Source of the DNA: Candidatus Latescibacterota bacterium
Lineage (GTDB): Bacteria > Latescibacterota > UBA2968
Direction: 5' to 3'
Assembly (NCBI GenBank): GCA_965208125.1
Contig: OZ242320.1
Span: forward strand, 4,096,001-4,160,000
DNA length: 64,000 nucleotides
Shown here: one piece after another, positions 1-64,000 of the stretch
Position numbering within the stretch: position 1 is the first letter of the stretch
Layout: each line of letters begins with the position of its first letter
Program-made: the position numbers and the translations under genes
The notes under the pieces: generated by a model
What the model was told of the DNA's origin: nothing
The model's input: only the letters and a program-made list of their open reading frames with translations
Databases searched by the model: none

Positions 1-997
1 CATACATCTGATAGAATACGATGTCGGTAAATTGGCTTGTAATGGGCAATAGGGTATCCAGCGCATCTGTGTTGGCGTTGATTTTGTCGCCGACAAACAG
101 ATGGTTCGGATCGTATCGGCGGATCGCATCCCGCGTTGTCTGGTAGTATTTTGCGACGACTTTTTGGAGGAATTCAATATTGTCGCGGGTTTCGTTTCCA
201 TTGGAAAGATCAGTGTGCAGCCGCCAATTCTCGGCTGTTTGGAGCGCGTCAAATGAATCGAATTGTGTGCCATAAGTTGTGTTGAAGTCGCTGATTTGCC
301 CGCGATAGATATCGCGCATAGTCTGAACATAAGCCTTTTTGCCCGGTGCATTGGCACCAAAATTGCGCAGTCGCCGCGGCCAGCCGATTCGCGCTTCTCG
401 CCGTGCGCCGCCAATTACGTCGGGGCGTTCTCGGCAATCTTCTTCTGTAAATAACGGACAGTCGGTCATGGCATAACCGAGCAGGAAGGGATCATCTTTT
501 GCAGGCGCGGCAAACTCCTTTGCCATCTGATCGCAGTGTGAGGCAAATGTTTCTGAAAAGACATCCAAAAAATTGCTGTCGGGTATTTCTGCCTGCCAGT
601 GTGGGATATCGACAAAGTGAATCGACTGCATATAGGGGATAGATGGCTGCGGGCGATTGACGGCTGACAACTCTGTGTGTACGCCTACTGTGTTGAAGCC
701 GTATTGACGACATGTTTGCAGGAACCAGGTTTTGAGGGCAGGTGTGAATTCGCGGCTGTCCAGATTGTCTATGCCCAACCGCTTTTTCCAGGCTTCGCGA
801 TTGTAGTCCTGTTTCCACAGATGGGGATGCAGGTGGTTTATTCCGAAGCTCAGAAACGCATTTCCCTCGGGCGTTACGAGCCACCATCTTTCGTCTTTTT
901 CTATGCGAAAAAAACCAGTTGCCTCAAATTTTTTACCGGTCCAGCCGCCGTATTGATCGCGTTCGGGGGTGTCCCGGTGCGATTTATGTTTTTGCAT
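1..997 (-). CDS. GH50/agarase-like glycoside hydrolase, runs off left edge (absent from the ORF track)
   Basis: Manual translation from ATG at 997 is open to position 2: MQKHKSHRDTPERDQYGGWTGKKFEATGFFRIEKDERWWLVTPEGNAFLSFGINH...YYQTTRDAIRRYDPNHLFVGDK, motifs typical of beta-agarase-like enzymes. Confidence 0.75.
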   Translation of the reverse strand, partial: MQKHKSHRDTPERDQYGGWTGKKFEATGFFRIEKDERWWLVTPEGNAFLSFGINHLHPHLWKQDYNREAWKKRLGIDNLDSREFTPALKTWFLQTCRQYGFNTVGVHTELSAVNRPQPSIPYMQSIHFVDIPHWQAEIPDSNFLDVFSETFASHCDQMAKEFAAPAKDDPFLLGYAMTDCPLFTEEDCRERPDVIGGARREARIGWPRRLRNFGANAPGKKAYVQTMRDIYRGQISDFNTTYGTQFDSFDALQTAENWRLHTDLSNGNETRDNIEFLQKVVAKYYQTTRDAIRRYDPNHLFVGDKINANTDALDTLLPITSQFTDIVFYQMY

Positions 998-1028
998 TTG
1001 GATGCCTTTGAATAGTTATCAGAGTATT

Positions 1029-1880
1029 TTACTCGGCGGGCACAACGTCTCGCGTGACTTCCTGAACTTTACCGGGGTGGGTTCGTCCTCTTATCCACAT
1101 AATGGGCTGGCCTTTGCCGGCGTTTTCCGGATTCATCCATTCTGCTTGCGCGCTCAGATAATGCGATACATAGCTGCGTCTAAATCGCTGGCTGTGATTA
1201 TTTGTGCTTTTGTGCAGCAGGTGGGAGTGAAACCAGATGGCCGAACCGGGAGGGACTTCTACGGGAATGCCATCCTCATCGCGAGCATTGCGCGCGAGTT
1301 TAAATTCATTTTGCTGTGATCCCTCAATGTCATCGTGTTCGGAGATTGCCTGTTTGTGACTGCCGGGGATTACGTAGAGGCAGCCGTTTTCGCGATCGGC
1401 GGGGTCAATTGCCGTCCAGGTGCCGACGGTCGTTGCTGTTCTGAACCGCCTGCCAAAATAAAATTTGTCCTGGTGCCAGGGGAATCCCAATCCGATTTCG
1501 GGTGCTTTCCAGATGAAGAGGTTGTTGATGCCCAGAATGTCTGGCCCGAGAATATCGACAACCGGGTCTGTCAAGCGTGGATCGCGCACGCGGGCAAGGA
1601 ATTCCGGGATGTAGCAACTGGGGTGATGGATTTTGTGCATGGCGTAGATGCCAGACCGCGTGTCTTTGCCGTCTCGGACAAGGGCATTCTGGTTGATGTG
1701 GACCATTGGCATTTTTCGTTTGCCTGCGACAATGTCTTCGGCGACCTGTCGCAGGTCGTCGTTTTCTTCATGTGAAAAGACGTTTTCGCGCACAAAATAT
1801 CCATTGCGTTCCCAGTGCTGAATTTCATCGGGTGTCATGCGATTGGTATTTGTTTTTAATGGTGTTGCTGGGTTTTTCAT
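1029..1880 (-). CDS. Phytanoyl-CoA dioxygenase (PhyH) family Fe(II)/2OG dioxygenase
   Basis: WHQD motif, ENGCLYVIPGSH, distal H in HSHLLHKS, RRS. Confidence 0.9.
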   Translation of the reverse strand: MKNPATPLKTNTNRMTPDEIQHWERNGYFVRENVFSHEENDDLRQVAEDIVAGKRKMPMVHINQNALVRDGKDTRSGIYAMHKIHHPSCYIPEFLARVRDPRLTDPVVDILGPDILGINNLFIWKAPEIGLGFPWHQDKFYFGRRFRTATTVGTWTAIDPADRENGCLYVIPGSHKQAISEHDDIEGSQQNEFKLARNARDEDGIPVEVPPGSAIWFHSHLLHKSTNNHSQRFRRSYVSHYLSAQAEWMNPENAGKGQPIMWIRGRTHPGKVQEVTRDVVPAE

Positions 1881-2263
1881 ATACGATCTCCTGAGTTTAA
1901 ATAGGTATCGGGAGCCTCACGCGCGCCGATCCAGACCTGATTGCCATCGGGATCGCGAACTCGAAATTCTGTCAGGCCGTAAAAAGTTACCCGGATAGGA
2001 TCGGGTTCGAAACCCGCGGCGATCACGCGGTCTCTCAATGTTTCAATATCGGATGTATAGTAGTAAACGACGTTTGAGGCATTCGATTCCGTGCGTATCG
2101 AACGGTCTATCATCACCTGGCATCCGTGTTCACCTTCCAGCAGGGCGTGGCCCCACTCGTCTTTACGTTGGATGACCTGGAACCCCAGGCCTTGTGAGTA
2201 GAAGGTTATGGCTTGATCCAAATCGGTTATTGGAACCATTGCGGTGATGCGATGTATGCTCAC
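1877..2263 (-). CDS. VOC/glyoxalase/bleomycin-resistance family protein
   Basis: DLDQAITFY..LGF and YGLTEFRVRDPDGN motifs. Confidence 0.85.
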   Translation of the reverse strand: MSIHRITAMVPITDLDQAITFYSQGLGFQVIQRKDEWGHALLEGEHGCQVMIDRSIRTESNASNVVYYYTSDIETLRDRVIAAGFEPDPIRVTFYGLTEFRVRDPDGNQVWIGAREAPDTYLNSGDRI

Positions 2264-2370
2264 TGTTTTTTCCCCTAATGATTGATCGGAAAGGGAGATG
2301 GATCCCTGGGGAATGAATCCAGATCGACCACCGATCTGTTTGGACGGTAAAATCTGTGAACTAACGCGTT

Positions 2371-2835
2371 TTATTGAAGCACCGGGTCTATAGGTGCTGG
2401 CAGTTTTTTCATCTGAACATGTGTAGAATCTTCATCGACGATTGAAAATCCCAGTCTCTGGTAGAAGGCGATGCCGCGGATGTTGATCTTTAATACTTGC
2501 AGATTCACAGCTTTCCCTGAAACATCGGCATCAGCGAGAATGCGTGTCATGCACGCTGACCCGATTCCTATACCCTGATACTCTGGATGAATAAAAAACT
2601 GATGGACCTTGAGAGAATCGGAAGTACAGGATGTGGAGAAGAAGCCAATATCGTTCCCTTGAAATTGGATAATGCAAAAATCCTGCGAATCAAACCGCTT
2701 ATTGTGTAATCCCCTCTGATGTGTATCGTCCCAGCCCTCGACTTGCTCTACATATTCGCGGAATGCGGCCTTCTTTACGGCAAAGACAAAGTCACTGTCA
2801 ACTGCATCTGCCTTGCGAATGCTCAACTCTTCCAT
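2371..2835 (-). CDS. GNAT N-acetyltransferase
   Basis: IHPEYQGIGIGS acetyl-CoA motif; AFYQRLGF. Confidence 0.9.
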   Translation of the reverse strand: MEELSIRKADAVDSDFVFAVKKAAFREYVEQVEGWDDTHQRGLHNKRFDSQDFCIIQFQGNDIGFFSTSCTSDSLKVHQFFIHPEYQGIGIGSACMTRILADADVSGKAVNLQVLKINIRGIAFYQRLGFSIVDEDSTHVQMKKLPAPIDPVLQ

Positions 2836-2872
2836 AGAGAGCCCTTTTGTTGCCCTATTTGTTCAAGCACTC

Positions 2873-3217
2873 TTAAGTAGGATCATATATGCAGGCATCC
2901 AGAATACTCAACGCCTCATTAAGCACAGATTGAGGTGCTTTAGATACGCGCTTTACCTTTCGGCTGTTGTAATCGATTGATTTAATCTGCTCCACCATGA
3001 TATACCCACTAATGGCCTGTCCTTTGGGGATCGCAACATGAAGGGGAATATCTCTAAAGGTGTTGGTGATTGGGCACACCATAGCAAGTCCTGTATGCCT
3101 GTTAAATAGTGTATTACTGATTACCAAAGCGGGACGACGGCCTCTTTGCTCATGTCCGGCCTGTGGATCAAAAGTCAAAATGACGAAATCACCTTTTTGG
3201 GGAATATATTCTGGCAT
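2873..3217 (-). CDS. mazF: PemK/MazF family toxin
   Basis: FDPQAGHEQRGRRPALVIS...CPIT. Confidence 0.92.
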   Translation of the reverse strand: MPEYIPQKGDFVILTFDPQAGHEQRGRRPALVISNTLFNRHTGLAMVCPITNTFRDIPLHVAIPKGQAISGYIMVEQIKSIDYNSRKVKRVSKAPQSVLNEALSILDACIYDPT

Positions 3218-3466
3218 TTACCACACTTCTTTCCCTATAGGCTTTCCCCAGTCCAACTCTTCGACTTGATAATTTTGGGGCATTTTGGAAACCAGTTCAC
3301 GCAAATCGTATTTTCCCCGCACTTTTGTCACAGGTTCAACAATGATTTGTCCCTTTTTAACAGAGATATTGACTTGATCTCCAACATTGATATGGGCTTC
3401 CTTCAGAATAGCTTTAGAAAATCGGAGTCCCTGACTATTGCCCCATTTTTGAACTTTAGTCACCAT
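3218..3466 (-). CDS. mazE: MazE/AbrB family antitoxin
   Basis: KVQKWGNSQGLR...DWGKPIGKEVW; directly upstream of the toxin. Confidence 0.92.
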   Translation of the reverse strand: MVTKVQKWGNSQGLRFSKAILKEAHINVGDQVNISVKKGQIIVEPVTKVRGKYDLRELVSKMPQNYQVEELDWGKPIGKEVW

Positions 3467-3496
3467 CGTGTATCTCCTTGAAATCAGCAGTCCCAG

Positions 3497-3537
3497 ATGT
3501 ATATCCGAAGTATATCCAAATTGCAGTCAACTTGCAA
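3497..3537 (-). promoter_or_regulatory. Putative sigma70 promoter and autoregulatory operator of mazEF
   Basis: Minus strand TTGCAA-17 bp-TATACT; GGATATAC repeated across the -10. Confidence 0.5.
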
Positions 3538-3565
3538 GGGATTTTATAGCAAACGGCACATCGCC

Positions 3566-4024
3566 TTATTTAGTCTCGATTGGTTTCACCATTTCAAGGT
3601 ACCAGGGAACAAATCCACAGTCCCGATAAAATGCCAGGATGTCATCGAAACGCTTCGCTGCCGAGTAGAGTCGCATGTGACTGAATCCAGCGGCTTTTGC
3701 TTTTGATTGGGCAGTTTTGACCAGTCGCTGGCCTATTCCACTATGGCGAGATTCTGGACGCACATACAGTTCAACAATTTCAAGAATACGGCTGCCTTCA
3801 GGGAATACACATTCGCCATCATACGACCGTTCTACACAATAGATGAATCCAATAGGCTCACAGCCATCTATCGCCAAAAAGAGCCAATCCAGGTCGCGAT
3901 CATTCCATACTTCCACCGGATCGGGCCCATAACCCCATATTGCGCCTTCGGATGCCAGATCTTCCTGCAGCGAAAGGATAGCGGCTATATCCGACTTGTT
4001 TGACTTACGGATTGTGACGGTCAT
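3566..4024 (-). CDS. GNAT N-acetyltransferase
   Basis: LYVRPESRHSGIGQRL; FYRDCGF. Confidence 0.88.
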   Translation of the reverse strand: MTVTIRKSNKSDIAAILSLQEDLASEGAIWGYGPDPVEVWNDRDLDWLFLAIDGCEPIGFIYCVERSYDGECVFPEGSRILEIVELYVRPESRHSGIGQRLVKTAQSKAKAAGFSHMRLYSAAKRFDDILAFYRDCGFVPWYLEMVKPIETK

Positions 4025-4058
4025 TTTGTATTCCGTCCATTACTGGCAATTTCTCTAT

Positions 4059-4877
4059 CTAACCAAACCGCTCCTCTAACCATGTAACGGCAAAATCGGT
4101 CAGAACCCTGGCGTCGAACAAATAGGATTCCGCGGCTCCAACCCGTCTCGTTGCATAGCTTGCCTGGGTCATATATTTCTCTACAATGGAAAGAAAATAG
4201 TCGCCATTGGGGGGGCCCCAATCGACGATGCCACCAGAAGTGTCAAATTGCTCAAATTCTATCCATTCGCACTTGCCATCACGCAAGATGGGCCACCGAT
4301 AGCGCTCAGTTTTCTTGTTGGGCACGTCAGCAATATGCTCTGCGTAATGTAGAATCGTCAGGCTATCAAAGAGTGGTCCAAGCAGTAGTATTCGCCCCCT
4401 GACTTTGCACAATTTTGCGAGAGGGGAGCCTGCACCATAACCAAATTGGAGGGGATGATCCGATGTGATCCACTCCGCTTTTGCGCCAATAGCCGCCATT
4501 CTTGCTTCGGGATGGTTGCTGCAATACGCGCCGGGCCATGTTCGGAGGTGCTCGGTGAGGATGCTCCACTTGCGGAAGGCGCGTGTCCGTTTAGGATCAA
4601 ACGGTGGGCATTCCGCCAGGTACGCTTTTTGCCAGTCCTCTGGCCAATCTTCAATTTCGTTCAGAGGCTCCTCGCATTTTATGTACATCATCAAGGTGCC
4701 CGAAGGTCCAATCACGTCCAAAATTGCCTGAATCACAATATCTGGTCCGCCAACGATCCAGCCGACTGCCTTGACAGACGCGTGCAGCATCAGGGTATCG
4801 CCCGGGACAATCCCCAGTTTTGATAAGTCAGATACCAGCTTGCTTCGCGTAATTACTGGCAAATCTATTTTCGCCAT
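4059..4877 (-). CDS. aac(3): Aminoglycoside 3-N-acetyltransferase (Antibiotic_NAT) family
   Basis: LGIVPGDTLMLHASVKAVGW..GG, GTLMM, GAGSPL, TILHYAE, FDT motifs. Confidence 0.88.
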   Translation of the reverse strand: MAKIDLPVITRSKLVSDLSKLGIVPGDTLMLHASVKAVGWIVGGPDIVIQAILDVIGPSGTLMMYIKCEEPLNEIEDWPEDWQKAYLAECPPFDPKRTRAFRKWSILTEHLRTWPGAYCSNHPEARMAAIGAKAEWITSDHPLQFGYGAGSPLAKLCKVRGRILLLGPLFDSLTILHYAEHIADVPNKKTERYRWPILRDGKCEWIEFEQFDTSGGIVDWGPPNGDYFLSIVEKYMTQASYATRRVGAAESYLFDARVLTDFAVTWLEERFG

Positions 4878-4914
4878 TGCGATCTCCTTTTTAGATCAGG
4901 TTTATCATAATCCT

Positions 4915-6186
4915 CTATTTATCTAAACCAGGTACAACTGCGCCATGTGACAAAAGCAATTCGCGCAAATCGGAAATTGGGACTTCTCGAGGTGTGGTTT
5001 CCAGACGCACAGATAATGCAGCGGCAGCACCCACAGCCTGTCCCATGGCCATAGATGACGCCTGTACTCGTAAAGCGGAATTCGCCAACCGGTCACTGCT
5101 CACGCTGCGACCAGCGACCAGCAAATTGCGACTCTCTTTGGGGATAAGCGCGCGAAGAGGGACGGTGGGAACGATTCCTTTGGATAGCGGTCTGGGTTTG
5201 ATGCCATCGCGGTCGTGGAGATCGATGGGGTAAAAAGAATAGGATACGGCGTCATCAAAAAATCGTCCACTCGTGTAATCTTCATGGGTTATTTGCACAT
5301 CGCCAACAATGCGATAGGTCTCACGCACGGCTGTTTCTGCCTGAGCTTTCAAAACACATGCGTTTTCGCACCCTGGTAGAGAACGCACAAAACGCAGAAT
5401 CCGCAATAGTGCCTGTCGCCCTGCTATGTTGGTTTTTGTATGCCTGTCAGAGGTTGATGCATCAGCACCAAATACATGCTGGGCATTTCCGCCTTTTCGA
5501 AGATAACTGATAAATCGCACCTGTGGATTCATTACATCGCCGTGTTGCAAGCGGCCATCTTTAATGGCAGCAGAAAAATGCGCCTGAATGACCTCCTCAT
5601 CCAGTGATTCGACATTATAACCCCCGAGTTCAAAAATCAACGTGCCGGGCTGGGTTTCTTGTTCGCGCAAACGCGGAAAACCGATCTGCCCGACAATATT
5701 TGCGCCACCAGTACAATCAATTAACTGTTTGGCCCATATAGTGCGGCGCATGCTTTTGCCTGTGGTTTCTACTGTCCAGCCCGTGTCCGTTTCTGAAACC
5801 CGAGTCGGTATTTCGTAGAAATGTAATTTCACCCCTGCTTGCGTACAGGCTTCTTCGACGAGTGCGGCATATACTGGACCGTTGATGCGAATTTGGTGCA
5901 TCCAATGGCGCTCGGGAGGTACTGAAAAATCTGGCAATTTTCTACTGTCAAGTGCCACAGCTTTTGTAACGAGTTCCCACCCAATACCCGCAATAATTTG
6001 CTTTCCCCAGGCGTGAAAAAGGCCCGGAAACGAAACCCCACCCGTTGTGGTTACACCGCCGAGTTGGCTACCGGATTCAATCAGGGCTGTGCGAAGTCCC
6101 GTGCGCCCAGCTTGTACCGCAGCAATGGTGCCCGCTGTACCACCGCCAATGACCAGAACATCTACATTTTCTTTCATGTGCTCCAT
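4915..6186 (-). CDS. FAD-dependent oxidoreductase (FAD_oxidored family)
   Basis: VLVIGGGTAG, IDCTG, VRETYRIVG, NLLVAGRSVS..LRV..MAMGQAVG. Confidence 0.88.
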   Translation of the reverse strand: MEHMKENVDVLVIGGGTAGTIAAVQAGRTGLRTALIESGSQLGGVTTTGGVSFPGLFHAWGKQIIAGIGWELVTKAVALDSRKLPDFSVPPERHWMHQIRINGPVYAALVEEACTQAGVKLHFYEIPTRVSETDTGWTVETTGKSMRRTIWAKQLIDCTGGANIVGQIGFPRLREQETQPGTLIFELGGYNVESLDEEVIQAHFSAAIKDGRLQHGDVMNPQVRFISYLRKGGNAQHVFGADASTSDRHTKTNIAGRQALLRILRFVRSLPGCENACVLKAQAETAVRETYRIVGDVQITHEDYTSGRFFDDAVSYSFYPIDLHDRDGIKPRPLSKGIVPTVPLRALIPKESRNLLVAGRSVSSDRLANSALRVQASSMAMGQAVGAAAALSVRLETTPREVPISDLRELLLSHGAVVPGLDK

Positions 6187-6206
6187 ATTGACAATCTCCC
6201 TGTGCT

Positions 6207-6806
6207 TTACTCCTCAGTTTCAGTGTCGCCAAGAGGATGAAGATCAATCGGTGTGAGAATTCCGTAAAATCCGTATTTGATACCTGAGCGGTCTCCTTTT
6301 CCGGGCGGAAAGTATTCTTCTATAAGTGCCAATAATCGACGACTGAATTCGGATGCCTGTTCTTCAGATAGCCGCGCGCGGTTGTGATTGACGGATGTCT
6401 GGAATGTCGAACCGTACAAGCCCTCGGCAGCTTCGCGAAATGCTTGATTGAACTGGCTGATAACATCGATTGGCATGGCCTCTGCAACCTGGTTGTTTGC
6501 GAGGAGGTCCTCTCGAACGCGAATCTTACCCGCTGCTGGCGAACAACGCCATTCATTGGGGTCAGTTTCACCTTCCTTTAAATGTACGACACCTGTTTCT
6601 GCCAGATTTTTCAAGTGATACAGCACCCGGGCATCAGTAATTTCCAATGTCTGCGAGATTTCTGCAACCGACTTTCCGTCGCTAAGAGTTTCGAGGATGA
6701 GCCAACGCAGTGGATCGGCAAGTATGTTCGCGCGGTCATCCTCAATAACGATTACCGTCTCCTTTAAGGCGTTGATCGGAAATGTCAATTCACGCCACGT
6801 ACTCAT
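6207..6806 (-). CDS. ArsR-like winged-HTH regulator
   Basis: LADPLRWLILETL...SVAEISQTL...VLYHLKNLAETGVV. Confidence 0.8.
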   Translation of the reverse strand: MSTWRELTFPINALKETVIVIEDDRANILADPLRWLILETLSDGKSVAEISQTLEITDARVLYHLKNLAETGVVHLKEGETDPNEWRCSPAAGKIRVREDLLANNQVAEAMPIDVISQFNQAFREAAEGLYGSTFQTSVNHNRARLSEEQASEFSRRLLALIEEYFPPGKGDRSGIKYGFYGILTPIDLHPLGDTETEE

Positions 6807-6835
6807 TTAGACTCTCCATTCGTATAATTGAGGGA

Positions 6836-7939
6836 TCACTCTTTGAGGTGGAGAAGTATGTCTTCTGCTTTGCCTTTTAGAAATAGATCCTCTTGATGCA
6901 GAAATTCGGGTCTATTTGGCGAGATTGCTGTAATTAGAGTCCCCTGGTCACGGCAATAACTGATCAAACCATGCTCATCTCTGCCCAGGCCTATGGCGAG
7001 GAGGATTTTTCCTTCCTTTAACCAATTCCACCCCTTTCCGTCAGGTTCGAAATATGTATGGCTTTTCAGATGCACCCTCCTGGATCCCGCCCGTTCATGG
7101 AGTTTGTCATCATTCCCGGTGATGATGCGACGGATTGTACCGATTTCTTCGAGATGTGCCAGTGCCTTGTGGGCAGCATTCGGCTCTGCCTGAATGAATG
7201 CGGCCTGGAACTGCGCGAGTACCTGAGCCAGTCTGTGTGGTTTCTCGATCATCAGATTCGCAACTGTACCTGGAAATGGTTCATGCAGCGGGAAATGCCT
7301 TTCCAATCCTCTCTCTCCCCGAAAGCTTGGAATACCACTTCCCGTTGAGATGCCTGCGCCAGTGATCGCGATTGCGGGACTTTGAGAGAGGAGGTTGGAT
7401 AATTCAGCCAGTGAGACTTTCCTCGCTTCAGCAGGGCTTGCATTCTGACTCACTGGATAGTAATGACTTCGCTCTATAAGGGGATTACCAGAGGCTTCGG
7501 GTTTTGGTCGAAATCGTTCAAGGTGATGATCCCAGAGGTCATCCGCGTTTCCATAGGTTATTGCAAGATGGCTATCTGTGGTCCCACGATGGGGTGTCCC
7601 GGATGTGAAATAGATCCGGAATTGATCCCGTTCTTCGGGTTTGGATTGAGACCGACGAAGTGCCTCTTTGAGTGCCAAAACCTTAAAGGACGGTCCGTTT
7701 TCTGAATGCTTTCCTGAGCATGCGACACACAGATCGAGAAGATCGATCGATCCAGTTTCATCTACTCTTAGTCTCCCATAGAAACCAAATGTCCTTTCTG
7801 GGCCAGCGAAAGTCCAACCGAAGTCTGTGAAACTTCCCCAGATGGATCTGTAGCTCTGAAGTTGGGAGGGGGTGAGATCGATTACGTGCATCGTATTTTG
7901 CATCCGTATTATTGAGGATAGAGTCTGAATCTTCCTCAA
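6836..7939 (-). CDS. Sirtuin (SIR2/CobB)-like protein with unknown N-terminal domain
   Basis: TGAGISTGSGIPSFRG, PNAAHKALA, ITGNDD.LHERAGS; start may be ~7903/7891. Confidence 0.75.
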   Translation of the reverse strand: MRKIQTLSSIIRMQNTMHVIDLTPSQLQSYRSIWGSFTDFGWTFAGPERTFGFYGRLRVDETGSIDLLDLCVACSGKHSENGPSFKVLALKEALRRSQSKPEERDQFRIYFTSGTPHRGTTDSHLAITYGNADDLWDHHLERFRPKPEASGNPLIERSHYYPVSQNASPAEARKVSLAELSNLLSQSPAIAITGAGISTGSGIPSFRGERGLERHFPLHEPFPGTVANLMIEKPHRLAQVLAQFQAAFIQAEPNAAHKALAHLEEIGTIRRIITGNDDKLHERAGSRRVHLKSHTYFEPDGKGWNWLKEGKILLAIGLGRDEHGLISYCRDQGTLITAISPNRPEFLHQEDLFLKGKAEDILLHLKE

Positions 7940-7958
7940 TGGAAGTAGCCAGTGAATA

Positions 7959-9089
7959 CTATCCTCTTTGTTTTTTACCTTTCTTTTCCGCTAAATGTAG
8001 GATTCGATGGACAAAGTCGGTTTTGCCTTCTGTATAACCCTTACCAGATGGGTCTTTCTGTAATAACTCTTCTTTGAGTTTTGCATACTCATCTCTTGCT
8101 TCTTGATTAGATCGCAAAAAGTCGCGGAAAAGGATCTGACGATCCCAAAATCCTCCACGGTCAGTATAGGCAATAGACAGATGGAACTTGACAGGGGTGC
8201 CCTTGGCAAAGAAGTGCCGTTCGGTACTGGATCGGGTGGGGTAGAAATCGTACCCTATTTGAGCAAGGGCTTTTATGAAGCCATCGGCATCTTTGTGATT
8301 TTCAATCTTAACGGCAATATCAATTATCGGTTTCGATGGCAGTTTCTCAATGGATGTACTACCGATATGTTCAATCTCTATAGCTGCCGTACCGAATATA
8401 TCCCAGAGCTTACGTTTTTCCACGTTAAATTCCCGCTTCCAGATTGGCTGATATTGAGACAATTGGATTGGAGTAGAATTATTCATTCTTTGACTCAGCT
8501 TTGATATCCACTCGTGTCCAGGATAGCATAGCTCCAAACATCGTTTTAGCCACGCAGCTTCCTCGTAGTTGAGGAGCGGCAGAGTATTCCTGAAGTCGGC
8601 GTTATTCCGATCGATCTGTAGATTGTTCGCCTTATAGAGAAGCTGAATCTGCGGAGAGAGGTAAGGTATTCCGGATTTGGTTATCCGTCCCAGGAAGGAA
8701 ATTGGCCCGGTGATCTTCGGTTCACGACGGAAAACCCACGAATCCCCGTCTGTTTCCATAAGCATCAATTGGATCGCCCAGGGGGATTCTGGCGTACGGC
8801 GCCCCCAAATGTCATTAATGGGTGGATTCAGGAATTCGCCTTTGGCCCATGTCGTAAACTCTGGCGATCTCCTGTCGCTTAGATCCCAATCAGAAAGGTG
8901 TTCCTGGAATATGAGTTGATCGTCCCTGAGGATCAGGATATCCAGGTCCCCATGAGGACGTGTCTGACGACCGATAAAGAGATCAATGGCCCATCCGCCT
9001 GAAATCCACCACGGTGCGGATAGCCCGGATAATAGCTCTTGTGCCTCCATGGGGGAGAGCGGGTCCCAAACATGAGCGGTTTCTTCCAA
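7959..9089 (-). CDS. Fusion of ANT(2'')/Lnu-like nucleotidyltransferase and GrpB-family nucleotidyltransferase
   Basis: N-terminal WWISGGWAIDLF.G.QTRPHGDLDI; C-terminal IEHIGSTSI..L.SKPIIDI, FRDFLR, Y..LK, YTEGKTDFV. Confidence 0.82.
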   Translation of the reverse strand: MEETAHVWDPLSPMEAQELLSGLSAPWWISGGWAIDLFIGRQTRPHGDLDILILRDDQLIFQEHLSDWDLSDRRSPEFTTWAKGEFLNPPINDIWGRRTPESPWAIQLMLMETDGDSWVFRREPKITGPISFLGRITKSGIPYLSPQIQLLYKANNLQIDRNNADFRNTLPLLNYEEAAWLKRCLELCYPGHEWISKLSQRMNNSTPIQLSQYQPIWKREFNVEKRKLWDIFGTAAIEIEHIGSTSIEKLPSKPIIDIAVKIENHKDADGFIKALAQIGYDFYPTRSSTERHFFAKGTPVKFHLSIAYTDRGGFWDRQILFRDFLRSNQEARDEYAKLKEELLQKDPSGKGYTEGKTDFVHRILHLAEKKGKKQRG

Positions 9090-9168
9090 GTAACTTACTC
9101 CTTGTATGCTACGCCAGAACTAAATTTTGCAGAAATCTTATCGCGCGTCTTCTGATTATTAAGGCTGT

Positions 9169-9939
9169 TCAATTTTTGACCAGAATCACGTAGGTCCTGC
9201 GGGAGATCTCTTGAAAGCCAAGTTTCGCTGCAACTCGCAATGAGGCAAAGTTGTCCTCTCCCGTGCTCCAGATGGGAACGCGTCCTTGTTCTTGAAGCCG
9301 ATTCGATACTATTGAGGCGGCGGCACTACACAGACCTCTTTTGCGCCAGGGTTCAAGAGTACCAACGCCAATCTCACCGTGAAGATCAGTGACGCCGCTT
9401 GTGTGGGCTATGGACACCAATCGCCCCGCATCAATAGCGCCCGCTACAATTCCCTCTGAGAGCATTGTTTCCATATCCTCATAACCACCACCCTGTATTT
9501 CGATAGGTGCGGATGCAATTAAGTTTCGGTCCTGCATGGTTAATCTGCGGACGTATTCACTGGTGAACAGTTGGACTGGTCTCGTCAACGAATGATAAAC
9601 ATCGCCGTAGTACCGTACTTTTACTCCGTTGGAATTCTCTATCAGATCACCAAGCGGTTTGGCGCATTGTCGATTCACACCTATACAGTCCCAACCCTCC
9701 ACTAACTGAAGCAATTCCCACAGTGCTCGCGCCTCGGTCCCAAATCCCCTGGGTTCTTCTGAATCGAAGTGGCCCTGGACGATAGCTGCGCTGAAGGAGG
9801 TGGGACTTCCCGCTACAAAAGCCTTGCACAGTTTCTTTCTTAGAAGGTGTACTGCCACTACAGTCTCGGGGGTATCACCCAGAGTTTTCGCGAGTTCGGC
9901 GAAATCCGCTGGATTTAGTTGTGCGATGTCGTATGCCAT
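9169..9939 (-). CDS. GNAT family acetyltransferase
   Basis: EIGVGTLEPWRKRGL; NFASLRVAAKLGF. Confidence 0.85.
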   Translation of the reverse strand: MAYDIAQLNPADFAELAKTLGDTPETVVAVHLLRKKLCKAFVAGSPTSFSAAIVQGHFDSEEPRGFGTEARALWELLQLVEGWDCIGVNRQCAKPLGDLIENSNGVKVRYYGDVYHSLTRPVQLFTSEYVRRLTMQDRNLIASAPIEIQGGGYEDMETMLSEGIVAGAIDAGRLVSIAHTSGVTDLHGEIGVGTLEPWRKRGLCSAAASIVSNRLQEQGRVPIWSTGEDNFASLRVAAKLGFQEISRRTYVILVKN

Positions 9940-11255
9940 TGAAATTGTTGACTCCTTGTGTCTTCGATTCGAAGAGCATCCGTTATTTGCCCCTCCCTTT
10001 CAGCTCGAAAGCTTATAGATTTACCATCTTTAACTGTAAAAGTCACCGTGTAATACGGATCGGTAGAAAAAACAAAGGTGTGATTTCCTATGGCTCGAAG
10101 TGAACGACCACTTACTCTGAGTGTACCTTCTGCAACTGATACTGGGAATGGCACGGGTGCCATGGTCGAACACCACTTGTAAGTTCCCGTATAGATTTCG
10201 AGGTTATCTTCTGACACCTGGATTTCATCAATTACGATTTCAGGAATCCCCAACATCAGGCGTGAAATCTGACTTTCAAGTTGTGCCTGTGGCGCAGAGT
10301 TGAGATTGCACAATACAGTGACTGTAAGATCATCATCGGGGTAAGCAGATAATTGGGCACGAAATCCGTTTATGGTTCCGCCATGTTCAATTTTGCGATG
10401 TCCATTGAGATTGCTGATGAAAAAACCATATCCGTATGTAGTATGTTTTCCATTCCTTAAAAGACCTGGCTCAATCATCTTATTATAACTTTGTCGTGAT
10501 ATGAGTTGATTCTCGTTTAGTGCAGTCTGCCATTTCAGCAGGTCTAATATACTGGAACCCAATGAGCCGCCAGAGAATGGGTTATCCATGCCGATGGGGC
10601 GCGCCAAAACAAATTCATTATCCTTATGGTCATAACCCGTTGCAAAATTCTTGATAGGTTTGGTTTTTCCCAAATAGTGAGTGTCAAACATTTCCAAAGG
10701 TTGCCATACGTTCGCTTTGAGAAAGTCAGCATAGCTCATACCAGATACATTTTCGATTATCAAGCCCAGGAGGTAATACCCTGAGTTATTGTACTGGAAA
10801 TTTTCATCTGGTGAAAATTCGATGGGTTCTGATGAGAACAGACCAACGACCTCCTGCCGGGAAAGATCGCGTTCAGATATTTCCCAAAATCTCTCAATAT
10901 CTGTATAGCTTTTGATGCCCGATGTATGGTTGAGAAGCTGATCAATCGTGACTTTATGAGCTCTTTGGGGATAATTGGACAGATAGTCCAGCATAATATC
11001 ATTCAAATTCACCTTACCCTGTTCAACAAGAATCATGATAGCGAGAGCTGTAAACTGTTTCGTTATTGAGCCAATCCGGTAAACAGTATGTTCAGTAGCT
11101 TCTACTTTTTTGTTCAAATCTGCGTAGCCATATCCACGCGCAAGAATGATCTCATTATGGCGCATAACACCCACCGATGCCCCCACCAATTGGGTCTCAT
11201 TTATCGCATTTTCTATAATTGCATCAATCTGATCTTGAATGGTCATGTCTGGCAT
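9915..11255 (-). CDS. Serine hydrolase, beta-lactamase/PBP family
   Basis: SITK (SxxK), LLNHTSG, YNN (YxN), HGG. Confidence 0.9.
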   Translation of the reverse strand: MPDMTIQDQIDAIIENAINETQLVGASVGVMRHNEIILARGYGYADLNKKVEATEHTVYRIGSITKQFTALAIMILVEQGKVNLNDIMLDYLSNYPQRAHKVTIDQLLNHTSGIKSYTDIERFWEISERDLSRQEVVGLFSSEPIEFSPDENFQYNNSGYYLLGLIIENVSGMSYADFLKANVWQPLEMFDTHYLGKTKPIKNFATGYDHKDNEFVLARPIGMDNPFSGGSLGSSILDLLKWQTALNENQLISRQSYNKMIEPGLLRNGKHTTYGYGFFISNLNGHRKIEHGGTINGFRAQLSAYPDDDLTVTVLCNLNSAPQAQLESQISRLMLGIPEIVIDEIQVSEDNLEIYTGTYKWCSTMAPVPFPVSVAEGTLRVSGRSLRAIGNHTFVFSTDPYYTVTFTVKDGKSISFRAEREGQITDALRIEDTRSQQFQWHTTSHN

Positions 11256-11270
11256 GAATTCTCCATTTTT

Positions 11271-12077
11271 TTAATTCATACGACGAGTTCTTGCGACAAG
11301 AATCGGGGGGATCTCGCCAAAATTTGTCCAGGAGAGTGATCGTTTTTCATTGGGTTTTGATTCAAATACCGGTTCTTCTAAGCCATCGATCACAAACCCA
11401 GCGTCAAAGCAGCTTTGAAAAAGCTGACTCAATGATCTGTGAAAATAACGTGTGGGCACGGGCTGACCTTTTATCCCAATGCCACGATACGTGGTGGGGG
11501 TGATATAAGTTGAAGTTTTGATTGAGTGACGAACTTCGATTTCACCGTCACAGTCTTCTTCCTCAACCATTTTAACTGCCCCTGGTGATTGAAAACAAGG
11601 ATGTGCCAATGTGAAGACGAAACGTCCCTGCAATTTCAATATGGAACTTAAGGCGGCAAATAGGGGCTGGAGGGTGGCCATATCCATAAAAGCCTGGTTG
11701 CATACCACCGCGTCAAAATGATCTTCACCGAGACCGAGTAATTGGGTCCTATCAGTTGCATCGATGACTCGATATGTGATTCTGTCAGCTTGATTGGTCG
11801 TTCGCTTCCTGGCCTGAGTAACAAATGTCTTGCTAAAATCAATTGCCACAACTTCTGCACCTAATGTGGCAAGTCGCCGAGAGAAATTACCGTTCCCACA
11901 AGCAACATCCAGAACCACTTCTCCAGGCTTTATGGCAAGTAGCCTTTCGACGGTCGGCCGAATAAGCTGATTGTGAAAATGGTTGCCTTCTCCAATATAC
12001 TCATCCCAAAAGGCAGCATTCTGATCCCAAAACTCACGTGTTTCGGACGTTAGCTCTGGCCATTCTGAAGTAATCAT
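11271..12077 (-). CDS. Class I SAM-dependent methyltransferase
   Basis: VLDVACGNG; HPCF. Confidence 0.9.
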   Translation of the reverse strand: MITSEWPELTSETREFWDQNAAFWDEYIGEGNHFHNQLIRPTVERLLAIKPGEVVLDVACGNGNFSRRLATLGAEVVAIDFSKTFVTQARKRTTNQADRITYRVIDATDRTQLLGLGEDHFDAVVCNQAFMDMATLQPLFAALSSILKLQGRFVFTLAHPCFQSPGAVKMVEEEDCDGEIEVRHSIKTSTYITPTTYRGIGIKGQPVPTRYFHRSLSQLFQSCFDAGFVIDGLEEPVFESKPNEKRSLSWTNFGEIPPILVARTRRMN

Positions 12078-12100
12078 AGTTTATCCTTTTAGCTATCATT

Positions 12101-13225
12101 CTATTTCCCATTATCTGTCTCGCTGACCGCAGGCAACACATGACCAATCGCGATCCGGAACGCCTGATTGGCCCCAGACGAACTGTAGTTGCCTCCCGTA
12201 AAGACAATGACCAGAGACAACTCTGGGATGGCGAAAATGTACTGACCGCCGTTTCCTTCGGCCGCAAGAACGTCAACTGATCGCCCGCGGTATGGAAAAT
12301 GATCGAGCCACCAGCCAAACCCGTATCGGTCGTTGCTGTAATGCCCTTTCGCCGACTCGCTGATCCAGGCTGCCGATACAATCTGCCTACCGTGAAAACG
12401 CCCGTTATCCACATAGAGTTGGCCGATCTTCGCCATATCGCGCGGCCTGAGTCGTAAGCCAGCATGCGTTTGGGGCAAGCCATTTTTGGTGTACCACCAT
12501 TCTGAATGATCTATTCCGAGCGGAGCAAAGAGATATTTATCTGCGAATTTGTCCACCTGCATACCCGATGCCCGCTTAATTACGCCAGCGAGCAAGATGA
12601 AACAACCGCTGTTGTAGTTGAATCGTGAACCTGGTTCGTCCGACATCTCTCTGGAAAGCACATACTCTATAAAGTCGCTGGCGTTTTCCATCTGCGCTTC
12701 GGAATTGAGGGAACCCGGCTCAGAGTTATGTGCGCCAGATTGATCCCATTTGAATCCGGCGGTCATCGTCAGTAGATGCTTCAGGGTAATTCGCCCTTTC
12801 TCCTCCGTCAGGTGGTGGGCATACTCCGGAAAAAAACGAGCCATTGGCATATCCACAGAGTCAATATATCCATGATCGATGGCGATGCCGATTAGTGTAG
12901 ATGTGATGCTTTTGGAAACGGACCGTGTATCATGCAGGGTTTGCTCGCCGAACTCGACCACGCCCCTCGCACCATCTGTGCCGGTGTAATACGCTTCGAA
13001 TACCAGCTTGCCATTTCTGACGATCAGAAAACTGTGGATGTTCTCGTAAATCTGGCTGCGTATCTGGTTTGCAACCTGAACAATCGGTTCTGGATCGATC
13101 CCCTCCGCTTCAAGAGTTGATAAGGGCCATTCATCGGGCATGGTAGATTCTCTGGTTTCTTCCGCCATTGCGATGCTGGGAAGACAAACGAACCATAGGA
13201 ACAGGGCTATAGCTGGTTTCAACAT
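12101..13225 (-). CDS. Secreted serine hydrolase (beta-lactamase/NylB-like)
   Basis: Signal peptide from MLKPAIAL (13225); SVSK, LLTMTAG, YNS, AEGNGGQ. Confidence 0.87.
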   Translation of the reverse strand: MLKPAIALFLWFVCLPSIAMAEETRESTMPDEWPLSTLEAEGIDPEPIVQVANQIRSQIYENIHSFLIVRNGKLVFEAYYTGTDGARGVVEFGEQTLHDTRSVSKSITSTLIGIAIDHGYIDSVDMPMARFFPEYAHHLTEEKGRITLKHLLTMTAGFKWDQSGAHNSEPGSLNSEAQMENASDFIEYVLSREMSDEPGSRFNYNSGCFILLAGVIKRASGMQVDKFADKYLFAPLGIDHSEWWYTKNGLPQTHAGLRLRPRDMAKIGQLYVDNGRFHGRQIVSAAWISESAKGHYSNDRYGFGWWLDHFPYRGRSVDVLAAEGNGGQYIFAIPELSLVIVFTGGNYSSSGANQAFRIAIGHVLPAVSETDNGK

Positions 13226-13345
13226 GTGGAATCCTGCCGAGAGGCAGCGAAAGGCAGAGCAATCAGCAAACAAGAACAGCTCCAGAACCTGTCTAATATC
13301 CCGAATGCGATCACAGCAGTCACCTTCATGCAAAAAGTTCTCCTT

Positions 13346-13861
13346 TCAAATTTTCGGGAACATCAAGGATCTGGTGGACCAGTTCTTGACAAGAGTGTGG
13401 CTCTTGAGCCTCCTCGCAATGGCCAGCAGGACGACTGCTGCCAGAGTCGTCCTCCAAAAGGCGATTTGGTGTGGGTTGAGATTGACTGCCTTGCCGAAGG
13501 GGCTGATGAATCCATACAGAAGGGTCGCAACATGGAACTCGACAAGCGCACGCGAACTGCGTGTCATTTTTACCATTCGTACTACGACTCGCGTCCGCGG
13601 TTGTACGCTTTCCCGTTCTTTAGCGAGCTTGGCGCGCAAGACCTCCAGCATGGAATGAGAAGCATCCATCCCCGTGACATCAACGCCTTGTCGCGCCAGC
13701 GGCAGAGTAATTCTCCCGGTGCCGCAGCCGAATTCGAGGATCGGGCCACCGTACTCATCGGCTAGATCGAGGTAGAAATCCCTGTCCACCAGATCGTCTT
13801 TGACGCTGTATGCCGCGTCGTAATGCTTTGCTCCCCCCAAACTGTAGGAATCATCAATCAT
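13346..13861 (-). pseudogene. Chimeric stub: N-terminal half of a SAM methyltransferase fused in frame to the N-terminus of an EamA/DMT transporter
   Basis: ILEFGCGTGR..GMDAS ends ~13590; from 13567 MTRSSRALVEFHVATLLYG..FGK..IAFWRTTLA resembles a DMT first helix pair; both are truncated. Confidence 0.7.
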
Positions 13862-14247
13862 TGTTTGTTGCCTATCGTACTTGACCAACCACTGTCATAG
13901 GCCGCACGAAAATTCATAGGCGGTGATGTGACTGATATATAGATAAAGGGCTGGGTACCCGAGTTGATGAACCCATGAAGGTCACCGTCCTCGAATCGAA
14001 CGACGTCACCAGCGGCGAATTTTTCTGCCACCTCGTTTTCCAGAATCAAATTTCCGGAACCTTGTAAAGCTATCCAAATCTGTTCTGATGTTTTATGTCG
14101 ATGTGCAGGGTTTTTACCTCCAGGTGGGACGGTGACGTGTGTAATCGTGACCCTTTCCGAAGAGGAGTTCTCGGGAAATAGCAGTTGTCGAGATTCTATT
14201 CCAGAATTACAGAATACCTGAATGTCCGACGAGCGAATCAGCTCCAT
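13858..14247 (-). CDS. Cupin domain protein
   Basis: HRH..SEQ.W..LQGSG; GDVVRF..G..HG. Confidence 0.85.
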   Translation of the reverse strand: MELIRSSDIQVFCNSGIESRQLLFPENSSSERVTITHVTVPPGGKNPAHRHKTSEQIWIALQGSGNLILENEVAEKFAAGDVVRFEDGDLHGFINSGTQPFIYISVTSPPMNFRAAYDSGWSSTIGNKQ

Positions 14248-14330
14248 TTTGAATCCTCCTCAGCAGCTTTTTTGACTTTCAGTTTACTATCGTGCGGTGA
14301 AAACCTGCATATCTTTTAATTGTTGTCACC

Positions 14331-14370
14331 AAATTGTAAAGCCCACTACCATTTTGGGGCAGTGGGCGAT
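14331..14370 (-). terminator. Hairpin repeat copy 1, terminator-like on minus strand
   Basis: Minus GCCCACTGCC-loop-GGTAGTGGGC-TTTACAATTT; same as 18402-18440 apart from one indel. Confidence 0.6.
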
Positions 14371-14408
14371 TAGCGGTCTGCAGAACTTCTACATTGCCTC
14401 TTTTTTAT

Positions 14409-14594
14409 CTATACTGATGTCTTCTGAATTGAACTTTCAAAAAAGCGAAGGCGTTCTTCCATTGATGAATCTTTGGTCTGCAAATAATGCACTTGCCGAA
14501 TGAAGTGTATTTCCTGCATCATTTCATCATTCGGAAATTCCTTCCGAACATCCTCCCAAATCTTATCCCGCTCTGCCTGCGTCACTTTCCTCAT
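14409..14594 (-). CDS. Small protein, probable partner/antitoxin of the PIN protein
   Basis: GGAGG RBS then MRKVTQAERDKIWEDVRKEFP; directly downstream of the PIN gene. Confidence 0.6.
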   Translation of the reverse strand: MRKVTQAERDKIWEDVRKEFPNDEMMQEIHFIRQVHYLQTKDSSMEERLRFFESSIQKTSV

Positions 14595-14604
14595 AGATGA
14601 CCTC

Positions 14605-15060
14605 CTATAACTCCGGCGGAGCAATAATCTCTATCTGTCCATAGCCCTTCAACGCATTGATCAAATTAACCTCTCGCCGCGTGTTCACTTTTACCAGATG
14701 TGTGAAGTTCCAACTGCAAAAATACCCAATTCCATTGGTCACCGCAATAGCAACATGGTTGGCATCATCTATGTACTTTTCCGGAAAAACTTCTCTTCTG
14801 ACATATTCTTGAGCCAGAGCGTCGGCTTCTTCATTGAACACCAAAACATCGAAGTCCTTCACCAGGTTTTCTAATTGCCTTCTTCTTGCGGCATTTGGGG
14901 TACCACGAATTTCTAACAAGACAATGCTTGAAATAACAGCCTCAAAACCTGATAAAAGTAATTCCCAAAACTGAAGGGTCTGTCTCTGACGCTCTGGGGT
15001 TCTTGAATCGTAATATGCACTTGGAACAGTTGAATCCAGATAAACCTTCTGTTTTGCCAT
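14605..15060 (-). CDS. PIN-domain (VapC-like) ribonuclease
   Basis: VYLDSTV, IS..V..E, DDANHVAIA, SWNFTHL. Confidence 0.87.
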   Translation of the reverse strand: MAKQKVYLDSTVPSAYYDSRTPERQRQTLQFWELLLSGFEAVISSIVLLEIRGTPNAARRRQLENLVKDFDVLVFNEEADALAQEYVRREVFPEKYIDDANHVAIAVTNGIGYFCSWNFTHLVKVNTRREVNLINALKGYGQIEIIAPPEL

Positions 15061-15072
15061 GTGTAATCTCTA

Positions 15073-15711
15073 CTATGTATTTTCGACTCGAAAACCACTA
15101 ACGAATTCACGAATCACCCAAAGATGTTGATCTGGTTTATAAAGCGTTTGAATATATCCTGTATCCCCAAAAGAAAATTCAATTCCCTGACCACTGACTG
15201 GTGGCTGTGCACCAACTATGCATCGCAACGTGGCATTTAAAATACCTCCGTGTGCGACCACCAAGTAGCGCCCTTTTCCCAGTCGGATCACTTTCTCCAG
15301 CGCCCGTGCGGCTCGACAGTGAAATGCCCACGCACTCTCTCCAGCATCTGCACTTACAACATGGGGTTGAAAGGGATTATGAAAAGCAGGTAATGGATAT
15401 CTGGCTCTGGCGACCTGATGTGGCAGACCTGCAATCGGGCCATTATCCTTTTCCATCCAGTCTGCATCGAACTCGACCCCTACCCCCAGGATGTTATCTA
15501 CAATATGGGCTGTCTCGCAGGCTCGCTTTAATGGGCTTGCAATGATTCTGTCAAATTTTATCTTTCTTGCCTTCAGTTCCTGTGCTCGGGCTTCAGCTTG
15601 TTCACGACCCACGTCTGTAAGAGGTGAATCATATCGGCCCTCAATGACATTCTCGTCATCTGCTCGAGAGCGTCCGTGGCGCATGAACATAATCTTGATA
15701 TCATCATTCAT
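15073..15711 (-). CDS. Histidine phosphatase family protein
   Basis: RHG, SPLKRACETA, GES, VAHGG. Confidence 0.9.
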   Translation of the reverse strand: MNDDIKIMFMRHGRSRADDENVIEGRYDSPLTDVGREQAEARAQELKARKIKFDRIIASPLKRACETAHIVDNILGVGVEFDADWMEKDNGPIAGLPHQVARARYPLPAFHNPFQPHVVSADAGESAWAFHCRAARALEKVIRLGKGRYLVVAHGGILNATLRCIVGAQPPVSGQGIEFSFGDTGYIQTLYKPDQHLWVIREFVSGFRVENT

Positions 15712-15726
15712 AAAATAACTCCATCG

Positions 15727-15995
15727 TCAATCTTCACATACTCTTACAAGAATCTCCGCTGAGTCCGAGGTGTTCGTAGAACTCTTTGCCCAGCTGGTCC
15801 AGAGGCTTTCCATACACCGGCTCAAAGACACTAAGGTCAGTTTCTTTTTTTCCTTTCGCGCCACGCCATAGATCCCCAAATCGTTTCGTCCCGTACTGGT
15901 CAATGAGAAACCTGACAAAGGTGCCAGCGACCTTGGCCTGCGAAGTGTCCGTCGTTTTGCGGGGGAGTGGGGCTTTGGGATTTCTGGCGTCTGGT
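15727..15995 (-). pseudogene. C-terminal remnant of a peptidase-MA-like protein
   Basis: AGTFVRFLIDQYG..RF..LW...VF..VYGKPLDQL.KEF; the upstream part of the 15734-16192 ORF is shadow of the opposite-strand gene. Confidence 0.5.
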
Positions 15996-16064
15996 GGTTG
16001 GATTTTTCCTTTAATATACTGTGATATAGAGAGATCTACAATTCTAAGAATTCGGTGATTTTTC

Positions 16065-16631
16065 ATGGAGAGAGCTATGGCTGGATTTACTTTGGATACA
16101 CGCATACGCGCGAAACCTGATGATAGCATGGACACATTCGAAATTGCAACAAAAATAGTAGAATGGAACCCGGCGAAAGCCGCTGTTATCATCTGTGATA
16201 TGTGGGATACCCATCACTGCATTTCGACTGTCGAACGGGTCGCTGAAATGGCACCTCGTATGAATGAAGTCATAGCAGGTATCCGAAAAGAAGGTGCACT
16301 GATCATACACGCTCCCAGCAGTTGTATGGGATTCTACGACAAGACACCTCAACGCAAACGGGCCGAGGAAGCACCTTTTGTAGAGGCTTCTGTTGAATTC
16401 GGATGGAACGGGTGGGACCAACCCCGCGAGATTCGCCAACTCGTCTATCTGGGTAAGAAGCCATTGCTGTGCCGCGATCTGACGGACTCCCATCACTGTG
16501 ATCACGGAGGTCACTTCCAGGGCACGGATCTCATGCTCGAACATATCGAAAAGTACTGGTGCCCAACCGTTACAAGTGATCAACTGGTAGGAGGAGAAAC
16601 ATTCCGGTTTCGCGGTGACAAGCGTGAGTAG
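16065..16631 (+). pseudogene. Isochorismatase-like hydrolase with in-frame internal deletion
   Basis: IICDMWD.H.C and IIHAPS join directly to IRQL...RDLTD...HF.GT...HIEKYWCPT; the GVHxNMCVL catalytic segment of homologs is absent. Confidence 0.65.
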
Positions 16632-16646
16632 TACAACTTTATATCG

Positions 16647-18326
16647 TCAGGCTTTCCAGACTTTTGCCCACATAGCCCAGCAGGGATTATCATCATCCGG
16701 TGGAGGATGAATAAGCCCCTCCATTTGTAATTGCGGATTCAACCCCCAAAGTCCCTCGATTCCGGCTATTAAAGAGTCTGGTTGATTCTCTATAAGCCAG
16801 TCGAATCCCAATTCCTTCGCTACATTCGGTGCCTCGATCTGCCATTCATCTCGAGCTTCAGTCAATGCAGCCGATACAGGACGTAAGGCATCAGCGATTT
16901 TTTCTTTATCCTCTGGCGAAACAAACGGAAATCTGAGGTGGTAGCGCCCTTCAATTCGCGTTATGAAGCCCGCATTCATACACTCCGCGAGAACTTCCCT
17001 CCCCATTTCATTGGACAAGTCCGCCAGTATCTCTGTTTCAGTTTTTGGACCGTTAGCTAACTTCACTGCAATCGCAAATTCCCTCTCTTCCATGAGTCTT
17101 CCCGAACCAGGCCAATTCACTTTATAGTGTCTTCCCGAGCCATTATACTCGGTGAAAGCACGACTGCCTGTTCTTTCCGAAAAAGGGGAAGTCAGATCAT
17201 GGCCTGATAAATACCAGCGTCCACCATCGGGTCTAAGCGGTCCCATAAATCGATTTATTTCTTCTTTAGATAGTGGTTTGGGTTGGCCTGGAATTGGCGG
17301 CTGAGGCAACCATTCATACAGAACAATCCAGTGTATTTCATTCCAACCGAATCCCCATTGATTAAAAGAACAGTCATCAATCGCCTTTTTGATGGTAGCC
17401 AGATTCTTTTGTAACTCTTGAGTCACTTTTTTTACATATGGCTGGCATTGGTCTAAAAGGATTTGATCATCTGAAACTGTTGGAAAAAAGAAGTTTGCAA
17501 CATAATGGTTGGGCAATGCTTCTGCAATGATCTCCATTTTAAGCAACGATAACAAAGCGTCTATAACATAAGCTTCATCCGCATCGATTCGCTTGGCTAA
17601 TTCAAATGGCGTAAGAGGCGTTTTTCGACAGGCTACCAGTATGCGCTGATACAACAGGGTATTGTTTAACTCAAATGGGTTAGAAGAATCGCCAGAAAAA
17701 CTCCCTGAAATTTCGAAACGGGCAATGCGTTGCGGTTTCAATCGCGGCATTGGATTCAGTGTTTGCATTCCCAATATCTCCTTCCTCATTTGAATGCGGG
17801 CGTTGCGAAGTCGGTTTTTTATTGTATCTGTTGAAAGTTTAAGGAAGTCGCTGATCCTCCTGATTGGCCAATCTTCAAGATAGAACAATTCAACAATGCG
17901 TCTGGTGCGCTCGGTCAATGATTGAAGAGAATGATGGAGTAGAGAGGCCAGTTCTTTCTGATATAGGTATTGATCTGGAAGTATGGAGTGAGCAGAAATT
18001 GAGGGATCATTTCCTTCGGAGGAGATATAGAAATTCAATAATTTTGTGCGTCGCGTCTGTTTTTTCCGATGGCCTTGATATGTTCGATAGATAATGGCTC
18101 GAACCCAGGGAAGAAAACGCTGTGGGTCTCTTAGACTATCCAATGAGGCGTGCGCATAGAGTAACGCCTCCTGAACTATATCCCGAGCATCATCCCAGTT
18201 TCCTGTCAAACGATAAGCTGTTTGAAGCAATAGAGAACCATACCGGTCAACCAACGCACTAAATGCTTGCTGGTCACCTTGCACAGTTTTCTGAATAAGA
18301 ACCGTATCATTATCAGGTTGAGTCAT
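16647..18326 (-). CDS. ECF RNA polymerase sigma factor with long C-terminal extension
   Basis: GDQQAFSALVDRY, DARDIVQEA, LRDPQRFLPW, sigma4 TIKNRLRNAR, then ~370 extra residues. Confidence 0.88.
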   Translation of the reverse strand: MTQPDNDTVLIQKTVQGDQQAFSALVDRYGSLLLQTAYRLTGNWDDARDIVQEALLYAHASLDSLRDPQRFLPWVRAIIYRTYQGHRKKQTRRTKLLNFYISSEGNDPSISAHSILPDQYLYQKELASLLHHSLQSLTERTRRIVELFYLEDWPIRRISDFLKLSTDTIKNRLRNARIQMRKEILGMQTLNPMPRLKPQRIARFEISGSFSGDSSNPFELNNTLLYQRILVACRKTPLTPFELAKRIDADEAYVIDALLSLLKMEIIAEALPNHYVANFFFPTVSDDQILLDQCQPYVKKVTQELQKNLATIKKAIDDCSFNQWGFGWNEIHWIVLYEWLPQPPIPGQPKPLSKEEINRFMGPLRPDGGRWYLSGHDLTSPFSERTGSRAFTEYNGSGRHYKVNWPGSGRLMEEREFAIAVKLANGPKTETEILADLSNEMGREVLAECMNAGFITRIEGRYHLRFPFVSPEDKEKIADALRPVSAALTEARDEWQIEAPNVAKELGFDWLIENQPDSLIAGIEGLWGLNPQLQMEGLIHPPPDDDNPCWAMWAKVWKA

Positions 18327-18364
18327 TTGACAGGCTTTCAAAATTCAATTCTATGCGACGTTTT

Positions 18365-18402
18365 CATATATTAGAGGGCACGAATAAAAGGGTGGTGTAC
18401 AA
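18365..18402 (-). promoter_or_regulatory. Possible ECF-type autoregulated promoter
   Basis: Minus TGTACACC...CTCTAATATA upstream of the ECF gene, resembling TGTCAC/CGTCTA-type ECF promoters. Confidence 0.35.
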
Positions 18403-18440
18403 AATTGTAAAGCCCACTACCATTTGGGGCAGTGGGCGAT
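18402..18440 (-). terminator. Hairpin repeat copy 2, terminator-like
   Basis: Near-identical to 14331-14370. Confidence 0.6.
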
Positions 18441-18498
18441 GGTAGCCTACCTTTCCAGATAAATGAGGGCACCGATTGTGGTAAATGCGAAAGCCGAT

Positions 18499-19161
18499 CT
18501 ACAAGCCCTCTCTTTTGACAGCGAAGAAAAATGGGTGAACCTCTTCCGGCGCATTAGCACTTTTGGATCCTCCTCCTACGGTGCCTTCCTGTTCAATCTG
18601 AAACCCAGTTTCAGTGAGAAACTTCTTGTAGGTCGAGGGGCCAAAGTTGCTCCAGTACATGGTCCCGCCGAAGAAGTCATCTTCAGTATATCCAGGCCCA
18701 TCGTCGTACCTTGCAACCGTAAACAGCAGGAGGCCGCCGGGCCGAAGCCATTGTGCAAATCTACGAAAGAGGTCCTGGTGCTCTTGCCTCGGGATATGGA
18801 AGATGGCGTAAAAGCTGACAATTGCATCGAAGCTACCTGTAGGGAATTCGGTCTCCATTACGTCGGCTATGATGAATTCGGCTGCAGGGACATTTTTTTT
18901 AGCTAAAGCGATCATGTTAGAGGAGATGTCGATCCCAGTGAGGCTGAATGTCCCTGCAAGATGCCGTGCGACCGGGATACCAGCACCACACCCAACGTCA
19001 AGGACCTTGGAGCCAGGTATCAGATGTTTAGTTATCAAGTCGAGCTCCACTTCAGGCGTGGTACGCCTTTGCCCAGCGTAATCCCTCGCACACCGGTTAT
19101 AGGCAGTCCTTACCAGTTCCCGATAATCGGTTTCCGGATCGTTAGCAATCTTGAATGGCAT
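18499..19161 (-). CDS. Class I SAM-dependent methyltransferase
   Basis: VLDVGCGAG, FDAIVSFYAIFH, LRPGG. Confidence 0.9.
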   Translation of the reverse strand: MPFKIANDPETDYRELVRTAYNRCARDYAGQRRTTPEVELDLITKHLIPGSKVLDVGCGAGIPVARHLAGTFSLTGIDISSNMIALAKKNVPAAEFIIADVMETEFPTGSFDAIVSFYAIFHIPRQEHQDLFRRFAQWLRPGGLLLFTVARYDDGPGYTEDDFFGGTMYWSNFGPSTYKKFLTETGFQIEQEGTVGGGSKSANAPEEVHPFFFAVKREGL

Positions 19162-19195
19162 GGGTCTCCTTTGTGATCTAAGTTATGCGTTTCCT

Positions 19196-20104
19196 CTATC
19201 CGGTTCCGACGAGCACAAGCCCTGTGAAGATGATGGCGACCCCAAGGTATTTGGGCGTGTAGCCGGGTTCTTTGAGAAGTAGGATACCGAAAATAGTGCC
19301 CAGGGGAATGCTGATCTGGCGAAAAGTAACGACATAGCTGACGTTTGAGACAAAGGCCAGGCTGATCAGGACCAGAGTATAAGCGATGGCCATGCCAGCA
19401 CCTGCCAGCAGGGCGCGAGATGCCCGCGTTTTCAGGATTTCCCACATCAGGATGCGACCGCGTTTTTGAAATAGAACCCAAATGCCCAGCCAGAGTGAGG
19501 TAATGAGGCCTTCGAAAAAGGCGTAGAGGATCGTAGCCTGCCAGCCTGCAATGGGGAGGGCGGGAGTATCTCTGAGGAAGCGCAAAGCCTCGTCGTCGAT
19601 GATCGAATAACCGGCTGAGGCGAAGGCGGCCATCAATGCAAACAATACCGATGAAGTCAGGTAGTTGTCAATATGGAAATCACTCAAATGTTTCATGGGC
19701 AGGATAAACATCCCAATGACAACCAGAGCAATGCCCCAAATGCACTGTGCGCTGACCTGGTCGGCACGGTCAAAAAAGAGCGTCACGATAATGACCACGA
19801 TGACCGGGGATGACCTTGCGATGGGGTAGAGGATGGATAGGTCTCCTCTCTGGTAGGCGTTGGCCAAGCCGAGGATGTAGATGGTCTGAAAAATACCTGT
19901 TGCGATAAGTAAGAGCCATACGGAGGTAGGGAATGTGGGAATTGCCGATCCGAATAAGATGAGGGCGGGAATCAGGCACAGAGTTCCCAGTGTGTTGACC
20001 AGGAGGAAAAAGGCAGAGGACGGATGTTCCCATTTACACAACAGGTTCCAGCCCACATGGGTGAAGGCGGAGATGAGGATGAGGATGATGGCGGTGAGGG
20101 TCAT
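19196..20104 (-). CDS. EamA/DMT family transporter
   Basis: SAFTHVGWN, AYQRGDLSILYPIARSSP, SYVVTFRQISI; start MTLTAII at 20104. Confidence 0.88.
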   Translation of the reverse strand: MTLTAIILILISAFTHVGWNLLCKWEHPSSAFFLLVNTLGTLCLIPALILFGSAIPTFPTSVWLLLIATGIFQTIYILGLANAYQRGDLSILYPIARSSPVIVVIIVTLFFDRADQVSAQCIWGIALVVIGMFILPMKHLSDFHIDNYLTSSVLFALMAAFASAGYSIIDDEALRFLRDTPALPIAGWQATILYAFFEGLITSLWLGIWVLFQKRGRILMWEILKTRASRALLAGAGMAIAYTLVLISLAFVSNVSYVVTFRQISIPLGTIFGILLLKEPGYTPKYLGVAIIFTGLVLVGTG

Positions 20105-20132
20105 GGCGGTATTGTAGAAATATCCGAGGTAT

Positions 20133-21398
20133 TCAGGCCTCCGCCAACTCGAATTTACTCTCAAACGCAGTCAGGGATTCTTGCATTTCACTTGCCAATG
20201 CCCTTGAGTCGGACGCTTCTGATAGGTTTCTAGTCTCCCAGGGATCCGCTTCCATGTCGAAGAGCTGGATTACTGGATCGCCCTCATAGGTGATGAGCTT
20301 GTGTGTGTTGGTGCGGAGCATTTTACCGCCTCCGGTGGCGTGTGCTACCACAAAATCCCGCCAATCTGGATTTTCTCCCTCAGCAATCGCACGCAGGCTG
20401 TATCCCCGCATCATGGGAGGCGGCGAGATCCCGGCATAATCACAAACTGTCGGAAAAACATCTACGCCCGATACGAGATGCTCCTGGTCAATTACCTGTT
20501 CTTCGATGTGACCGGGCCAACTCATGATAAAAGGTACCCGCGCGGCTTCATCGTATAGAAAGCTCTTAAAGACCATCTTGTGTCGAAGATGCCCGTCCCC
20601 ATGGTCGGATGTAAGGATCACGACCGTATTGTCCTTAAATGCTGAATTTTCGAGCGCGTCCAGGATCAGACCGATCTGCCCATCCACCTTTTCAATATAG
20701 CGGTAGTAGGTCCAGATATAGTGACGATAGAGTTTCTCTTCCCACTTTTCCATACCCGATTCTTCGCCTCGATCTGCCAGTTTTTGATTCCGAGAGCTTA
20801 TGATTTTTTCCGGTTCCGCCATGTTTGTCTCAAAATTGGGGGGTAGAGGAGGAAGGTCGTCAATCTCGGGGAACGGCATCTTCCCATCGTGCATCGTATG
20901 TGTCAGTACGAAAGAGCAGATATCGTGCGGATTCAAGAGTCCGACTGACAGGAAGAAGGGTTCTTTTTCCTGGTAGTTCTGGAGAAATCCGATCGCACTG
21001 CGGGTCGAAGCAATGTCTCCGGTCTCGGCCGTATTCCGCGGATCGGGGCAGATATGGTGGAAACTCTGCGCGACATCTCTGCCGGGAATATGCCATTTTC
21101 CGCTGTAGTAGGCGTTGTAACCATTTTTGTTCAGCCATTGTCCCAGATCCGGCATGGTCGGAACCATGTTGGCACCATTGGCCACGACACCGTTTTCGGG
21201 GGTGTGGCGTCCGGTAAACCAGCTCGCACGTGCCGGACAGCAGACTGGATTGGCGCTATAGGATTTTGTAAAACTGATTCCCCTTGCTGCAAGCCGGTCC
21301 ATACCGGGTGTCTTCACGTCATTGCACCCCAGATGCCCAAGGGCTTCCGCGCTATGCTGGTCGGTCGTAATCAGAAGTATATTCGGTCTCTGTTTCAT
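20133..21398 (-). CDS. Sulfatase (Cys-type)
   Basis: PNILLITTDQ, CCPAR, GKWH, SDHG. Confidence 0.92.
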   Translation of the reverse strand: MKQRPNILLITTDQHSAEALGHLGCNDVKTPGMDRLAARGISFTKSYSANPVCCPARASWFTGRHTPENGVVANGANMVPTMPDLGQWLNKNGYNAYYSGKWHIPGRDVAQSFHHICPDPRNTAETGDIASTRSAIGFLQNYQEKEPFFLSVGLLNPHDICSFVLTHTMHDGKMPFPEIDDLPPLPPNFETNMAEPEKIISSRNQKLADRGEESGMEKWEEKLYRHYIWTYYRYIEKVDGQIGLILDALENSAFKDNTVVILTSDHGDGHLRHKMVFKSFLYDEAARVPFIMSWPGHIEEQVIDQEHLVSGVDVFPTVCDYAGISPPPMMRGYSLRAIAEGENPDWRDFVVAHATGGGKMLRTNTHKLITYEGDPVIQLFDMEADPWETRNLSEASDSRALASEMQESLTAFESKFELAEA

Positions 21399-21401
21399 TG
21401 C

Positions 21402-22121
21402 TTATGACCCCTCCCTCTTGAGGATCACTGTCCGACGCGTACTCACCACGAGAAATAATCGCCCATTCGCATCTACATAATAACAGGTGGGAATAACGGA
21501 TTCTCCGTAATGGCAATATACATCTGCAGTCACAGCACTTTGATCTGTTGTGATCTCCGATGTCCCGCGATAAATTAGAAACTGATTTTCCCGGATCATC
21601 GAGAATTCTTCTATCAGGTCAAATGCGTGCTTTGTAGTGTCCTTTCTGGCACTTAGTCGCTGGACTGCGTCAAAAAGACACCAGTCGGCGGTATAAGGAC
21701 CAAGCGTTTTTGAGCGCGCAGGTTCTTTGTTATCCATAAAAAGTCGGCTATTTCGGATTTCTCCTTTCTGGGTGTATTCAACCAGTCCTTTTCCCGCCGT
21801 GCTCCCGTTGGAATACTTCAGCGTCCAGGCCTTTGGAGATGTGAGTGCGTTGTTCTCGCAGTGTGCATTAATTTTTGTTGTGTTATCGAACTTCAGGTCC
21901 GAGCAGGCGATTCCCAAATGACGGTCTTCACCTTCATTCTTTGCAGAAATCCTGAGTGTAGCCTCAGGTTCGTGAGGCCTGCTCCCTCGCTTCGTCCGAA
22001 TGTTCATCCAGTAGATGTCGTATGTCTGCTCTCCCGGTGCCTCCGGATCAAAGGTTCCGGCGGGCAAACCGTATTTGTTCAATACCCTCTTTGTGTGGAT
22101 ATATTCCCATGGCTCGGCCAT
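21402..22121 (-). CDS. Hypothetical protein
   Basis: 239-aa ORF with AAGGAG RBS, abutting the sulfatase; no recognised motif. Confidence 0.65.
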   Translation of the reverse strand: MAEPWEYIHTKRVLNKYGLPAGTFDPEAPGEQTYDIYWMNIRTKRGSRPHEPEATLRISAKNEGEDRHLGIACSDLKFDNTTKINAHCENNALTSPKAWTLKYSNGSTAGKGLVEYTQKGEIRNSRLFMDNKEPARSKTLGPYTADWCLFDAVQRLSARKDTTKHAFDLIEEFSMIRENQFLIYRGTSEITTDQSAVTADVYCHYGESVIPTCYYVDANGRLFLVVSTRRTVILKREGS

Positions 22122-22333
22122 TTCCCCGCTCCTTTGTATGGAAGTCTCTCAATGAAGGACATTCAGATTCTACGACATACTGAAGGGAAGAGCAAGTATC
22201 ATCTGGTAGGGATTTTGAAGGGGTGTTGAAAAATGCTCTATGACCTACTTCGCCGAGCTTGACCTGCAAAGGCGAAGTCGCTATTGTATCGGGCGCGAAT
22301 TGTACTGCAGGAGCAACTGATGGAGGACCAACG

Positions 22334-23653
22334 ATGTCGAATGAAAAGCCGAATGTGCTGGTGATTCAGCCCGACCAGCATCGCGGAACTGTGATGGGTT
22401 GTGCAGGTGACTCGCAGGTGAAAACGCCGAATCTGGACCACCTTGCGTCGGAGGGGATCCGGTTCTCGCACTGCGCCTCGTCCAGCCCTGTGTGTTCCCC
22501 ATTTCGGGGGACGATGCAGACTGGATTGTATTGCCATACCCACGGCGTGGATGTGAACAATATTCTGCTGAATCCCGAGTTGATCACATTTGCCGATCTG
22601 TTTGCGGACGCCGGATACGCCACAGGCTATATCGGGAAGTGGCATCTGGATGGGGGTAAGCCCAGGGGATGGGGTGGATTTATTGAGCCTGGTCCCAGGC
22701 GAGCGGGATGGCGGGAATGGCACGGGTACCAGAAGGGGCACGAGTTTTTTGAAGTCTGGGACTACAACGAGAATCGCGAGAGGGTGCGGATCGAAGGTTA
22801 CGACTGGGAGCCAGCGTGGCATACGGATATGGCTCTGGACTTTGCAAAACGAAATCGCGACGCCGATAGTCCCTGGCTCTACTATTTGGGATATGGCCCG
22901 CCGCACCAGCCCGAACAGTGCCCGCAGAAGTACCTGGATATGTACGATCCCGATACTTTTGAGTTGCCAGACGACGTGAAGGGACGGTTCGGAGATCGGG
23001 AACGCGAGCTTCGGCGGCTTTATCAGATGTATTACGGTCAGGTAACAGCAGTGGATGTGGAGATTGGACGTGTGATGGCTGGCCTGGAGGAACTGGGAAT
23101 CTCAGACAATACGATTGTGGTCTATATAAGCGATCACGGCGATAAGCTGGGCAGTCACTGCGAACCCGATGAGCGCAACTTTCGCGGCAAGGGAAGTCCC
23201 TTTGCGACCGCATTTCGCATTCCGTTCATCGTGCGATGGCCCAATCGCATTGAGCCAAATCAGGTGTGTGACGCGCTGGTGAGTAGCGTGGATCTCACGC
23301 CCACGATTCTGGACCTGGCGGGATTGGGGATTCCCGATGTGATGCAGGGCGACAGTATGGCGAGTTGGTGTCTGGAGGGAAAAGGCGTGGCGAACGACTG
23401 TGTATATATGGGACTCCGCGGCGCGACTCAGCCCGATGGATGGCGTGCCGTATGGGATGGCCGTTACGTGTTTTCACCAGGCATTCACAATGTCCTGTAT
23501 GACCACGAATCCGATCCGCTGGAGATGGAAAATCTCATCGACGCGCCGCAGATTTCAGGTGAGAAGAAACGGTTAGCGGAGTTACTCGTACAGATGGCAG
23601 AAAAGACAGAAGATCCGATGCTGCAAGAGGTGAAGGGACTTTGCGGTGTGTGA
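22334..23653 (+). CDS. Sulfatase (Cys-type)
   Basis: GGAGG RBS before MSNEKPNV; CSPFR, GKWHL, SDHG. Confidence 0.92.
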   Translation: MSNEKPNVLVIQPDQHRGTVMGCAGDSQVKTPNLDHLASEGIRFSHCASSSPVCSPFRGTMQTGLYCHTHGVDVNNILLNPELITFADLFADAGYATGYIGKWHLDGGKPRGWGGFIEPGPRRAGWREWHGYQKGHEFFEVWDYNENRERVRIEGYDWEPAWHTDMALDFAKRNRDADSPWLYYLGYGPPHQPEQCPQKYLDMYDPDTFELPDDVKGRFGDRERELRRLYQMYYGQVTAVDVEIGRVMAGLEELGISDNTIVVYISDHGDKLGSHCEPDERNFRGKGSPFATAFRIPFIVRWPNRIEPNQVCDALVSSVDLTPTILDLAGLGIPDVMQGDSMASWCLEGKGVANDCVYMGLRGATQPDGWRAVWDGRYVFSPGIHNVLYDHESDPLEMENLIDAPQISGEKKRLAELLVQMAEKTEDPMLQEVKGLCGV

Positions 23654-24952
23654 TCATCCCTGACCGTCATCGCGGCCATACGCATGCTCCCACGCTTTCA
23701 CCCGTCCAAACAACACGCCCACGCGTTCTTGATATCTTTCATCCTCAATCCGATTATAAAACTCCTTCGGATCCTCCGCCAAATCAAAATACTCTCCTGC
23801 TTCACCCTGATATACATTTAACTTTTCCGTTTCTGTCCGAATCATCTGGGTATCACCAATCTGACTGAATACCGCATCCCGCCAATCATCAGGGAGTGGC
23901 TCTCCATCCAGCAACGGTGTCAAAGACCGGCCGTGTATAGAGTCGGGAACCTCAGCCCCAATCAGATCACAAATCGTCGGAAACAAATCAATATGTTCTA
24001 CTAGTTCATCCCGCACCCCTGATCGAATTCTGGGATCAGAAATCAACAATGGCACATGCACTGAAGCCTCTCGCATATTAAACTTCAAAAACATCTCATG
24101 CTCCCACATCTGATCGCCGTGATCTGCCGTCCAGATTACAATCGTCTCGTCCCTGATTCCCAACCTCTCCAACGCATCTAAAACCATCCCACAATACCCA
24201 TCCACAAGTTCAATCATCCCGTAATATCCCGCAATTACCTGTCGCAGTTCCACGGGTGTCAGATGCGCCCACTCTTTCCGTTTCCTCAAAATATCACTGT
24301 GGGGCAACGGCGCATCAGCAGGTGCTTGCTCTGGTAATTCGATCTTTGACTGATCAATCTTTTCATAAATTTCTTTGGGCGGATAAAACGGGGGATGAGG
24401 CTCCGTAAAACTCGTCCAGGACAGAAATTTATCTCCTTTACTGACGGCTTCTTCAATCTGTCGAATCGACTCTGTCGCCACATGATATCCCCAATACTGC
24501 TCCCGACTTCGCGGACTTGGCCCGCCAGATGACCGCCGCAATACCCCCTCATTTTCCCAATCGTATCGGGCGAGCATATTCTCAGGCATTGTCTCGCGCC
24601 ACATCTGTTGTGTAATTTCTGGCTCATAGCCATTGTCCATATCGGGGTCTTTCCAGTGCATATGTCCCAGATGAAAACGACGATAATTCAAGGGTTGCAC
24701 CGCGTGTGCGATCGTGTACATTCCCGGATAAGGCATTGAATTATTGGTAAAGACGCCATGTGTATGGACATATTTGCCGGTTGCCAAACTGTGCCGCGCT
24801 GGCGAACACACTGGCGACTGTGTATAACACTGGTCAAATCGCACACTCTTTTCAGCCAGGCGATCCAGGTTAGGCGTATGAGCCAGTGGATTCCCCAGGC
24901 ACCCCAACGCATCAAATCTGTGATGATCGCTCATCAAAACAAGTACATTCAT
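23654..24952 (-). CDS. Sulfatase (Cys-type)
   Basis: CSPAR, PHPP, ADHG. Confidence 0.92.
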   Translation of the reverse strand: MNVLVLMSDHHRFDALGCLGNPLAHTPNLDRLAEKSVRFDQCYTQSPVCSPARHSLATGKYVHTHGVFTNNSMPYPGMYTIAHAVQPLNYRRFHLGHMHWKDPDMDNGYEPEITQQMWRETMPENMLARYDWENEGVLRRSSGGPSPRSREQYWGYHVATESIRQIEEAVSKGDKFLSWTSFTEPHPPFYPPKEIYEKIDQSKIELPEQAPADAPLPHSDILRKRKEWAHLTPVELRQVIAGYYGMIELVDGYCGMVLDALERLGIRDETIVIWTADHGDQMWEHEMFLKFNMREASVHVPLLISDPRIRSGVRDELVEHIDLFPTICDLIGAEVPDSIHGRSLTPLLDGEPLPDDWRDAVFSQIGDTQMIRTETEKLNVYQGEAGEYFDLAEDPKEFYNRIEDERYQERVGVLFGRVKAWEHAYGRDDGQG

Positions 24953-24970
24953 TAATCAATCTCCTTTCAA

Positions 24971-26218
24971 TCAACTCCTCGTTCGATTTCTCCATTGGTT
25001 AAGCGCGTTGAGCAAGCTGTCTCTGGTTTCGCGGTTCAGACTCTGAGCCAGATTGTTGCGTTCATACGGGTCGTCCGCCAGATCAAAGCAATGCGTAATG
25101 TCATTCTCGTTCCGCTTTGTAACCAGCTTTACGTCGCCCCTGATAATGCAATCATCTTTGTGTTCGATGAAGACATCTGTTGAGGTATCTGGCTCTCCTG
25201 TCAGGCAGGGCAGCAGAGAGCGTCCTTCAGTTTCTCCCGGATTTTCAGCATTGGCCAGATGGAGGATAGTGGCGAATAGATCTACGGTAGATACTGGTTT
25301 CTCAACAACACATTGAGTTGTTCCGGGTACGCGGATGAGCAGAGGCACGCGAACAGACTCATCGAACATAACGCCTTTTCCGAACAAGCCATGACAACCG
25401 GCCATATCGCCATGGTCAGATGTGAAGATGACTACAGTATCATCTGCCAGTCCAGTCGTTTCCAGTGTTTTCAATACGCGGCCAAACGCGGTGTCCAACT
25501 GAGAGATTTCCCCAAAGTACCGCTTTCTGAATTCTTCAACACCGTAGTCCGCATTCCAGCCCCTGTTCTTGAACCAGGCGTCGTGGTCTGTGTTGGGTGG
25601 GTTATCCAGTACGGACTTATCATATCGCTGCCTGTCGGTCATCGGGGGCGAACACGGAGGATGGGGCGCTTGATACGATACGGCCATGAAGAATGGGGAT
25701 TTCGGGGATGATAGCGATTCCAGTTCTTCGCAGACAATATCTGTCAAGCCATCGGTTTCGTGTCCGCGAAGCCTTATGGGGTTGTCGGGATCATCGTACC
25801 AGATCAGTCCGGCATTGTGATCTACATGGTGGCTTTCCCACCCAATGAAGTGTTGAAAGCCTCCGCACAGTTCTGGCGGGACCCACCCGTTCCGTTGTTT
25901 ACCGCTCAAATGCCATTTTCCGATATAGTGCGTGTCATAACCCGCCTGATTCAGGTGATGGGCAATGGTCGGCTGATTCACGGGGAGGCGCATACCATTT
26001 CCTGTAACGCCGGTTTGGCTCGGGTATTGACCGGTTAATAGACAAGCTCTGTATGGGGTGCAGAGCGGTACATTCGTATAAGCGCGATTGAATTGTACGT
26101 TTTGTGTGGCGAATTGTGATAGGTTGGGGGCGTGAATTAGATGGTTTCCATAGAACGGCAACCATCTGGCGCTAAGCTGGTCGGGAAATATGAATAGGAT
26201 GTTTGGTCTGTGTATCAT
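24971..26218 (-). CDS. Sulfatase (Cys-type)
   Basis: CTPYR, GKWHL, SDHG. Confidence 0.92.
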   Translation of the reverse strand: MIHRPNILFIFPDQLSARWLPFYGNHLIHAPNLSQFATQNVQFNRAYTNVPLCTPYRACLLTGQYPSQTGVTGNGMRLPVNQPTIAHHLNQAGYDTHYIGKWHLSGKQRNGWVPPELCGGFQHFIGWESHHVDHNAGLIWYDDPDNPIRLRGHETDGLTDIVCEELESLSSPKSPFFMAVSYQAPHPPCSPPMTDRQRYDKSVLDNPPNTDHDAWFKNRGWNADYGVEEFRKRYFGEISQLDTAFGRVLKTLETTGLADDTVVIFTSDHGDMAGCHGLFGKGVMFDESVRVPLLIRVPGTTQCVVEKPVSTVDLFATILHLANAENPGETEGRSLLPCLTGEPDTSTDVFIEHKDDCIIRGDVKLVTKRNENDITHCFDLADDPYERNNLAQSLNRETRDSLLNALNQWRNRTRS

Positions 26219-26254
26219 GTATTCGGGGTGGGGGAGAGGTCGATTGATTCTTTT

Positions 26255-28711
26255 TCAGTTGCTTTTGAAAGGGTCGCTCAAAACAACGAGGGTGATAAGA
26301 TCGCGCAGACCCTTATTTTTTTCCTGTACATCCTGGACTATTGTATCAATCCCCGGTCGATCAGTAATTCCCAACTCGCGACCAATCGCGTAGGTCAGCA
26401 ATTTTTCTGTCAGACAACGCGTGAATTCTGCGTGGCGCTTTGCCACTATCTTGCGAAATTCGACGAAGGATTGGAATGTCTCGCCACTCGGCAATTGTCC
26501 CGAAGGATCAATCGCTGCGCTTCTGGTATAGTGGGTTCGCCAACCGCCGATTGCGTCAAAGTTTTCCAGCGCAAAACCAGGGGGATCGATTTTGCTATGA
26601 CATTGGGCGCAGGTCGGCATCTCGCGGTGCTTGACCAGTTGATCTCTGATGGTCGTTGCTCCGCGCGTGTCTGGCTCAATTTCGGGCACATCGTCTGGCG
26701 GTGGCGGCGGTGTGTATCCCAGCAGATTTTCCAGCACATAAATCCCGCGCACCACGGGCGAAGTATCCACGCCATTGGCCGAAGCCATAAGAAAACTGCC
26801 CTGGCCCAGCAGACCACCGCGTGGTGTCCCGGTGAGCGGAACCCGACGAAAATGATCGCCCTCAATATCTTCTATCCCATAATGCCGGGCGAGTTCCCGA
26901 TTGAGAAAGGAATAATCAGCAGAAAGAAATTCGCGGGGCGAAAGATTGTTGTCGAGTATGTGCCGAAAAAATGTCTCTGTTTCAGTCACCATAGCAGGGC
27001 CGAGGTTGTCGCGAAAATAGACTCTAAAATCTGGGGACGGTGGCATCTCTCCAATGTTGTCATAGTGGAGCCATACGCGAATGAAATTTTTAACAAAGCG
27101 GTGCGATTTTGTGTCTTTGAGCATGCGATGGATCTGATTACTGAGCGTGGCCGGGTCGCTTAGTTTTTTTTGTTGAGCAAGTGCTATCAGTTCATCATCC
27201 GGTGCAGAAGACCACAGAAAATAGGATAGCCGGGCAGCCAGAGAATAATCATCCAGAGCGCCTTCGTCTTCATGCAAAAACAGAAAAGCTGGCGCACTGA
27301 GAATGGCCTGAAAACCCAGTTGTAACGCGGTCAACGGCTCCATGCCATTGCTGAGTTTTTCATGCGCAAGCGACTCAAATGGTGCCAGTTCGCCCGGGCG
27401 CAAGGGCCTGCGAAAAGCGGCTGTGGCAAATGCACGCAAACGATCCGATATACGCTTCTGATCCAAATCCTCGGGTTTTAGATCGCCATACATCAACTGA
27501 TGTCCGCGTGGAGGCCAGTGTTTTTTTTGAGGACCAATAACCTGAATTTCCCAAACCCTTAGCTTAGGCCCGCGGTAAATTTTGAGTAACGCATGATTTC
27601 TTTTATTTCCCGCTTTCTGATCCACGAAGGGCAGGATTTCGGGTTTTGGATCTTTTGCCTTAGTAAGTTTGCGAACCAGGGCTTTGGTTGCCAGCGTTCC
27701 ATTGCGAAAACGAACCTCAGGCTCAAATCCTTTTTCCAGATAAACATCCCATTCAAACCACTGAGGCTCTTCACGGGTCAGTTCAACAGTTGCAAGCGTG
27801 TATTCGCGAGTAATATTGCCCGTGCTCACTACACTGCCTTTTCGATCTACAGCTGCCAGTTCCAGCACAAGCGGGTCGCCTGTGGGAAAATCGTTGAGTT
27901 CTCTGTCATAATGGTGATTGCGATCAATTGCTGCCGCCTGTACCCTTATGGTGTAGATACCACTGACAGGGGCGCCACCATTTGCCAGCGGATAAAAGCC
28001 AATATGACCACCGCGGTAGTGACGTCCAGTGAGATCATCGTATCCCGTATCTGACACAAATCGAAAGCGATCCTCTCTAAAAACCTTGGGCAAGGAACTG
28101 GCCTGTTTGCCTTTAAAATAGAAGGGTGATTTCTGCACGTAATTTTTGGCTTCGGGGCTGGCTTCAAAACGCGTGGCACGGGTGACGGCTTCTTCGGCAA
28201 CACGCAAATAGTGGTTGAGCAACATGCCCGATGTGACAAGCCCAGCAGCATTGTTATCAAAGCCCTTGACCTTCACTTCGGGCGGAAAATCTTCCGTTGG
28301 ATCCCAGGCTTCCATATTCAGACCGAGTAAATCGCCGAGTGTCTGGCGATATTCCCAGGCGTTGAGCCGTCTCAGAGGTGTATGCTGTCCTTTGCCCGAC
28401 AATCGCATACGCGCTTCAGCAATTGATGCTGTAATCATCTGAACAGTGGCGAGCACCTCATCTTTACCCGGCTGCCTCTGGCGCTTTGGTGGCATCGACT
28501 GCAGGTTGAGCTGATCGACAATATCCTGCCAGAGTTCTAATTCTTTGAAGTTGGCAATTGTCTCAGAGAACTGATCAAAGCGCCGATCGGCTTTTTGTAC
28601 GCTTGAACCGTGACACTTGACACAATATTGTGTGAGAAATGCCCTGGGCAGTTCTCCCCAAACAGAATGCGCGCATAGCGTGAAGGCAATGACCATCAAA
28701 ATCCGTTTCAT
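26255..28711 (-). CDS. DUF1592/DUF1588 (PSD/PSCyt) planctomycete cytochrome c-type protein
   Basis: Signal peptide, CVKCH, LRRLN..EY, LAARLSYFLWSS.PD, TSPVVRG, CAQCH..IDP.GFALENFD. Confidence 0.9.
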   Translation of the reverse strand: MKRILMVIAFTLCAHSVWGELPRAFLTQYCVKCHGSSVQKADRRFDQFSETIANFKELELWQDIVDQLNLQSMPPKRQRQPGKDEVLATVQMITASIAEARMRLSGKGQHTPLRRLNAWEYRQTLGDLLGLNMEAWDPTEDFPPEVKVKGFDNNAAGLVTSGMLLNHYLRVAEEAVTRATRFEASPEAKNYVQKSPFYFKGKQASSLPKVFREDRFRFVSDTGYDDLTGRHYRGGHIGFYPLANGGAPVSGIYTIRVQAAAIDRNHHYDRELNDFPTGDPLVLELAAVDRKGSVVSTGNITREYTLATVELTREEPQWFEWDVYLEKGFEPEVRFRNGTLATKALVRKLTKAKDPKPEILPFVDQKAGNKRNHALLKIYRGPKLRVWEIQVIGPQKKHWPPRGHQLMYGDLKPEDLDQKRISDRLRAFATAAFRRPLRPGELAPFESLAHEKLSNGMEPLTALQLGFQAILSAPAFLFLHEDEGALDDYSLAARLSYFLWSSAPDDELIALAQQKKLSDPATLSNQIHRMLKDTKSHRFVKNFIRVWLHYDNIGEMPPSPDFRVYFRDNLGPAMVTETETFFRHILDNNLSPREFLSADYSFLNRELARHYGIEDIEGDHFRRVPLTGTPRGGLLGQGSFLMASANGVDTSPVVRGIYVLENLLGYTPPPPPDDVPEIEPDTRGATTIRDQLVKHREMPTCAQCHSKIDPPGFALENFDAIGGWRTHYTRSAAIDPSGQLPSGETFQSFVEFRKIVAKRHAEFTRCLTEKLLTYAIGRELGITDRPGIDTIVQDVQEKNKGLRDLITLVVLSDPFKSN

Positions 28712-29961
28712 GAAATCTCCATCGCAGAAAAGGTCCCTGTGCTTTTACCAAAGCTATCTCGCTCTACACCAAACCACTGCAAGACGGAAAGCCAGAGATT
28801 TGACAGTGGGATCCGCTTGTGTGCCTCAGCAGGACACACGAGATGTCCTTGATGTTTCAAACCGCCTCCAGCGAGAATCACCGGCAAATTCCTATTGGAA
28901 TGCCTTGAGCCATCGCCCATGCCACTTCCCAGAACGACCAGTGTGTCGTCAAACACATTTGCTTCTTTGAGGCGATCCAGAAACCGACTAAACTGAGTCA
29001 ACAAATATTTTTCCACTACCTGAAGGTCTTTCAATATCCCCTCCTCCTTGCCGTGGTGCGAAAGGCCGTGATATCCGCCAAGGTTGAGTTCGGATGTCTT
29101 AAAGCCCATGGGGATTTCAAAGGTCACAACCCGTGTCGAGTCTGTCTGTAATGCCAGTGTTAGCAGGTCATAAAAAAGCGGCATTTCCTCAATTTGCATC
29201 CGTTCGAGGTCTTCCACAGGTTCAATTGGGGATTCTGGCTTGGGTTTGTCGAGCCATTCGCGCGACATTTGCAAACGACGCTCGACGTCGCGCACCGAAG
29301 TCAGATATTGATCGAGCTTACCGCGATCCGCCGCATTTAACTGACCATCGAGTGTCTTTGCCGACGCGAGCAAGGCGTCGAGCACACTGCCCCGATTTGA
29401 TAGCGTACGACGCTCTGCGCTTCGCACAGCTTCATCATTCTGTACAAACAGAGCCTGAAAAATGCGGGCGGGATTGTTAATCGGTGCCACATTTACGCCC
29501 GACCGCGTCCATACCATGTCTGTGCCTCTGCCCAGCCCTGCAGTAATTGAGGGAAAGCGCGTCGTACTGCCCACATGCTCAGCTGCTATCTGGTCCAGCG
29601 TCATATTCTTTTCGGGGAAACCTGCGGCTTCTTCCTTGCGTATGCTGCTCAGAAATACATGTACGCCGGAGTGTCCACCGCCCGTACCGTGATCGAGATT
29701 TGAAAAGATAGTAAAATCATTTCGGTGTGAATCGATATACTTCAGCGTCAGGCTCGTCTCATAGTCCTTGCCGGACTGTTCGGGGAAAAATCCGCCCGGC
29801 CAAAATCCCAGATGATTGCCCACGCAGACCAGACGCCTCGGATTTGTCGCACCGTACACCATTCTGCTTTCCAAGAAAGGCAAAGATAGTGCTATGCCTG
29901 TGCCCTGTAAAAAGTGCCGACGATTAACCCTCGCTTGCAAAAGTTCAGAGATGACTTTCAT
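28708..29961 (-). CDS. DUF1552 (HXXSHH) family protein with Tat signal
   Basis: NRRHFLQG..LPFLES; YHGLSHH; usual partner of DUF1592. Confidence 0.9.
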   Translation of the reverse strand: MKVISELLQARVNRRHFLQGTGIALSLPFLESRMVYGATNPRRLVCVGNHLGFWPGGFFPEQSGKDYETSLTLKYIDSHRNDFTIFSNLDHGTGGGHSGVHVFLSSIRKEEAAGFPEKNMTLDQIAAEHVGSTTRFPSITAGLGRGTDMVWTRSGVNVAPINNPARIFQALFVQNDEAVRSAERRTLSNRGSVLDALLASAKTLDGQLNAADRGKLDQYLTSVRDVERRLQMSREWLDKPKPESPIEPVEDLERMQIEEMPLFYDLLTLALQTDSTRVVTFEIPMGFKTSELNLGGYHGLSHHGKEEGILKDLQVVEKYLLTQFSRFLDRLKEANVFDDTLVVLGSGMGDGSRHSNRNLPVILAGGGLKHQGHLVCPAEAHKRIPLSNLWLSVLQWFGVERDSFGKSTGTFSAMEIS

Positions 29962-30022
29962 GCCTTGTCCCCTAATTAATGGTTTCTATATAATTTGGAA
30001 TCTCTACGCCAAAATTCGTTCT

Positions 30023-30052
30023 AATATAGCAAACAACAAATTCTTTTGTCAA
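30023..30052 (-). promoter_or_regulatory. sigma70 promoter of the DUF1552-DUF1592 operon
   Basis: Minus TTGACA-18 bp-TATATT. Confidence 0.65.
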
Positions 30053-30074
30053 GCCGGCGATTGATGTCTTCGAC

Positions 30075-30098
30075 TTGCGCTTCACTTTGCGCTTCACT
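30075..30098. repeat. Perfect 12-bp tandem repeat TTGCGCTTCACT x2 between divergent promoters
   Basis: Read directly. Confidence 0.8.
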
Positions 30099-30199
30099 GA
30101 ATCGAAATAGACCTTGACAAAATACTCAGCCGATTCAAACTATATAGTCGGAATAAACTATTGAATATGTCGGACCAAATATCCAAAAGGAGTAGAGAG

Positions 30200-31675
30200 A
30201 TGGCAGATCAATATGAACCCAATTGGGCATCACTCACCAGTTATGAAATACCCGATTGGGTAAATGATTCTAAGTTTGGCATTTATGCACACTGGGGACC
30301 ATACTCGGCAGCGGCATTTGGCAACGAGTGGTATGCACGCAATATGTATATCGAAGGTTCACCTGAGCACGCGCATTTTGTGTCGCGATTTGGAGATCTT
30401 TCAAAGGCGGGATACAAAGAATGGATTCCACGGTTTACAGCAGAAAATTTCGATCCAGAACAGTGGGCTGAAATTATTGCTGGCTCAGGTGCGCAGTACG
30501 CAGGTATTTCACTGGTTCATCACGATGGGTTTTTGCTGTGGGATTGCAAAGTGAATCGATGGAATGCTGCAAACATGGGGCCCAAACGCGATTTGTATGG
30601 TGATCTGGTTGCAGAACTCAGAAAAAAGGGCTTACGCATTTCAGCCACGTTTCACCATATGCGCACGTTTAACTGGTATTTGCCAGGCAGCAGCACGTTA
30701 GGCGAAGCGCCTTCTGAATCGGAGATTGAGCAGGCAAAAAGTAAGGGATGGGATCTCTTTGATCCTGAGTATGCAGACTTGTACTGGAATGCTGTGACGG
30801 GTAAATACGAAGATTTTCTGGAAGAGTGGAAAAAGAAGATCATAGAAGTGTTTGACACCTATCAACCAGATCTCACCTGGTTTGATGGCGGACGTTTCCG
30901 TGAGGGGCCAGCACAAGATGCAGTTTGTACTGTGCTGGCACATTATTTTAACAGGAGCCTGGAGTGGGGCAAAGGCGTTACTGTGCTGAATAAGCTACCT
31001 ACGAATGGGAAGTTTAATTTTCCACGAGAATTGGGTATGTTGACATTTGAGCAGGGCCGTGATCGTTTGCCGGGAATAGAGCGACCCTGGATTGATGACA
31101 TCAATATCGCAGAACGTTCGTGGGGGTATATTGAAGGACAAACGTATCGCTCTGCTGCATACATTTTAAAGAGCCTGATTGATGCCGTAAGCCGAGGTGG
31201 CGGTATTTTTCTTTCTCTTGCACCTATGGCAGATGGCACGATTCCCGACGCGCAGGTGAAAGTGTTGGGTGAGATCGGCGAATGGCTAAGTGTAAATAGC
31301 GAAGCGATTCACGGCACGCGTCCATGGCGCATACAAACGGAGGGCAATGTCGAGCGAATATGGGAGCAGGGCAAGAGATGGCGGTATCATTTGTGCGATG
31401 AAACAGATATTCGCTTTACCTGTACAAAAGATGCGCTCTATGCTATTGTAATGGGTTGCCCAAAGGACGACACATATCACATTGAAACACTCCGCCCGAT
31501 CACTCGCATTGGCGATGGCGATATTCGTTCTGTCCGATTGCTTGGATGCGATCAGCCCTTGACCTGGAATCAGGATAACGATGGGTTGCTCATCGATTTG
31601 CCCAACGAGAAACCAAACGATCAGGCATATACATTTAAGATCGAGATAGATGGTGAGATTGATTTAGAGATGTAA
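30200..31675 (+). CDS. Alpha-L-fucosidase (GH29)
   Basis: KFGIYAHWG, HHDGF..W, WFDG; AAGGAG RBS before MADQYEPNW; TTGACA at ~30114. Confidence 0.92.
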   Translation: MADQYEPNWASLTSYEIPDWVNDSKFGIYAHWGPYSAAAFGNEWYARNMYIEGSPEHAHFVSRFGDLSKAGYKEWIPRFTAENFDPEQWAEIIAGSGAQYAGISLVHHDGFLLWDCKVNRWNAANMGPKRDLYGDLVAELRKKGLRISATFHHMRTFNWYLPGSSTLGEAPSESEIEQAKSKGWDLFDPEYADLYWNAVTGKYEDFLEEWKKKIIEVFDTYQPDLTWFDGGRFREGPAQDAVCTVLAHYFNRSLEWGKGVTVLNKLPTNGKFNFPRELGMLTFEQGRDRLPGIERPWIDDINIAERSWGYIEGQTYRSAAYILKSLIDAVSRGGGIFLSLAPMADGTIPDAQVKVLGEIGEWLSVNSEAIHGTRPWRIQTEGNVERIWEQGKRWRYHLCDETDIRFTCTKDALYAIVMGCPKDDTYHIETLRPITRIGDGDIRSVRLLGCDQPLTWNQDNDGLLIDLPNEKPNDQAYTFKIEIDGEIDLEM

Positions 31676-31692
31676 CATCATTGGATAGGGGT

Positions 31693-32691
31693 TCAGATAG
31701 TCGTTCTTCCCTGATACAGTAATGGATGTATGATCCCAATCGCGTCAATCTCAGACTGAAGATCGGTGGGGAGGGGCCCACGCTCAATGGCGTCGATATT
31801 CGATTCGATTTCATACGGATTTTTGAAGCCAGTTACGATACATTTGAGACGCTGCTCAGGCAGTAGCCAGCGCAGGGTGAGTTCCGGCAACTCCAGGCCC
31901 GATGATGCCTGGATGTCCAGGTATTTGCAATACGCGCGGTGGAAGCCTTCATCCATCCATTCGGGCAGATGGTCACGCCAGTCTGACCTGGCAACGGCAA
32001 GCCAGCCCTTCATAAACATCGCACCACCAACAACTCCTACGCCCTCTTCTTCGGTAAGGGGAAGCAGAAAACGAGCAGCGTTGCGATAAATCGGATTGTA
32101 TTGGTGTGCGACCATCATTGAGTCCAGTTCAGTGGCGCTGACCAGCCGAGCAAGGCGTCGTGCATCTTTACCAGTGATGCCGATGAAGCGTGCCTTGCCT
32201 TGTTTCTTTGCAATGCGAAGAAACTCCAAACAAGGTGCCGCCGGAAAGTCATACTCTTCCTCGTCTATGATCAGCGGTCCTCCGTGGGATATGGCAATCT
32301 CTTTAGGCACAGGATCATCTGACCACCACTTCCGCTGATCTGCCTCATGTAGCTGGATCAGATCCACATAGTCGGTCTGAAGTCTGCCCAGACTCTCTTC
32401 AAATTGTCGCATGAGAGAATTGACTTTGCGGTGTCCTCCCGGATCTTCTACACCACCTACCTTGGTCGCCAAGAATACCTTTTCCCGGCGACCACGCAAT
32501 GCCTCACCTAACATACGCTCATCTTTGCCTTTGCCATAGGCGGCAGCCGTATCGAAGTAATTGATCCCCCGGTCAACTGCCAGGGCAATACATTCGTTTA
32601 CTCCCGGTTGGCCCTGGCCAGACATAAAAGCTGTGCCCAGGCCAAGTTCGCTGACATTCACTCCCGTATTTCCAAGTGCTCGACGCTTCAT
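31693..32691 (-). CDS. Aldo/keto reductase
   Basis: RRALGNTG..VSELGLG, DTAAAYG, ATK, SLGRLQTDYVDLIQLH. Confidence 0.92.
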   Translation of the reverse strand: MKRRALGNTGVNVSELGLGTAFMSGQGQPGVNECIALAVDRGINYFDTAAAYGKGKDERMLGEALRGRREKVFLATKVGGVEDPGGHRKVNSLMRQFEESLGRLQTDYVDLIQLHEADQRKWWSDDPVPKEIAISHGGPLIIDEEEYDFPAAPCLEFLRIAKKQGKARFIGITGKDARRLARLVSATELDSMMVAHQYNPIYRNAARFLLPLTEEEGVGVVGGAMFMKGWLAVARSDWRDHLPEWMDEGFHRAYCKYLDIQASSGLELPELTLRWLLPEQRLKCIVTGFKNPYEIESNIDAIERGPLPTDLQSEIDAIGIIHPLLYQGRTTI

Positions 32692-32772
32692 ATGAATACC
32701 GTACTCCTTTCGCCGTCATGTTGCTTTTCTCGCCTACACGCCAGCAGTCAAACATTGAACGGAATGACTCTG

Positions 32773-33660
32773 TCAATTCAAGTGGTTGTCCAGGAATCCC
32801 AATACTCTCGCGAAGGCGGCTTTCACTTGAGGGTCCCACCAGCGTCCGTCGAATCCGTGGCCGCCTCCCTCTATGGTGATCATCTCGTGATCTACGCCCG
32901 CCTCCTTCAGGCGGTTCTGCATACGCACAGACATTTCGTACGGAACGTCGGTGTCGTCTGTCCCGTGTAGCAGCAGCGTTGGCGGATAGTTCGCATCGAC
33001 GTTCTGATCTGGGCAGTAGGGGGTGAAAAACGCGGGATCCTTCGCAGGATCGAAGCCGCTGACTTTGATCGGCCAGATGCCCTGCTGCCGCGTGTACAGA
33101 TAAAACGTGCCTGGACGTCTGCCTTCCGAAATCGCTCTCGGCTCGATCTGCTCCATCGCCTCTTCGCGCCCGATGTGCCGCTGCCCCAGATAGAACGGGG
33201 ACGGTTTTGAATACCACGAACCGATCAGATCTCCATATCCATAGAAGGACACCAGGGCCCTGGGCTTCGAATCGAACGTGCCCGACATCAACGTCAGGTA
33301 ACCGCCCGCGGAATGTCCGACCACGCCAATTCGCGTAGGATCGACACCGAGTTCATCTGCGTTCGACCGAATCCACCCAAACGCATCGCGGACATCTGCT
33401 ATGATATCTGGTAGTTTGGTCTCAGGGGCGAGTCGGTAGTCGATCGAGATGACCTTGTATCCCGCATCTACGTAGCGAGCCGCGTGGCCCTGACCGTTTT
33501 CTCGACTGCCCATTATGAGTGCACCACCGTGAATCCACACTACGGCAGGGGATATTTCAGCCATCGCTTCTGACGAATACACGTCGAGATGGATGTCGCA
33601 GTCTGCGGTCTTCTTGAAAGCGTAGGTTCGGCGCAGGAGTGTAAAAATGGGTTCCGGCAA
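32773..33660 (-). CDS. Alpha/beta hydrolase (HSL-like esterase)
   Basis: HGG, DYRLAPE, GHSAG, HGTDDTDVP, GHGFD. Confidence 0.9.
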   Translation of the reverse strand: MPEPIFTLLRRTYAFKKTADCDIHLDVYSSEAMAEISPAVVWIHGGALIMGSRENGQGHAARYVDAGYKVISIDYRLAPETKLPDIIADVRDAFGWIRSNADELGVDPTRIGVVGHSAGGYLTLMSGTFDSKPRALVSFYGYGDLIGSWYSKPSPFYLGQRHIGREEAMEQIEPRAISEGRRPGTFYLYTRQQGIWPIKVSGFDPAKDPAFFTPYCPDQNVDANYPPTLLLHGTDDTDVPYEMSVRMQNRLKEAGVDHEMITIEGGGHGFDGRWWDPQVKAAFARVLGFLDNHLN

Positions 33661-33670
33661 AGTATCCTCG

Positions 33671-34279
33671 TTATTGAAGAAGCCTCAGATGATTCAGTTT
33701 TTGCCGAAGACTGTCGGCTCCAGTATAGGTGTGTCCGGCTATACCCAATCTGGTCGCTGCTGCCACATGCCCGGCGTTGTCGTCTATAAACAAAGCCTGC
33801 TCTGGAGTTGCTTCCACAGTATCTAAGGCTGCGAAGTAGATATTGGGATCGGGTTTTGTAAACCCGACCTCTGAGGAGTTGATGATGTAATCGAAATCTC
33901 CGGCGATGCCCAGTCGCTGAAGGTCTGAGGGTAACCTCGATGTCGCATTGCTGATGAGGACTAACTGAGCCTTCTTTCGACAAGCCCGCAAGATCCCCAG
34001 GACCTCCGAATTGACTTCTCCTGGCGATGCGGACCAGAGTTCAACCGCGCGCTCCGCGTTGGCTTCCGGGAAGTCCTTGCTGAGCAGGTCCGCAATTTTC
34101 CGCCGCCACTCTTCGTCAGAGATTTGTCCTGTGATCACCAGAGGGAGCAAGTCATCTGAGAACGCTGCTCTGGGGATGGCTCCTTCGGGTAACCCGGTTG
34201 CTCGTTCCGCTTTCCGATGTATTTCAGGGGACCAGATCCGAATTACCCCATCAAGGTCTGTCAAAATTACATTTGTCAT
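33671..34279 (-). CDS. HAD family hydrolase
   Basis: DLDGV, ISN, KPDP.IY, FIDD. Confidence 0.9.
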   Translation of the reverse strand: MTNVILTDLDGVIRIWSPEIHRKAERATGLPEGAIPRAAFSDDLLPLVITGQISDEEWRRKIADLLSKDFPEANAERAVELWSASPGEVNSEVLGILRACRKKAQLVLISNATSRLPSDLQRLGIAGDFDYIINSSEVGFTKPDPNIYFAALDTVEATPEQALFIDDNAGHVAAATRLGIAGHTYTGADSLRQKLNHLRLLQ

Positions 34280-34362
34280 TTATGTTTCTTATCTCGCAGT
34301 GATGTACGGCATTTCTATGGGCATCAATTGAATAAACACTCTTGTTATGCGTTGTGGTCTTC

Positions 34363-35430
34363 TCAATCAGATTCGACCGCATTCTCCAAAATGGTAAACT
34401 TGCGCCAATCAGAGTCGATTTCTGCTTGAATTCCATACGGAAGAACGAACATCGGATCTGTATGCCCGAAATCCATCTGCGTAATTATGGGGAGCGAAGT
34501 CAATCCTTCCTCGTCAGCGACTATCTGAAGTATGGCGTCGTCATAAGTATGAAACGAATCAGGCGACAACTCGTGGCCACCTGGTCTTCCAAAGAGAATC
34601 CCACTCAAAGATGGAAGAATGTCCATCGCAGCAAGAGACCGGAAAAACCTGGTTACCGTACTTGGCGGCGGTGTTTCTTCAGACGTTTCGATAAAGAGTA
34701 TCGCACCTTTCCACACTTCCTTGTTAGGCCAAACGTCTGTGCTTCTTATCCAGTCGAGAACTTCGAGGCAACCACCTATGAGGTGTCCTTCTGTTTGCCC
34801 TTCTCCCTGGAGATACTGCCAACCCGCAGAGCCTTGAAGGATCCGCTTTCTTTTTTGATTCGCAGGATTTGCCCAGTCAAGACGTTCGACGGTCCAGCCA
34901 TCTCGATTCTCCGGTATTTCACCAATATTTCCAGAATCAAATAAGGTCCGTCTAACGGAGTTCACCATGTAGGGAAACAACCCACCGTTCTCGGCAAATC
35001 CTGCCATAATTGCTGGACCATAAAAGGAGACAATGCCCGCCTTTAGGCACGCAAAGTGGGAAACGGTCGTATCGGAATATCCCACGAAGGGCTTCGGATT
35101 CGTCCTGATAAGATCAAGGTCTAAGTGACGAAGAATTCTAATCGAGTCATCGCCGCCAATAGTCGATATAATTCCTTTGATTTCTGAGTTTGAAAAGGCT
35201 TCCATCAAGTCATCCGCACGCGCTTTTGGATTCTCAGAGAGCCATTTTGGCTCTCTGAGTGTATGAGGCATCTCGATCACGACCAGGCCAAATGCTTCTT
35301 CCAGTTGCTTTTTTCCAGCTTCATATCGATGTGGAATTAGCCCCGGTCCACCCCATGACAGAGATACAGTGGCTACCTTATCTCCCTCTTGAAGCTTTGG
35401 TGGTTTAGTAAGCGATGGTTTCATTATCAA
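34363..35430 (-). CDS. S66 family LD-carboxypeptidase (MccF-like)
   Basis: IGGDDS, GYSDTT, LFIETSE, DFGHTDP. Confidence 0.9.
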   Translation of the reverse strand: MIMKPSLTKPPKLQEGDKVATVSLSWGGPGLIPHRYEAGKKQLEEAFGLVVIEMPHTLREPKWLSENPKARADDLMEAFSNSEIKGIISTIGGDDSIRILRHLDLDLIRTNPKPFVGYSDTTVSHFACLKAGIVSFYGPAIMAGFAENGGLFPYMVNSVRRTLFDSGNIGEIPENRDGWTVERLDWANPANQKRKRILQGSAGWQYLQGEGQTEGHLIGGCLEVLDWIRSTDVWPNKEVWKGAILFIETSEETPPPSTVTRFFRSLAAMDILPSLSGILFGRPGGHELSPDSFHTYDDAILQIVADEEGLTSLPIITQMDFGHTDPMFVLPYGIQAEIDSDWRKFTILENAVESD

Positions 35431-35455
35431 GTCTGTTTAGTTTTTGTGGGCGATT

Positions 35456-35496
35456 GCCGCTAACGTCTTCCGGTTTGTAAACCCGCTGTTAACGGT
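35456..35496 (-). repeat. attC-like remnant upstream of the S66 gene
   Basis: Minus ...AAACCGGAAGAC-GTTAGCGGCAAT core site; CGCATAACAA inverse core follows the gene's stop at 34342-34351. Confidence 0.55.
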
Positions 35497-35523
35497 AGTC
35501 ATCCTCCCTTGAGTAAACGAAGA

Positions 35524-35550
35524 CCCCGTGCGTGGAAAATCCACACGGGG
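35524..35550 (-). terminator. GC-rich hairpin, terminator-like
   Basis: CCCCGTG(C)GTGGA-AAA-TCCACACGGGG, followed on minus by TCTTCGTTT. Confidence 0.5.
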
Positions 35551-35559
35551 CTGAAAACA

Positions 35560-35651
35560 CGAAATAGCAGAGGTCTCAAGAGAGGAATATACTCGTCGTC
35601 GAAGGGACAGTTGATAAAGACGTTGGTATGAAATTCTCCTTCACTGTTCAC
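35560..35651 (-). pseudogene. 5' stub of a VFINCPFD-motif protein translationally coupled to DUF2188
   Basis: GTGA overlap; VNSEGEFHTNVFINCPFDDEYIPLLRPLLF, then breaks into the hairpin. Confidence 0.6.
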
Positions 35652-35863
35652 TTAGCCCGTTTCCATTTTTGTATGGATCCATCTCGTTCGTGGATGACGA
35701 CATCCCTACCCTTCGAAATCTTGCTTGCGCTTCTTTCGGCAGCGGACTTAGTGCGGTAGATCTTTGAAGCTTTGGAATTCCCTTCCTTCTTGACTGCCCA
35801 ACCATCTTTTCGTGAGATGACATGCACTCTTTGGCCATTGGTTGCTTGTGAATTTCTTGCCAT
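35648..35863 (-). CDS. DUF2188 family small protein
   Basis: HVI....GWAVKKEG..KAS....TK..A...VVIH.RDGSIQ. Confidence 0.85.
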   Translation of the reverse strand: MARNSQATNGQRVHVISRKDGWAVKKEGNSKASKIYRTKSAAERSASKISKGRDVVIHERDGSIQKWKRAK

Positions 35864-35984
35864 GGCAGGTCCTTTCTCATCCTCGTAGGTGCTTATCTAA
35901 GTCTTCTGACAATATATCAAAATGTGTAGATAAACGAAAGCGATTACCCTCAGTTTTTTATTTTTTTACCCACTATGCTTGCTG

Positions 35985-36818
35985 TCACTTATCTCCATTT
36001 TTGGTAGCAATGAAGATCATCTCTTTTTCGTGTTCAGAATTCAGGGCCTCGTCTGTCCAATCGCCTTTGACATCGACATCTTGAAAGCCTGCCAATTCCA
36101 GCATCCACATCAGTTCATTTCGATGGTACCAGTGAGTCTGTCCGGTGTGAATCTCCTCCTTTATGAGCCGATCGCCTTCGTATAGTTCATATCGCCGTTC
36201 TCGGACAGCATATTGCGCCACCGTATCTTCAAAAATCTTGTGGTGGTAAACCAGTAGGCGCTTTCCGTCTTCAAGCTCCTTGTTGGCGATCTGTTTCCAT
36301 TCGCCGGGCCACGCGTGAATCTCTTTGGGGCCCCAGTAATAAAAACTATGGGCTGGGGCAACATTAAAGGCGAGAATCCCACCAGGCTCCAAATGAGCGT
36401 GGCATCGGCGGAGCGTTTCCAATGCCGCTCGCCGCCCCATTACACACTGGAAACCACCGCACGGGATATAGATGGCATTAAAACGATCGGGGAGATCCAA
36501 CTGCTGCATCTGCTGCTCGTAGAGCACGGGGTCCAGCCCCATCGCGTTCGCATGCTGGCGACATACAGATAGCATATCGCCCGAAATGTCCACCCCCTGT
36601 ACATCAAATCCTTCTTGCAAAAAGGTCAGTAGTAACCTCCCCGCTCCGCATCCCAGTTCCAGGGCCTTACTTCCAGCTTTCTCAAGGATGCCTTTGTAGA
36701 ATGACTTGTCTATGCGGGGATCTGACGTCGATATCGTAGCCCAATGAAGTGCGGAGAGTCCAGTGTACAGATCTCGTTCATCGAATTTCATGAAAATATC
36801 CTCATAAAGCGGAGACAT
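35985..36818 (-). CDS. Class I SAM-dependent methyltransferase (paralog of 46261-47064)
   Basis: ALELGCGAGR; shares DERDLYTGL..HWATIS with the paralog; start may be 36791. Confidence 0.9.
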   Translation of the reverse strand: MSPLYEDIFMKFDERDLYTGLSALHWATISTSDPRIDKSFYKGILEKAGSKALELGCGAGRLLLTFLQEGFDVQGVDISGDMLSVCRQHANAMGLDPVLYEQQMQQLDLPDRFNAIYIPCGGFQCVMGRRAALETLRRCHAHLEPGGILAFNVAPAHSFYYWGPKEIHAWPGEWKQIANKELEDGKRLLVYHHKIFEDTVAQYAVRERRYELYEGDRLIKEEIHTGQTHWYHRNELMWMLELAGFQDVDVKGDWTDEALNSEHEKEMIFIATKNGDK

Positions 36819-36849
36819 TCAGTATCCGGGTTTTGTTTTTCCGCTTCAC

Positions 36850-37281
36850 TTTCCTGTAGGAAGCCCCGTCCTTTGGGCGTGGTCAGAGATAGTTGGCTTT
36901 GCCGTTAAGCCGTTTTGTGGGTATATTTCGCAGGTGCTATCGTAGCGCACACAAAGGCACTCTCTTTTGAGAGTAAACGGTTTCGGTGTGGGATAGCACA
37001 CAAAACCCTCTCTGTGATGTTAGTTGAGAGGCAGATTTGGCAACAACAGCGGTATGGATTGCGGTTGTGTTGTCGTCAAATCTGATGGGCATAGTTAGGG
37101 GCCTGACCTCCCAAACCTGCGGTAGCAATCCGCTGCTGTCAACTGCCCTGAAGTCTCGCCACGCAGTGAGCGGTTTAAACCTAAGCCCTTGCTCGGATAT
37201 GCTGCATTGCCTCCAATGGGTGGGTCAAGCACCTGGGGGTGTGGCAGGGACAAGCCACCTGCTCAGCAGGTGGTGGTTGAC
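36850..37281 (+). mobile_element. Non-autonomous IS200/IS605-family element with no transposase, retaining the tnpB 3' tail and probable omegaRNA
   Basis: LE hairpin with guide GAAG (36860) and target TCAC (36846-49); RE hairpin with guide CAAG (37251) ending in TGAC; TnpB-like tail AAVNCPEVS at 37132-37158; excision restores a stop codon in the flanking gene. Confidence 0.85.
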
Positions 37282-38492
37282 AAAAGATTCCCTTGTGCGC
37301 GGGAATTGTGGCCTATCACCGTGATCGGCTCGGTCATTCCTATACAGACATTGCCACTCACAAGGTTCCAGTCACTGTGACCACTCTCGACGATGCCCCG
37401 CGTCTGGCACGGTGTGTCCCCCCCAACAGTCGAAGATTTGTCAACATCATCGGCGCAACGGTTGCCCTGGACAAGAAATCTTTTGACATTATGCAGGCGC
37501 AGAGCGGGATAAGCTCCTGGCTTCTTCCAGGAATTACTCCGAAGGATGTTCCCGACGATCACATGTTCCACGCCATCGCTTGCGTTAATGCCCCACTTGC
37601 CATTCTCTGAGCACACATTGTTGCTGATGATGTTGTGATGATCCTCCCCATGCCCTACGCCGCCGATGCCACTGTGTTCGTTGCCTGTGAACACACTGTC
37701 GCTACATATAGAGTCGCGCACATGGCCGCAGAAGTACAGACCGTCTCCGCCGTTTCCTATGGCGATGTTGTGTGACCAAATGCTGCGTTCTATACCAGTG
37801 CCGGGGTGATATCCGTGTCCGCGACAAAAGCGAACCTGACAGTGGGTGACCTGCACATCCGATCCGCCCTGCACGCTGATGCCGTCACTCGGCCAGTCGA
37901 TGACCGCTACATTCTGGATGCGTACACCTCTACAGTAGATAGTGTGTACAGCGCTGTAAGTGAAGTCTTGCCACCAGCGCCCTTTGGGATCTCTTGACCC
38001 GCGCAGCGTCAAATCGCGTAAGCTCACGTCGTCTCTCCCGACAGCGGTAATACCAGGGAAGAGGCCGACGATCTGGGCTTCCTCTTTTACCCTCAGGCCT
38101 CTGTTCAGTGGCTCACTCAAGCGAACGAGGTTGCCCTTTACCGACTTCACCCGTGCGTGGGTCCCATCCCACCATTGGCGAGGACGGTCGGTCAGCCCGA
38201 CGCCATCGTCTGCTACAAAGGGCACTCGTCCACGCAAGTAGATGCTGCGGGAACCTTTGCGTGCATCTCGAATCAGGAACAGCGCTCTGGGTGTAGCTAT
38301 CGACAGTTCAGTAGCTGATCCATCGCCGATGAGGCTCACGCCACTTCGGAGGACAATCGACTGACGTAGCTGCCATTTGCCTGCTGGAATCCGGACGCTC
38401 CCACCTCGCTCGCCAAGGGCGTCAATCGCCTCCTGAATCCCCGAGGTAGCCGAATCCTGATCGAGAGATGCCGTGATTATTTTGCTCATCAC
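37263..38492 (-). CDS. Right-handed parallel beta-helix (pectate lyase-like) protein
   Basis: GIQEAIDAL...GGSVRIPAG, repeated N..GI beta-helix coils; last residues STTTC come from the IS end. Confidence 0.82.
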   Translation of the reverse strand: MMSKIITASLDQDSATSGIQEAIDALGERGGSVRIPAGKWQLRQSIVLRSGVSLIGDGSATELSIATPRALFLIRDARKGSRSIYLRGRVPFVADDGVGLTDRPRQWWDGTHARVKSVKGNLVRLSEPLNRGLRVKEEAQIVGLFPGITAVGRDDVSLRDLTLRGSRDPKGRWWQDFTYSAVHTIYCRGVRIQNVAVIDWPSDGISVQGGSDVQVTHCQVRFCRGHGYHPGTGIERSIWSHNIAIGNGGDGLYFCGHVRDSICSDSVFTGNEHSGIGGVGHGEDHHNIISNNVCSENGKWGINASDGVEHVIVGNILRSNSWKKPGAYPALRLHNVKRFLVQGNRCADDVDKSSTVGGDTPCQTRGIVESGHSDWNLVSGNVCIGMTEPITVIGHNSRAQGNLLSTTTC

Positions 38493-38600
38493 GGGTTTTC
38501 AGTACCTTTCATCAAAGTCTGTATTCCACAATCGAACCGTATTCCTGAGATCGGGGCATCAATAGAGCATACGCTCTCGCCTTGTCTTGTTTTTCGTTTT

Positions 38601-41021
38601 TCATTCATTTCGTAGGGCATCCACTGGACTTGCGAACGCAGCTTTTAGAGTATGATATCCCACGGTTGTTACAGCAAGCGTCAGTACTAGAAGACTACTT
38701 AGAAGAAAGACCTCGAAACCCAGATGAACCCGATAAGCAAAATTCTGCAACCACGTTCTCATCACATGATAAGCCATTGGATAGGCAATTAGCATTGCCA
38801 CGATTACCCATTTTACAAAACTGGCAGAAAGTAGTAGAAATATTTCAGCCACTGAAGCTCCAAGAACCTTTCGGATACCAATCTCCTTAGTTCGTTGGGA
38901 CGTTAAGAAAGAAGCCAAACCTACAAGGCCCTGACACGCAATCAACATAGCAATAAAGGCAGCGACTGCGAATACTTTCCGTAATCGCATCTCATCCCGA
39001 TAGAGCAAATCAAGGCGCTCGTCCAAAAAAAGGAAATCAAACGGACGACCAGGTATAAAACGCTTCCATGTCGTTTCTAAGAAGGCCATCGTTTCTGGTA
39101 GATTATCAGTCTGAATTCGCAAAGTAATAAAAAGATAACGAGACGGCGTCATACAAATCACGTAGGGACCGATTTTTTTTCTGAGTGATCTACTGTGGAA
39201 ATCTTTGACTATCCCGATAACAGTTCCTGTACGTTTTAGCCCAGGTATTTCAAGCTGTTTTCCCAGAGAGTTATGCCCTCCGAGTTGTCTGGCCGCCGTT
39301 TCATTAATCAAAAATGCACTTGTTACATCTTTCTGGATATCTTGTGAGAAATTCCGGCCAGAGAATAGGTCAATTTCGTAAGTGTTCAAAAAATCCGCAT
39401 CGACTTCCAGAATCCACATTGGAAGCTCTTGATCTGGAGCACCGCCTAACCTGACTGTCTGCTGGCGTCCACCATCAATACCGATCAAGTCGTGAGATGC
39501 TGTCGCGGCCAAAACATGAGGATTCTGCAAAAACTCTCCCTTGATAGTCGAATATCGATTCACCAAGCGTTTTGAAGGATCTGGTTCCACCATTCTGTCC
39601 GTTCGAAAAATCGGAATGTGAATGAGGTTGGCTTTGTTAAAACCCAGATTTGTATCGCTGATATATACCAACTGATTGTGAATCACACCTGCACAAACAA
39701 TCAGAAAAATCGAGGTTGAGAATTGGATTACGACCAATCCCTTTCGGAGACCATTCCCTTGGGGGCTGATTTTTAAACTGCCTTTCAAAACCTCTACAGG
39801 CTGAAATGCAGACAGCACAAAGGCTGGATAACTGCCCGATAGAAAACCGACAAACAGCGTAATGCCCGTCAATGCCAGTATGGAAGAACTGGTGCTCAAG
39901 GCCAGGGATTTGCCTGTAAAACTGTTAAACGTCGGCAAAAGCAGTTCGACTAAAATTAGAGCAAACACAAAGGCGATTACGGATAAAAGAATAGACTCCC
40001 CTAAAAACTGTCTGATAAGTTGGAGTCGATTTGCACCAATTACTTTTCTTAAGCCTACCTCTTTTGCACGGCTTGCAGACCGGGCTGTTGCCAGGTTTAT
40101 AAAATTGATACAGGCGAGGAGCAGGACAATGAAACCTACAGCGGACATCAGGTAAACGTAAGTAATATCCCCCCTTTTTGAATGTTGAATATCGTAATCT
40201 CGTTGAGTATAAAGATGAATCTGTTTTAGCGGCTGGAGATGATAGGAATAAGTCACTCTTGCTTCTGTACTCATATTCGTTTCTATCAAGTCCGGTAATT
40301 TACGTTCCAACGTATCAGAATCATAATCTTGAGGAAGCATGATAAACGTCAGAAAGTCTGTGATGTTCCCGGGGTTCGCATTCCAGGTATCTGAGATCTG
40401 GCTAAGAGAGATTGTTGAAAGGAGAAAATCGAATTGGAAAGTCGAATTCTCAGGGATCTGATTCAAAACGCCTGTGACAGTATAATTTTCCTTCAACAAT
40501 CTATGTTCGGCTGTGATTGTTTTTCCTATAGGATTTTCATCTCCAAATAGCACCTGAGCGATGTCTTCTGTGATTACAACAGAGTAGGGTTCTGTCAAGA
40601 CTTTTTTGGGATTCCCCTTCACCAAAGGAAAGGTAAACATATCCAGGAAACCTTCGTCAACGATCCAACCGCGACCTTCTCCTTTCCCTTTATCTGCAAG
40701 CTCTCGAATACCAAGTCTTCTCTGTAATACACGCACGGCCTGTTGAACTTCTGGGAAATTTCGGCGCAAAGTTGGTGCCAACGCTCCCGATACGCCAGTT
40801 TTATAAGAGGAAGCTTCACCATCCTTGTGTCTTTCTCTTATTACCCTATAAATCCGGTCCGTATTCTCGTGGAATCGGTCATAGCTCAATTCATACTGAA
40901 CAAACAGTAAGATTAGAATACAACAGGCCATTCCCACCGCGAGACCACAGATGTTCATGAATGAATAGCCTTTATATCTGAGCAGGTTTCGAACAGCAAT
41001 TATACAATAATTGTGAAGCAC
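38601..41021 (-). CDS. ABC transporter permease (MacB/FtsX-type, duplicated)
   Basis: IAVRNL..YKGYS..NI.GLAVG, ACINFINLATARS..RAKEVGLRKV, RTKEIGIRKVLGAS, PVDALRNE; GTG start ~41021; no ATPase adjacent. Confidence 0.9.
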   Translation of the reverse strand: MLHNYCIIAVRNLLRYKGYSFMNICGLAVGMACCILILLFVQYELSYDRFHENTDRIYRVIRERHKDGEASSYKTGVSGALAPTLRRNFPEVQQAVRVLQRRLGIRELADKGKGEGRGWIVDEGFLDMFTFPLVKGNPKKVLTEPYSVVITEDIAQVLFGDENPIGKTITAEHRLLKENYTVTGVLNQIPENSTFQFDFLLSTISLSQISDTWNANPGNITDFLTFIMLPQDYDSDTLERKLPDLIETNMSTEARVTYSYHLQPLKQIHLYTQRDYDIQHSKRGDITYVYLMSAVGFIVLLLACINFINLATARSASRAKEVGLRKVIGANRLQLIRQFLGESILLSVIAFVFALILVELLLPTFNSFTGKSLALSTSSSILALTGITLFVGFLSGSYPAFVLSAFQPVEVLKGSLKISPQGNGLRKGLVVIQFSTSIFLIVCAGVIHNQLVYISDTNLGFNKANLIHIPIFRTDRMVEPDPSKRLVNRYSTIKGEFLQNPHVLAATASHDLIGIDGGRQQTVRLGGAPDQELPMWILEVDADFLNTYEIDLFSGRNFSQDIQKDVTSAFLINETAARQLGGHNSLGKQLEIPGLKRTGTVIGIVKDFHSRSLRKKIGPYVICMTPSRYLFITLRIQTDNLPETMAFLETTWKRFIPGRPFDFLFLDERLDLLYRDEMRLRKVFAVAAFIAMLIACQGLVGLASFLTSQRTKEIGIRKVLGASVAEIFLLLSASFVKWVIVAMLIAYPMAYHVMRTWLQNFAYRVHLGFEVFLLSSLLVLTLAVTTVGYHTLKAAFASPVDALRNE

Positions 41022-41236
41022 ATTACCCTCTTCAGTTGACAGTGAACAAGAGTGAGATGCGAACAAAAAGTGCATCCACTCTTAATATAAAGTGAGAAAG
41101 AGTCTAAGCCAAAATTGACAGAAACGCTTGTATTTTTTAGAGGGAGGTGATGCGCTTGTGTAAAATGATGACGGTTCCTCCATGGGGGAGAGACATGCGT
41201 ATGCCAGGAACGAGAATCGAACAGAAACAACAGGTT

Positions 41237-41307
41237 GCGCTATTCGCTTTGAATGGCGTTTTTTTATTGCGTTGGCCACTGCACAAACGGATGCTGTGGC
41301 CTTTTTT
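41237..41307 (+). promoter_or_regulatory. Two tandem terminator-like hairpins in the leader of the aldo/keto reductase gene
   Basis: GCGCTATTC/GAATGGCGT+T run and GGCCAC..TGTGGCC+T6 just before the GGAGG RBS. Confidence 0.45.
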
Positions 41308-41322
41308 ATTTGGAGGTACTCT

Positions 41323-42285
41323 ATGGATATCCCGAAAGATGGCTGCTGTCCACGGCGACGTTGGGGAAAAACGGAATTGTCCATCCCAGTAATTGCCTTT
41401 GGAAGTGATGGATTTGGCAATCGGTTCGGCCACGTAAGTGATGAAACTGCCATAAGGCTCATGCAATGCGCTGTAGAACTGGGTGTCAATCACTTTGACT
41501 GCGCTCGATGCTATGGAGATTCGCTACGCAAAATAGGGTTGGCAATCAAGCAAAACGCAATCAAACGAGAGGATTTAATCATCACTGGCCGAATATGTTG
41601 TCACGGTAGTGGTCAATGGGGTCTCTTTGGAAAAGGAGATCCTGAATATGCATCAGAAATCGCTGATTATTCGTCAGATCGCGTGCTGCCAGATATTGAA
41701 GATCAACTCAAACGCTTAGAAATTGACCGCTTCGATGCACTGCTCGTTCACGGCCCCTGGCCTGTTGAACCATCCCTTGCACCGGGCGGTATTCTCGAAG
41801 GTCTGGAACAAGCCCAAGATCGCGGTCTGGTAGATTTTATCGGCTATGGCATGCACCACCCTCCCTTTCATTTGAAAGCCATTGAATCAGGGCGGGTTGA
41901 TGTCCTTTTGACCTACTCTGATTACAATCTGCTTCGCCAAAATGCAGCGGATGATATTCTGCCAGCGGCAGCAGCGCATGACATCGGGGTACTCAACGCC
42001 TGGTCTATTTTTAGAGGTTGGCTAACGGGTTTACCCGTTGCGTCGTTTGTCCCTCGAAAAGAATGGAAGGAAGATCATCACCAGGCTGAAAATATTCGGC
42101 TCTGGTGTAAATCGCAAAATGTCGATATGCTCCAACTCGCTCTGCAATTTTGCCTGCGAGAAGCTCGAATACATGGCAATCCAATTGGCATGATGAACAT
42201 TGAACAGTTGGAAATGAATGTGGATGCTGTATTAAAACCATTGCCCGATGAAGTATTCGACGCTTTCAAACTGGCGTACTTATGA
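41323..42285 (+). CDS. Aldo/keto reductase
   Basis: GGAGG RBS, RRRWGKTELSIP, FDCARCYG, QLKRL..D.FDALLVH. Confidence 0.88.
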   Translation: MDIPKDGCCPRRRWGKTELSIPVIAFGSDGFGNRFGHVSDETAIRLMQCAVELGVNHFDCARCYGDSLRKIGLAIKQNAIKREDLIITGRICCHGSGQWGLFGKGDPEYASEIADYSSDRVLPDIEDQLKRLEIDRFDALLVHGPWPVEPSLAPGGILEGLEQAQDRGLVDFIGYGMHHPPFHLKAIESGRVDVLLTYSDYNLLRQNAADDILPAAAAHDIGVLNAWSIFRGWLTGLPVASFVPRKEWKEDHHQAENIRLWCKSQNVDMLQLALQFCLREARIHGNPIGMMNIEQLEMNVDAVLKPLPDEVFDAFKLAYL

Positions 42286-42320
42286 CCACAAGAGAAATTC
42301 CAAAAGCACGTACCATTGCG

Positions 42321-42602
42321 TTAATTGTCCTTTTTTAAAGCACTTGCCAGAGCACGATCTTCTGTGTCATAGTCGAAGATGGACTGGTCGTATTCCTCCG
42401 GAGGGTTCTCGCGTTCCCAGTCAACCGTACGCTTCATGTCCAGATCGAGTCGATTGCCGTGAATATGCTCGACGCTGTCCGGAACGAGATCGGCGTTGTG
42501 CTTCCCCCGGTGGAAGACGGTGACAGTATGACCGGCTTCGGCCAGCATGGCGACAGTATGGGCACCGATAAAGCGCGTGCCACCGATGACGAGTATGTTC
42601 AT
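42321..42602 (-). pseudogene. NAD-dependent epimerase/dehydratase with large in-frame internal deletion
   Basis: N-terminal ILVIGGTRFIG...FHRG joined to the family C-terminus RTVDWERENPP...FDY..ED in only 93 aa. Confidence 0.75.
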
Positions 42603-42635
42603 GATATCATTGCCTTATCTAATAGACCTGTTTTT

Positions 42636-43598
42636 TTATATTTTGCTGTTTAAATGGATTTCGAATCCCCACCAATGTTCCGTCTGCTTGTAGTGCGCTC
42701 TCTCGAAGGCATTGACCATCGGGAAATTAGTCGCCGCCGTCGTTGATCGGATGCAATCCGCTCCTTCGTGTTCCAGAATCTGAGTTCCTCGGGCAAGGAG
42801 ATCATTGACATAACCTTGCCCTCTCTTTTTAGGTACAACTCCAAGCGTATAAATGCAGCCAATAGAATGATCCTTACGAGGGTTTTTTCGCTTCTGAGAC
42901 AGCAGCAACATAATCACACCCACCAAATCATTCTGGGCATCATAGGCCAATTCAGAAAACCACGCATTTCGTTCATCCTCTTTGGGGCACTCGCTCAGAT
43001 ACTGTGATATTACTCGTTGAGGCCCAACCTCCGTGTAGCCTTTCAGAATTTCTGAATCCAAAGAATCCCGAAACGACAGAGCGAAAGACTGTGAGAAGGT
43101 TAATTCACCGACCTCTTCTCGCGTGCGAAAGGCAAGTCTGTTAGTAGCTGCTACAGAAGGTGAATTGCCAGGCCGCTCAAACTCTATCCGTTCTTGCATA
43201 CATTCAAAGCCCAGTTCTTTCACTATATCAATCAGCGGTCTTGACACAGCCAATCCTTCAGGAGTTGGGTCAGTGGACAACCGGTATTGAACCACCTGTG
43301 TTTGCTCCCGTCTGAACTCTTGAAGGCTATGCCGTATAAGGGCCCTTTTGATTGCCAGATCATCCAATTCATCTACTGTATCAAGATGGAAGATAGCCAA
43401 ATTTCCTGTCTTATTGTCGGTCTCATAGGCTATGCCACCCGTAAATGAGTTCTCAGCTTCTGCGGCAAAACACCACTCTGGCTTACTTGTCCCTTCAGAC
43501 CATGCGTGTAGCAAATGTTTCTGAAGCACCTGCCGGTCAACTTTGCTTGTGTTTACAAAAGGCTCAAGTTCATCTTGAGAGATAGGTCTAACTTTCAA
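42636..43598 (-). CDS. GNAT family acetyltransferase (two-domain)
   Basis: LGVVPKKRGQGY..DLL; NFPMVNAFER. Confidence 0.85.
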   Translation of the reverse strand: MKVRPISQDELEPFVNTSKVDRQVLQKHLLHAWSEGTSKPEWCFAAEAENSFTGGIAYETDNKTGNLAIFHLDTVDELDDLAIKRALIRHSLQEFRREQTQVVQYRLSTDPTPEGLAVSRPLIDIVKELGFECMQERIEFERPGNSPSVAATNRLAFRTREEVGELTFSQSFALSFRDSLDSEILKGYTEVGPQRVISQYLSECPKEDERNAWFSELAYDAQNDLVGVIMLLLSQKRKNPRKDHSIGCIYTLGVVPKKRGQGYVNDLLARGTQILEHEGADCIRSTTAATNFPMVNAFERAHYKQTEHWWGFEIHLNSKI

Positions 43599-43642
43599 TA
43601 GGTCATCCTTTCAGTGTGCGGCGCAGTGGTTTGTGGGCAATT

Positions 43643-43727
43643 GCCTCTAAACGTTCTCGTTACTTGCGAACTTGCCGAAGGCTAAGACACCAACGGCTTC
43701 ACAGCGCACCACCGTGTTGTTAGCCGA
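43643..43727 (-). repeat. Degenerate/chimeric attC site
   Basis: Minus TCGGCTAACAAC just after the MTase stop ... GCCTTCGGC ... AACG-TTTAGAGGCAAT (core site with an extra T). Confidence 0.6.
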
Positions 43728-43746
43728 AGTTGATCTGTTCCTAAAG

Positions 43747-44484
43747 TTACATTTTTCTGACTATGAAGTATGCACGTCTGCCCAGTTCATAAGGCTCGCA
43801 ATCCAGTGACGAAAAAGTATCGCACACCTCGAAACCCACCTCGGAAAAAAGAAGTGTCAACTCTCGAAATCCATAGACCCGCATAGAGCTTGTCTTCGTC
43901 TCGGAAATTCCGTTCGCAACCAAAGTCCATTCAGTATCGATCCGGCTCTCCGCGTGTCTGTATTTTATGTCCTCCAGGACAGTTGTTTCACCTACTTTGC
44001 TCCAACTGCGAAGCCGGAGTCTTGGGAGTATTGTTTCAGCGACGTTGGGAATGTCCAGAGCAAACCTCGAACCAGTCTTAAGCGTTCGATGCACTGCCTC
44101 GAGGAATCGCCTATTTCCGGCGTCGTCGAAGTATCCGAAACTTCCCCAAAAACAGAATGCCGCATCGAATGTCTCAATCCAGGATAGATCCCTCATATCC
44201 ATCTCAACAAGCTCAAGACCAGGATTCGCTCCTTGTGAAGCGGATTGCGCCTCTTGAAGAAAAATGGTCGTAATGTCAACGCCGGTTACTTTATAGCCTC
44301 TCTTAGCCAGCGGAATTGCCAATCTACCATTGCCACAAGGCACATCGAGAACCCGACATCCTGGTTTCAAATTGAGCACGCGTACCAAAAAGTTTACCTC
44401 TTCTGAGGTACGCTCTGCTCGCATGTTTCTTTGAACGTCGAGCCAATTTCCAGAAAAAAAAGTGGTCCACCACTCATTACTCAT
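43747..44484 (-). CDS. Class I SAM-dependent methyltransferase
   Basis: VLDVPCGNGR, DMRDL, SFGYF. Confidence 0.9.
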   Translation of the reverse strand: MSNEWWTTFFSGNWLDVQRNMRAERTSEEVNFLVRVLNLKPGCRVLDVPCGNGRLAIPLAKRGYKVTGVDITTIFLQEAQSASQGANPGLELVEMDMRDLSWIETFDAAFCFWGSFGYFDDAGNRRFLEAVHRTLKTGSRFALDIPNVAETILPRLRLRSWSKVGETTVLEDIKYRHAESRIDTEWTLVANGISETKTSSMRVYGFRELTLLFSEVGFEVCDTFSSLDCEPYELGRRAYFIVRKM

Positions 44485-44534
44485 ATTTCGCCTCACTGCA
44501 CAAGGTTACGTCTTGTCGGCAACATTCAATCCTT

Positions 44535-44882
44535 TCAATTATAGCCTACTGGTTGCCGATCATCTTTAGGAGAAATCCCCAGTTTGATGGGCGTCATCAA
44601 ATCACATAACCAGCCAATTTGACGCGCTTTGCTTCTTTCTTTTTTGCTGTATCCTCCTTTAAACAGAGGATGTATATCAAGATCGCTGGTCGAGATAGCC
44701 GTGCCATTTGCATAGCTGCCCACGAGATAATAACTGCGGATTCTATCGGGAAATATTCGCTCGAAGATACCGATGACTCCCTGTATTATCTGATCGACTT
44801 GGGAGTATCCAGTTGAATTCGTCAGCGAAACACTATTTAGCGTATTCTCTAATAGATTTTCATCTTCTTCTGATAATGGCAT
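44535..44882 (-). pseudogene. Nucleotidyltransferase, probably C-terminally truncated
   Basis: YLVGSYA.G....SDLD motif; ends abruptly. Confidence 0.55.
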
Positions 44883-44920
44883 TTTTACCTCTAATAGTAA
44901 GATCGAAAGGACTGACTTGC

Positions 44921-46195
44921 CTATTCTGTCACAACCGCTTCAGGTGAGACGCGAACTGATGACAATATCAAGTAGGTAAAAGCCACCATCATTACAGCAG
45001 CTGAAATCAATAGTGTTGCCTCCCAGCCAAAAGTTTCACCGAGGTAGCCACCTGACAATGCCGCAATCGGAATTATTCCGAATACGACAAGACGCCTGGT
45101 GGCATTGATTCTACCTAACAGTCTATCTGGAGTCACTGCTTGCCTCAGGCTAATCTGGCTTATGCTAAAGAGGGTCAACGCCAGGCTAAAGACTGCCTGG
45201 ATAGCAATGACGGCTGGGAGCTTCATCCAACCGAAGGAGCCTGCGAAAGGAAGCACGCCCATCGCAATGCCCTCAAGTAGCAACGCAATAATCATCAACC
45301 GGCCTGCACCCATCCGCTTTGCAAGTGGAACAGCGGATAAGGCTCCGATAATTGAGGCACCTCCTGCAACAGATCCGATTATTCCCAGCCAGATCGGCGT
45401 AATGCCCAGGGTGCGAACAAGAAAAAGTGTCCAAACTGTATGTTGTACAGCCCCTGCTGCACTTGCGAGAGCGGTCCCGATAGTCATGGCTCTCAGAATA
45501 GGGTGACTGAATAGGGTCGATATTCCCTCCTTGATGGCAGCCAGCACCCCCTGGTCCATCCTGGTCTTGATAGCATCAGATTCATCAAATCGGATCCTCA
45601 ATAGGAATAGACCAGATAAGAAGTACGAAATTGAATCCACAAGTATTGCCAACGGTGCACCGAGAATATCGACAAGGTATCCAGCTGCTCCGGGGCCTGC
45701 TACATTCGTTGTTGAAGTGCTTAGCTGAAGTCGGGCATTCCCCTCGACCAGATCTTCCCGTTTCACGATGGAAGGCAAAAACGATGTTGAGGCAAGGACG
45801 TACATCATCGCGAGTGTACCACCTGTAAAAGCCACAATATATAGCAACTCTATGGATAGCCAGCCAACCAGAGCTGCTGCGGGGACCAGACCTATGACCA
45901 ATCCTTGTCCGAACGCACTCGCGACCAGTATAGGCTTTCGTTTCGCCCGATCAATCCAGACACCAGCCACAAGAGCGAAGAGCAGTACTGGAAGATGTGT
46001 TGCCGCGTTGAGGAATCCCATTTCCTTCGCGCCAACCTGAAGCGTTATCACTGCAACAAGAGGGAGAGCGAGGTTGGTGACAGAAGAGCCAAGATCCGAA
46101 ATAGTGACGCCGCTCCAGAGCTTGGCAAAGTCAGAATTGGAGCGCGCCAGCCGGAAGAGGCCGCCCTCAGGTGCTATACTCATTTGCTTACTCAT
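44921..46195 (-). CDS. MFS transporter (DHA3-like)
   Basis: FAKLWSG..IS.LGS, AGVWIDR..RK, LRQ..TPD.LLGR. Confidence 0.9.
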   Translation of the reverse strand: MSKQMSIAPEGGLFRLARSNSDFAKLWSGVTISDLGSSVTNLALPLVAVITLQVGAKEMGFLNAATHLPVLLFALVAGVWIDRAKRKPILVASAFGQGLVIGLVPAAALVGWLSIELLYIVAFTGGTLAMMYVLASTSFLPSIVKREDLVEGNARLQLSTSTTNVAGPGAAGYLVDILGAPLAILVDSISYFLSGLFLLRIRFDESDAIKTRMDQGVLAAIKEGISTLFSHPILRAMTIGTALASAAGAVQHTVWTLFLVRTLGITPIWLGIIGSVAGGASIIGALSAVPLAKRMGAGRLMIIALLLEGIAMGVLPFAGSFGWMKLPAVIAIQAVFSLALTLFSISQISLRQAVTPDRLLGRINATRRLVVFGIIPIAALSGGYLGETFGWEATLLISAAVMMVAFTYLILSSVRVSPEAVVTE

Positions 46196-46260
46196 TTCGT
46201 ATGGTCGTGTTATGTGTCGTGCGATCCTCTATCCGTCGCCGAATGTGCCAATTGCGGGTT

Positions 46261-47064
46261 CTAATCAGCCGGTTTCGTGGCTATGAAAACCATGTCCGTA
46301 TGCTCAGCGTTCAGGGGATCGTCCGAGAAGTTACCCTTCACCTCCACGTCGGCAAATCCCGCCAACTGTAGCATCCAGAGTACCTCATTGCGATGATACC
46401 AGCGCGTTTGACCCACATGCACCTCTTCCTCGATAATCTGATTACCGTCATGAATCTCGTATCGGCGTTCCTGCATCTGGATCTGTTCAACTGGGTCCTC
46501 TCCCGTGTCTCGTAGATATACCAACAATCGTCGGCCGTCTGGGAGTTCCTTGTTTGATCGCAATACCCATTCTCCTGGGTAGGTCTTCTCTTCTTTGCTG
46601 CCGTAGTAGTTCCGGTTCCCCGGAGAACAGGCGAATGCGAGTTGTCCTTTCGGTTCCAGGTGGGTGAAACAACGTCGCAATGTCTCCAATGCCTCGGCGC
46701 GATCCATGACACACTCGAAGCTCCCACAGGGGATGTAAATAGTACTGTAGCTATGCGGCAGGTCGAATGTCTGCATAGATTGCTCATAGAGGACCGGTTT
46801 GACTCCGACACGCCCTGCATCCTGGCGGCACACTGTTAGTTGATCTGCTGATATGTCTATTCCCTCAACGTCAAGTCCATCCTGCAGATAGGCGATCAAC
46901 AAGCGACCTGCACCACACCCTAATTCGAGCGCTTTGCCTGAGTTCTTCACGATTATAGAACGATAGAACGCCTGGTCTCTACGGGGATCGGTGACCGATA
47001 TTGTGGCCCAGTGGACGGACGCCAGTCCGGTGTACAGATCGCGTTCGTCGTAGCGTTGCTGCAT
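46261..47064 (-). CDS. Class I SAM-dependent methyltransferase
   Basis: ALELGCGAGR; paralog of 35985-36818. Confidence 0.9.
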   Translation of the reverse strand: MQQRYDERDLYTGLASVHWATISVTDPRRDQAFYRSIIVKNSGKALELGCGAGRLLIAYLQDGLDVEGIDISADQLTVCRQDAGRVGVKPVLYEQSMQTFDLPHSYSTIYIPCGSFECVMDRAEALETLRRCFTHLEPKGQLAFACSPGNRNYYGSKEEKTYPGEWVLRSNKELPDGRRLLVYLRDTGEDPVEQIQMQERRYEIHDGNQIIEEEVHVGQTRWYHRNEVLWMLQLAGFADVEVKGNFSDDPLNAEHTDMVFIATKPAD

Positions 47065-47145
47065 TGCGTTGTCCTTGAGAAAGTGGTCAGTCTGATCCTT
47101 ATGACGTGATTGCTTTCAGAGAACCGAATGTTGGATGTTGCTTAA

Positions 47146-48048
47146 CTACAGCCTCTTTACGTACGCCGAAGAGACATCACTGATGCGGAATCCAACTCCG
47201 GTATAGAGCGAGACCGCAGCTATGTTGTTTTCGCGGCAGTTCAGAATCACGCGCTCATATCCTTCCTCTTGTGCCTCAGACAGTGCGCGATTGAGTAGAT
47301 AGTGCCCTATGCCTTGCCGTCGGTGCTCCTGATCTACCCCAAGCCATCGCAAGTAACAGCAGGAGGCGAGTTCGTCAAGGTTGGCGTACGCTTGACAACT
47401 GAACATGCGGCATATTCCGATTCTGGAATCACCAGAGAACGCCCTCACGAATATGTTGGGCCGTTCTGCATGTGTCAGGACCTTCTCGACATTCACCCGC
47501 GTTGCGATTGGATCTGGGGTCACTTTTCCTATTCGTCGCTCCAAGGTCAGATGGGCATCGTGGGGTGTGTATCCATTCTCACTGAAAAGTTTGCGGACGT
47601 GGGCGAGTCGATCAGAAAGGACGCCAACCTTATAGTTGTGAAACGAGTATCCGTGATAGAGCGGAAACGCATCGATGTACCCATAGTCCGTTAGCAAGCC
47701 TTCTGCGCTCTCCAGCAACAACTGCCCGACTGCTGGGAAATCTGGTACAAACGCCAGGCAACGGATGATTCCGCATTCGGTGTCTTCGCCACGTACTTCA
47801 GCCGGGCCAGCACAAATGTGCGCGAACCCAACAGGCTCAGCATCGACAGACGCAACAAGCAACTTCTGCTCCCTATCTGTTGCCAGTGACTCGCTGTCTT
47901 CCAGATTTGGTACAAGGCCACTTGCGAAGTCTTCGGGAACAACCGAATAGCTGAAAGGAGCCTTTGCCGTTGATTCCGACCAGACCTCGGAGAGACTACC
48001 TGCACGATACAGGGGCCACTCCTCAATCGTAGGTGAGTGCTTGTCCAT
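47146..48048 (-). CDS. GNAT family acetyltransferase
   Basis: LGVDQEHRRQGIG; N.AAVSLY..VGF. Confidence 0.85.
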   Translation of the reverse strand: MDKHSPTIEEWPLYRAGSLSEVWSESTAKAPFSYSVVPEDFASGLVPNLEDSESLATDREQKLLVASVDAEPVGFAHICAGPAEVRGEDTECGIIRCLAFVPDFPAVGQLLLESAEGLLTDYGYIDAFPLYHGYSFHNYKVGVLSDRLAHVRKLFSENGYTPHDAHLTLERRIGKVTPDPIATRVNVEKVLTHAERPNIFVRAFSGDSRIGICRMFSCQAYANLDELASCCYLRWLGVDQEHRRQGIGHYLLNRALSEAQEEGYERVILNCRENNIAAVSLYTGVGFRISDVSSAYVKRL

Positions 48049-48079
48049 TCACTGTTCTCTCTGCTGTCGATAGGAATGC

Positions 48080-48125
48080 GTTCGGCTAACATTTGGCATC
48101 TGCGACGGCGAAAGTAGTTACGAAC
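48080..48125 (-). repeat. Shortened attC-like site
   Basis: Minus GTTCGTAAC...GTCGCAGATGCCAAAT-GTTAGCCGAAC; ends complementary except for a 2-nt gap. Confidence 0.6.
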
Positions 48126-48152
48126 TATTTTTTCACATCTTTCAGAGCAATC

Positions 48153-48524
48153 TTAAGCCTGCACATTGGCATAGAAATTGATGATATTCCCATCCGGGTC
48201 ACGAAACCAAACGGATCGGCGCCCCCACGATTGGGTTGTAGGCGGTTTAACAATCTCAACATTCAGGGCTTTCAAACGCTCAAATTCCCGGTCGACGTCT
48301 TCTACCTCAAACTCGATAGTATAGCTACCATATCCAGCTCCCTTCAGGCATCCAGGAGCCATCTTCTCCGTGCGTTCTGAAGAGAAGATTGACAAATCTG
48401 CACCCTCCGTTGGGATGATCTCAAATATATTCCCTTCTTCTGGTTCAAGTTTTAGTATTTCTCTGTAGAAAGCGCACAATCTGTCCACATTCTGCGTTAT
48501 TATGCAAATGCCAGTGAACCGCAT
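48153..48524 (-). CDS. VOC/glyoxalase family protein
   Basis: IEFEVEDVD.E.ERL; WGRRSVWFRDPDGN. Confidence 0.9.
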   Translation of the reverse strand: MRFTGICIITQNVDRLCAFYREILKLEPEEGNIFEIIPTEGADLSIFSSERTEKMAPGCLKGAGYGSYTIEFEVEDVDREFERLKALNVEIVKPPTTQSWGRRSVWFRDPDGNIINFYANVQA

Positions 48525-48698
48525 GATGAACCTCCAGAAGTCTCAGTGAAATTCTTTTGGACGGCGCAGGACGCGTCGCCTCCTTCGAGGTGGGGATAGT
48601 CACGGCTTCCGTATAAGGTTCTCGCCGTGTGCGCACGGTCGTGCTCCCTTGCAGCCTGTATGAGCGATGCTAGCTGTTTTGTATCGTCCATTTCTGCC

Positions 48699-49520
48699 TC
48701 AAACTGAGGTTTTCATTTCGAGATTCGGCGCTGCATCGCTCTGGCTGATTCCCTTCGCTGTCATGAACCGCGGTCGATCCAGGACGTTAAAGCTCCTCGA
48801 GTGCAGAGCCGACATGTTCGTGACATACGCCTCACCCGGATCCCCTGTCAGTTCCACCACACGCAGAGGATGACCCCAAACGTCGGTGGGTTTCTCCATG
48901 AATCGTTGCCTGCGATCCTCGAAGTCCCTTTTATGAATTAGATTTCGCAACCAGGTGTGAGAGGCAAAGAACCTTTGCTTTATGTGCTTGACCTTCAGAT
49001 CAAGCTGATGCGGGGTGAGCTCGCTGTAGAACTTGCACACAACGTGGTGTGAACCCTCAACCAGAACCGTGCCTCCGCCTTCCGGATCGACCTTACTCAG
49101 AAAGCAGAAAATGAAGATGTCGCGGAGCTGGTCAACATTGCGAAGTGGGTTTCCGTGCCAGTGCCAGTCGGTTGCGATGTCCCAACTTTCTCGCTGCTGG
49201 GGGAAGGTGTACAGCACAATGCCGCGATCTTTCGGGGGACGCCACCGTCCCTGACCGAGCAACTGATCTACCACTGCTGCAAATTCTGCTGTCATGGCTT
49301 CTCGAAAGATGCGAGAATTTCTCACGGATCGGCTGACTCCTCCCGGGTATTTTCGCCAGGTCGCAGGATCATCCCGCAATACGCCCTCTCTCTCCAGCCG
49401 ACGCCAGATCGTTGATTCCATCTCTGCGGCGTCTTCGGCTGTAAAGGCGCGCACCTTGACGTAGCCTCGGGTGCAGAGTTGCTCAAGGTCTTGTTCGTTC
49501 AGTGGTCCGTCAGTCGTCAT
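48699..49520 (-). CDS. PhyH-like dioxygenase (atypical HWH in place of HxD)
   Basis: GYVKV, WHWHG, GGGTVLVEGSH, ELTG..G, LHS..N...PRFM. Confidence 0.8.
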   Translation of the reverse strand: MTTDGPLNEQDLEQLCTRGYVKVRAFTAEDAAEMESTIWRRLEREGVLRDDPATWRKYPGGVSRSVRNSRIFREAMTAEFAAVVDQLLGQGRWRPPKDRGIVLYTFPQQRESWDIATDWHWHGNPLRNVDQLRDIFIFCFLSKVDPEGGGTVLVEGSHHVVCKFYSELTPHQLDLKVKHIKQRFFASHTWLRNLIHKRDFEDRRQRFMEKPTDVWGHPLRVVELTGDPGEAYVTNMSALHSRSFNVLDRPRFMTAKGISQSDAAPNLEMKTSV

Positions 49521-49574
49521 AGAATTGCCTTTCTACATCGGTGAATAAAATGAATTCGCCACTGATGTCAATCA

Positions 49575-49679
49575 TGGCAGAGGGTGTGGGGATCGAACCC
49601 ATATACGGGATATCCCACAGGATACCCGTAGCCCTCGGTTTGGAAGCCTCGGGGCCAGCACCACTGGCTCTCACCCCCT
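49575..49679 (-). tRNA. Non-canonical tRNA-like gene: 8/4 fold, long variable arm, 8-nt anticodon loop CUUCCAAA
   Basis: Acceptor AGGGGGTG/CACCCTCT+G+CCA; D-arm GCCAG-TGGTG-CTGGC; T-arm TGGG-TTCGATC-CCCA; V-arm TACGGG-TATCC/GGATA-T-CCCGTA. Confidence 0.85.
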
Positions 49680-49792
49680 GCTCAATAATACGACGATGTC
49701 ATAAAATGGAATGTTTCGGATGGGGTAGGGGAGACTACATCTTATTCGTCTCGAATGGGATTTGCATATAGGGATTCATATTCCCTGTCTTT

Positions 49793-50929
49793 CTATGGCG
49801 TGTCGATCCACCAGTGATACACGTTCGTCAAGTGCTGTTCATACGCATGCGACGCCTGCAGCAGCAGCCGATTCCGCTTGTGTGGATTCAGCGATCCGAC
49901 CACGATGCTGTTCGAATATGCTGCGATTCCCTCCTCGCGCATCCTCAAGTAGATGCCGTCATCCCAGGCAAAGCCATCTCGTGAAGCATACAGAACAAAG
50001 TGACCTTTTTCCTCTTTCTTGCCCTGCAAGAATGCACTGCGTCCGTGCATGAAATAACAGCCGTTTAGCACAGCCGTCTGAGGGTTTCGGATCTTCTTTT
50101 TAAAGTGCGCGACCTTCGGGTCGGACCAGGTCCGGCCGCCGTCGTCGCTAACCACATAGTCCATCGTGTGCTCAGCCTTGCTGTTGTATATGTACACAGT
50201 GATACTTCCGTTATCGCGTATCCCCATGGTTCCGTACGATTTCCCGATGGTGTCGAAGGGAAGTTCGCTGCGCTTCACGAACGTCCGGCCGCCGTCTCGG
50301 CTCACGTACAACTCGTACACATCTTCAGGCTTGTTGCCCAGGAAATTGATCTCGTTGTCGTTCTTGAAGTGCAACACGAGTATCTCTCCGTTGTAATACC
50401 GTGCATCGTAGAGCCTACCCCGACTGTCGCACAGTGCAGATGGCTCACTCCATGTGTACCCTCCATCCGGACTGCTGATGTATGTCGGCACCTGAAATTG
50501 CCTCCAAATGACATTGGTCGTGATGTCACACACAAGGAAAAAGAGGACGATTTCACCCTTGTCCGTCCGAACTGCCTTCTCGGCGAAGGCGGACAGTTTT
50601 TTGCTGGTCTTCCCGCTCTGCCCGGTGTCGAACAAGTTCTTCGAATAGGCAACCACGTTCCGATCGCTCCATGTCTCGCCGCCGTCTTCCGAACGCTTGT
50701 ATTCCATCCAGCCCCTGGCCGAGTGGCCCTTGTCAGACTTCTCCGGGTTGTGGCGTTCGGCGGAGCAGTTCGGATAAAAGGCGAGGATCTTCCCGTCTTC
50801 ATACTCTACCAGTGCGTGCCCGAGATTTCCACCTCTTCTTGCCGGGGCGTGATCTACGAAGAGAATCCCATCGTTTGGTGGGTTTTTGGGGGTGATTTCA
50901 TAATCTGCTTTGTTTGGGTTCGCGTCCAT
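49793..50929 (-). CDS. BNR/Asp-box (sialidase-like) protein
   Basis: Five SxDGGxTW-type boxes. Confidence 0.85.
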   Translation of the reverse strand: MDANPNKADYEITPKNPPNDGILFVDHAPARRGGNLGHALVEYEDGKILAFYPNCSAERHNPEKSDKGHSARGWMEYKRSEDGGETWSDRNVVAYSKNLFDTGQSGKTSKKLSAFAEKAVRTDKGEIVLFFLVCDITTNVIWRQFQVPTYISSPDGGYTWSEPSALCDSRGRLYDARYYNGEILVLHFKNDNEINFLGNKPEDVYELYVSRDGGRTFVKRSELPFDTIGKSYGTMGIRDNGSITVYIYNSKAEHTMDYVVSDDGGRTWSDPKVAHFKKKIRNPQTAVLNGCYFMHGRSAFLQGKKEEKGHFVLYASRDGFAWDDGIYLRMREEGIAAYSNSIVVGSLNPHKRNRLLLQASHAYEQHLTNVYHWWIDTP

Positions 50930-50949
50930 AAGTGCTTCCCTGGATGAAT

Positions 50950-52398
50950 TTAAATGCCTTTGTAGATATTGGAGGAGTACATTTCAAAGCCTTCAGGGCC
51001 GGGGTAGCCGTCAAAGAGGTTGCATTCGGGTACATTGCCGGGGGCGCCATTTTTGAGCCAGTCGATGAAGATGGGGTCGGCATTGCGGTGTTTGAGTTCG
51101 GCGAGGCCTGAGGTGTGAAGGTCTTGAACGCGATCAGGATTTTCAGACGCGATATTGGCCAGAGAGCCGTAGGGCGTGAGGATGCTGTCTTCGGGGTTGG
51201 GATGCCATTCGAGATAGCCTTCCTGGTCGAAGACAGTAAAGTAGCCGCGTTGAAGATGTCGCATCGCTTTGCCGCGCGCCACGCCTGATAGGGCGATTTC
51301 GCGGTGGCCCATGCTGTTTTCACGCGCAGCGTTGAGGATGTCGTAACTTTCGATATTGTCGGGAACAGATGCGCCTGATAGGTTGGCGATGGTGGCGAAG
51401 AAATCTTGTGGTTGAAAGATGGCAGAACTGCGACCTGTGTCGCCTTCGGGGGTTTTGATGAAAAGTGGGATGTGGATTTCTTGTTCGCGAACAGGGGCGC
51501 CTTTGCCGAATCTGCCGCGTTCACCGACGTTGGTGCCGTGATCGCCTGCGACGAGTATGGCGGTGTTTTTGGCCAGACCCGTGGCTTCAAGGGCTTCGAG
51601 GAAGCGGCCAAAGCAGTGGTCCATCCAGGTTACTTTGGCTGCATAGCTGGCTTTGATGCGTGCTCTGGCTTCGTCGGGCAGGTTGGGATTGCTGCGGGCT
51701 TGCGTTCCACCCTTGAATATGCGAGGATCGAGCCTACCGTCATAGCCAGGCGTTTTGTCGTATTTGAGCATGAATTCGGGGGGTACGTCCCAGGGTTCGT
51801 GAGGGTCGAAGCAGTCGATCCAGAGGAAGAAATTTTCCCGGTTTTTGTTGTCGCGGAGAAACTCGGCGGCGGTGTTGAAGAGTCTGGCGCAGTTCCAGTC
51901 GTCTAAGTTGTCGCGGCCTCTGTTGGTGCGGGCATATTGTATGGTTGGTGTTGGGAGTTCGTCTTCGAGGATGTCAAAGAGCGGGTCTTTTGCCCAGTTG
52001 CTGGGCCATTTGGCTTCGTCATTTATCCAGGCGCGGTCAACTTCGGCACCGCGAATGAAGGTCCAGGTGTGAAAGGGATAATCGAAGGCGTGACCCCCGT
52101 TGACGAGGTGGGGTGTGTCGTGCAGGAGTTGCGTCGCGTAGCCTGCTTCGCCGAGGACATACGGCAGTGCGTTGGTGTTGAAGGGCAGTGGTTTCCAGGC
52201 GTGAAAGGGGCTGCCGTATTTGCCGGTCATGACGTCGGTGCGATAGGGGATAGTGGGGAAGCTCGCTGCGAAGGCACGGTCAAAACACCAGGATTGTGAG
52301 GATAGGCGGTCGAGATTGGGGGTTTCGATCCAGTCATTTCCGTTGGCACCGATATAGTCGTAGCGCATGGTGTCGATGATTAAGAGAATGATGTTCAT
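50950..52398 (-). CDS. Sulfatase-like hydrolase with Thr at the nucleophile position
   Basis: Start MNIILLIIDTMRYD; TIPYR in place of CxPxR; FDPHEPW, DHG. Confidence 0.85.
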   Translation of the reverse strand: MNIILLIIDTMRYDYIGANGNDWIETPNLDRLSSQSWCFDRAFAASFPTIPYRTDVMTGKYGSPFHAWKPLPFNTNALPYVLGEAGYATQLLHDTPHLVNGGHAFDYPFHTWTFIRGAEVDRAWINDEAKWPSNWAKDPLFDILEDELPTPTIQYARTNRGRDNLDDWNCARLFNTAAEFLRDNKNRENFFLWIDCFDPHEPWDVPPEFMLKYDKTPGYDGRLDPRIFKGGTQARSNPNLPDEARARIKASYAAKVTWMDHCFGRFLEALEATGLAKNTAILVAGDHGTNVGERGRFGKGAPVREQEIHIPLFIKTPEGDTGRSSAIFQPQDFFATIANLSGASVPDNIESYDILNAARENSMGHREIALSGVARGKAMRHLQRGYFTVFDQEGYLEWHPNPEDSILTPYGSLANIASENPDRVQDLHTSGLAELKHRNADPIFIDWLKNGAPGNVPECNLFDGYPGPEGFEMYSSNIYKGI

Positions 52399-52445
52399 TA
52401 TGAATCTCCGAAGACGAATGGACGAATTAAGACCCTTGAGACCAA

Positions 52446-52490
52446 AATAAGCTATAGACCCATTTGTCCCGACACAATAGAAATACATAC
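52446..52490. repeat. Direct repeat A: orphan copy of the 3' end of the GNAT at 53588
   Basis: 45 bp with 4 mismatches versus 53598-53642. Confidence 0.9.
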
Positions 52491-52581
52491 TGATCAGGCT
52501 GCCATTTCTTCATTGCTTTCTCTCGCAGATTTGTTCATATAAACAAGCCATTATTATCTTTTTAAAACAGGAGGTTATCGG

Positions 52582-53562
52582 ATGTCCAAACCGCTTTATC
52601 AACTGGACTGGCAGCGTTGGGAGCAGCCGGTTCTGTCGGGGATGACTACAGACCAGGACTGGTGCCGGGTGACGGTGTACAGCCCGACTGTTCTCCGTAT
52701 GGGCGATACGTACAAAATGTGGTACCTGGGCAACCGAACGGCCACGCGTACGAGCGATATGGACCTGGGGTATGCCGAGTCCCCAGATGGGCTGACCTGG
52801 ACGCCACATCCGGACAATCCGATCCTCAGCGGCGGGTTGCCGTGGGGGCGTGCGTGGCAAACGCCGCACGTGATTTTCGACAGCGATGAGAATCTTTACA
52901 AGATGTGGTTCGTGATGGCTGACAGCCGTCCGGGTGAGGGGGGCAGGGCGATCGTTTTGGGACAGAAGCTGGGGTATGCGACCAGTTCCGATGGTCTGGC
53001 CTGGGAGACCTACCCCGAGCCGATCTATCCGAGTGGGCGGGGACCGTGCGTGTTGAAGGAGGGACCAAATGCCTACCGCATGTGGATGTGTTCATCCCCC
53101 AGTCCGGACGGAGAATTTGGAGATCTGGTAGGGAATATCTACCACTTCGAATCGACCGACGGCATCGCCTGGACGCGGGATCCCGAACCGATGATCCGGG
53201 CCACGGAAACGCGCCAGAGCGTGGTCTATCCGAGCGTTTTGCGGGATGAGCAGGGATATACGATGTGGTACGGATGCCATGTGGAGGGGGGAATCTTTGA
53301 GATTTTCTGTTCAACGTCGGAGGACGGGCTGAATTGGACGCACCACCTGAAGGAGCCTTCGTTTTCCGCAACACGCGATCCAAACGATTTCGACGGCCGA
53401 TACACATCTACGCCCTACGTGCTGGACGACGGTGACCGCTACCTGATGTACTATTCCGCCCGAGACTGGGGAAACCTCTATCGGGCCGGGGACGGGACGA
53501 TTAAGACCGACGGCGCGGGTATTTACCGCCACATCGGAGTGGCCGTATGTCCGAAGGAATGA
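52582..53562 (+). CDS. Five-bladed beta-propeller glycosidase-like protein (GH32/43/130-like)
   Basis: Repeated P.V..YKMWY..GYAES.DGL.W units. Confidence 0.75.
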   Translation: MSKPLYQLDWQRWEQPVLSGMTTDQDWCRVTVYSPTVLRMGDTYKMWYLGNRTATRTSDMDLGYAESPDGLTWTPHPDNPILSGGLPWGRAWQTPHVIFDSDENLYKMWFVMADSRPGEGGRAIVLGQKLGYATSSDGLAWETYPEPIYPSGRGPCVLKEGPNAYRMWMCSSPSPDGEFGDLVGNIYHFESTDGIAWTRDPEPMIRATETRQSVVYPSVLRDEQGYTMWYGCHVEGGIFEIFCSTSEDGLNWTHHLKEPSFSATRDPNDFDGRYTSTPYVLDDGDRYLMYYSARDWGNLYRAGDGTIKTDGAGIYRHIGVAVCPKE

Positions 53563-53587
53563 ACCGCTTTATTCGAAGATAGCCAAT

Positions 53588-54151
53588 CTAACCACTGAAT
53601 AAGCTGTAGATCCATTTGTCCCGACGCAAGAGAAATACATACCGTTCGGGCAACATGCGGTCCTTAAATTCACCTCTACCCGGTCCGGGCGGTACACGCT
53701 CAGCCTCCTCGAAACCCAGTCGGCGGAGAAGCCGGACAGACCGTTTGTTTGCAATAACGCATCTGGCTCCAATCTCGTCCAGGTCCAAATCTTCAAAACC
53801 CACCTGCAGAATGCTCCGGACAGCTTCTGACGCAAAGCCCTGACCCCAATAAATGGGAGATAACTCGTAGCCTATGTCACCCCGTCGGCTCTCAATACTT
53901 TCTGTGCGTATTCCGCAGTTACCGAGTAATATTCCATTTGAGCGGTCCGTGATGACGAACTGGAATTTGCATCTCGGACTTTCTTTGGACCATGCGATGC
54001 ACTTTTCTACAAATCGGATGCATTCCTCTCTGGTGTAGGCGGGCCGGTAGTAGTATTCCAGATACCTGGGGTCCTTCCTGTACTCGGCGATGGCATCCAC
54101 GTCTTGTCTGGTGAACTCTCTCAGAAGCAGGCGTTCAGTCAGTTTTTCCAT
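53588..54151 (-). CDS. GNAT acetyltransferase, RimJ/RimL type
   Basis: TERLLLR, IGYEL...YWGQGFASEA, N.RS.RLL.RLGF. Confidence 0.9.
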   Translation of the reverse strand: MEKLTERLLLREFTRQDVDAIAEYRKDPRYLEYYYRPAYTREECIRFVEKCIAWSKESPRCKFQFVITDRSNGILLGNCGIRTESIESRRGDIGYELSPIYWGQGFASEAVRSILQVGFEDLDLDEIGARCVIANKRSVRLLRRLGFEEAERVPPGPGRGEFKDRMLPERYVFLLRRDKWIYSLFSG

Positions 54152-54159
54152 ACTTTAAA

Positions 54160-54684
54160 TTACGTTTGGAGCCTTTGAAAGGCCTTAAGAGTTGAGGGAT
54201 CAGTGACTATTTCCCTTGCGGCTTCAATAGTCAACCATTTGGCAGCATAGAATTCTTGTAGATCAATGTTGAAATTGCTGCCATCTGTAAGAAGTAAATA
54301 CCAGATGTCATAATGAGACTGACAGGGTTGCACGGGATTTTCTATTGGTGTAATGGTCAACAAAAACGGTTGTGGTTCGGATTTAAAAAAGCGCCATATT
54401 CCCAATTCTTCACCTATCTCGCGGTTCAAAGCTGCCAAAAGCGTCTCGTCTTTATCTATGTGACCACCGGGAGAAAGCCAGAGGCCAGACTTTTTATGGT
54501 GGATGATAAACACCTTTTTGCTCTGGGTATCATAGGGCAGAAAATAGACACAAAAATGGGTCTCCAGATTTTCATCTCGCGTTGGTTTTCCTTCTTTCAA
54601 TCTTTGTTTATAGCGACTATAGGTTTTCCCATTGTCACATATATCACGGTCGATAACTTTTGCAATTGATTCTTCTGTTTTCAT
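54160..54684 (-). CDS. NUDIX hydrolase
   Basis: PGGHIDKDETLLAALNREIGEELG. Confidence 0.9.
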   Translation of the reverse strand: MKTEESIAKVIDRDICDNGKTYSRYKQRLKEGKPTRDENLETHFCVYFLPYDTQSKKVFIIHHKKSGLWLSPGGHIDKDETLLAALNREIGEELGIWRFFKSEPQPFLLTITPIENPVQPCQSHYDIWYLLLTDGSNFNIDLQEFYAAKWLTIEAAREIVTDPSTLKAFQRLQT

Positions 54685-54724
54685 ATTGGAGTTTCCCAGA
54701 TACTGTTTCTTTGTTTTGCTATCT

Positions 54725-55525
54725 TCACTTGGTTACCGACCAGTAGGTATTGGTGATATGTGGTGAACCCACGTAGGGTTTGCCGTCGTGGCTCCCGTAT
54801 AATTCCCACTGGTCAAATCCGCTCAATCTCAGTAGCAACTGAAATTCTTCCTTGTGAATCCATCGAGTCTGCATTGGCACTTTGGCCGTTTCCCCGTCAT
54901 ACTCAAATGTCCAGGTGTAGGTTTCCGTCTGTGATGTCAGATCACATATTTTTGAGTAATTAACCTGAATCGGCTTCCCCGTCTCGGGATGCATGCACTC
55001 ACCGAATACCTCCTCTGATGGCGGGATGTCCTGATGAAGGAGTATGTCTTCTGTGTAGGAGGGAATGTAGAAGTTCAGGAGCAGGCGTCCTCCTGGCTGT
55101 AGATGCTCATAGACATGTCGAAGGCAGTCTATTTGGCTTTGCTGAGTCGGCAGCATCATGAAGGAACTGGCAGGTATGAGAACCGCTGCAAATTGGCGGT
55201 CATAGATAAAATCGGCAAGATCCTGTTGTGAGATTCGAGAATCTATATCTGAAATTCCCAAATTTATTGCTTTGTGTCTGAGCACTTCCAACATGGGAAG
55301 CGAAATATCAAATCCAAAGATATCAAGTCCATCCAGAAGCAGAGGCAGCATTTTACAACCCGTCCCACAGGCAGCCTCCAATATCGCACCACGCGTGTTC
55401 TGCAATTGATTTCGGTAAAAATGTAACTCCCGTTCATTTAGTACAGAGCGGCCACCAGTTTCGTTCCATTGGTCATAGATTAGCGCCCACCAATGGGTAT
55501 CATAGTTACTTTCAGTCTCTTGCAT
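54725..55525 (-). CDS. Class I SAM-dependent methyltransferase
   Basis: ILEAACGTG, HLQPGG. Confidence 0.9.
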   Translation of the reverse strand: MQETESNYDTHWWALIYDQWNETGGRSVLNERELHFYRNQLQNTRGAILEAACGTGCKMLPLLLDGLDIFGFDISLPMLEVLRHKAINLGISDIDSRISQQDLADFIYDRQFAAVLIPASSFMMLPTQQSQIDCLRHVYEHLQPGGRLLLNFYIPSYTEDILLHQDIPPSEEVFGECMHPETGKPIQVNYSKICDLTSQTETYTWTFEYDGETAKVPMQTRWIHKEEFQLLLRLSGFDQWELYGSHDGKPYVGSPHITNTYWSVTK

Positions 55526-55602
55526 GAGTACCCCTATGCAAAGATAGGTTTTGTTTTTTCGTTATATACAGTTTTTATATAGTCGGGTTTTCTCTTTATT
55601 TT

Positions 55603-56175
55603 TCAGTCATTCAATGAAATTTTTAAGTTTATCGCTGCCAATAAACCTTCATAGTCAATCGACTTGAAGTCTGTAGTATCAATCTCAAAAATAGAGCCGC
55701 CTATATCCAACGCCTTATACTTTTCATTTATCAGAAATTCGTCGAATTGGTCGGACGTTACCAAATGATCTGTATGGCCGGGATGGCGCTCCCCAGATTC
55801 AGACCGCGCTTTGAATCTCTTAAAGAGCACACCAGCATCGGTTTTGCACAGGATCTGAAATGGCTCAAAGTCATGTCTTTCTTTTAATTCCAGAAGTTTT
55901 GGCGTATCAAACTTGGGAATAAATGCTGTGTCAACAATAAGCGATCTTCCCGCTTCAACTTGAGTTTTCAGGAAACAATGCATAAGCGCCCAACTGGCAT
56001 GGATTAACCCTACACGAAATTCTCTATCTTCCCAGCCAAGGGTATCGAAGAGGACTTCCTTAATGCCATCCTTGCTAAGAAAGGGTAGGCGGAGTTGCTT
56101 AGCCAATTTTCTCCCTAATGTTGTTTTGCCAGTACACGGAGCCCCGTTAATAATAATAAGCAAAGATTTTGTCAT
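55603..56175 (-). CDS. P-loop kinase (AAA_33-like)
   Basis: GAPCTGKTT, LSKD.IKE.LFD, RHPGH. Confidence 0.85.
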   Translation of the reverse strand: MTKSLLIIINGAPCTGKTTLGRKLAKQLRLPFLSKDGIKEVLFDTLGWEDREFRVGLIHASWALMHCFLKTQVEAGRSLIVDTAFIPKFDTPKLLELKERHDFEPFQILCKTDAGVLFKRFKARSESGERHPGHTDHLVTSDQFDEFLINEKYKALDIGGSIFEIDTTDFKSIDYEGLLAAINLKISLND

Positions 56176-56222
56176 TGATGTTTACTCAAAAAATGGGTAG
56201 TTCAGCCATGAGGTTGTTATAC

Positions 56223-56273
56223 GCCGCCAGCCCATGAACCGTCTCTATTCAGATGAATCAATCATCTCTCCTT
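56223..56273. repeat. Direct repeat B: orphan copy of the RBS and first codons of the MFS gene
   Basis: 51 bp with 2 mismatches versus 58210-58260. Confidence 0.92.
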
Positions 56274-56289
56274 CATCGTGCAGACTGTC

Positions 56290-56991
56290 TCAACTGCCGA
56301 CTACCTTATTCTTTCTAAGAATCGGAAATTCGGCACCTTTCATTCCGGTGTCTGTCAAATATGTAAGGTTGCAATGATGATACGCACAGATATAGCTTCT
56401 ACGTAATTTATCAGATGAATTGGAGCCGCTTCTATGTAGAACATGCGAATGAAAAATAGCGATTTCACCTGCGTGCATTTCGATGGGGACCTGATTTTTA
56501 TCATCCACATCTTGCGCGAACCGACCTGCGTAGAATGTTTCCGTTTCTCTCAAGAATACATGATCAAGTCGTCCCCATTTGTGTGAGCCTGGTATCACCC
56601 ATAGACATCCATTGCCGATAGTAACAACATCAAGGGCAACCCAACACGTGATGTAATGTTCCGGCTCTGTCAGACCGTACTGAGCATCTTGATGCCAATG
56701 AAATTCTTTGCCTTGAAACGGAGGTTTATGAGCTATCAAATTCCAATGAAGATCAGCATTGGGCCCAATCAGTTTCTTACAAGCTTCGACAAAGAGAGGT
56801 TGTTTTACGAACTCTGCAAATAGGTCACTCTTCAAATGAGGATTGCGTTGAAACCATTTGGGATTGTCTGCGTTATATTTTTCACATTCCTTTGTCAGCT
56901 TGTCGAGCCACTCACCAGAGACTTTTTGTCCAACAATGCAAAACCCTTTCTCATCAAAGTCACGAAGATTACGGCTGGTTATGATATCCAT
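56290..56991 (-). CDS. PhyH family dioxygenase
   Basis: WHQD, NGCLWVIPGSH, LHRSGSN..RR. Confidence 0.9.
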   Translation of the reverse strand: MDIITSRNLRDFDEKGFCIVGQKVSGEWLDKLTKECEKYNADNPKWFQRNPHLKSDLFAEFVKQPLFVEACKKLIGPNADLHWNLIAHKPPFQGKEFHWHQDAQYGLTEPEHYITCWVALDVVTIGNGCLWVIPGSHKWGRLDHVFLRETETFYAGRFAQDVDDKNQVPIEMHAGEIAIFHSHVLHRSGSNSSDKLRRSYICAYHHCNLTYLTDTGMKGAEFPILRKNKVVGS

Positions 56992-57009
56992 TTTGGTCTT
57001 CCTCCCTGT

Positions 57010-58248
57010 TCAGGATTTTTTGTCTTCGATACTAACAACAGACGGGATCATCCGGGCAGATGTTCCAAGAACGAGGGTCAGTACTCCCGCCGCTAAAAAC
57101 CACGGTTGCGGGCCAAAAACATCGGTTATGGGACCTATCACGATGAGCCCAAGCATAGTTGTAAATTGCACAGAACTATGAAGAGCGCCAAATACGCGGC
57201 CTTGTAGATGGGGATCGACATTGGCCTGAAGGAGAGCGCGGAGAGGCGCGTTAATTAGCGAGCTACCGACGCCGCTTAAAGCTATACCCGTGATGGCTAA
57301 AGCAAAGCGGGTATGAGGGGCGATACCTACGAGTATTGTTCCAATGCCATACACAATCCAGCCTAAGATCGTCGTCATGATTCGGCGATGAAATCCACCC
57401 CAGGCCCCAACCAGAAGACCTCCCAGGACAATGCCCACTCCCCAGGCAGAATTAAACCAACCAAGTTCGGTAGCACCTCCATTGAAGTGATCTGTTATCA
57501 AGAGGGGTGAGATGGTCATCTTCGTGTTCCCAAATATGTTTAATACGGCAGCAATTAAGATTAAGTTCCGAAGACCAGTCCATCTCCACAAATAACGAAA
57601 TCCTTCCAGCATATCAACCCAGATGCCAACCTCCTGGCTTCGCTTTTCCCCCATCCTTTTGGGCTGTGGAATCATAATGAAGATGAGGGGACCGATAGCA
57701 AGCATCGCCGTCAAAACATCGATGGCCAGTATGATATGTATCTCGAACAAGGCCAGTGCCAGTGCTCCAAGGGGAGGCCCTCCCATGCTGAGTACTCCAT
57801 GCAGGGTTTGGTTCGTCCCCTGAATCCTGGCTAGATGTTTTTCGGGCACCATCAGAGGCGTGGAAGTTATCATCGCCAGGCCCTGGAATGCACGACCAAT
57901 ACTCGCCAGAAAGTTTACTGCGTAGATATGCCAGATCTCGATAATTTCCATCCAGAAAAGACCAGCAAGACCAGCCATGGCTATCGCAACAAGCGTGTCC
58001 GAGACGAGCATTACAATACGGCGGTTCCATCTATCGTTCAGTGTGCCTATGATGGGAGCCAAAAAGACTTCTGGTAGATAGGCGACAAGGACTGAGGTCG
58101 CGAGAATGGTCGCAGATCCCGTCTTTTCCGTAAGCCACCACACCAGGGCAAATTGTGCAACTTGGGTTCCAAGAGATGACAGCGTTTGTCCAGTCCAGAT
58201 GGTAAAGAAGCCGCCAGCCCATGAACCGTCTCTGTTCAGACGAATCAA
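57010..58248 (-). CDS. MFS transporter, macrolide-efflux (Mef/DHA3)-like
   Basis: FFTIWTGQ..S.LG....FALVWWLT..TGSA; DRWNRR; QGRVF. Confidence 0.9.
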   Translation of the reverse strand: MIRLNRDGSWAGGFFTIWTGQTLSSLGTQVAQFALVWWLTEKTGSATILATSVLVAYLPEVFLAPIIGTLNDRWNRRIVMLVSDTLVAIAMAGLAGLFWMEIIEIWHIYAVNFLASIGRAFQGLAMITSTPLMVPEKHLARIQGTNQTLHGVLSMGGPPLGALALALFEIHIILAIDVLTAMLAIGPLIFIMIPQPKRMGEKRSQEVGIWVDMLEGFRYLWRWTGLRNLILIAAVLNIFGNTKMTISPLLITDHFNGGATELGWFNSAWGVGIVLGGLLVGAWGGFHRRIMTTILGWIVYGIGTILVGIAPHTRFALAITGIALSGVGSSLINAPLRALLQANVDPHLQGRVFGALHSSVQFTTMLGLIVIGPITDVFGPQPWFLAAGVLTLVLGTSARMIPSVVSIEDKKS

Positions 58249-58833
58249 TCATCTCTCCTTTTGACCTGAATCGGCAAGAAAGAACGTTCCCCTCTTTTTG
58301 AACCGAAAATTCTCATCGGGTACGATGAACGCCAGTTTATCGCATAAAAAAGAGCCAGACGGGGCTGAATTTTGGAGCCGTGCACAAAGCTCAAGGCTCT
58401 CGTCTATGGATATGAATTCAGCAATGGTCATGTGCGGAGCTATGTTGCGCCGGTGATACGCTTCGTCGGAAAATGCCGATGTTCCGTGGAGGACCTGCTT
58501 TAAATTATCGATAGGCTCTCGTGGCCTTATAGGATACGAGACGCCAGGGTGCCTGGTTGAGGCATGCAGCTTGTCGTAATAAAGCGTGAATGGCTGGACA
58601 TCAGTAATGACGTTGTTGATTTCATCGATAAGATCAGGCGTCATTTCCTGGCTCAAGGGATCTGACAAAGAGATGTGCGTCGGACAGGTGGCAGCAGAGC
58701 GGGGATCATACTTTGCTCGCAAGAGATCGATCTCCTGAGATACCTCTGGAAGGGGCATGATAAGGATGAGGCCTAATCGGTAGTCGCGTTGCCAATCTTC
58801 CCACTTTGATGTGTCTTTTACGTATGGAATCAT
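58249..58833 (-). CDS. 2H phosphoesterase (2'-5' RNA ligase-like) protein
   Basis: Two HxS/T motifs: THIS and PHMT. Confidence 0.82.
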   Translation of the reverse strand: MIPYVKDTSKWEDWQRDYRLGLILIMPLPEVSQEIDLLRAKYDPRSAATCPTHISLSDPLSQEMTPDLIDEINNVITDVQPFTLYYDKLHASTRHPGVSYPIRPREPIDNLKQVLHGTSAFSDEAYHRRNIAPHMTIAEFISIDESLELCARLQNSAPSGSFLCDKLAFIVPDENFRFKKRGTFFLADSGQKER

Positions 58834-58842
58834 GATGGACTC

Positions 58843-59013
58843 TCAGTCGCTGTGGACCCGCAAGCATTCGCCTAACAGAAAATCCAAAGCCCACCCTCCA
58901 CCCAACCAGTGCGGAATAGAATGAACTGTCAATACCTCATGAATCTCTCTGATCAGCCCAAGCTGGATGGGGTTCGGATCTTCCAGACATCCACGAATTA
59001 CAATTTTAGACAT
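58843..59013 (-). pseudogene. 5' stub of an ANT(2'')/Lnu-like nucleotidyltransferase
   Basis: MSKIVIRG...HWLGGGWALDFLLGECLRVHSD*, truncated inside the HxDxD motif. Confidence 0.75.
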
Positions 59014-59032
59014 GGATCAAACTCATAGGAAA

Positions 59033-59062
59033 CATGCCGCTTCAGAACACTGAAGCGGCATG
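59033..59062. terminator. Perfect 13-bp hairpin right after the GNAT stop
   Basis: CATGCCGCTTCAG-AACA-CTGAAGCGGCATG. Confidence 0.6.
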
Positions 59063-59066
59063 AAGG

Positions 59067-59996
59067 CTAACTTCTTCGAGTTAAGAAAAAAATACCCGGC
59101 TTCGGTTTATAACCCATTTTTCGATTTACAGCAAGTATTCGTTCATTATTGGAATCATTGTGTGTTCGCAAATATTTAGCACCTTGATTTTTTGCAAATT
59201 CAGCAGCTTTCACTTTTGCAGCAAGCGATAATCCCTTTCCGCGGTAGGGGCGACTGACACCTGTCAAGCTGTTGTAATAAACTTCCTCAGTTTCCCTGAT
59301 TACTAATGACATTGCCACCCATTTCTGGCCATCGAGAATTAAGATGCTACCCGCGGGATCCATTTTCTCGAATAATACGTTCCTCATTTGTTTTAATTCG
59401 GGACGTGATTTTTCTTCCATACCTGGTGCATCTTTGGCCAGTTCCCACCAAAAGTCAAGATACCTTTCAAACCATACATCATTCTGTGGATAATTAGCAA
59501 AGGATGAAAAATGGAGTTTGGAACTTAGAGACAATACATCATCAAAGTTTTGGGAATTAAAAGTAGATAAATCCAGAGTGGATTCAAATACATGCTGTTC
59601 TACATTGAACCCACGCTTTTTTGCCCACATAAGGTCTTCAGGGCTTTGTTCCCTAACTGAACCTTGGAGGGCGACAGCTTGATTTTGGGTAGAGAAATGT
59701 TCAAGTTCCTGGTAGATTTTGCTTCCAATACCTTGTTTTCGCCAGTTTTGAGTGACTCTCACAGATATTTCAAAATAGCCAGGTCGCAGAATCGGATCCC
59801 AGGGACCTGTCACTGCGAAACCAAAACCAACAATTTCTCCATCAGGAGTGATAGCTGCAATACGATATATCGCCGTATCTTCTGTACACTTGCGATCTTG
59901 AGAAAGGAGGGTATTGAGGCTGGGCATATCAGGCCCATGTTTGCTGACAATGTGAGAGAAATTGCCCGATGTTATTGGCATGATTTGTATTGGCAT
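59067..59996 (-). CDS. Tandem-domain GNAT acetyltransferase
   Basis: WRKQGIGS; TGVSRPYRGKGL..A.K; THNDS.N..ILAVN.KMGY. Confidence 0.9.
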   Translation of the reverse strand: MPIQIMPITSGNFSHIVSKHGPDMPSLNTLLSQDRKCTEDTAIYRIAAITPDGEIVGFGFAVTGPWDPILRPGYFEISVRVTQNWRKQGIGSKIYQELEHFSTQNQAVALQGSVREQSPEDLMWAKKRGFNVEQHVFESTLDLSTFNSQNFDDVLSLSSKLHFSSFANYPQNDVWFERYLDFWWELAKDAPGMEEKSRPELKQMRNVLFEKMDPAGSILILDGQKWVAMSLVIRETEEVYYNSLTGVSRPYRGKGLSLAAKVKAAEFAKNQGAKYLRTHNDSNNERILAVNRKMGYKPKPGIFFLTRRS

Positions 59997-60006
59997 TTAG
60001 AAATCC

Positions 60007-60555
60007 TTAGCCCGTATGATGCCTGGACTCAAATTCTGCGCGCAATATCCCGAATAAGAGCCTATCCCAGCGTCGGTTGGACCAATATATAGCCTCGCGC
60101 TCGCACCCTTCCTGAGTAAATCCGAGTTTCTCGAGAACTCGGATGGCACCCGTATTATTGGAGGCTGTCGCAGCCGAAATCCTGTACAAGTCTAAATGCT
60201 CAAATCCAAATCGAAGGATTACCAATGCGGCATCTGTGCAGTACCCCTTACCTCTATCCCTCCTGCGGGCAATGCCAGCACCGAGGCTGGCGGTACGATT
60301 TCTTAAGTCGATTTCCGACAACTGAATATCTCCAAGGAGATTGCCATCTGGACTGAAGATGCCTAAATAAATTTGACTCTTTCCTTGTTGCTCCTGGATT
60401 TCCTCGAACCATTTGTCCGATCCCTCGAGTGAATGACCGGGTCTGACTGGTTCTGTAGGTATTGGCTCCTCGAGCTCATAATGTTCCCAAAGGGTGCGGC
60501 AATGCTCGCGTTCCATTGTCCGCAGTACCACTTTTTTACCACGTAGCTCAATCAT
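60007..60555 (-). CDS. GNAT acetyltransferase, RimJ/RimL type
   Basis: RGKGY.TDA...L.FGF..L.L.RI; N.GAIRVLEKLGF..EG. Confidence 0.9.
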   Translation of the reverse strand: MIELRGKKVVLRTMEREHCRTLWEHYELEEPIPTEPVRPGHSLEGSDKWFEEIQEQQGKSQIYLGIFSPDGNLLGDIQLSEIDLRNRTASLGAGIARRRDRGKGYCTDAALVILRFGFEHLDLYRISAATASNNTGAIRVLEKLGFTQEGCEREAIYWSNRRWDRLLFGILRAEFESRHHTG

Positions 60556-60581
60556 GAGAGGGATCCCCGATTTAGTTCAAA

Positions 60582-60615
60582 CATCGTGCAGACTGTCTCA
60601 ATTACCGACTACCTT
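60582..60615. repeat. Direct repeat C: orphan copy of the 3' end and trailer of the PhyH gene at 56290
   Basis: 34 bp with 2 mismatches versus 56274-56307. Confidence 0.9.
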
Positions 60616-60623
60616 TCAAAAAA

Positions 60624-61397
60624 TCACAGTTTCTTGCCTATCGCGCAGAAGACATTGTCATAGGATTCGCCCAGATCCGAGGCGCGAAATATGTGGATGT
60701 CCTGGAACCCGGCTGCTAAGTACAGGTTCTGGACTTCCTTCTCGTCAAAATAGTGCCAAAAGACCGGGCCCTCCCCGTCCTCGCTCTTGAGAACTAAGTC
60801 ACCTTCTTCCAGGCCTTCGTTCTGGTCAATCCCCTCGTATCTCATGTCATCGGTAACACGGGGGAGTGTAGAGGCACCATCGTGAACCGAAAGGGACATA
60901 AGTCCGGCAGAGGTGAGAACTCGAAAGGCTTCACTCGCGAGGGTCTTGCGAGCTCGCGCAGTGGGGACGTTGGCAAGAACCTGACTCCATAAAGTAACTA
61001 TGTCATATGAATCATCCGGTTCTGAAAATATGGCTCCATCTGTAACTTCAAACTCGACCTGGCTACCGGATTCAGCGGCTATACTTCGGGCCGCTGAAAC
61101 AAGCGTATCGGATATGTCTATTCCCTTCACGCGAAAGCCCAGACTTTCAAGGGCAAAGGCTTCACGTCCAGCGCCACATCCTACGACCAGAGCACGGCCG
61201 ACATCCGGAAAGAATCGGTCAAACATGGCCTGTTCCCATCTGCGCAGTCCTTCGCTGACCCTCCGTACGTACTTCTCAGTTGCCTGAGCAGTAGAGTAGC
61301 TATGTCGTACCTGACGGGCCAAATCACTTTTCTTTTTTTTATTCACTTTTTGCAATCGAGTATATAAGATTGAAAATAAATACCTTACAAGAAACAT
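60624..61397 (-). CDS. Class I SAM-dependent methyltransferase (true start probably ~61346)
   Basis: LVVGCGAGREA, GIDIS. Confidence 0.85.
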   Translation of the reverse strand: MFLVRYLFSILYTRLQKVNKKKKSDLARQVRHSYSTAQATEKYVRRVSEGLRRWEQAMFDRFFPDVGRALVVGCGAGREAFALESLGFRVKGIDISDTLVSAARSIAAESGSQVEFEVTDGAIFSEPDDSYDIVTLWSQVLANVPTARARKTLASEAFRVLTSAGLMSLSVHDGASTLPRVTDDMRYEGIDQNEGLEEGDLVLKSEDGEGPVFWHYFDEKEVQNLYLAAGFQDIHIFRASDLGESYDNVFCAIGKKL

Positions 61398-61400
61398 TGC

Positions 61401-61429
61401 TTGATGCTAAATTGAAAACCAACTATATT
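61401..61429 (+). promoter_or_regulatory. Putative sigma70 promoter of the LamG gene
   Basis: TTGATG-17 bp-TATATT. Confidence 0.45.
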
Positions 61430-61526
61430 CTCTTACATCTCATTAGAGATAGACTACTACCGTTTTGTTTCATGCTTGGCTTAAGAGTCCTCAGCTATTT
61501 TAAACTGCCCAAACCGAGGAGAAATT

Positions 61527-63137
61527 ATGTTGCGAGTCAGCGACCCCGACCTGATCGCCCACTGGCCGTTCCAGGAAAACCTGAATGACCATTCCAAAAG
61601 CGGCCTGTCCATCCAAAATCACGGGGTTGAAATCGGGGAATCAGGCGGACAAAGAAGCGCCCAATTCGACGGGGAGGGAACCTTTATAGAAGTTCCCTGC
61701 GACCTGTCTATAGGGACAGGCGATTTTTCATGCGCCGGATGGATCTATACGGAAGAAACTGAAGTGGTCGGCGATATTCTCAGCCAATTCGATCCGGAAA
61801 CCCGCCAGGGATGGCAGGTCTCGGTCCTCACCAATACCGGCATGACCTCCACCGCCCAATCGAATTACCGCAACCTCCACTTCGGCATCGACAACGGACA
61901 TCTCGGGGCCTGGACGGATTGCGGGCGTCCCGGTCAGGCGGTCAAGGTATCTGCACTTTCAACAATAGGTGGATACCTGTACGCTGGCACCTTCGAGAAC
62001 GGCAAAGAAGAGGTCGGCCACCTGTGGCGCTATGAAGGGGAGAAACGCTGGACCGATCTGGGCAATCCAGTCGGATGCAACTCCGTCAACGCCGTCGTCG
62101 AATTTCAAGGCGCGCTCTACTGCGCTCTTGGCCGGTATAATAGCATCGGCTCCGCTCTGGGCGATCCCCTGAACACCACCCCCGGCGGCCAGGTCTATCG
62201 GGTTGATGCTGATGGTCAATGGACTTTCTGTGGGCATCCAGGTATCGAAGACGCCACACCCGAAGAAACACCTACCACGGGGCACAACACGGGCAAAGCC
62301 GATAACGCCACCGCCCTCACAGTTTATCAGGGTCGGCTCTACGCCACCAGCCTCTATCGCGAGGGGGCCTTTGTCTATGATGGCGGCACCACCTGGACGC
62401 CCATAGGTCCAGACGTGCGGCTGATGAGTTTCACCATCTATCGGGATCGGCTCTATACCCTCGTCAACGGCGGCCCGGTTCTTCGCTACGAAGGCGGCGT
62501 CGAATGGACCGACTGCGGTTGCCCCGAAACTTCTACCCAGACCTACTCGGCGGTCACTTTTGAGGGCCAGCTTTATGTCGGCACCTGGCCTCAGGGAGAA
62601 GTCTATCGATATGACGGCAATACGACCTGGACCTGTCTGGGCCGGGTCGGATACGAACGCGAAATCATGGCCATGGGACTTTACAACGGCAAGGTCTATA
62701 TTGGCTCGCTCCCAATGGCCAATGTCTGGCGGATGGATGGTAATCAGTTCACATTCCTGGCGTCTCTGGACAGCACGTCTGCGCCCTTGCGGCGGGTCTG
62801 GTCCATGGCCGTTTATCAGGGCCGCCTCTATGCTGGCACCCTGCCGTCTGGGCATGTCTATTCAGTCGAAGCCGGAAAAGTCGCCACCTGGGACCACACA
62901 TTTCCCGAAGGGTGGCGACACGTAGCCGCTGTCAAGCAAGGCGGTGTTCTGACCCTGTACGTCGATGGAATTCCCGTCGCTACAACAGACAGCTTCAATC
63001 CAAAACGCTACGACCTCAACCCCAACTGTCCCCTCTTAATCGGCTTTGGTACCCACGACTATTTCAAAGGCGCCCTGCGAGACATCCGTATCTATCGCCG
63101 GGGCCTCACACAACGGGAAATCCAGCGCCTTCAGTGA
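61527..63137 (+). CDS. LamG/ConA-like domain interrupted by a beta-propeller
   Basis: N-terminal LIAHWPF...FDG...DFS..GWI; central G.LY.GT repeats; C-terminal WRHVAAV..LYVDG..FKG.L.D.RIY.R.L. Confidence 0.78.
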   Translation: MLRVSDPDLIAHWPFQENLNDHSKSGLSIQNHGVEIGESGGQRSAQFDGEGTFIEVPCDLSIGTGDFSCAGWIYTEETEVVGDILSQFDPETRQGWQVSVLTNTGMTSTAQSNYRNLHFGIDNGHLGAWTDCGRPGQAVKVSALSTIGGYLYAGTFENGKEEVGHLWRYEGEKRWTDLGNPVGCNSVNAVVEFQGALYCALGRYNSIGSALGDPLNTTPGGQVYRVDADGQWTFCGHPGIEDATPEETPTTGHNTGKADNATALTVYQGRLYATSLYREGAFVYDGGTTWTPIGPDVRLMSFTIYRDRLYTLVNGGPVLRYEGGVEWTDCGCPETSTQTYSAVTFEGQLYVGTWPQGEVYRYDGNTTWTCLGRVGYEREIMAMGLYNGKVYIGSLPMANVWRMDGNQFTFLASLDSTSAPLRRVWSMAVYQGRLYAGTLPSGHVYSVEAGKVATWDHTFPEGWRHVAAVKQGGVLTLYVDGIPVATTDSFNPKRYDLNPNCPLLIGFGTHDYFKGALRDIRIYRRGLTQREIQRLQ

Positions 63138-64000
63138 CGGCTCTTCAGCCACCAGCGCATGGTATTACTGACCATATCCGCTGCGTCTCGTTGAACCCAA
63201 TGGCCGCTGCTGGGGATGGTGACGAGTGTGTAGTCTTTGTTGATCCAATTCCACGTGTCGCGTAACCCGTCTTTGTCAACAGCCTTGTCTTTCAACCCGT
63301 GGAATTGCAATACGGGCATGGTGAGATTGGGCATCTCCAGGCTCTGGCCAGACCCCGCAGTTAGACCGCTATAGGCCGCCCGGTAGTAGTCGAGCATGCC
63401 CTTGACCGAGGATTGGGAGAACGCATTGATGTAGCGCTGCCGCACTTCGTCTGAGGCATTACCCACCGAAATACGTGTAAGCACCTCGGGCGAGAACCGT
63501 TTTTCGTATCCAGGCGTTTGAAAGTCGGTAATGTATTGCGTATTCCTCTTTTGCTCTGCCGTCGCGTTACGCAGCACGGTGCCGTAGCCCTTCGGGTGAG
63601 TCAGATTGCAGATCACCAGCTTGTTGACGAGTTGCGGATAGTGCATGGCGAACCGCCACGAAATGGCGCCACCCCAATCGTGACCAACGAGGGTGACCGA
63701 GTCGACCTCCAGATCCTTGATCACAGCTTCGACATCCGACATGAGATGGGACATGGTGTAGTGTTTCACGCCTTCGGGCTTGCCGCTCTTGTTGTAGGCG
63801 CGTGTGTCCATAGCGACGGTCTTATAGTTGTCGGAAAGAGCGGCCATCTGTTCGCGCCAGGTATACCAAAAATCGGGAAAGCCATGGACAAAGAGAATAA
63901 CGGGGCCTTCGCCCAAGGTGACGTAGTGGAGTGCCACCCCGTCGTTATCCGTCTCATGGTGCTCGACGCGGTCGAATACATCCGCCTTGACGTTAGCTAT
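63131..64000 (-). CDS. Alpha/beta hydrolase, epoxide-hydrolase-like; 5' end lies off the right edge
   Basis: HGFP, GHDWGG, GHWVQ; frame stays open to 64000 (IANVKADVFDRVEHH...). Confidence 0.88.
   Translation of the reverse strand: MANVKADVFDRVEHHETDNDGVALHYVTLGEGPVILFVHGFPDFWYTWREQMAALSDNYKTVAMDTRAYNKSGKPEGVKHYTMSHLMSDVEAVIKDLEVDSVTLVGHDWGGAISWRFAMHYPQLVNKLVICNLTHPKGYGTVLRNATAEQKRNTQYITDFQTPGYEKRFSPEVLTRISVGNASDEVRQRYINAFSQSSVKGMLDYYRAAYSGLTAGSGQSLEMPNLTMPVLQFHGLKDKAVDKDGLRDTWNWINKDYTLVTIPSSGHWVQRDAADMVSNTMRWWLKSRH

Follow-up and report, generated by a model that had tools for sequence, protein, structure and literature searches.

Gene content and orientation of the locus

The DNA analysed here (the window, 64,000 nucleotides from the MAG of a Candidatus Latescibacterota bacterium with a contamination estimate of 5%) is a segment of an accessory-gene array in which most genes point in one direction. 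Gene calling with a codon model gave 61 genes overlapping the window, 55 of them on the minus strand, and the addition of four minus-strand ORFs dropped by the caller (MazF, a cupin and a 2'-5' RNA ligase, all with Pfam matches, plus one ORF with none) brought this to 59 of 65, in agreement with the roughly 57 of 62 reported in the initial annotation. In the whole block (4,068,000-4,178,500) 97 of the 104 genes are on the minus strand, and the longest unbroken same-strand run of the genome, with 44 genes, lies inside it (runner-up, 36; geometric expectation, about 26). The bias is not one of the genome at large: the leading strand carries just 51% of all genes, and the majority-strand fraction per 61-gene window, with a genome-wide median of 0.62 and a 99th percentile of 0.92, reaches its maximum of 0.95 here. 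By GC skew and dnaA, the array is transcribed head-on to replication, and the same holds by dnaA position in five further genomes if the terminus is assumed to lie opposite dnaA. A single large inversion as the source of this orientation is unsupported, since the local GC skew is about zero and not inverted.

The features on which the analysis turns are the following:

1-64000, minus strand: co-oriented accessory-gene array segment (gene calls, Pfam, mosaic against four same-genus genomes)
2873-3466, minus strand: MazE-MazF toxin-antitoxin module (Pfam; relatives have or lack the unit 2852-3575)
13234-15057, minus strand: module of methyltransferase stub, cupin, 71-aa ORF and PIN gene, missing in the same-genus genomes G008 and G015
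13346-13888, minus strand: stub or chimeric gene in which the first half of a methyltransferase domain is joined to a weak EamA-like piece (Pfam)
14328-14358 and again 18399-18429 (94%), minus strand: terminator-like hairpin, with only these two copies in the genome
19162-19195, minus strand: spacer with R''-like half-site ACGCATAAC right behind a methyltransferase stop, followed by a ribosome-binding site and ATG
20131-32747, no strand assigned: conserved non-mosaic block (Pfam; colinear in relatives)
34329-35430, minus strand: LD-carboxypeptidase gene (Pfam) plus a 34-nt tail with R''-like ACGCATAAC
35458-35499, minus strand: collapsed attC-like site (model R2, 20.7 bits, E 0.0019, filters off)
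42321-42602, minus strand: stub of an NAD-dependent epimerase gene, matching the N-terminal 51 of the 240 positions in the Pfam profile
43646-43730, minus strand: decayed attC-like site, R''-like GGCTAAC ... R'-like GTTTAGA (R2, 34.3 bits, E 2e-07, full model length)
52446-52499 and 53598-53651, no strand assigned: 54-nt direct repeat, 87% (repeat search)
56176-56289, minus strand: spacer with R''-like GCGTATAAC and duplicated junction stubs
56223-56273, minus strand: junction stub, a 51-nt copy (96%) of junction 58210-58260 (repeat search)

The Pfam content confirms that neighbouring genes are functionally unrelated: about 10 GNATs, about nine SAM methyltransferases, two VOC proteins, a NUDIX and an AAC(3)-like protein accompany two beta-lactamase-fold proteins, six sulfatases, a MacB/FtsX permease and an ECF sigma fusion. 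Many genes (the 2.4-kb permease, a 2.4-kb PSD gene, the sulfatases) are above the usual cassette size. Short spacers, part of the initial description, do occur (54% of the co-oriented spacers are under 40 nt) but are not distinctive, the genome-wide figure being 59%; likewise, the shifts in base composition are present but modest (per-gene GC3 s.d. 0.089, 91st percentile). The codon-usage check that had been suggested placed the window at the 0.2 percentile of typicality among all 61-gene windows, that is, as the least typical. As claimed, no integrase, transposase or regularly spaced repeat was found in the window or in the scanned rest of the block. Rfam gave no match in the window at gathering thresholds, and the tRNA-like sequence at 49578-49680 was discarded as an island attachment site because ARAGORN found no tRNA there and the Rfam tRNA-Sec match fell under the gathering threshold. 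Growth of the array by duplication was rejected, since a genome-wide search for paralogues at 50% identity or more found them for just eight of the block's 104 genes. RNA-library contigs cover 26 and 21 of the 30 bins of positions 1-20000; being contigs, they are silent on transcription, strand and operons.

One of the two toxin-antitoxin pairs originally described stands. MazE (PF04014, E 1.3e-06; 3218-3466) abuts MazF (PF02452, E 2.5e-25; 2873-3217), which makes a type II MazEF module, and a joint without it (2836->3561) was found in an RNA-library contig. For the other, no partner of the PIN gene (14605-15060) could be recognised, and the 71-aa ORF that overlaps this gene belongs to no family. 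The module holding the PIN gene is bounded by a 10-11-nt direct repeat, GATT(A/C)CACATG, ending in start codons, and an identical deletion joint (13229->15065) was present in DNA-library and RNA-library contigs. The stubs, broken attC halves and short diverged duplications described at the junctions proved real by Pfam, repeat search and the half-site motif. The junction copied at 56223-56273 joins the end of the 2'-5' ligase gene to the start of an MFS gene, and the 54-nt repeat brackets a plus-strand GH32-like gene (52582-53562). An inverted-repeat search disclosed no hairpin family in the spacers of the window.

attC-like sites and the recombinase

A family of attC-like sites of about 97 nt was assembled from 15 sites in 15 genomes of the order (107 columns, 73% mean identity), with ends ..TAAC and GTTA... 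Pairing holds for 88.9% of 279 cells in this family and drops to 23-39% if the partners are slid. Four of 19 pairs change on both sides, and none of 500 shuffles attained the covariation score. The model built on it (R2), run over the window with filters off, gave two matches, both on the gene strand and both in gene-end spacers (next best, 10.3 bits, E 2.1). That at 43646-43730 lies 17 nt past the stop of a methyltransferase gene (43747-44496) and has a 12-nt internal deletion, and the orthologous junction of G015 bears an intact site (L015 17764-17860, 91.4 bits). The 42-nt site at 35458-35499, just upstream of the LD-carboxypeptidase gene, retains both core/L-box ends while 56 central model positions are reduced to 2 nt. 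In addition, the R''-like motif CG[CT]ATAAC just past stops occurs 10 times in the 30,279 nt of 178 array junctions from five genomes (0.33 per kb, about six distinct junctions once collapsed), compared with 0.026 per kb in other co-oriented spacers. In total, a detectable site relic is present at two of about 60 window junctions and the half-site motif at about three more, and over 90% bear no trace; for the genes at these last, position and orientation are what point to a cassette origin.

Other site searches were negative or unspecific. No strict RYYYAAC...GTTRRRY core pair was found in the window, where random 64-kb stretches have 0.67 per strand, and relaxed TAAC...GTTA scans hit mostly repeats inside giant genes or were unspecific. 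A second model (R1), built from nine true attC sites of genome G031, recovered its own sites and, as a test of that site family only, found nothing in the window (best 9.8 bits, E 3.4), in four genus arrays or in the sister-family loci. For the true integron of G031, neither synteny with the window nor close homologues of its cassette genes there were found. No k-mer was common to more than 12% of the 178 junctions, counts that are inflated by orthologous redundancy.

The genome does carry an IntI-related tyrosine recombinase of 276 aa (4,368,015-4,368,842), 208 kb from the window. Its best NCBIfam match is the integron integrase model (196.9 bits in two stretches; cut-off, 265), and some 40 residues, aligned to the insert in a true IntI, are missing from it. 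IntI itself (TIGR02249 over cut-off) was found neither in this genome nor in any of the 21 genomes of the genus; true integrons exist in the order, with IntI above cut-off in two of 53 genomes. At E <= 1e-40, and with paralogues counted, the recombinase was detected in just 13 of the order's 53 genomes and in two of the 21 in the genus. Three R2 sites (112, 100 and 28.7 bits) follow it on its own strand within 4.6 kb downstream, and the remainder of the recombinase-headed block (about 190 kb scanned) yielded no R2 sites. This block is not contiguous with that of the window, 38 kb of plus-strand genes lying in between.

The layout is more complete in G019, a genome of the sister family, in which an orthologue of the recombinase (83%) heads an array of 148 genes, 127 of them on one strand. 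All its 20 R2 sites are on the array strand and 17 lie no more than 42 kb from the recombinase; farther down, where sites are scarce, come the homologues of window genes, and the distal spacers, mostly without R2 matches, are still long (median 180 nt). Orthologues or fragments of the recombinase were also found upstream of same-strand site clusters in three more genomes (G039, G037 and G023). On a working definition of an insert-less-recombinase array (the recombinase plus same-strand folded sites; no curated definition exists), our genome and G019 each hold one, and the window itself belongs there only through its relics and the homology of its gene content. We infer the link between the window and the recombinase-headed array from the G019 layout and the shared gene families.

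Mosaicism and gene exchange between species

Comparison with four same-genus genomes showed that the array is a mosaic of gene-sized pieces, as the initial annotation had supposed, with none of 107 inverted. Breakpoints fell within 20 nt of a gene end in 121 of 207 cases (58%) against 6.8% of random positions, many of them exactly at start codons. The five arrays hold 103 gene families, of which 14 are common to all and 43 unique, 37 of these 43 on the array strand. Median identity of the modules between species is 92-94%, and that of a core control region 91-94%. Deletion joints display microhomology or none, and internal deletions and stubs were seen; together with a median spacer of 37 nt in the window array against 148-180 nt in the sister family, they bear out the deletional compaction initially proposed. 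The synteny check gave a divided answer, gene-sized mosaic in most of the array but a colinear stretch at about 20.1-32.7 kb. This block comprises four sulfatases (one on the plus strand), a PSD/PSCyt protein with its DUF1552 partner, an alpha-L-fucosidase (plus strand) and an aldo-keto reductase, and forms single colinear blocks with G015 (20131-30086) and G008 (18493-32747), in keeping with the suggested mixture of former cassettes and ordinary genes.

The LD-carboxypeptidase gene was found at 97-98% identity in eight of the 21 genus genomes, in four different contexts. Its third-position identity with G006 is 0.969, compared with a median of 0.843 over 29 genes. In two contexts the homologous stretch reaches from 0-3 nt ahead of the ATG to the stop, or falls short of it, and no remnant of a site is left; context C has the same downstream neighbour as context A minus the 82-nt spacer. 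Judging from these sequences, this is a cassette-like unit that was exchanged recently between species; bounded by site remnants, it is the only hint, and an indirect one, at site recombination. Both this exchange and the turnover need another agent in the genomes that carry no recombinase.

Origin of the array

We believe that the window is probably the old distal part of a giant sedentary integron-like array whose locus is conserved across this Latescibacterota order. Promoter-poor single-gene cassettes, each with a folded attC-like site of about 97 nt at its end, would have been inserted in one orientation beside the IntI-related recombinase without the IntI insert, older cassettes coming to lie ever farther from it. 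Sites would then be lost by collapse of the internal hairpin and by microhomology deletions, leaving a dense series of co-oriented, unrelated genes with no sites between them. Erosion would be almost complete in this genus, where the 38-kb plus-strand block splits the array, and for these two reasons the window would appear to be without integrase and attC. Turnover would go on through whole-gene and intragenic deletions, small duplications, orientation-preserving moves and the occasional exchange of a cassette-like gene between species. Co-orientation is explained here with no new mechanism, since it would result from site-dependent capture at a head far away and subsequent site loss. The site family and its fold, the relics in the window, the intact G015 orthologue, the linkage of recombinase and sites in several genomes, the density gradient of G019, the mosaic and the deletions are all observed; that the recombinase acts on R2 sites, that insertion takes place at the head and that the window genes entered as cassettes is what we infer from them. 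Points against this reading are the scarcity of relics at the window junctions, the gap between the window block and the recombinase-headed one, the failure to find R2 sites past the first 4.6 kb of the latter, the size of many genes and the conserved 12-kb cluster, the low frequency of the recombinase in order and genus, the long but site-poor distal spacers of G019 and the nature of the genome as a MAG.

The same region could instead be an ordinary, vertically inherited accessory hot spot, shaped by illegitimate recombination and by homologous exchange among relatives, on which a few cassettes landed; selection for read-through expression, and the inability of deletions and duplications to invert genes, would then account for the co-orientation. 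That modules are as similar between species as the core control indicates that most pieces are vertical, and the nature of the deletion joints, the many junctions without a site trace, the tight spacing genome-wide and the many other long same-strand runs of the genome agree with this. We nevertheless regard it as unlikely, because it leaves unexplained the gene-strand, gene-end placement of both relics and of the half-sites, the intact G015 site at an orthologous junction, the presence of homologues of window genes in the recombinase-headed, site-bearing array of G019 and the strand of the 37 unique genes.

The initial annotation favoured oriented single-gene capture with no need of an attC-like site, acting over the entire array, with deletional compaction afterwards. 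The LD-carboxypeptidase contexts without a site remnant, the breakpoints lying exactly on start codons and the want of a widely shared junction k-mer speak for it. The two relics, the intact counterpart in G015 and the dense sites behind the recombinase elsewhere speak against it: the same array family points to site-dependent capture, deletions suffice to turn contexts with a site into those without one (as A into C), and the search turned up neither an enzyme nor a shared motif at junctions that would serve this route. As a general account it seems quite improbable; since over 95% of the window's junctions bear no trace, an additional site-independent route may exist alongside site-dependent capture. 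Finally, a chimeric consensus of several strains could mimic a mosaic, the MAG having some estimated contamination and the sequencing runs holding several variants of the same junctions. Five complete single-contig relatives have a like array at the same locus, however, and contigs from run X1 (possibly the source sample, hence not independent) bridge the window-specific junctions 2764-3665, 6781-8031 and 17545-18664 with zero mismatches, so that an assembly artefact is very hard to credit.

The array that we propose resembles sedentary chromosomal integrons (SCIs), such as the Vibrio superintegron with its VCR-type attC sites, in being a long co-oriented chromosomal array of mostly promoter-poor, unrelated small genes (GNAT, methyltransferase, VOC, NUDIX, toxin-antitoxin). 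It also shares with them a folded site, conserved in sequence and specific to the lineage, that follows cassettes and has the ends ..TAAC and GTTA.., an IntI/Xer-type tyrosine recombinase at one of its ends and a cassette content that varies between close relatives. It differs from these in that the recombinase has no IntI insert and reads in the cassette direction, that sites survive only near the recombinase, with the two relics of the window as remnants, and that the equivalent of the attC bottom strand is on the lagging-strand template according to GC skew and dnaA. Loot et al. (2017, PMC5371416) found that disposition in five of 30 SCIs, none of them with more than 22 cassettes. CALINs (2016, PMC4889954) are similar in having cassette-like genes with no integrase nearby and a possible origin by integrase loss or separation; they are defined by at least two attC sites (within about 4 kb), in contrast to the window, where our searches found no canonical attC but two decayed sites of another family, 8.1 kb apart, one of them collapsed and neither matching the canonical model. 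The Xanthomonas integrons with inactivated intI (PMC12444791) likewise combine an ancestral platform, lineage-specific integrase loss and arrays that stay put, but they keep attC and become stable, whereas here sites are eroded and gene-by-gene turnover goes on. A keyword search of the open-access literature, which is not proof of absence, found no account of such arrays in Latescibacterota.

Since integron recognition relies on attC and integrase, a worn-down array of this kind escapes the standard tools, and an annotation would present it as ordinary chromosome. The graded series described here, from the crowding of sites near the recombinase in one family through an intact site in one species and its decayed orthologue in another to collapsed sites and bare half-sites, makes it possible to test the fate of cassettes after capture and the share of accessory content that began as cassettes. 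A candidate phylum and an insert-less recombinase join the systems that behave like integrons and, if the recombinase acts on the sites, this bears on whether the IntI insert is truly required. The orientation relative to replication, opposite to that of most large sedentary integrons, provides a concrete hypothesis for site loss. It is conceivable, at somewhat less than an even chance, that the Latescibacterota of this order carry capture arrays of at least 150 genes run as a conveyor by the IntI-related recombinase without the insert, which is regarded as indispensable to integrons, and that the two blocks of our genome (about 110 and 160 kb, about 5% of the chromosome) are fossil cassettes; were this so, cassette capture would rank among the main ways in which genomes of this lineage grow.

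Orientation and gene content of the array

Combining the ORF listing with a codon-usage gene caller trained on the own genome (5.75 Mb, one contig, 51% GC), we placed 55 of the 61 genes overlapping the window on the minus strand, or 59 of 65 once four minus-strand ORFs that the caller omitted, three of which match a Pfam family, are counted in. The co-oriented block containing the window (genome 4,068,000-4,178,500; 97 of 104 genes minus) holds the longest unbroken same-strand run of the genome (44 genes; the next has 36, and about 26 are expected from the switch rate). In 61-gene windows the majority-strand fraction had a median of 0.62 and a 99th percentile of 0.92, with the genome maximum of 0.95 at this block. 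The co-orientation reported in the initial annotation exceeds the genomic background, and leading-strand genes amount to 51% genome-wide. Cumulative GC skew reaches its minimum at about 2.0 Mb, the position of dnaA, and peaks at about 5.0 Mb. Plus is the leading strand of the replichore that contains the block, which is therefore head-on to replication. Judged from the dnaA position, and with the terminus assumed opposite, the array is head-on in five complete relatives as well.

Functionally unrelated genes are strung together along the window, as previously described, and the Pfam families are diverse:

GNAT acetyltransferases, about ten
SAM methyltransferases, about nine
VOC/glyoxalase proteins, two, and one NUDIX hydrolase
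AAC(3)-type acetyltransferase, one, and two beta-lactamase-fold proteins
MazEF pair and a solitary PIN gene
PhyH dioxygenases, and MFS and EamA transporters
MacB/FtsX permease and an ECF-sigma fusion
Six sulfatases, and a PSD/PSCyt protein with its DUF1552 partner

Many of these genes exceed the usual cassette size. In agreement with the initial annotation, no integrase was found in the window or in the 68 scanned of 77 called flanking genes, nor any transposase or other recombinase, and the only direct repeats of the window were short junction duplications in two copies, none regularly spaced. Other claims held in part. Spacers are short but not distinctively so, since 54% of co-oriented spacers in the window are under 40 nt as against 59% overall, a genome-wide trait. 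Shifts in composition are real, codon usage being the least typical in the genome (0.2 percentile), although the spread of per-gene GC3 is only moderately raised (91st percentile). Of the two toxin-antitoxin pairs proposed, MazEF stands while the PIN gene is solitary; a 71-aa ORF (14409-14624, minus) with no family match, overlapping the PIN gene 3' end by 20 nt, may be its partner in a toxin-first arrangement.

The GH32-like gene at 52582-53562 (plus), one of six breaking co-orientation, is bracketed by a 54-nt direct repeat (87%; 52446-52499 and 53598-53651), and in the same-genus relative G006 it is a separate piece elsewhere in the array. Rfam at gathering thresholds gave zero matches in the window. 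A tRNA-Sec-like sequence (49578-49680, minus) reached 34.6 bits with RF01852 (gathering score 47; E 3.5e-05; full model length); it has an extra base in the anticodon loop, and ARAGORN called no tRNA. It is kept in G015 and G008, and the relatives' differing insertions lie about 75-110 nt upstream (49755/49790). The genome's other regions of lowest codon typicality (2.49-2.55 and 4.26-4.37 Mb) are about 90% minus and head-on to replication, and a second block (4.216-4.375 Mb) is similar in genes (sulfatases, PhyH, methyltransferases).

Mosaic structure among relatives

Records close to the window are labelled Candidatus Latescibacterota MAGs, and the genomes compared are metagenome-assembled. 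Positions 1-20000 were found in 18 of 18 same-genus genomes drawn, at 89-96% identity, colinear and split into gene-sized pieces. In a comparison with four complete relatives (100 kb each; pieces of at least 200 bp and at least 85% identity), none of the 107 pieces overlapping the window was inverted, and 121 of 207 piece ends lay within 20 nt of a gene end, as against 6.8% of random positions, with 100 distinct breakpoints; synteny thus bears out the single-gene-sized units postulated earlier. The array varies from 38.6 to 71.4 kb in length between one shared pair of anchor genes. Of 103 gene families in the five arrays, 14 are common to all and 43 occur in a single genome, 37 of the latter on the array strand. 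A 20-kb core control region aligned as 3-6 long blocks (91-94% identity). Since module identity (medians 92-94%) is the same as in this control, most pieces are vertically inherited and differ by loss. Mosaicism is absent from a 12-kb stretch at about 20.1-32.7 kb that encodes sulfatases, PSD/DUF1552 and a fucosidase.

The compaction and gene stubs noted from the sequence were confirmed. Some deletions span whole genes, from just past a stop codon to a start codon, some show microhomology of 4-11 nt (e.g. GATT(A/C)CACATG at 13233/15058), and others cut within genes and leave stubs behind; the median spacer is 37 nt. The same deletion joints were seen in contigs of public runs, and three window-specific junctions were bridged by zero-mismatch contigs of run X1, possibly the source sample.

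Attachment sites and recombinases

With the integron-integrase model, no protein of the own genome or of any of 21 genus genomes scored above the cut-off, which was exceeded in 2 of 53 genomes of the order. One of these two, G031, encodes a complete IntI (464 bits) and has true attC sites. A covariance model built from nine of the latter (R1) recovered all nine plus one more; the window (best 9.8 bits, E 3.4, filters off), its own block, the four genus arrays and the sister-family loci were without a match, and a strict core-pair scan of the window yielded 0. Because these tests were negative, the window is neither an integron nor a CALIN by the definition in PMC4889954. Clusters of TAAC...GTTA pairs in a relaxed scan were false, being produced by repeats (107 and 59 nt) internal to a 26-kb ORF outside the window (genome 1,686,431-1,712,894, plus). 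In G031 the true integrase (locus L077, 504-1520) and a partial second copy (L079/L080), the loci lying at about 2,493,564 and 2,158,606 of G031:C1, are each followed on the same strand by the same two genes: a tyrosine recombinase of 284 aa, sharing 45% identity with that of the own genome, and an ORF of 399 aa. The canonical-attC cassettes come next; this looks like a duplicated IntI-recombinase module.

The broken attC halves of the initial annotation were recovered as members of another family. Half-sites (A)CG[CT]ATAAC stand directly past stop codons at several unrelated junctions, at 0.33 per kb in 178 array junctions from five genomes; the remaining co-oriented spacers have 0.026 per kb. 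The array count is inflated by orthologues and really represents about 6 distinct junctions. Two full hairpin sites lie just downstream of the own-genome recombinase. Of 22 sister-family genomes, 20 contain their 3' 22-mer (up to 3 mismatches), usually in several same-strand copies clustered within 36-150 kb, whereas a reversed control pattern gave zero matches in 19 of the 22 and at most 1 in the others; in the own genus, 8 of 20 genomes had matches, near the control level. Fifteen sites from 15 genomes aligned over 107 columns (73% mean identity), with ..TAAC and GTTA.. ends and conserved inner boxes. Pairing in the proposed three-helix hairpin reached 88.9% of cells, against 23-39% with slid partners; covariation was modest. 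The model built from these sites of about 97 nt (R2) matched the window twice, both on the gene strand:

43646-43730, minus: R2 relic, 34.3 bits, E 2e-07, 17 nt past a methyltransferase stop, with a 12-nt internal deletion
35458-35499, minus: R2 relic, 20.7 bits, both ends retained, centre deleted

The junction orthologous to 43646-43730 holds an intact site in G015 (91.4 bits); in G006 and G008 the model found one or two weak sites, in G017 none. The relics number only two, plus about three half-sites, per some 60 window junctions. The 3' flank of a small nucleotidyltransferase gene (44497-44534, minus), GCCGACAAGACGTAACCTTGTGCA, follows another gene, nearly unaltered, in a locus of the sister family (L060, about 16517-16560), and may be another conserved junction element.

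The sole IntI-like recombinase of the own genome (4,368,015-4,368,842, minus) has the integron-integrase model as its best NCBIfam match, under cut-off and in two stretches; compared with the G031 IntI, about 40 residues are absent at the IntI-specific insert, and the catalytic-region motifs align. Downstream of this recombinase, three same-strand R2 sites occur in the first 4.6 kb, and none was found in the remaining 190 kb or so of the second co-oriented block. In G019, of the sister family, the orthologue (83%; 2,359,954-2,360,661) heads a region with 127 of 148 genes and all 20 R2 sites on its strand, 17 of the sites within 42 kb of the recombinase and often 0.6-1 kb apart. Sites are rare 57-113 kb further down, where homologues of window genes (AAC(3), methyltransferase, EamA) occur. 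Recombinase orthologues or fragments are also upstream of same-strand site clusters in three other genomes (G039, G037, G023). The spacer median is 148-180 nt in G019 against 37 nt in the window, consistent with compaction in the own genus.

Among 21 genus genomes, 8 carry the LD-carboxypeptidase gene (34363-35430), with an identity of 97-98% in every case. Its third-codon-position identity was 0.969 with G006 (median of 29 shared genes, 0.843), 0.958 with G008 (median 0.895) and 0.98 with G015 (median 0.895); the adjoining HAD gene is among the most diverged. Two of its four contexts keep an R2-type site remnant before the gene and a ACGCATAAC tail after it, and in the remaining ones both flanks are deleted. 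The gene looks like a cassette-like unit recently spread laterally; alternatively, it may have spread by homologous exchange. The recombinase is absent from most genomes carrying it.

Origin of the array

A keyword search of the open-access literature found no published account of such arrays in Latescibacterota. The attC-independent route of capture put forward initially is not needed, given the R2 relics in the window and the intact G015 site. In our view the window most probably represents an old and distal portion of a very large, sedentary, integron-like array whose sites have eroded; the recombinase would act on R2 sites. The window block and the recombinase-headed block are separated by 38 kb of plus-strand genes, and the suggested link between them rests on one sister-family array (G019). 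Co-orientation would then date from oriented insertion and persist because neither deletions nor duplications invert genes.

Site loss may have been helped by orientation, since for a minus-strand array on this replichore the equivalent of the attC bottom strand is the lagging-strand template. Loot et al. (2017, PMC5371416) give this arrangement for only 5 of 30 sedentary integrons, always small arrays, and show it to favour folding and excision. We hypothesize that the cassettes persisting under such an orientation would be those with destroyed sites.

Follow-up and report, generated by a model that had tools for sequence, protein, structure and literature searches.

The minus strand of a Candidatus Latescibacterota genome encodes a 105-nt irregular tRNA-like RNA, which is probably a lineage-specific member of the allo-tRNA class and a probable substrate for charging with alanine or serine. 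The gene is found in a 64,000-nt stretch of DNA (C1:4096001-4160000, hereafter the window) of a 5.75-Mb single-contig MAG from sponges, and this stretch occurs mostly in sponge metagenome runs. Comparison with its relatives indicates that the gene is real and self-contained and that its fold is maintained by selection. There is roughly an even chance that the RNA is no routine decoder and acts off the ribosome as a carrier, decoy or regulator, using its acceptor end in charged or uncharged form, a reading suggested by the existence of sister genes with other loops, by a polymorphism in the stem of the anticodon-like arm and by the dispensability of the gene. The gene reads from 49679 (5' A1) to 49575 (3' A of the encoded CCA), and it is organized, together with its surroundings, as follows (positions in the window):

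49575..49679, minus strand: irregular (8/4) tRNA-like RNA gene, 'type V', recognized from its sequence, the MFE cloverleaf, a sub-threshold tRNA-Sec match and homologs
49672..49679, minus strand: acceptor stem, 5' strand AGGGGGUG, with A1-U72, G2-C71, G3.U70 and G4-C69; 8/8 pairs invariant in type V
49575..49586, minus strand: acceptor stem, 3' strand CACCCUCU, with G73 (49578) and the encoded CCA (49575-49577)
49654..49668, minus strand: Sec-like D arm GCCAGU-GGU-GCUGGC, of 6 bp, or of 5 bp with loop UGGUG
49632..49653, minus strand: anticodon-like arm CCC-GA-GG(CUUCCAAA)CC-GA-GGG, with the 8-nt loop at 49639-49646 and a tandem G.A in the stem
49604..49630, minus strand: long variable arm of 27 nt, with an 11-bp stem, one bulged U and loop UGUG
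49587..49601, minus strand: T arm UGGG-UUCGAUC-CCCA, with a 4-bp stem
49680..49755, minus strand: conserved upstream part of a mobile module, with a -10-like TATTAT at 49685-49690; moves with the tRNA in all contexts
49543..49574, minus strand: downstream part of the module, with a TTGACA in front of the next gene
48699..49520, minus strand: 273-aa ORF, a divergent PhyH-family dioxygenase and the commonest downstream partner

Folding of the isolated 105 nt with RNAfold yields, as the MFE structure, the cloverleaf that the first-pass annotation had drawn, with an 8-bp acceptor stem, a 4-bp T stem, the Sec-like D arm, the 11-bp stem of the long variable arm and the encoded CCA. The acceptor stem and the D arm are joined by a 3-nt connector, AGA. 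A 7/5 fold of the same RNA would require an A.C pair and a 4-nt connector, and the alternative with the usual 2-base connector has a D stem of six steps starting with A.C and an anticodon stem CCGAGG/CCGAGG, also of six steps, with the tandem G.A in its center. The elements involved in tRNA maturation and tertiary folding, namely the D-loop GG, the T-loop UUCGAUC and the CCA end, are intact, as is G3.U70. The folding energy has a z-score of -1.5 relative to shuffled sequences, and 17 of the 200 shuffles fold equally well, so that energy alone provides no evidence and the case rests on relatives of the gene.

Standard tools do not report the gene. ARAGORN detects no tRNA in the 64-kb window at either default or relaxed thresholds, and Rfam at gathering cut-offs returns nothing. 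When matches are reported by E-value, the tRNA-Sec family (RF01852) aligns to 49578-49680 on the minus strand with 34.6 bits (cut-off 47) and an E-value of 4.6e-5. The identity of a bacterial tRNA-Sec is rejected on account of this score, of the 8/4 instead of 8/5 branch and of the loop CUUCCAAA, which holds no UCA anticodon. Furthermore, selC* tRNA-Cys is described in the text of Mukai et al. 2017 as having U73 and a GCA or UCA anticodon (PMC5389517), and this identity is rejected as well, the gene having G73 rather than U73 and neither of the two anticodons.

The genome does not depend on the irregular gene for decoding. ARAGORN finds 49 tRNAs for all 20 amino acids plus selC, including tRNA-Gly(UCC) and tRNA-Trp(CCA), and a tmRNA. 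The true selC is located at C1:1005357-1005454 (70.1 bits), and selA and selB lie at C1:61-64 kb, far from the irregular gene, which agrees with the earlier remark that neither is found nearby. The encoded CCA is an ordinary trait here, as it ends all six ordinary tRNA genes that were printed as well as selC. One AlaRS (C1:4021098-4022726 region) and one SerRS (C1:2217403 region) are present, and the four tRNA-Ser genes differ in sequence from the irregular gene. With a full ordinary tRNA set, the irregular gene is therefore an extra gene and supplies no missing decoder.

Homologs of the gene were collected with a covariance model (R1) built from five distinct type V copies. R1 gives 16 matches of at least 79 bits (79-128) in 13 of the 21 genus genomes, the own genome included, and no match at or above 79 bits in the other 130 genomes of the 151-genome phylum sample. 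Uninterrupted copies number 12 and comprise five distinct sequences with 12 variable columns. Seven of these columns are located in stems, and pairing is kept in all seven. Three pairs are compensatory, two in the D stem and one in the variable stem, all contributed by the most divergent copy (L021), and controls with slid partners contain 0 pairs changed on both sides. The D arm has one additional one-sided pair change, and in the variable arm the compensatory change from G-C to A-U is accompanied by two changes from G-C to G.U, with 100% of cells paired in both arms, while the acceptor (8/8) and T (4/4) pairs are formed in all five distinct sequences. The G3.U70 pair and the discriminator G, which the first-pass annotation had singled out, are both invariant in type V. 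The 8-nt loop and the tandem G.A mismatch, also part of that description, recur in every one of the 16 genus copies, broken ones included, and no homolog combines a fully paired CUCGG/CCGAG stem with a loop of 7 nt.

Selection on the RNA is suggested by a local comparison. In L009 and L012, the tRNA is identical to that of the window over 105/105 positions, whereas the 76 nt upstream agree at only 59/69 and 62/74 aligned positions (10-12 changes). Full identity beside diverged upstream DNA speaks for purifying selection acting on the RNA, its 8-nt loop and G.A tandem included. In addition, the same 105 nt are present in five other genome assemblies, and contigs of two metatranscriptome libraries (X16 and X17) show no difference from the window within the tRNA. 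An assembly indel, a concern raised at first pass, is ruled out by these identical assemblies and RNA-library contigs, and a decayed selC is rejected on the same identical copies and on the presence of the true selC elsewhere in the genome.

The gene is, as its distribution indicates, dispensable, since 7 congeners, 6 of which are single-contig genomes, have no strong match, and broken copies occur in others. The only copy in G015 has lost the 5' acceptor strand through a 5' deletion, the copies in G011 and G007 carry a 26-nt insertion in the T loop, the 3' third of the copy in G006 has been replaced, and G014 retains only a 35-nt fragment. The copy in G012 carries A58G. Being absent or broken in 8 of 20 congeners, the gene cannot be one on which any essential gene depends.

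R1 also matches shorter irregular tRNA-like genes at 31-46 bits, which have a common acceptor stem and T arm. This chassis has the form AGGGGGYGA...CRCCCUCUGCCA, with G3.U70 and G73. One such paralog is present in the own genome (G000:C1:2974575-2974661, 87 nt) and is likewise missed by ARAGORN. The gene had been termed stand-alone, which is true of its locus but not of the genome, as this second irregular gene is built on the same acceptor chassis. The paralog begins 37 nt past the stop codon of a PhyH gene, and congeners have one to three paralogs in tandem at the syntenic locus, which is bordered by the PhyH gene on one side and a convergent gene of 262-289 aa on the other; no obvious transferase is seen at this locus. 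The paralogs differ in the arm that takes the place of the anticodon arm: in the 87-nt type it is a 5-bp hairpin with a 4-nt loop, in the 89-nt type a stem with a 6-nt loop, and in the 93-nt type a 6-bp stem with the 12-nt loop AGCAAAACACAA, a similar loop being found in relatives from genus g9.

The chassis pattern AGGGGGYGA...CCCTCTGCCA is present in 22 of 168 phylum genomes (18 of the 20 congeners, three other genera and the own genome), while a reversed control gives 1 match. In an alignment of the 22 distinct sequences that was fitted to the model, two-sided changes are seen in 26 of 36 pairs, a count reached by 0 of 500 shuffles. G3.U70 is present in 20 of the 22 distinct sequences, and A1-U72 and G2-C71 in 21/21. 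Pair 7:66 varies (UA 9, CG 6, UG 3), and the outermost T pair is AU in 16 cases, GC in 4, GU in 1 and UA in 1; being mostly AU or GC, it supports the 8/4 fold. To judge from these sequences, the acceptor-T-D-V scaffold is conserved in the family and the loop is what varies. Sister genes with 4-, 6- and 12-nt loops on the same chassis point to the acceptor-T minihelix as the conserved working end and to the loop as a variable module, and they are the main reason for doubting that the 8-nt loop decodes codons.

The loop CUUCCAAA is the Sec loop CUUCAAA with one additional C. The 5' strand next to it reads CCCGAGG in seven genomes with full-length copies, the window included, and CCCGAGGG in five. 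The latter form can be read in two ways, either as an 8-nt loop with a 3x2 internal loop or as the 7-nt loop CUUCCAA closed by G.A, a loop sequence that also occurs in the genome's true tRNA-Gly(UCC). A distant relative is found in another genus of the family (G122, g9) and also on a contig from a marine metagenome that carries genes ~71% identical to those of this genome. Its arm, CCC-A-GGG(CAUCCAAA)CUCGGG, again has an 8-nt loop on an irregular stem, with A at the second loop position, and both the g9 and the metagenome relative have a 1-nt deletion disturbing the acceptor stem. Constant across the lineages compared is UCCAAA within an 8-nt loop on an interrupted stem. Formally, the loop allows three codon readings: UCCA reading UGGA; UCC reading GGA, with an extra 3' base; and CCA reading UGG, with an extra base 5' of U33, which keeps U33 and A37 in both lineages. 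Engineered quadruplet suppressors have the loop layout C32-U33-NNNN-A-A, which CUUCCAAA fits, but the would-be U33 is not kept in the g9 relative.

The combination of G3.U70, G2-C71 and G4-C69 is an AlaRS signature, and a long variable arm with G73 is a SerRS signature. The irregular RNA has all three tRNA-Ala pairs, but its discriminator is G and not A and its shape is class II 8/4; of the tRNA-Ser features, the variable arm and G73 are present and the 7/5 shape and a Ser anticodon are absent. The RNA would be matured like a tRNA and then charged via its acceptor end. Charging by AlaRS and/or SerRS is suggested by these two sets of elements and by experiments with allo-tRNAs: in E. coli, those carrying G3.U70 led to insertion of Ala or Ser, according to the text of Mukai et al. 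2017 (PMC5389517). The anticodon branch would be unused in ordinary triplet decoding, given its 7-step stem with an internal loop, capped by an 8-nt loop. The charged RNA could then serve as an aminoacyl carrier for a tRNA-dependent transferase, or alternatively the RNA may be a decoy or regulator of a tRNA-binding enzyme or toxin. No tRNA-dependent transferase linked to the gene was found: FemAB has no match in the genome, and the one LPG_synthase_C-like ORF lies ~3 Mb from the irregular gene.

The tRNA moves as part of a larger unit. With the flanking 76 nt on the upstream and 32 nt on the downstream side (49543-49755), it forms a ~210-bp module that recurs between different neighbors. The TATTAT previously proposed as a -10 box is indeed present at 49690-49685, 5 nt before A1, and TATTAT or AATTAT is retained in all copies; it does not belong to a full sigma-70 promoter, with a sigma-70 consensus scan finding 0 sites in 49300-49950. 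Downstream, the 273-aa ORF has no Pfam match of its own, and its relatives at 35-37% identity carry PF05721. In several genomes, this ORF and the tRNA travel as one block (48717-49755). A functional link to PhyH dioxygenases was considered and set aside as a weak post-hoc lead, the genome having at least 154 PhyH matches, and the 273-aa protein and the PhyH protein encoded next to the paralog being barely alike.

The module is located in an array of ~30 kb (roughly 31.7-61.4 kb of the window) of co-oriented small genes, which encode GNAT acetyltransferases, SAM methyltransferases, MFS transporters, a glyoxalase/bleomycin-resistance protein, NUDIX, a P-loop kinase, a 2H phosphoesterase, PhyH, a sulfatase and a BNR protein. 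Gene order in the array varies among genomes, with breakpoints at gene boundaries, and some module junctions are 1-10 nt from start or stop codons. Phage_integrase has five matches in the genome and none within the window, the nearest being ~208 kb beyond the window end, in keeping with the first-pass statement that no integrase is nearby. Integron cassettes are rejected, since several junctions leave no room for attC and the window has no Phage_integrase match; the array is therefore not a classical integron.

RNA libraries of two studies contain three short contigs (184-235 nt) that span 49481-49724, DNA carry-over being possible. These contigs reach upstream of the TATTAT box and, on the other side of the tRNA, extend 30-40 nt into the 273-aa ORF. 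A third RNA library, from the second study, contains a relative with A73 (49578 C>T). The contigs are a weak hint of a discrete transcript and show presence, not mature RNA. Within 49100-50100, X16, X17 and X18 have no RNA contigs over 49344-49480 and 49725-49835, gaps that carry no weight as evidence, and X19 contigs do not cover the tRNA.

An alternative to the off-ribosome reading is that the RNA is an active decoder, either of a quadruplet (UCCA on UGGA, a +1 frameshift) or, by missense, of GGA (as UCC) or UGG (as CCA), inserting Ala or Ser. This is decidedly unlikely, and its specific form, a chromosomal quadruplet decoder in which an Ala- or Ser-charged 8/4 tRNA with the loop C-U-UCCA-A-A reads UGGA, is more improbable by a clear step; were it true, a mobile accessory module would let symbionts shift frame or recode Trp and Gly codons on demand. 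The invariance of the loop in all 16 genus copies, its agreement with the C-U-NNNN-A-A layout of engineered four-base suppressors and the 8-nt loop of the distant relative are consistent with decoding. Furthermore, 8/4 allo-tRNAs function on E. coli ribosomes, as stated in the text of PMC5389517, and yeast mitochondrial tRNA-Thr(UAG) uses an 8-nt anticodon loop (PMC7609411). However, the anticodon stem has seven steps with a tandem G.A, to which 5 of 12 genomes add a third unpaired G, the second loop position of the relative is A and not U, the gene is missing or broken in two-fifths of the congeners, the sister genes on the common chassis carry loops incapable of decoding, and normal tRNA-Gly(UCC) and tRNA-Trp(CCA) are present in the genome. 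The first-pass annotation had offered three functional options, a +1 frameshift decoder, an Ala/Ser mistranslator of Trp or Gly codons and a non-translational tRNA mimic. None of them is established, and the data lean from the quadruplet or missense decoder to the non-translational option because of the 4-, 6- and 12-nt sister loops, the one-G difference in the stem, the genomes in which the gene is missing or broken and the A at would-be position 33.

The gene could also be a decaying relic, that is, a functionless duplicated Sec- or Ser-type tRNA gene whose copies are alike owing to close species relationship and spread by recombination. Its patchy distribution with several broken copies, its location in a hypervariable array, a non-canonical anticodon arm that escapes ARAGORN and the Rfam cut-offs, and the 1-nt deletion that disturbs the acceptor stem of the g9 and metagenome relatives would all fit such a history. 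Even so, a relic is rather unlikely, as 0 changes in 105 nt stand against 10-12 in the adjoining 69-74 aligned nt, each stem substitution preserves pairing, with three compensatory pairs, and the D-loop GG, the T-loop UUCGAUC, the CCA end and G3.U70 have all stayed intact. A role in cis, as a tRNA-like processing or stability signal for a neighboring mRNA or as a recombination site driving the shuffling of the array, is very unlikely. The gene is co-oriented with its neighbors and often forms one block with the 273-aa ORF, into which the RNA-library contigs continue, and the paralog follows a PhyH stop codon at 37 nt; yet the module can be found without that ORF and has at least five different neighbors, the array has breakpoints at many gene boundaries where no tRNA-like sequence is present, the window holds no integrase, and the genome contains no partial 3' copies of the tRNA.

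The closest known kind is formed by the allo-tRNAs (8/4 and 9/3) and the 'irregular tRNA polycistrons' of Mukai et al. 2017 (PMC5389517). As these are described in the text of that paper, they have in common with the present RNA a 12-bp acceptor branch split 8/4, a Sec-like long D stem, a long variable arm and G73; some members have G3.U70, and they too were found as sub-threshold tRNA-Sec hits (PMC5389517). Further likenesses are a patchy occurrence beside accessory genes, inactive or degenerate members and tandem irregular arrays, the latter being found here in congeners; other groups of allo-tRNAs are given as translationally inactive and linked to accessory genes (PMC5389517). In contrast to allo-tRNAs with the defined triplet anticodons given in that text (PMC5389517), the present RNA has an 8-nt loop on an interrupted stem, its sister genes have 4-, 6- and 12-nt loops, and its neighbors are detoxification-type genes rather than toxin-antitoxin pairs. 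The hosts named in the text are Clostridia, Proteobacteria and Acidobacteria, with Latescibacterota not among these (PMC5389517). The literature search found no paper joining 'allo-tRNA' and 'Latescibacter'; the supplements of the 2017 paper may contain closer relatives.

Other tRNA types resemble the gene in part. With tRNA-Sec it has in common the 6-bp D stem, the long variable arm, the 8-bp acceptor stem, G73 and a loop that is CUUCAAA with one C more, and its T arm is similar to the one in the selC of this genome; it differs in an acceptor branch of 12 bp rather than 13 and in having no UCA anticodon. Frameshift suppressors such as sufD and SufB2 and other four-base suppressors have 8-nt loops in canonical 7/5 tRNAs with a regular 5-bp anticodon stem. 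Like these and the engineered quadruplet tRNAs, the irregular gene combines an 8-nt loop with the C-U-NNNN-A-A layout, but it is natural and 8/4, and its stem is interrupted. The cell-wall tRNA-Gly of Staphylococcus is a non-proteinogenic aminoacyl carrier. The tRNA-Other of B. cereus is an extra tRNA-type gene, as mentioned in the text of PMC5389517. The irregular gene is similar to both in being an extra tRNA-type gene that is unneeded for decoding and potentially chargeable, and differs from both in that no linked transferase was found here.

Allo-tRNAs and irregular arrays have been reported once before, in soil Acidobacteria, Clostridia and Proteobacteria. The present family is a second, independent case in another phylum and habitat, the sponge-associated Latescibacterota. 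It offers closed genomes from several species, natural knock-outs and a graded series of 4-, 6-, 8- and 12-nt loops on one chassis, which makes the question of decoder versus aminoacyl carrier versus decoy directly testable. An 8-nt member that decodes would be a natural four-base decoder; otherwise, the family would be a clean example of tRNA scaffolds recruited off the ribosome. In addition, the chassis may be of interest for orthogonal tRNA engineering.

Searches outside the phylum returned several candidates that were set aside. A phage origin is rejected: the anticodon-arm pattern has 0 matches in viral contigs, and three viral matches to the T/acceptor pattern are ordinary phage tRNAs (19-28 bits). 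Of 15 matches to the anticodon arm on genome contigs, four are in other phyla (Planctomycetia, Planctomycetaceae, Gemmatimonadales and Gaiellaceae); one scores 28 bits against R1 and three have no R1 match, and as they are by eye not tRNA-like, they are treated as chance. The 26-nt insertion in the T loop of two of the broken type V copies belongs to a dispersed hairpin repeat of the genus, which is present in 21/21 genomes with 1-21 copies each at up to 3 mismatches (control 0), and the same repeat is found at the identical T-loop position in a sister gene of G020.

The acceptor stem and T arm of type V, the 105-nt irregular 8/4 tRNA-like gene of the window, recur as a common chassis in genes with other loops. 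A second irregular 8/4 tRNA-like gene with the same acceptor chassis, 87 nt long, lies outside the window on the minus strand of the same genome (G000:C1:2974575-2974661, equal to the extracted locus L082:276-362). Its 'anticodon' hairpin is of 5 bp and is capped by a 4-nt loop, and ARAGORN, when run on this genome, made no call for it. At the syntenic locus in congeners (loci L042-L058), one to three such sister genes are found in tandem, 3' of a gene of the dioxygenase family PhyH, with lengths of 87, 89 and 93-95 nt and loops of 4, 6 and 12 nt.

A relative of 101 nt was found on one contig from a marine metagenome and also in another genus, g9:

L075:1285-1385, minus strand, 101-nt relative
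L079:1501-1601, minus strand, 101-nt relative

In both, the loop is CAUCCAAA, the anticodon stem carries a bulged A, the D stem is of 3 bp and the acceptor 5' strand has a 1-nt deletion. The upstream A/T box has the same spacing as that of the window copy. Additional putative chassis members, recognized by sequence match, occur in another family, f2, and in genus g5, with loops that appear to be enlarged in yet other ways:

G155:C48:2246-2338, chassis member
G155:C149:6216-6307, chassis member
G024:C632:164-259, chassis member

A tRNA-Ser(GCU) encoded on a metagenome contig that carries 21 tRNA genes in 4.5 kb (L076:52-4497) is the same as type V in its T arm and in the 3' strand of its acceptor, but it has A3-U70 and a 7/5 fold, whereas type V has G3.U70 and an 8/4 fold.

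A 26-nt hairpin insertion is present at an identical position of the T loop, after GGGUUCGAU, in two copies of type V and in one of the sister genes:

L026:1128-1259, copy with insertion
L027:327-458, copy with insertion
G020:C1:5894304-5894417, sister gene with insertion

The inserted sequence is a member of a dispersed REP-like repeat, found in 21/21 genomes of the genus at 1-21 copies each, the stem of which shows compensatory changes. A relative's contig from RNA library X18, in which 15 bases are lacking downstream, has a C>T change at window position 49578 (plus strand), giving discriminator A73 in this relative's copy. Together with G3.U70, A73 would form a complete Ala identity set.

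Type V resides in about 30 kb of small, co-oriented accessory genes on the minus strand (window about 31700-61400), encoding GNAT, methyltransferase, MFS, glyoxalase, NUDIX, P-loop kinase, 2H phosphoesterase and PhyH proteins. Between congeners, gene order is shuffled gene by gene, and the breakpoints fall on start and stop codons; within this array, no integrase was found and no attC site was visible. Two of its genes are:

58249-58833, minus strand, 2'-5' RNA ligase/2H phosphoesterase family
55603-56175, minus strand, AAA_33 P-loop kinase

RNA-end healing enzymes occur in both families, and judged by family membership these genes might be relevant to a possible connection with the damage or repair of tRNA. 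The PhyH family is very greatly expanded in G000, with at least 154 matches to Pfam PF05721 in 5.75 Mb compared to none in 14 control genomes.

Follow-up and report, generated by a model that had tools for sequence, protein, structure and literature searches.

Introduction

Tailed phage genomes have been described (PMC3029335) as mosaics of gene modules whose joints lie near gene boundaries, with short repeated 3' gene ends (~50 bp) marking past recombination, and with illegitimate recombination together with the survival of functional joints as the favoured explanation. The array described here resembles these mosaics in its one-gene modules, which occur in varying orders with joints close to gene boundaries, but differs from them in being chromosomal between conserved flanks, on one strand and operon-like, with frequent gene stubs. 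Like sedentary chromosomal integrons, the array holds small same-strand accessory genes that are mostly promoterless and vary between related species. In contrast to these integrons, no attC between the genes, attI or integrase was found at the array, most of its spacers are too short for an attC, and its stubs and internal deletions indicate breakpoints that are not site-specific.

Flexible, or hypervariable, genomic islands occupy a fixed chromosomal position, and the array likewise has conserved flanks and a variable content of about 1–16 kb. At one island edge there is only a tRNA-Sec-like gene, and neither an integrase nor an integration module linked to a tRNA was identified, which sets the array apart from these islands. 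A further likeness is to cut-and-paste transposons and MITE-like cargo, as a 2.3-kb block of the array ends in a 15-nt imperfect inverted repeat and block-free sequence exists. Unlike these elements, the block has no target duplication and no transposase, the repeat forms a single pair in the genome, and its arms are ordinary gene or spacer sequence.

Organization of the array

The window, which is the whole stretch of 64,000 nucleotides that was analysed, comes from the genome of a sponge-associated bacterium present as one contig of 5.75 Mb. This is most likely a metagenome-assembled genome (MAG), like its closest named relatives. Within a genus of Latescibacterota MAGs, the locus forms a hypervariable array of same-strand genes bordered by conserved flanks, and parts of the region were matched in 30 of the 41 genomes searched, the window genome included. 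The flanks, at 49790–52490 and 61363–64000, are 88–98% identical in G015, G008, G017, G009 and others, with BNR/sulfatase genes on one side of the island and Laminin_G/hydrolase genes on the other. The gene sets between them differ, and the enclosed content, about 1 kb in G009, reaches about 16 kb in G015. The array genes encode small modifying enzymes and transporters in operon-like packing on one strand; as modules they reappear in other genomes in shuffled order at 88–97% identity, accompanied by numerous stubs, and they are about as divergent as the flanks (93–97%). Twelve array loci were compared among the relatives. Many metagenome contigs of varying identity indicate that several species of the genus co-occur in the habitat.

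Of the ten spacers in the 53.5–61.4 kb interval, seven measure 0–53 nt and the others 68, 77 and 114 nt. The broader notion of joints located at gene edges was borne out: 71 of 126 homology ends lie no more than 12 nt from the start or stop of an ORF. BLAST ends understate the shared leaders, which frequently extend 5–13 nt further, and a reading of the modules as ORF-exact cassettes was softened for this reason. No RNA genes were found in the window with ARAGORN or with Rfam at gathering thresholds. A scan for sigma-70 promoters and terminators gave fewer sites than shuffled sequences, the only notable element being the hairpin listed in Table 1. The gene labels of the original prediction agreed with the Pfam assignments (Acetyltransf_3, two-domain GNAT, Aminoglyc_resit fragment, 2_5_RNA_ligase2, MFS_1/MFS_3 and PhyH).

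Several small elements between the genes were compared with the relatives. The GNATe remnant provides the stop codon of MT1 in the window, and the tail of the 2H gene was different in every other context compared. The 18-nt spacer between MFS and PhyH looks like a deleted form of the 88-nt spacer of G015, and the 47-nt leader that separates B from the kinase start had no recognisable origin.

Table 1. Features of the array, in window coordinates.
Feature	Position	Strand	Remarks
AAA_33 kinase gene	55603–56175	-	Pfam
Kinase leader, 47 nt, after B stub	within 55603–56222	-	Also in run X7, there with B reduced to its distal 31 nt
Repeat B	56223–56273	-	MFS stub: Shine-Dalgarno AAGGAGAG and 13 codons, then GTA TAA; 51 nt, 49/51 (96%) identical to B'
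Repeat C	56274–56307	-	Last 5 codons and stop of full PhyH and 16 nt downstream; 34/34 identical to G008
PhyH dioxygenase, full-length, 233 aa	56290–56991	-	Pfam PF05721, E 2.4e-36; 96–97% to G008, G015
MFS-PhyH spacer, 18 nt	56992–57009	-	Resembles last ~20 nt of the G015 spacer
MFS transporter, full-length, 412 aa	57010–58248	-	TTG start at 58248; Pfam MFS_1/MFS_3
Repeat B'	58210–58260	-	Shine-Dalgarno AAGGAGAG and first 13 codons of the functional MFS gene
2H phosphoesterase gene	58249–58833	-	Pfam 2_5_RNA_ligase2; last 3 codons and stop in B'
Inverted repeat, left arm TTTGACCTGAATCGG	58260–58274	+	Inside 2H 3' end
ANT(2'')-type gene, 56-aa N-terminal fragment	58843–59013	-	Pfam PF10706 Aminoglyc_resit, profile positions 2–37 of 149
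Terminator-like hairpin after GNATb, 13-bp stem	59033–59062	-	Terminator scan
GNATb, two-domain acetyltransferase, 309 aa	59067–59996	-	Pfam; twice in G019, with internal deletion
GNATa acetyltransferase, 182 aa	60007–60555	-	Pfam (Acetyltransf_3); at least 4 different leaders in relatives
Inverted repeat, right arm TTTGAACTAAATCGG	60567–60581	-	In PhyH-GNATa spacer
Repeat C'	60582–60615	-	3' stub of deleted PhyH copy; 32/34 (94%) identical to C
GNATe 3'-end remnant GTGATTTTTTGAA, 13–14 nt	60616–60628	-	GNATe complete between MT1 and PhyH in G008
MT1 methyltransferase	60624–61397	-	Pfam; first gene behind shared upstream region 61398–61526

Repeats B and C and their junction

The first copies of B and C are contiguous at 56223–56307 with neither gap nor overlap, and the joint on the minus strand reads CACGATG/AAGGAGAG. 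The second copies, B' and C', are separated by 58261–60581, a block of 2321 nt, and target bases are neither lost nor duplicated. This geometry, as claimed in the original prediction, was confirmed by repeat search and BLAST. The accompanying claim that B' supplies the last codons and stop of the 2H gene also held, as the gene ends AAG GAG AGA TGA within B'.

Whole-genome BLAST (5.75 Mb) matched B and C only to their own second copies, with E values of 1.5e-15 and 2.5e-6 respectively, indicating that the repeats are due neither to chance nor to a dispersed repeat. The ends of the 2321-nt block carry no direct repeat, and no microhomology was seen at C/TTTG or CAA/AAGG. At the 5' end of B', homology to five different upstream contexts stops within 1–3 nt. 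The allele of the B stub is the one that predominates in other species, that of B' is shared with G026, and C' departs from C at positions where C equals G008. The different alleles of B and B' may reflect two MFS copies of different origin, for example through strain exchange, rather than duplication in place.

The inverted repeat at the block ends

The two arms of the inverted repeat match at 13 of 15 positions and lie flush with both breakpoints. An arm match of at least 12/14 was reached by 1 of 20000 random pairs. The flush position of this repeat shows that the block ends are not arbitrary. In G008 this pair of arms encloses other inner content (GNATa-MT2-2H). Each arm belongs to ordinary gene or spacer sequence that is found unpaired elsewhere, the 2H coding end being present in five other contexts. 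The right (leader) arm was found in two of 21 genus genomes, both times at this PhyH-GNATa joint. The motif is not enriched in the genome (48 matches, compared with 33 in the reversed control), and its close matches form no further pair there; the only other motif pair within 8 kb combines the same right arm with a 2-mismatch site inside MT2. As a general junction site the motif was rejected, given 4 matches in the window against 1.84 expected and other indels that have no terminal inverted repeats.

Comparison with related genomes

The left edge of the block is present in G008, where full PhyH, C, TTTGAACTAAATCGGGGATCC and GNATa follow one another uninterrupted, and in a contig of run X7, where the GNATa leader is likewise joined to C-PhyH. 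The right edge, 2H-B-MFS, occurs in six genomes (the window genome, G015, G008, G013, G017 and G003). On this comparative sequence evidence both edges of the supposed insert are shown to be old joints, and the original reading of the C/B joint as an ancestral empty site that new genes had entered was left unsupported. The four genes of the block were also found separately, in other contexts, in the relatives.

The order in G008 is MT1-GNATe-PhyH-C-GNATa, and at the same place the window has MT1, the GNATe remnant, C' and GNATa. Since C' adjoins the GNATe remnant where G008 retains complete GNATe and PhyH, C' is the leftover of a deletion. In G015 the order MFS-PhyH is followed by GACAGT, which is part of C, and then by a 3' stub of GNATa with the downstream spacer of GNATa itself; runs X1 and X2 contain the same MFS-PhyH arrangement with a GNATa 3' stub. 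The stub trailing this PhyH indicates that GNATa once followed the PhyH behind MFS as well.

Of 52 further genomes from the order, none had a contiguous C/B joint. A single contig from a sponge metagenome (run X5) has kinase-B-C-PhyH without interruption at ~98% identity, so the joint is not a one-off; X5 shows no C', and its MT1 is joined straight to 2H. Scans of metagenome contigs for the C/B joint and for the PhyH end with C gave 0 matches each, a weak result as matching was exact. The full PhyH-C/B-MFS order without the insert, which the original prediction proposed to look for in relatives, was likewise missing from all 52 genomes. The MFS upstream region is different and promoter-like in G006, G026 (another family) and X7.

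Truncated copies of full-length genes that stand nearby are present, as expected of segmental duplication with differential deletion. B is the 5' end of MFS and C' the 3' end of PhyH, in the same order and orientation with both full genes between them, and the full gene stands in G008 where the window has a stub. Elsewhere an MFS 5' stub follows 2H in G014, MT1 5' stubs occur in G004, G014 and G002, and GNATc 3' stubs in six genomes. The MFS gene of G008 carries an internal deletion, in G019 other modules are duplicated in tandem over 5.1 kb, and G015 contains two 2H copies as well as GNATa and a GNATa stub. No relative with two full copies of the duplicated block was found among the 12 array loci.

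Discussion

The preferred explanation, with a probability of about 0.5, is that the repeats are scars of a segmental duplication and later deletions, making C/B a derived joint of loss and not a virgin target site. The older order would have been PhyH-C-GNATa-...-2H-B-MFS, as in G008, and duplication of this block, or of a longer one, would have placed a second PhyH-C behind MFS, as in G015. In the window lineage the first PhyH and the preceding GNAT gene would then have been deleted down to C', and the second copy would have lost its GNATa-to-2H block, with breakpoints precisely at C and at the MFS ribosome-binding site, to give C/B, after which the second MFS would have been trimmed to 51 nt. 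The duplication and the sequence of these steps are inferred, as is any part that the inverted repeat played in the loss. No special machinery is required for deletions. Joints would cluster at ORF edges because only those sparing both neighbours persist and because the spacers are very short, and the array also contains numerous stubs from joints inside genes. Against the loss, its polarity is not proven, as a precisely excised site and a virgin site are identical in sequence, and both ends of the deletion must have coincided with module joints or fallen no more than 6 nt away from them. The flush inverted repeat would also fit the terminal repeats of an inserted unit, and the G015 form could have arisen from a window-like array by unequal crossing-over between C' and C. 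The proposal that PhyH-MFS was duplicated and one copy of each gene cut to a stub provides the simplest frame, its stubs being confirmed, but the entry of new genes that went with it was not supported.

An alternative, which we consider doubtful, is that PhyH-C/B-MFS was ancestral and tandemly duplicated, and that the GNATa-GNATb-ANT-2H block entered the first copy, precisely at the point separating C from the ribosome-binding site, while the second kept its empty site. The exact junction without lost or duplicated bases, the flush inverted repeat, the G008 block with the same arms around other content, the recurrence of C/B in a second data set (X5) and the order C'...B'-MFS-PhyH-C-B, which suits a tandem PhyH-MFS unit, all agree with insertion, and the block would then possibly be a cargo unit with 15-nt terminal inverted repeats that was mobilised in trans. 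Yet by Pfam the block encodes only two GNATs, an ANT fragment and 2H, with no transposase or recombinase; target duplication is lacking, and the arms occur unpaired with a motif that is not enriched and a leader arm limited to two of the genus genomes. Full PhyH-C/B-MFS was found in 0 of 52 genomes and in neither of two metagenome scans, the MFS upstream region differs in G006, G026 and X7, and G015 would need an extra event. A stronger form, in which a non-autonomous inverted-repeat cargo unit enters or leaves directly before the ribosome-binding site with no target duplication, and an unrecognised gene-edge recombination activity rebuilds the attC-free array of a genome that has an integron-like system as well, appears distinctly improbable. 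It is also improbable, if slightly less so, that C/B-kinase and C'...B'-MFS came from different parental arrays by strain exchange, with no duplication in place. The allele differences described above, the similar divergence of modules and flanks and the direct joining of MT1 to 2H in X5 are as expected of such a mosaic, but an earlier event making C/B would still be needed, the coincidence of both breakpoints with the inverted repeat is left unexplained, and 4 differences in 85 nt are too few to discriminate.

That an assembler joined co-occurring strains at the 34- and 51-nt repeats is very unlikely. The genome is most likely a MAG from a habitat shared by several species of the genus, and no sequencing run contains more than 0.38 of its sampled words; against this, it is a single 5.75-Mb contig, the kinase-B-C-PhyH joint recurs in X5, C-GNATa is also present in G008 and X7, 2H-B-MFS in five other genomes and MFS-PhyH in G015, and repeats of 34–51 nt at 94–96% identity are far below long-read length. 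We find it hardly credible that the array consists of integron-type cassettes, or an integrase-less attC cluster, which the block entered by attC x attI/attC recombination. Its gene content is cassette-like (GNATs, methyltransferases, glyoxalase, NUDIX and, elsewhere in the window, toxin genes), the genome has attC-like hairpin sites and an Xer/IntI-like recombinase 172–208 kb beyond the window, and weak attC-model matches lie at 43643–43725 and 48044–48125. An attC site measures ~55 nt or more, and seven of the ten spacers (0–53 nt) are too short to hold one; C/B has no GTTRRRY-type core, no recombinase was found among the Pfam matches of the window ORFs scanned, and close paralogs of the array genes are absent from the genome's integron region. 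In a whole-genome search for integron integrases (TIGR02249, cut-off 265 bits) the best scores were 103.9 and 97.5 bits, both from a single 315-aa frame that lies 208 kb from the window. The attC model (R1), built from four attC-like sites of the genome and recovering only those four in their own region, gave at best 8.6 bits (E 2.9) in 55–61 kb, which is a weak negative from a narrow model. Two regular-expression attC scans returned no site, not even from the integron region of the same genome, so their positive control failed, and self-BLAST of that region gave few repeats, insufficient to define sites. A literature search on Latescibacter, sponge and integron returned no paper.

In the original prediction the junction was the best mechanistic clue to array growth; the sister genomes point mainly to duplication, deletion and re-joining of existing genes, which leave datable stubs. 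What looks like an empty site may itself have arisen by loss, a caution against taking stub pairs for insertion sites. The inverted repeat that lies flush with both breakpoints is a minor peculiarity that can be tested. The locus provides a well-resolved case in which genes are shuffled one by one without integron sites, in a sponge-associated phylum that is uncultured.

Repeats B and C and the gene order around them

The genome is a single contig of 5.75 Mb (window, G000:C1:4096001-4160000). The repeats, joints and gene order described in the original prediction were all recovered by repeat search, BLAST and reading of the minus strand. The first copies of the two repeats, B and C, adjoin with neither overlap nor gap (C|B), and the second copies, B' and C', are separated by the 2321 nt of 58261-60581, referred to here as the block. 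BLAST against the whole genome gave no further copies of B or C (E values of the known copies 1.5e-15 and 2.5e-6, respectively). Repeat C consists of the last five codons of PhyH, its stop and 16 nt, repeat B of AAGGAGAG and 13 codons of MFS, and the 2H frame terminates inside B' (AAG GAG AGA TGA). The N-terminal piece of the ANT(2'')-type nucleotidyltransferase found in the block also occurs at 7959-9089 of the window, fused to a GrpB domain (376 aa).

Positions of repeats, inverted-repeat arms and genes, with the genes in minus-strand order
Feature	Position	Strand	Description
Repeat B	56223-56273 and 58210-58260		direct repeat from search of the window, 51 nt, 96% identity
Repeat C	56274-56307 and 60582-60615		direct repeat from search of the window, 34 nt, 94% identity
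Left arm	58260-58274		TTTGACCTGAATCGG; overlaps B by one base
Right arm	60567-60581		TTTGAACTAAATCGG (other strand); end flush with the breakpoint
MT1	60624-61397	minus	methyltransferase; first in gene order, then C'
GNATa	60007-60555	minus	acetyltransferase; after C'
GNATb	59067-59996	minus	acetyltransferase; after GNATa, hairpin next
ANT fragment	58843-59013	minus	N-terminal, 56 aa; after the hairpin
2H	58249-58833	minus	phosphoesterase; after the ANT fragment
MFS	57010-58248	minus	transporter; after 2H, preceded by B'
PhyH	56290-56991	minus	dioxygenase; after MFS, C|B next
Kinase	55603-56175	minus	after C|B; then MT2, NUDIX, GNATc

A 15-nt inverted repeat with 13 of 15 positions identical bounds the block; among 20000 random pairs set at this spacing, one reached 12 of 14 or better when two bases of slack were allowed. 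The same arms enclose GNATa-MT2-2H in G008, a genome of the same order, and the leader arm was found in 2 of 21 genus genomes, both times at this joint. Genome-wide the motif shows no enrichment (48 matches vs 33 in a reversed control) and forms no second pair of close matches; within 8 kb, the one further pair combines the same right arm with a two-mismatch site inside MT2. There is no target duplication at the block ends, and other indels are without a terminal inverted repeat. The arms may have promoted an exact loss by loop-out, or they may be the termini of a unit inserted once. As a transposon the block would have its inverted repeats, but it is without target duplication, transposase or further copies.

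The two edges of the block in related genomes

The C'-side edge recurs in G008, where the C of a complete PhyH is identical to that of the window at 34 of 34 positions and continues directly into TTTGAACTAAATCGGGGATCC...ATG of GNATa; the same joint lies on one contig of sequencing run X7. The order in G008 is MT1, a complete acetyltransferase gene GNATe and PhyH, where the window has after MT1 only GTGATTTTTTGAA, corresponding to the last bases of GNATe, and then C'. By this comparison C' is the leftover of a deletion of GNATe and PhyH, and the stop codon of MT1 is now supplied by the GNATe remnant.

At the other edge, the start of MFS was found in five upstream contexts, all diverging within 1-3 nt of AAGGAGAG in joint views of the minus strand. 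These are 2H leading through B into a complete MFS (the window, G015, G008, G013, G017 and G003), the end of GNATa with a GNATc stub (G012), the end of GNATa with other DNA (G004, G014), a promoter-like region (G006, X7 and G026, which belongs to another family) and PhyH-C, seen only at the stub of the window. G015 shares the order 2H-MFS-PhyH with the window. Behind its PhyH come GACAGT (the 6 nt directly past the stop codon, as in C), the final 15 nt of GNATa and then the downstream spacer of GNATa itself. Runs X1 and X2 likewise have PhyH, GACAGT, the GNATa 3' end and spacer. GNATa thus formerly stood behind the PhyH of G015 as well. The 18-nt MFS-PhyH spacer of the window resembles the end of the 88-nt spacer in G015, the first part of which is the MFS 3' flank, common to G026.

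Distribution of the contiguous C|B joint

A 131-nt query across the joint, run against all 53 genomes of the order, found contiguous C|B only in this genome, and two exact-pattern scans of metagenome contigs gave no match. Aligning the contigs of four runs identified one 1971-nt contig of X5, a sponge metagenome, that spans 55600-56995 unbroken with 26 differences and one 3-nt gap, so that kinase-B-C-PhyH is present in a second data set. In X5, MT1 is joined straight to 2H (58843|60624) and GNATa lies behind a GNATe-type leader; C' was not seen in its contigs. X7 carries the kinase with the 47-nt leader and, of B, no more than the distal 31 nt, beyond which the sequence is unrelated; the joint of MFS stub and kinase is therefore older than, or independent of, C|B. 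MFS 5' stubs occur at least three times independently, in the window and X5, in X7 (on window 56177-56253) and in G014, where the stub (L019, about 8170-8270) is itself internally deleted; it seems that deletions have begun again and again a short way into this gene.

A hypervariable array between conserved flanks

The feature lies in a hypervariable locus, as shown by searching 40 relatives at the DNA level and mapping 12 array loci; the flanks have 88-98% identity, with BNR and sulfatase (49790-52490) on one side and Laminin_G and hydrolase (61363-64000) on the other. Between them the 12 mapped loci hold the same genes at 88-97% identity in differing order and number, the length varying between about 1 kb in G009 and about 16 kb in G015. 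Stubs occur alongside, as do internal deletions, in MFS of G008 and GNATb of G019, and duplications, with 2H present twice in G015 and 5.1 kb repeated in tandem in G019. The two GNATb copies of G019 (L016, 10140-10718 and 15277-15855) lie 5.1 kb apart and have an identical internal deletion, pointing to a recent tandem duplication within that array. The array genes of the window are without close paralogs elsewhere in this genome. Of the 126 homology ends in 52400-61420, 71 were no more than 12 nt away from the start or stop of an ORF, vs 6.1% expected at random, and 23 were over 60 nt inside genes, counts that come from related genomes and approximate BLAST ends, leaders often sharing 5-13 nt more.

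The region upstream of MT1 (61342-61503) occurs in up to four copies inside the arrays of relatives (four in G006), sometimes carrying a 56-nt MT1 5' stub, and the arrays therefore seem to be made of several units, each headed by such a copy. A second stub pair (52446-52499 and 53598-53651) is a 54-nt copy, at 87%, of the GNATc 3' end. The stub sits ahead of the sulfatase gene, whose longest ORF starts with it. The copies are separated by 1098 nt, which hold a GH32/GH130-like gene on the opposite strand, and in G009 GNATc directly abuts the sulfatase, with the 54 nt common to both. A tRNA-Sec-like gene on the minus strand (49578-49680) scores 34.6 bits against Rfam RF01852, for which the gathering score is 47, and was not called by ARAGORN; its acceptor stem is long and its anticodon loop has 8 nt (CUUCCAAA). 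Another sequence of tRNA-like type, near G000 2974575-2974700, is similar and matches the 3' 26 nt of this gene at 92%, and the array end directly adjoins this element in G012 and G013. Most of the 64 kb consists of small same-strand genes for modifying enzymes (GNATs, SAM methyltransferases, beta-lactamase-fold, AAC(3), glyoxalase, PhyH, MazF, PIN), broken by sulfatase and fucosidase genes and planctomycete-type DUF1552/PSD genes. The PhyH protein has 56 tblastn matches in the genome.

Origin of the C|B joint

A duplication would have placed a second PhyH-C behind MFS, a step required by loss and insertion models alike; the GNATa-to-2H block would then have been lost from the second copy, leaving C|B. 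We favour this loss, at a probability of about 0.5, because G015 has GNATa after the second PhyH, the four genes of the block act as separate modules elsewhere and stub-leaving deletions are demonstrably common in the array. Alternatively, C|B is a retained virgin site and the block was inserted into the other copy of the duplicated segment. This is less likely, as both block edges are old joints common to relatives and the entry of 2.3 kb without machinery would be rarer. The original prediction of duplication, stubs and a clean insertion therefore stands in part: the duplication is needed and the stubs are deletion leftovers, while the old edges of the supposed insert favour loss. Against a firm call for loss, the G015 form is also obtainable from a window-type array by unequal exchange between C' and C, and B and B' differ in alleles that other species share, a hint of exchange between strains. 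Two full copies of the block are present in no relative.

An assembly chimera is improbable, since the majority of the joints recur in a further genome or run; the MT1-C' joint is supported solely by an X7 contig across 60617. An integron-type cassette array is suggested by four attC-like hairpin sites 172 kb beyond the window in the same genome, in a region with a recombinase frame scoring 103.9 and 97.5 bits on the IntI model (cut-off 265). A model built from these sites is narrow, recovering only its own seeds in their region, and has no match in 55-61 kb; with 7 of 10 spacers at 53 nt or less, an attC-bounded array was rejected within the reach of this model, and the integron reading is not supported. 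Its only window matches are weak (43643-43725, plus strand, 15.5 bits; 48044-48125, plus strand, 10.6 bits) and may be decayed attC sites. Both fall in the longer intergenic spacers of the array, and the first recurs beside an MFS gene in G003.

A narrow literature search did not turn up any paper on the array. The array fits the broad concept of a hypervariable island with a fixed position. Mosaic phage genomes are described as built of one-gene modules with joints close to gene boundaries, and their short repeated gene ends are scars of illegitimate recombination followed by survival of functional joints (PMC3029335); the array matches that description in its modules, joints and repeated gene ends. 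The repeats are best read as scars left by duplication and deletion in an array of accessory genes that has been shuffled.
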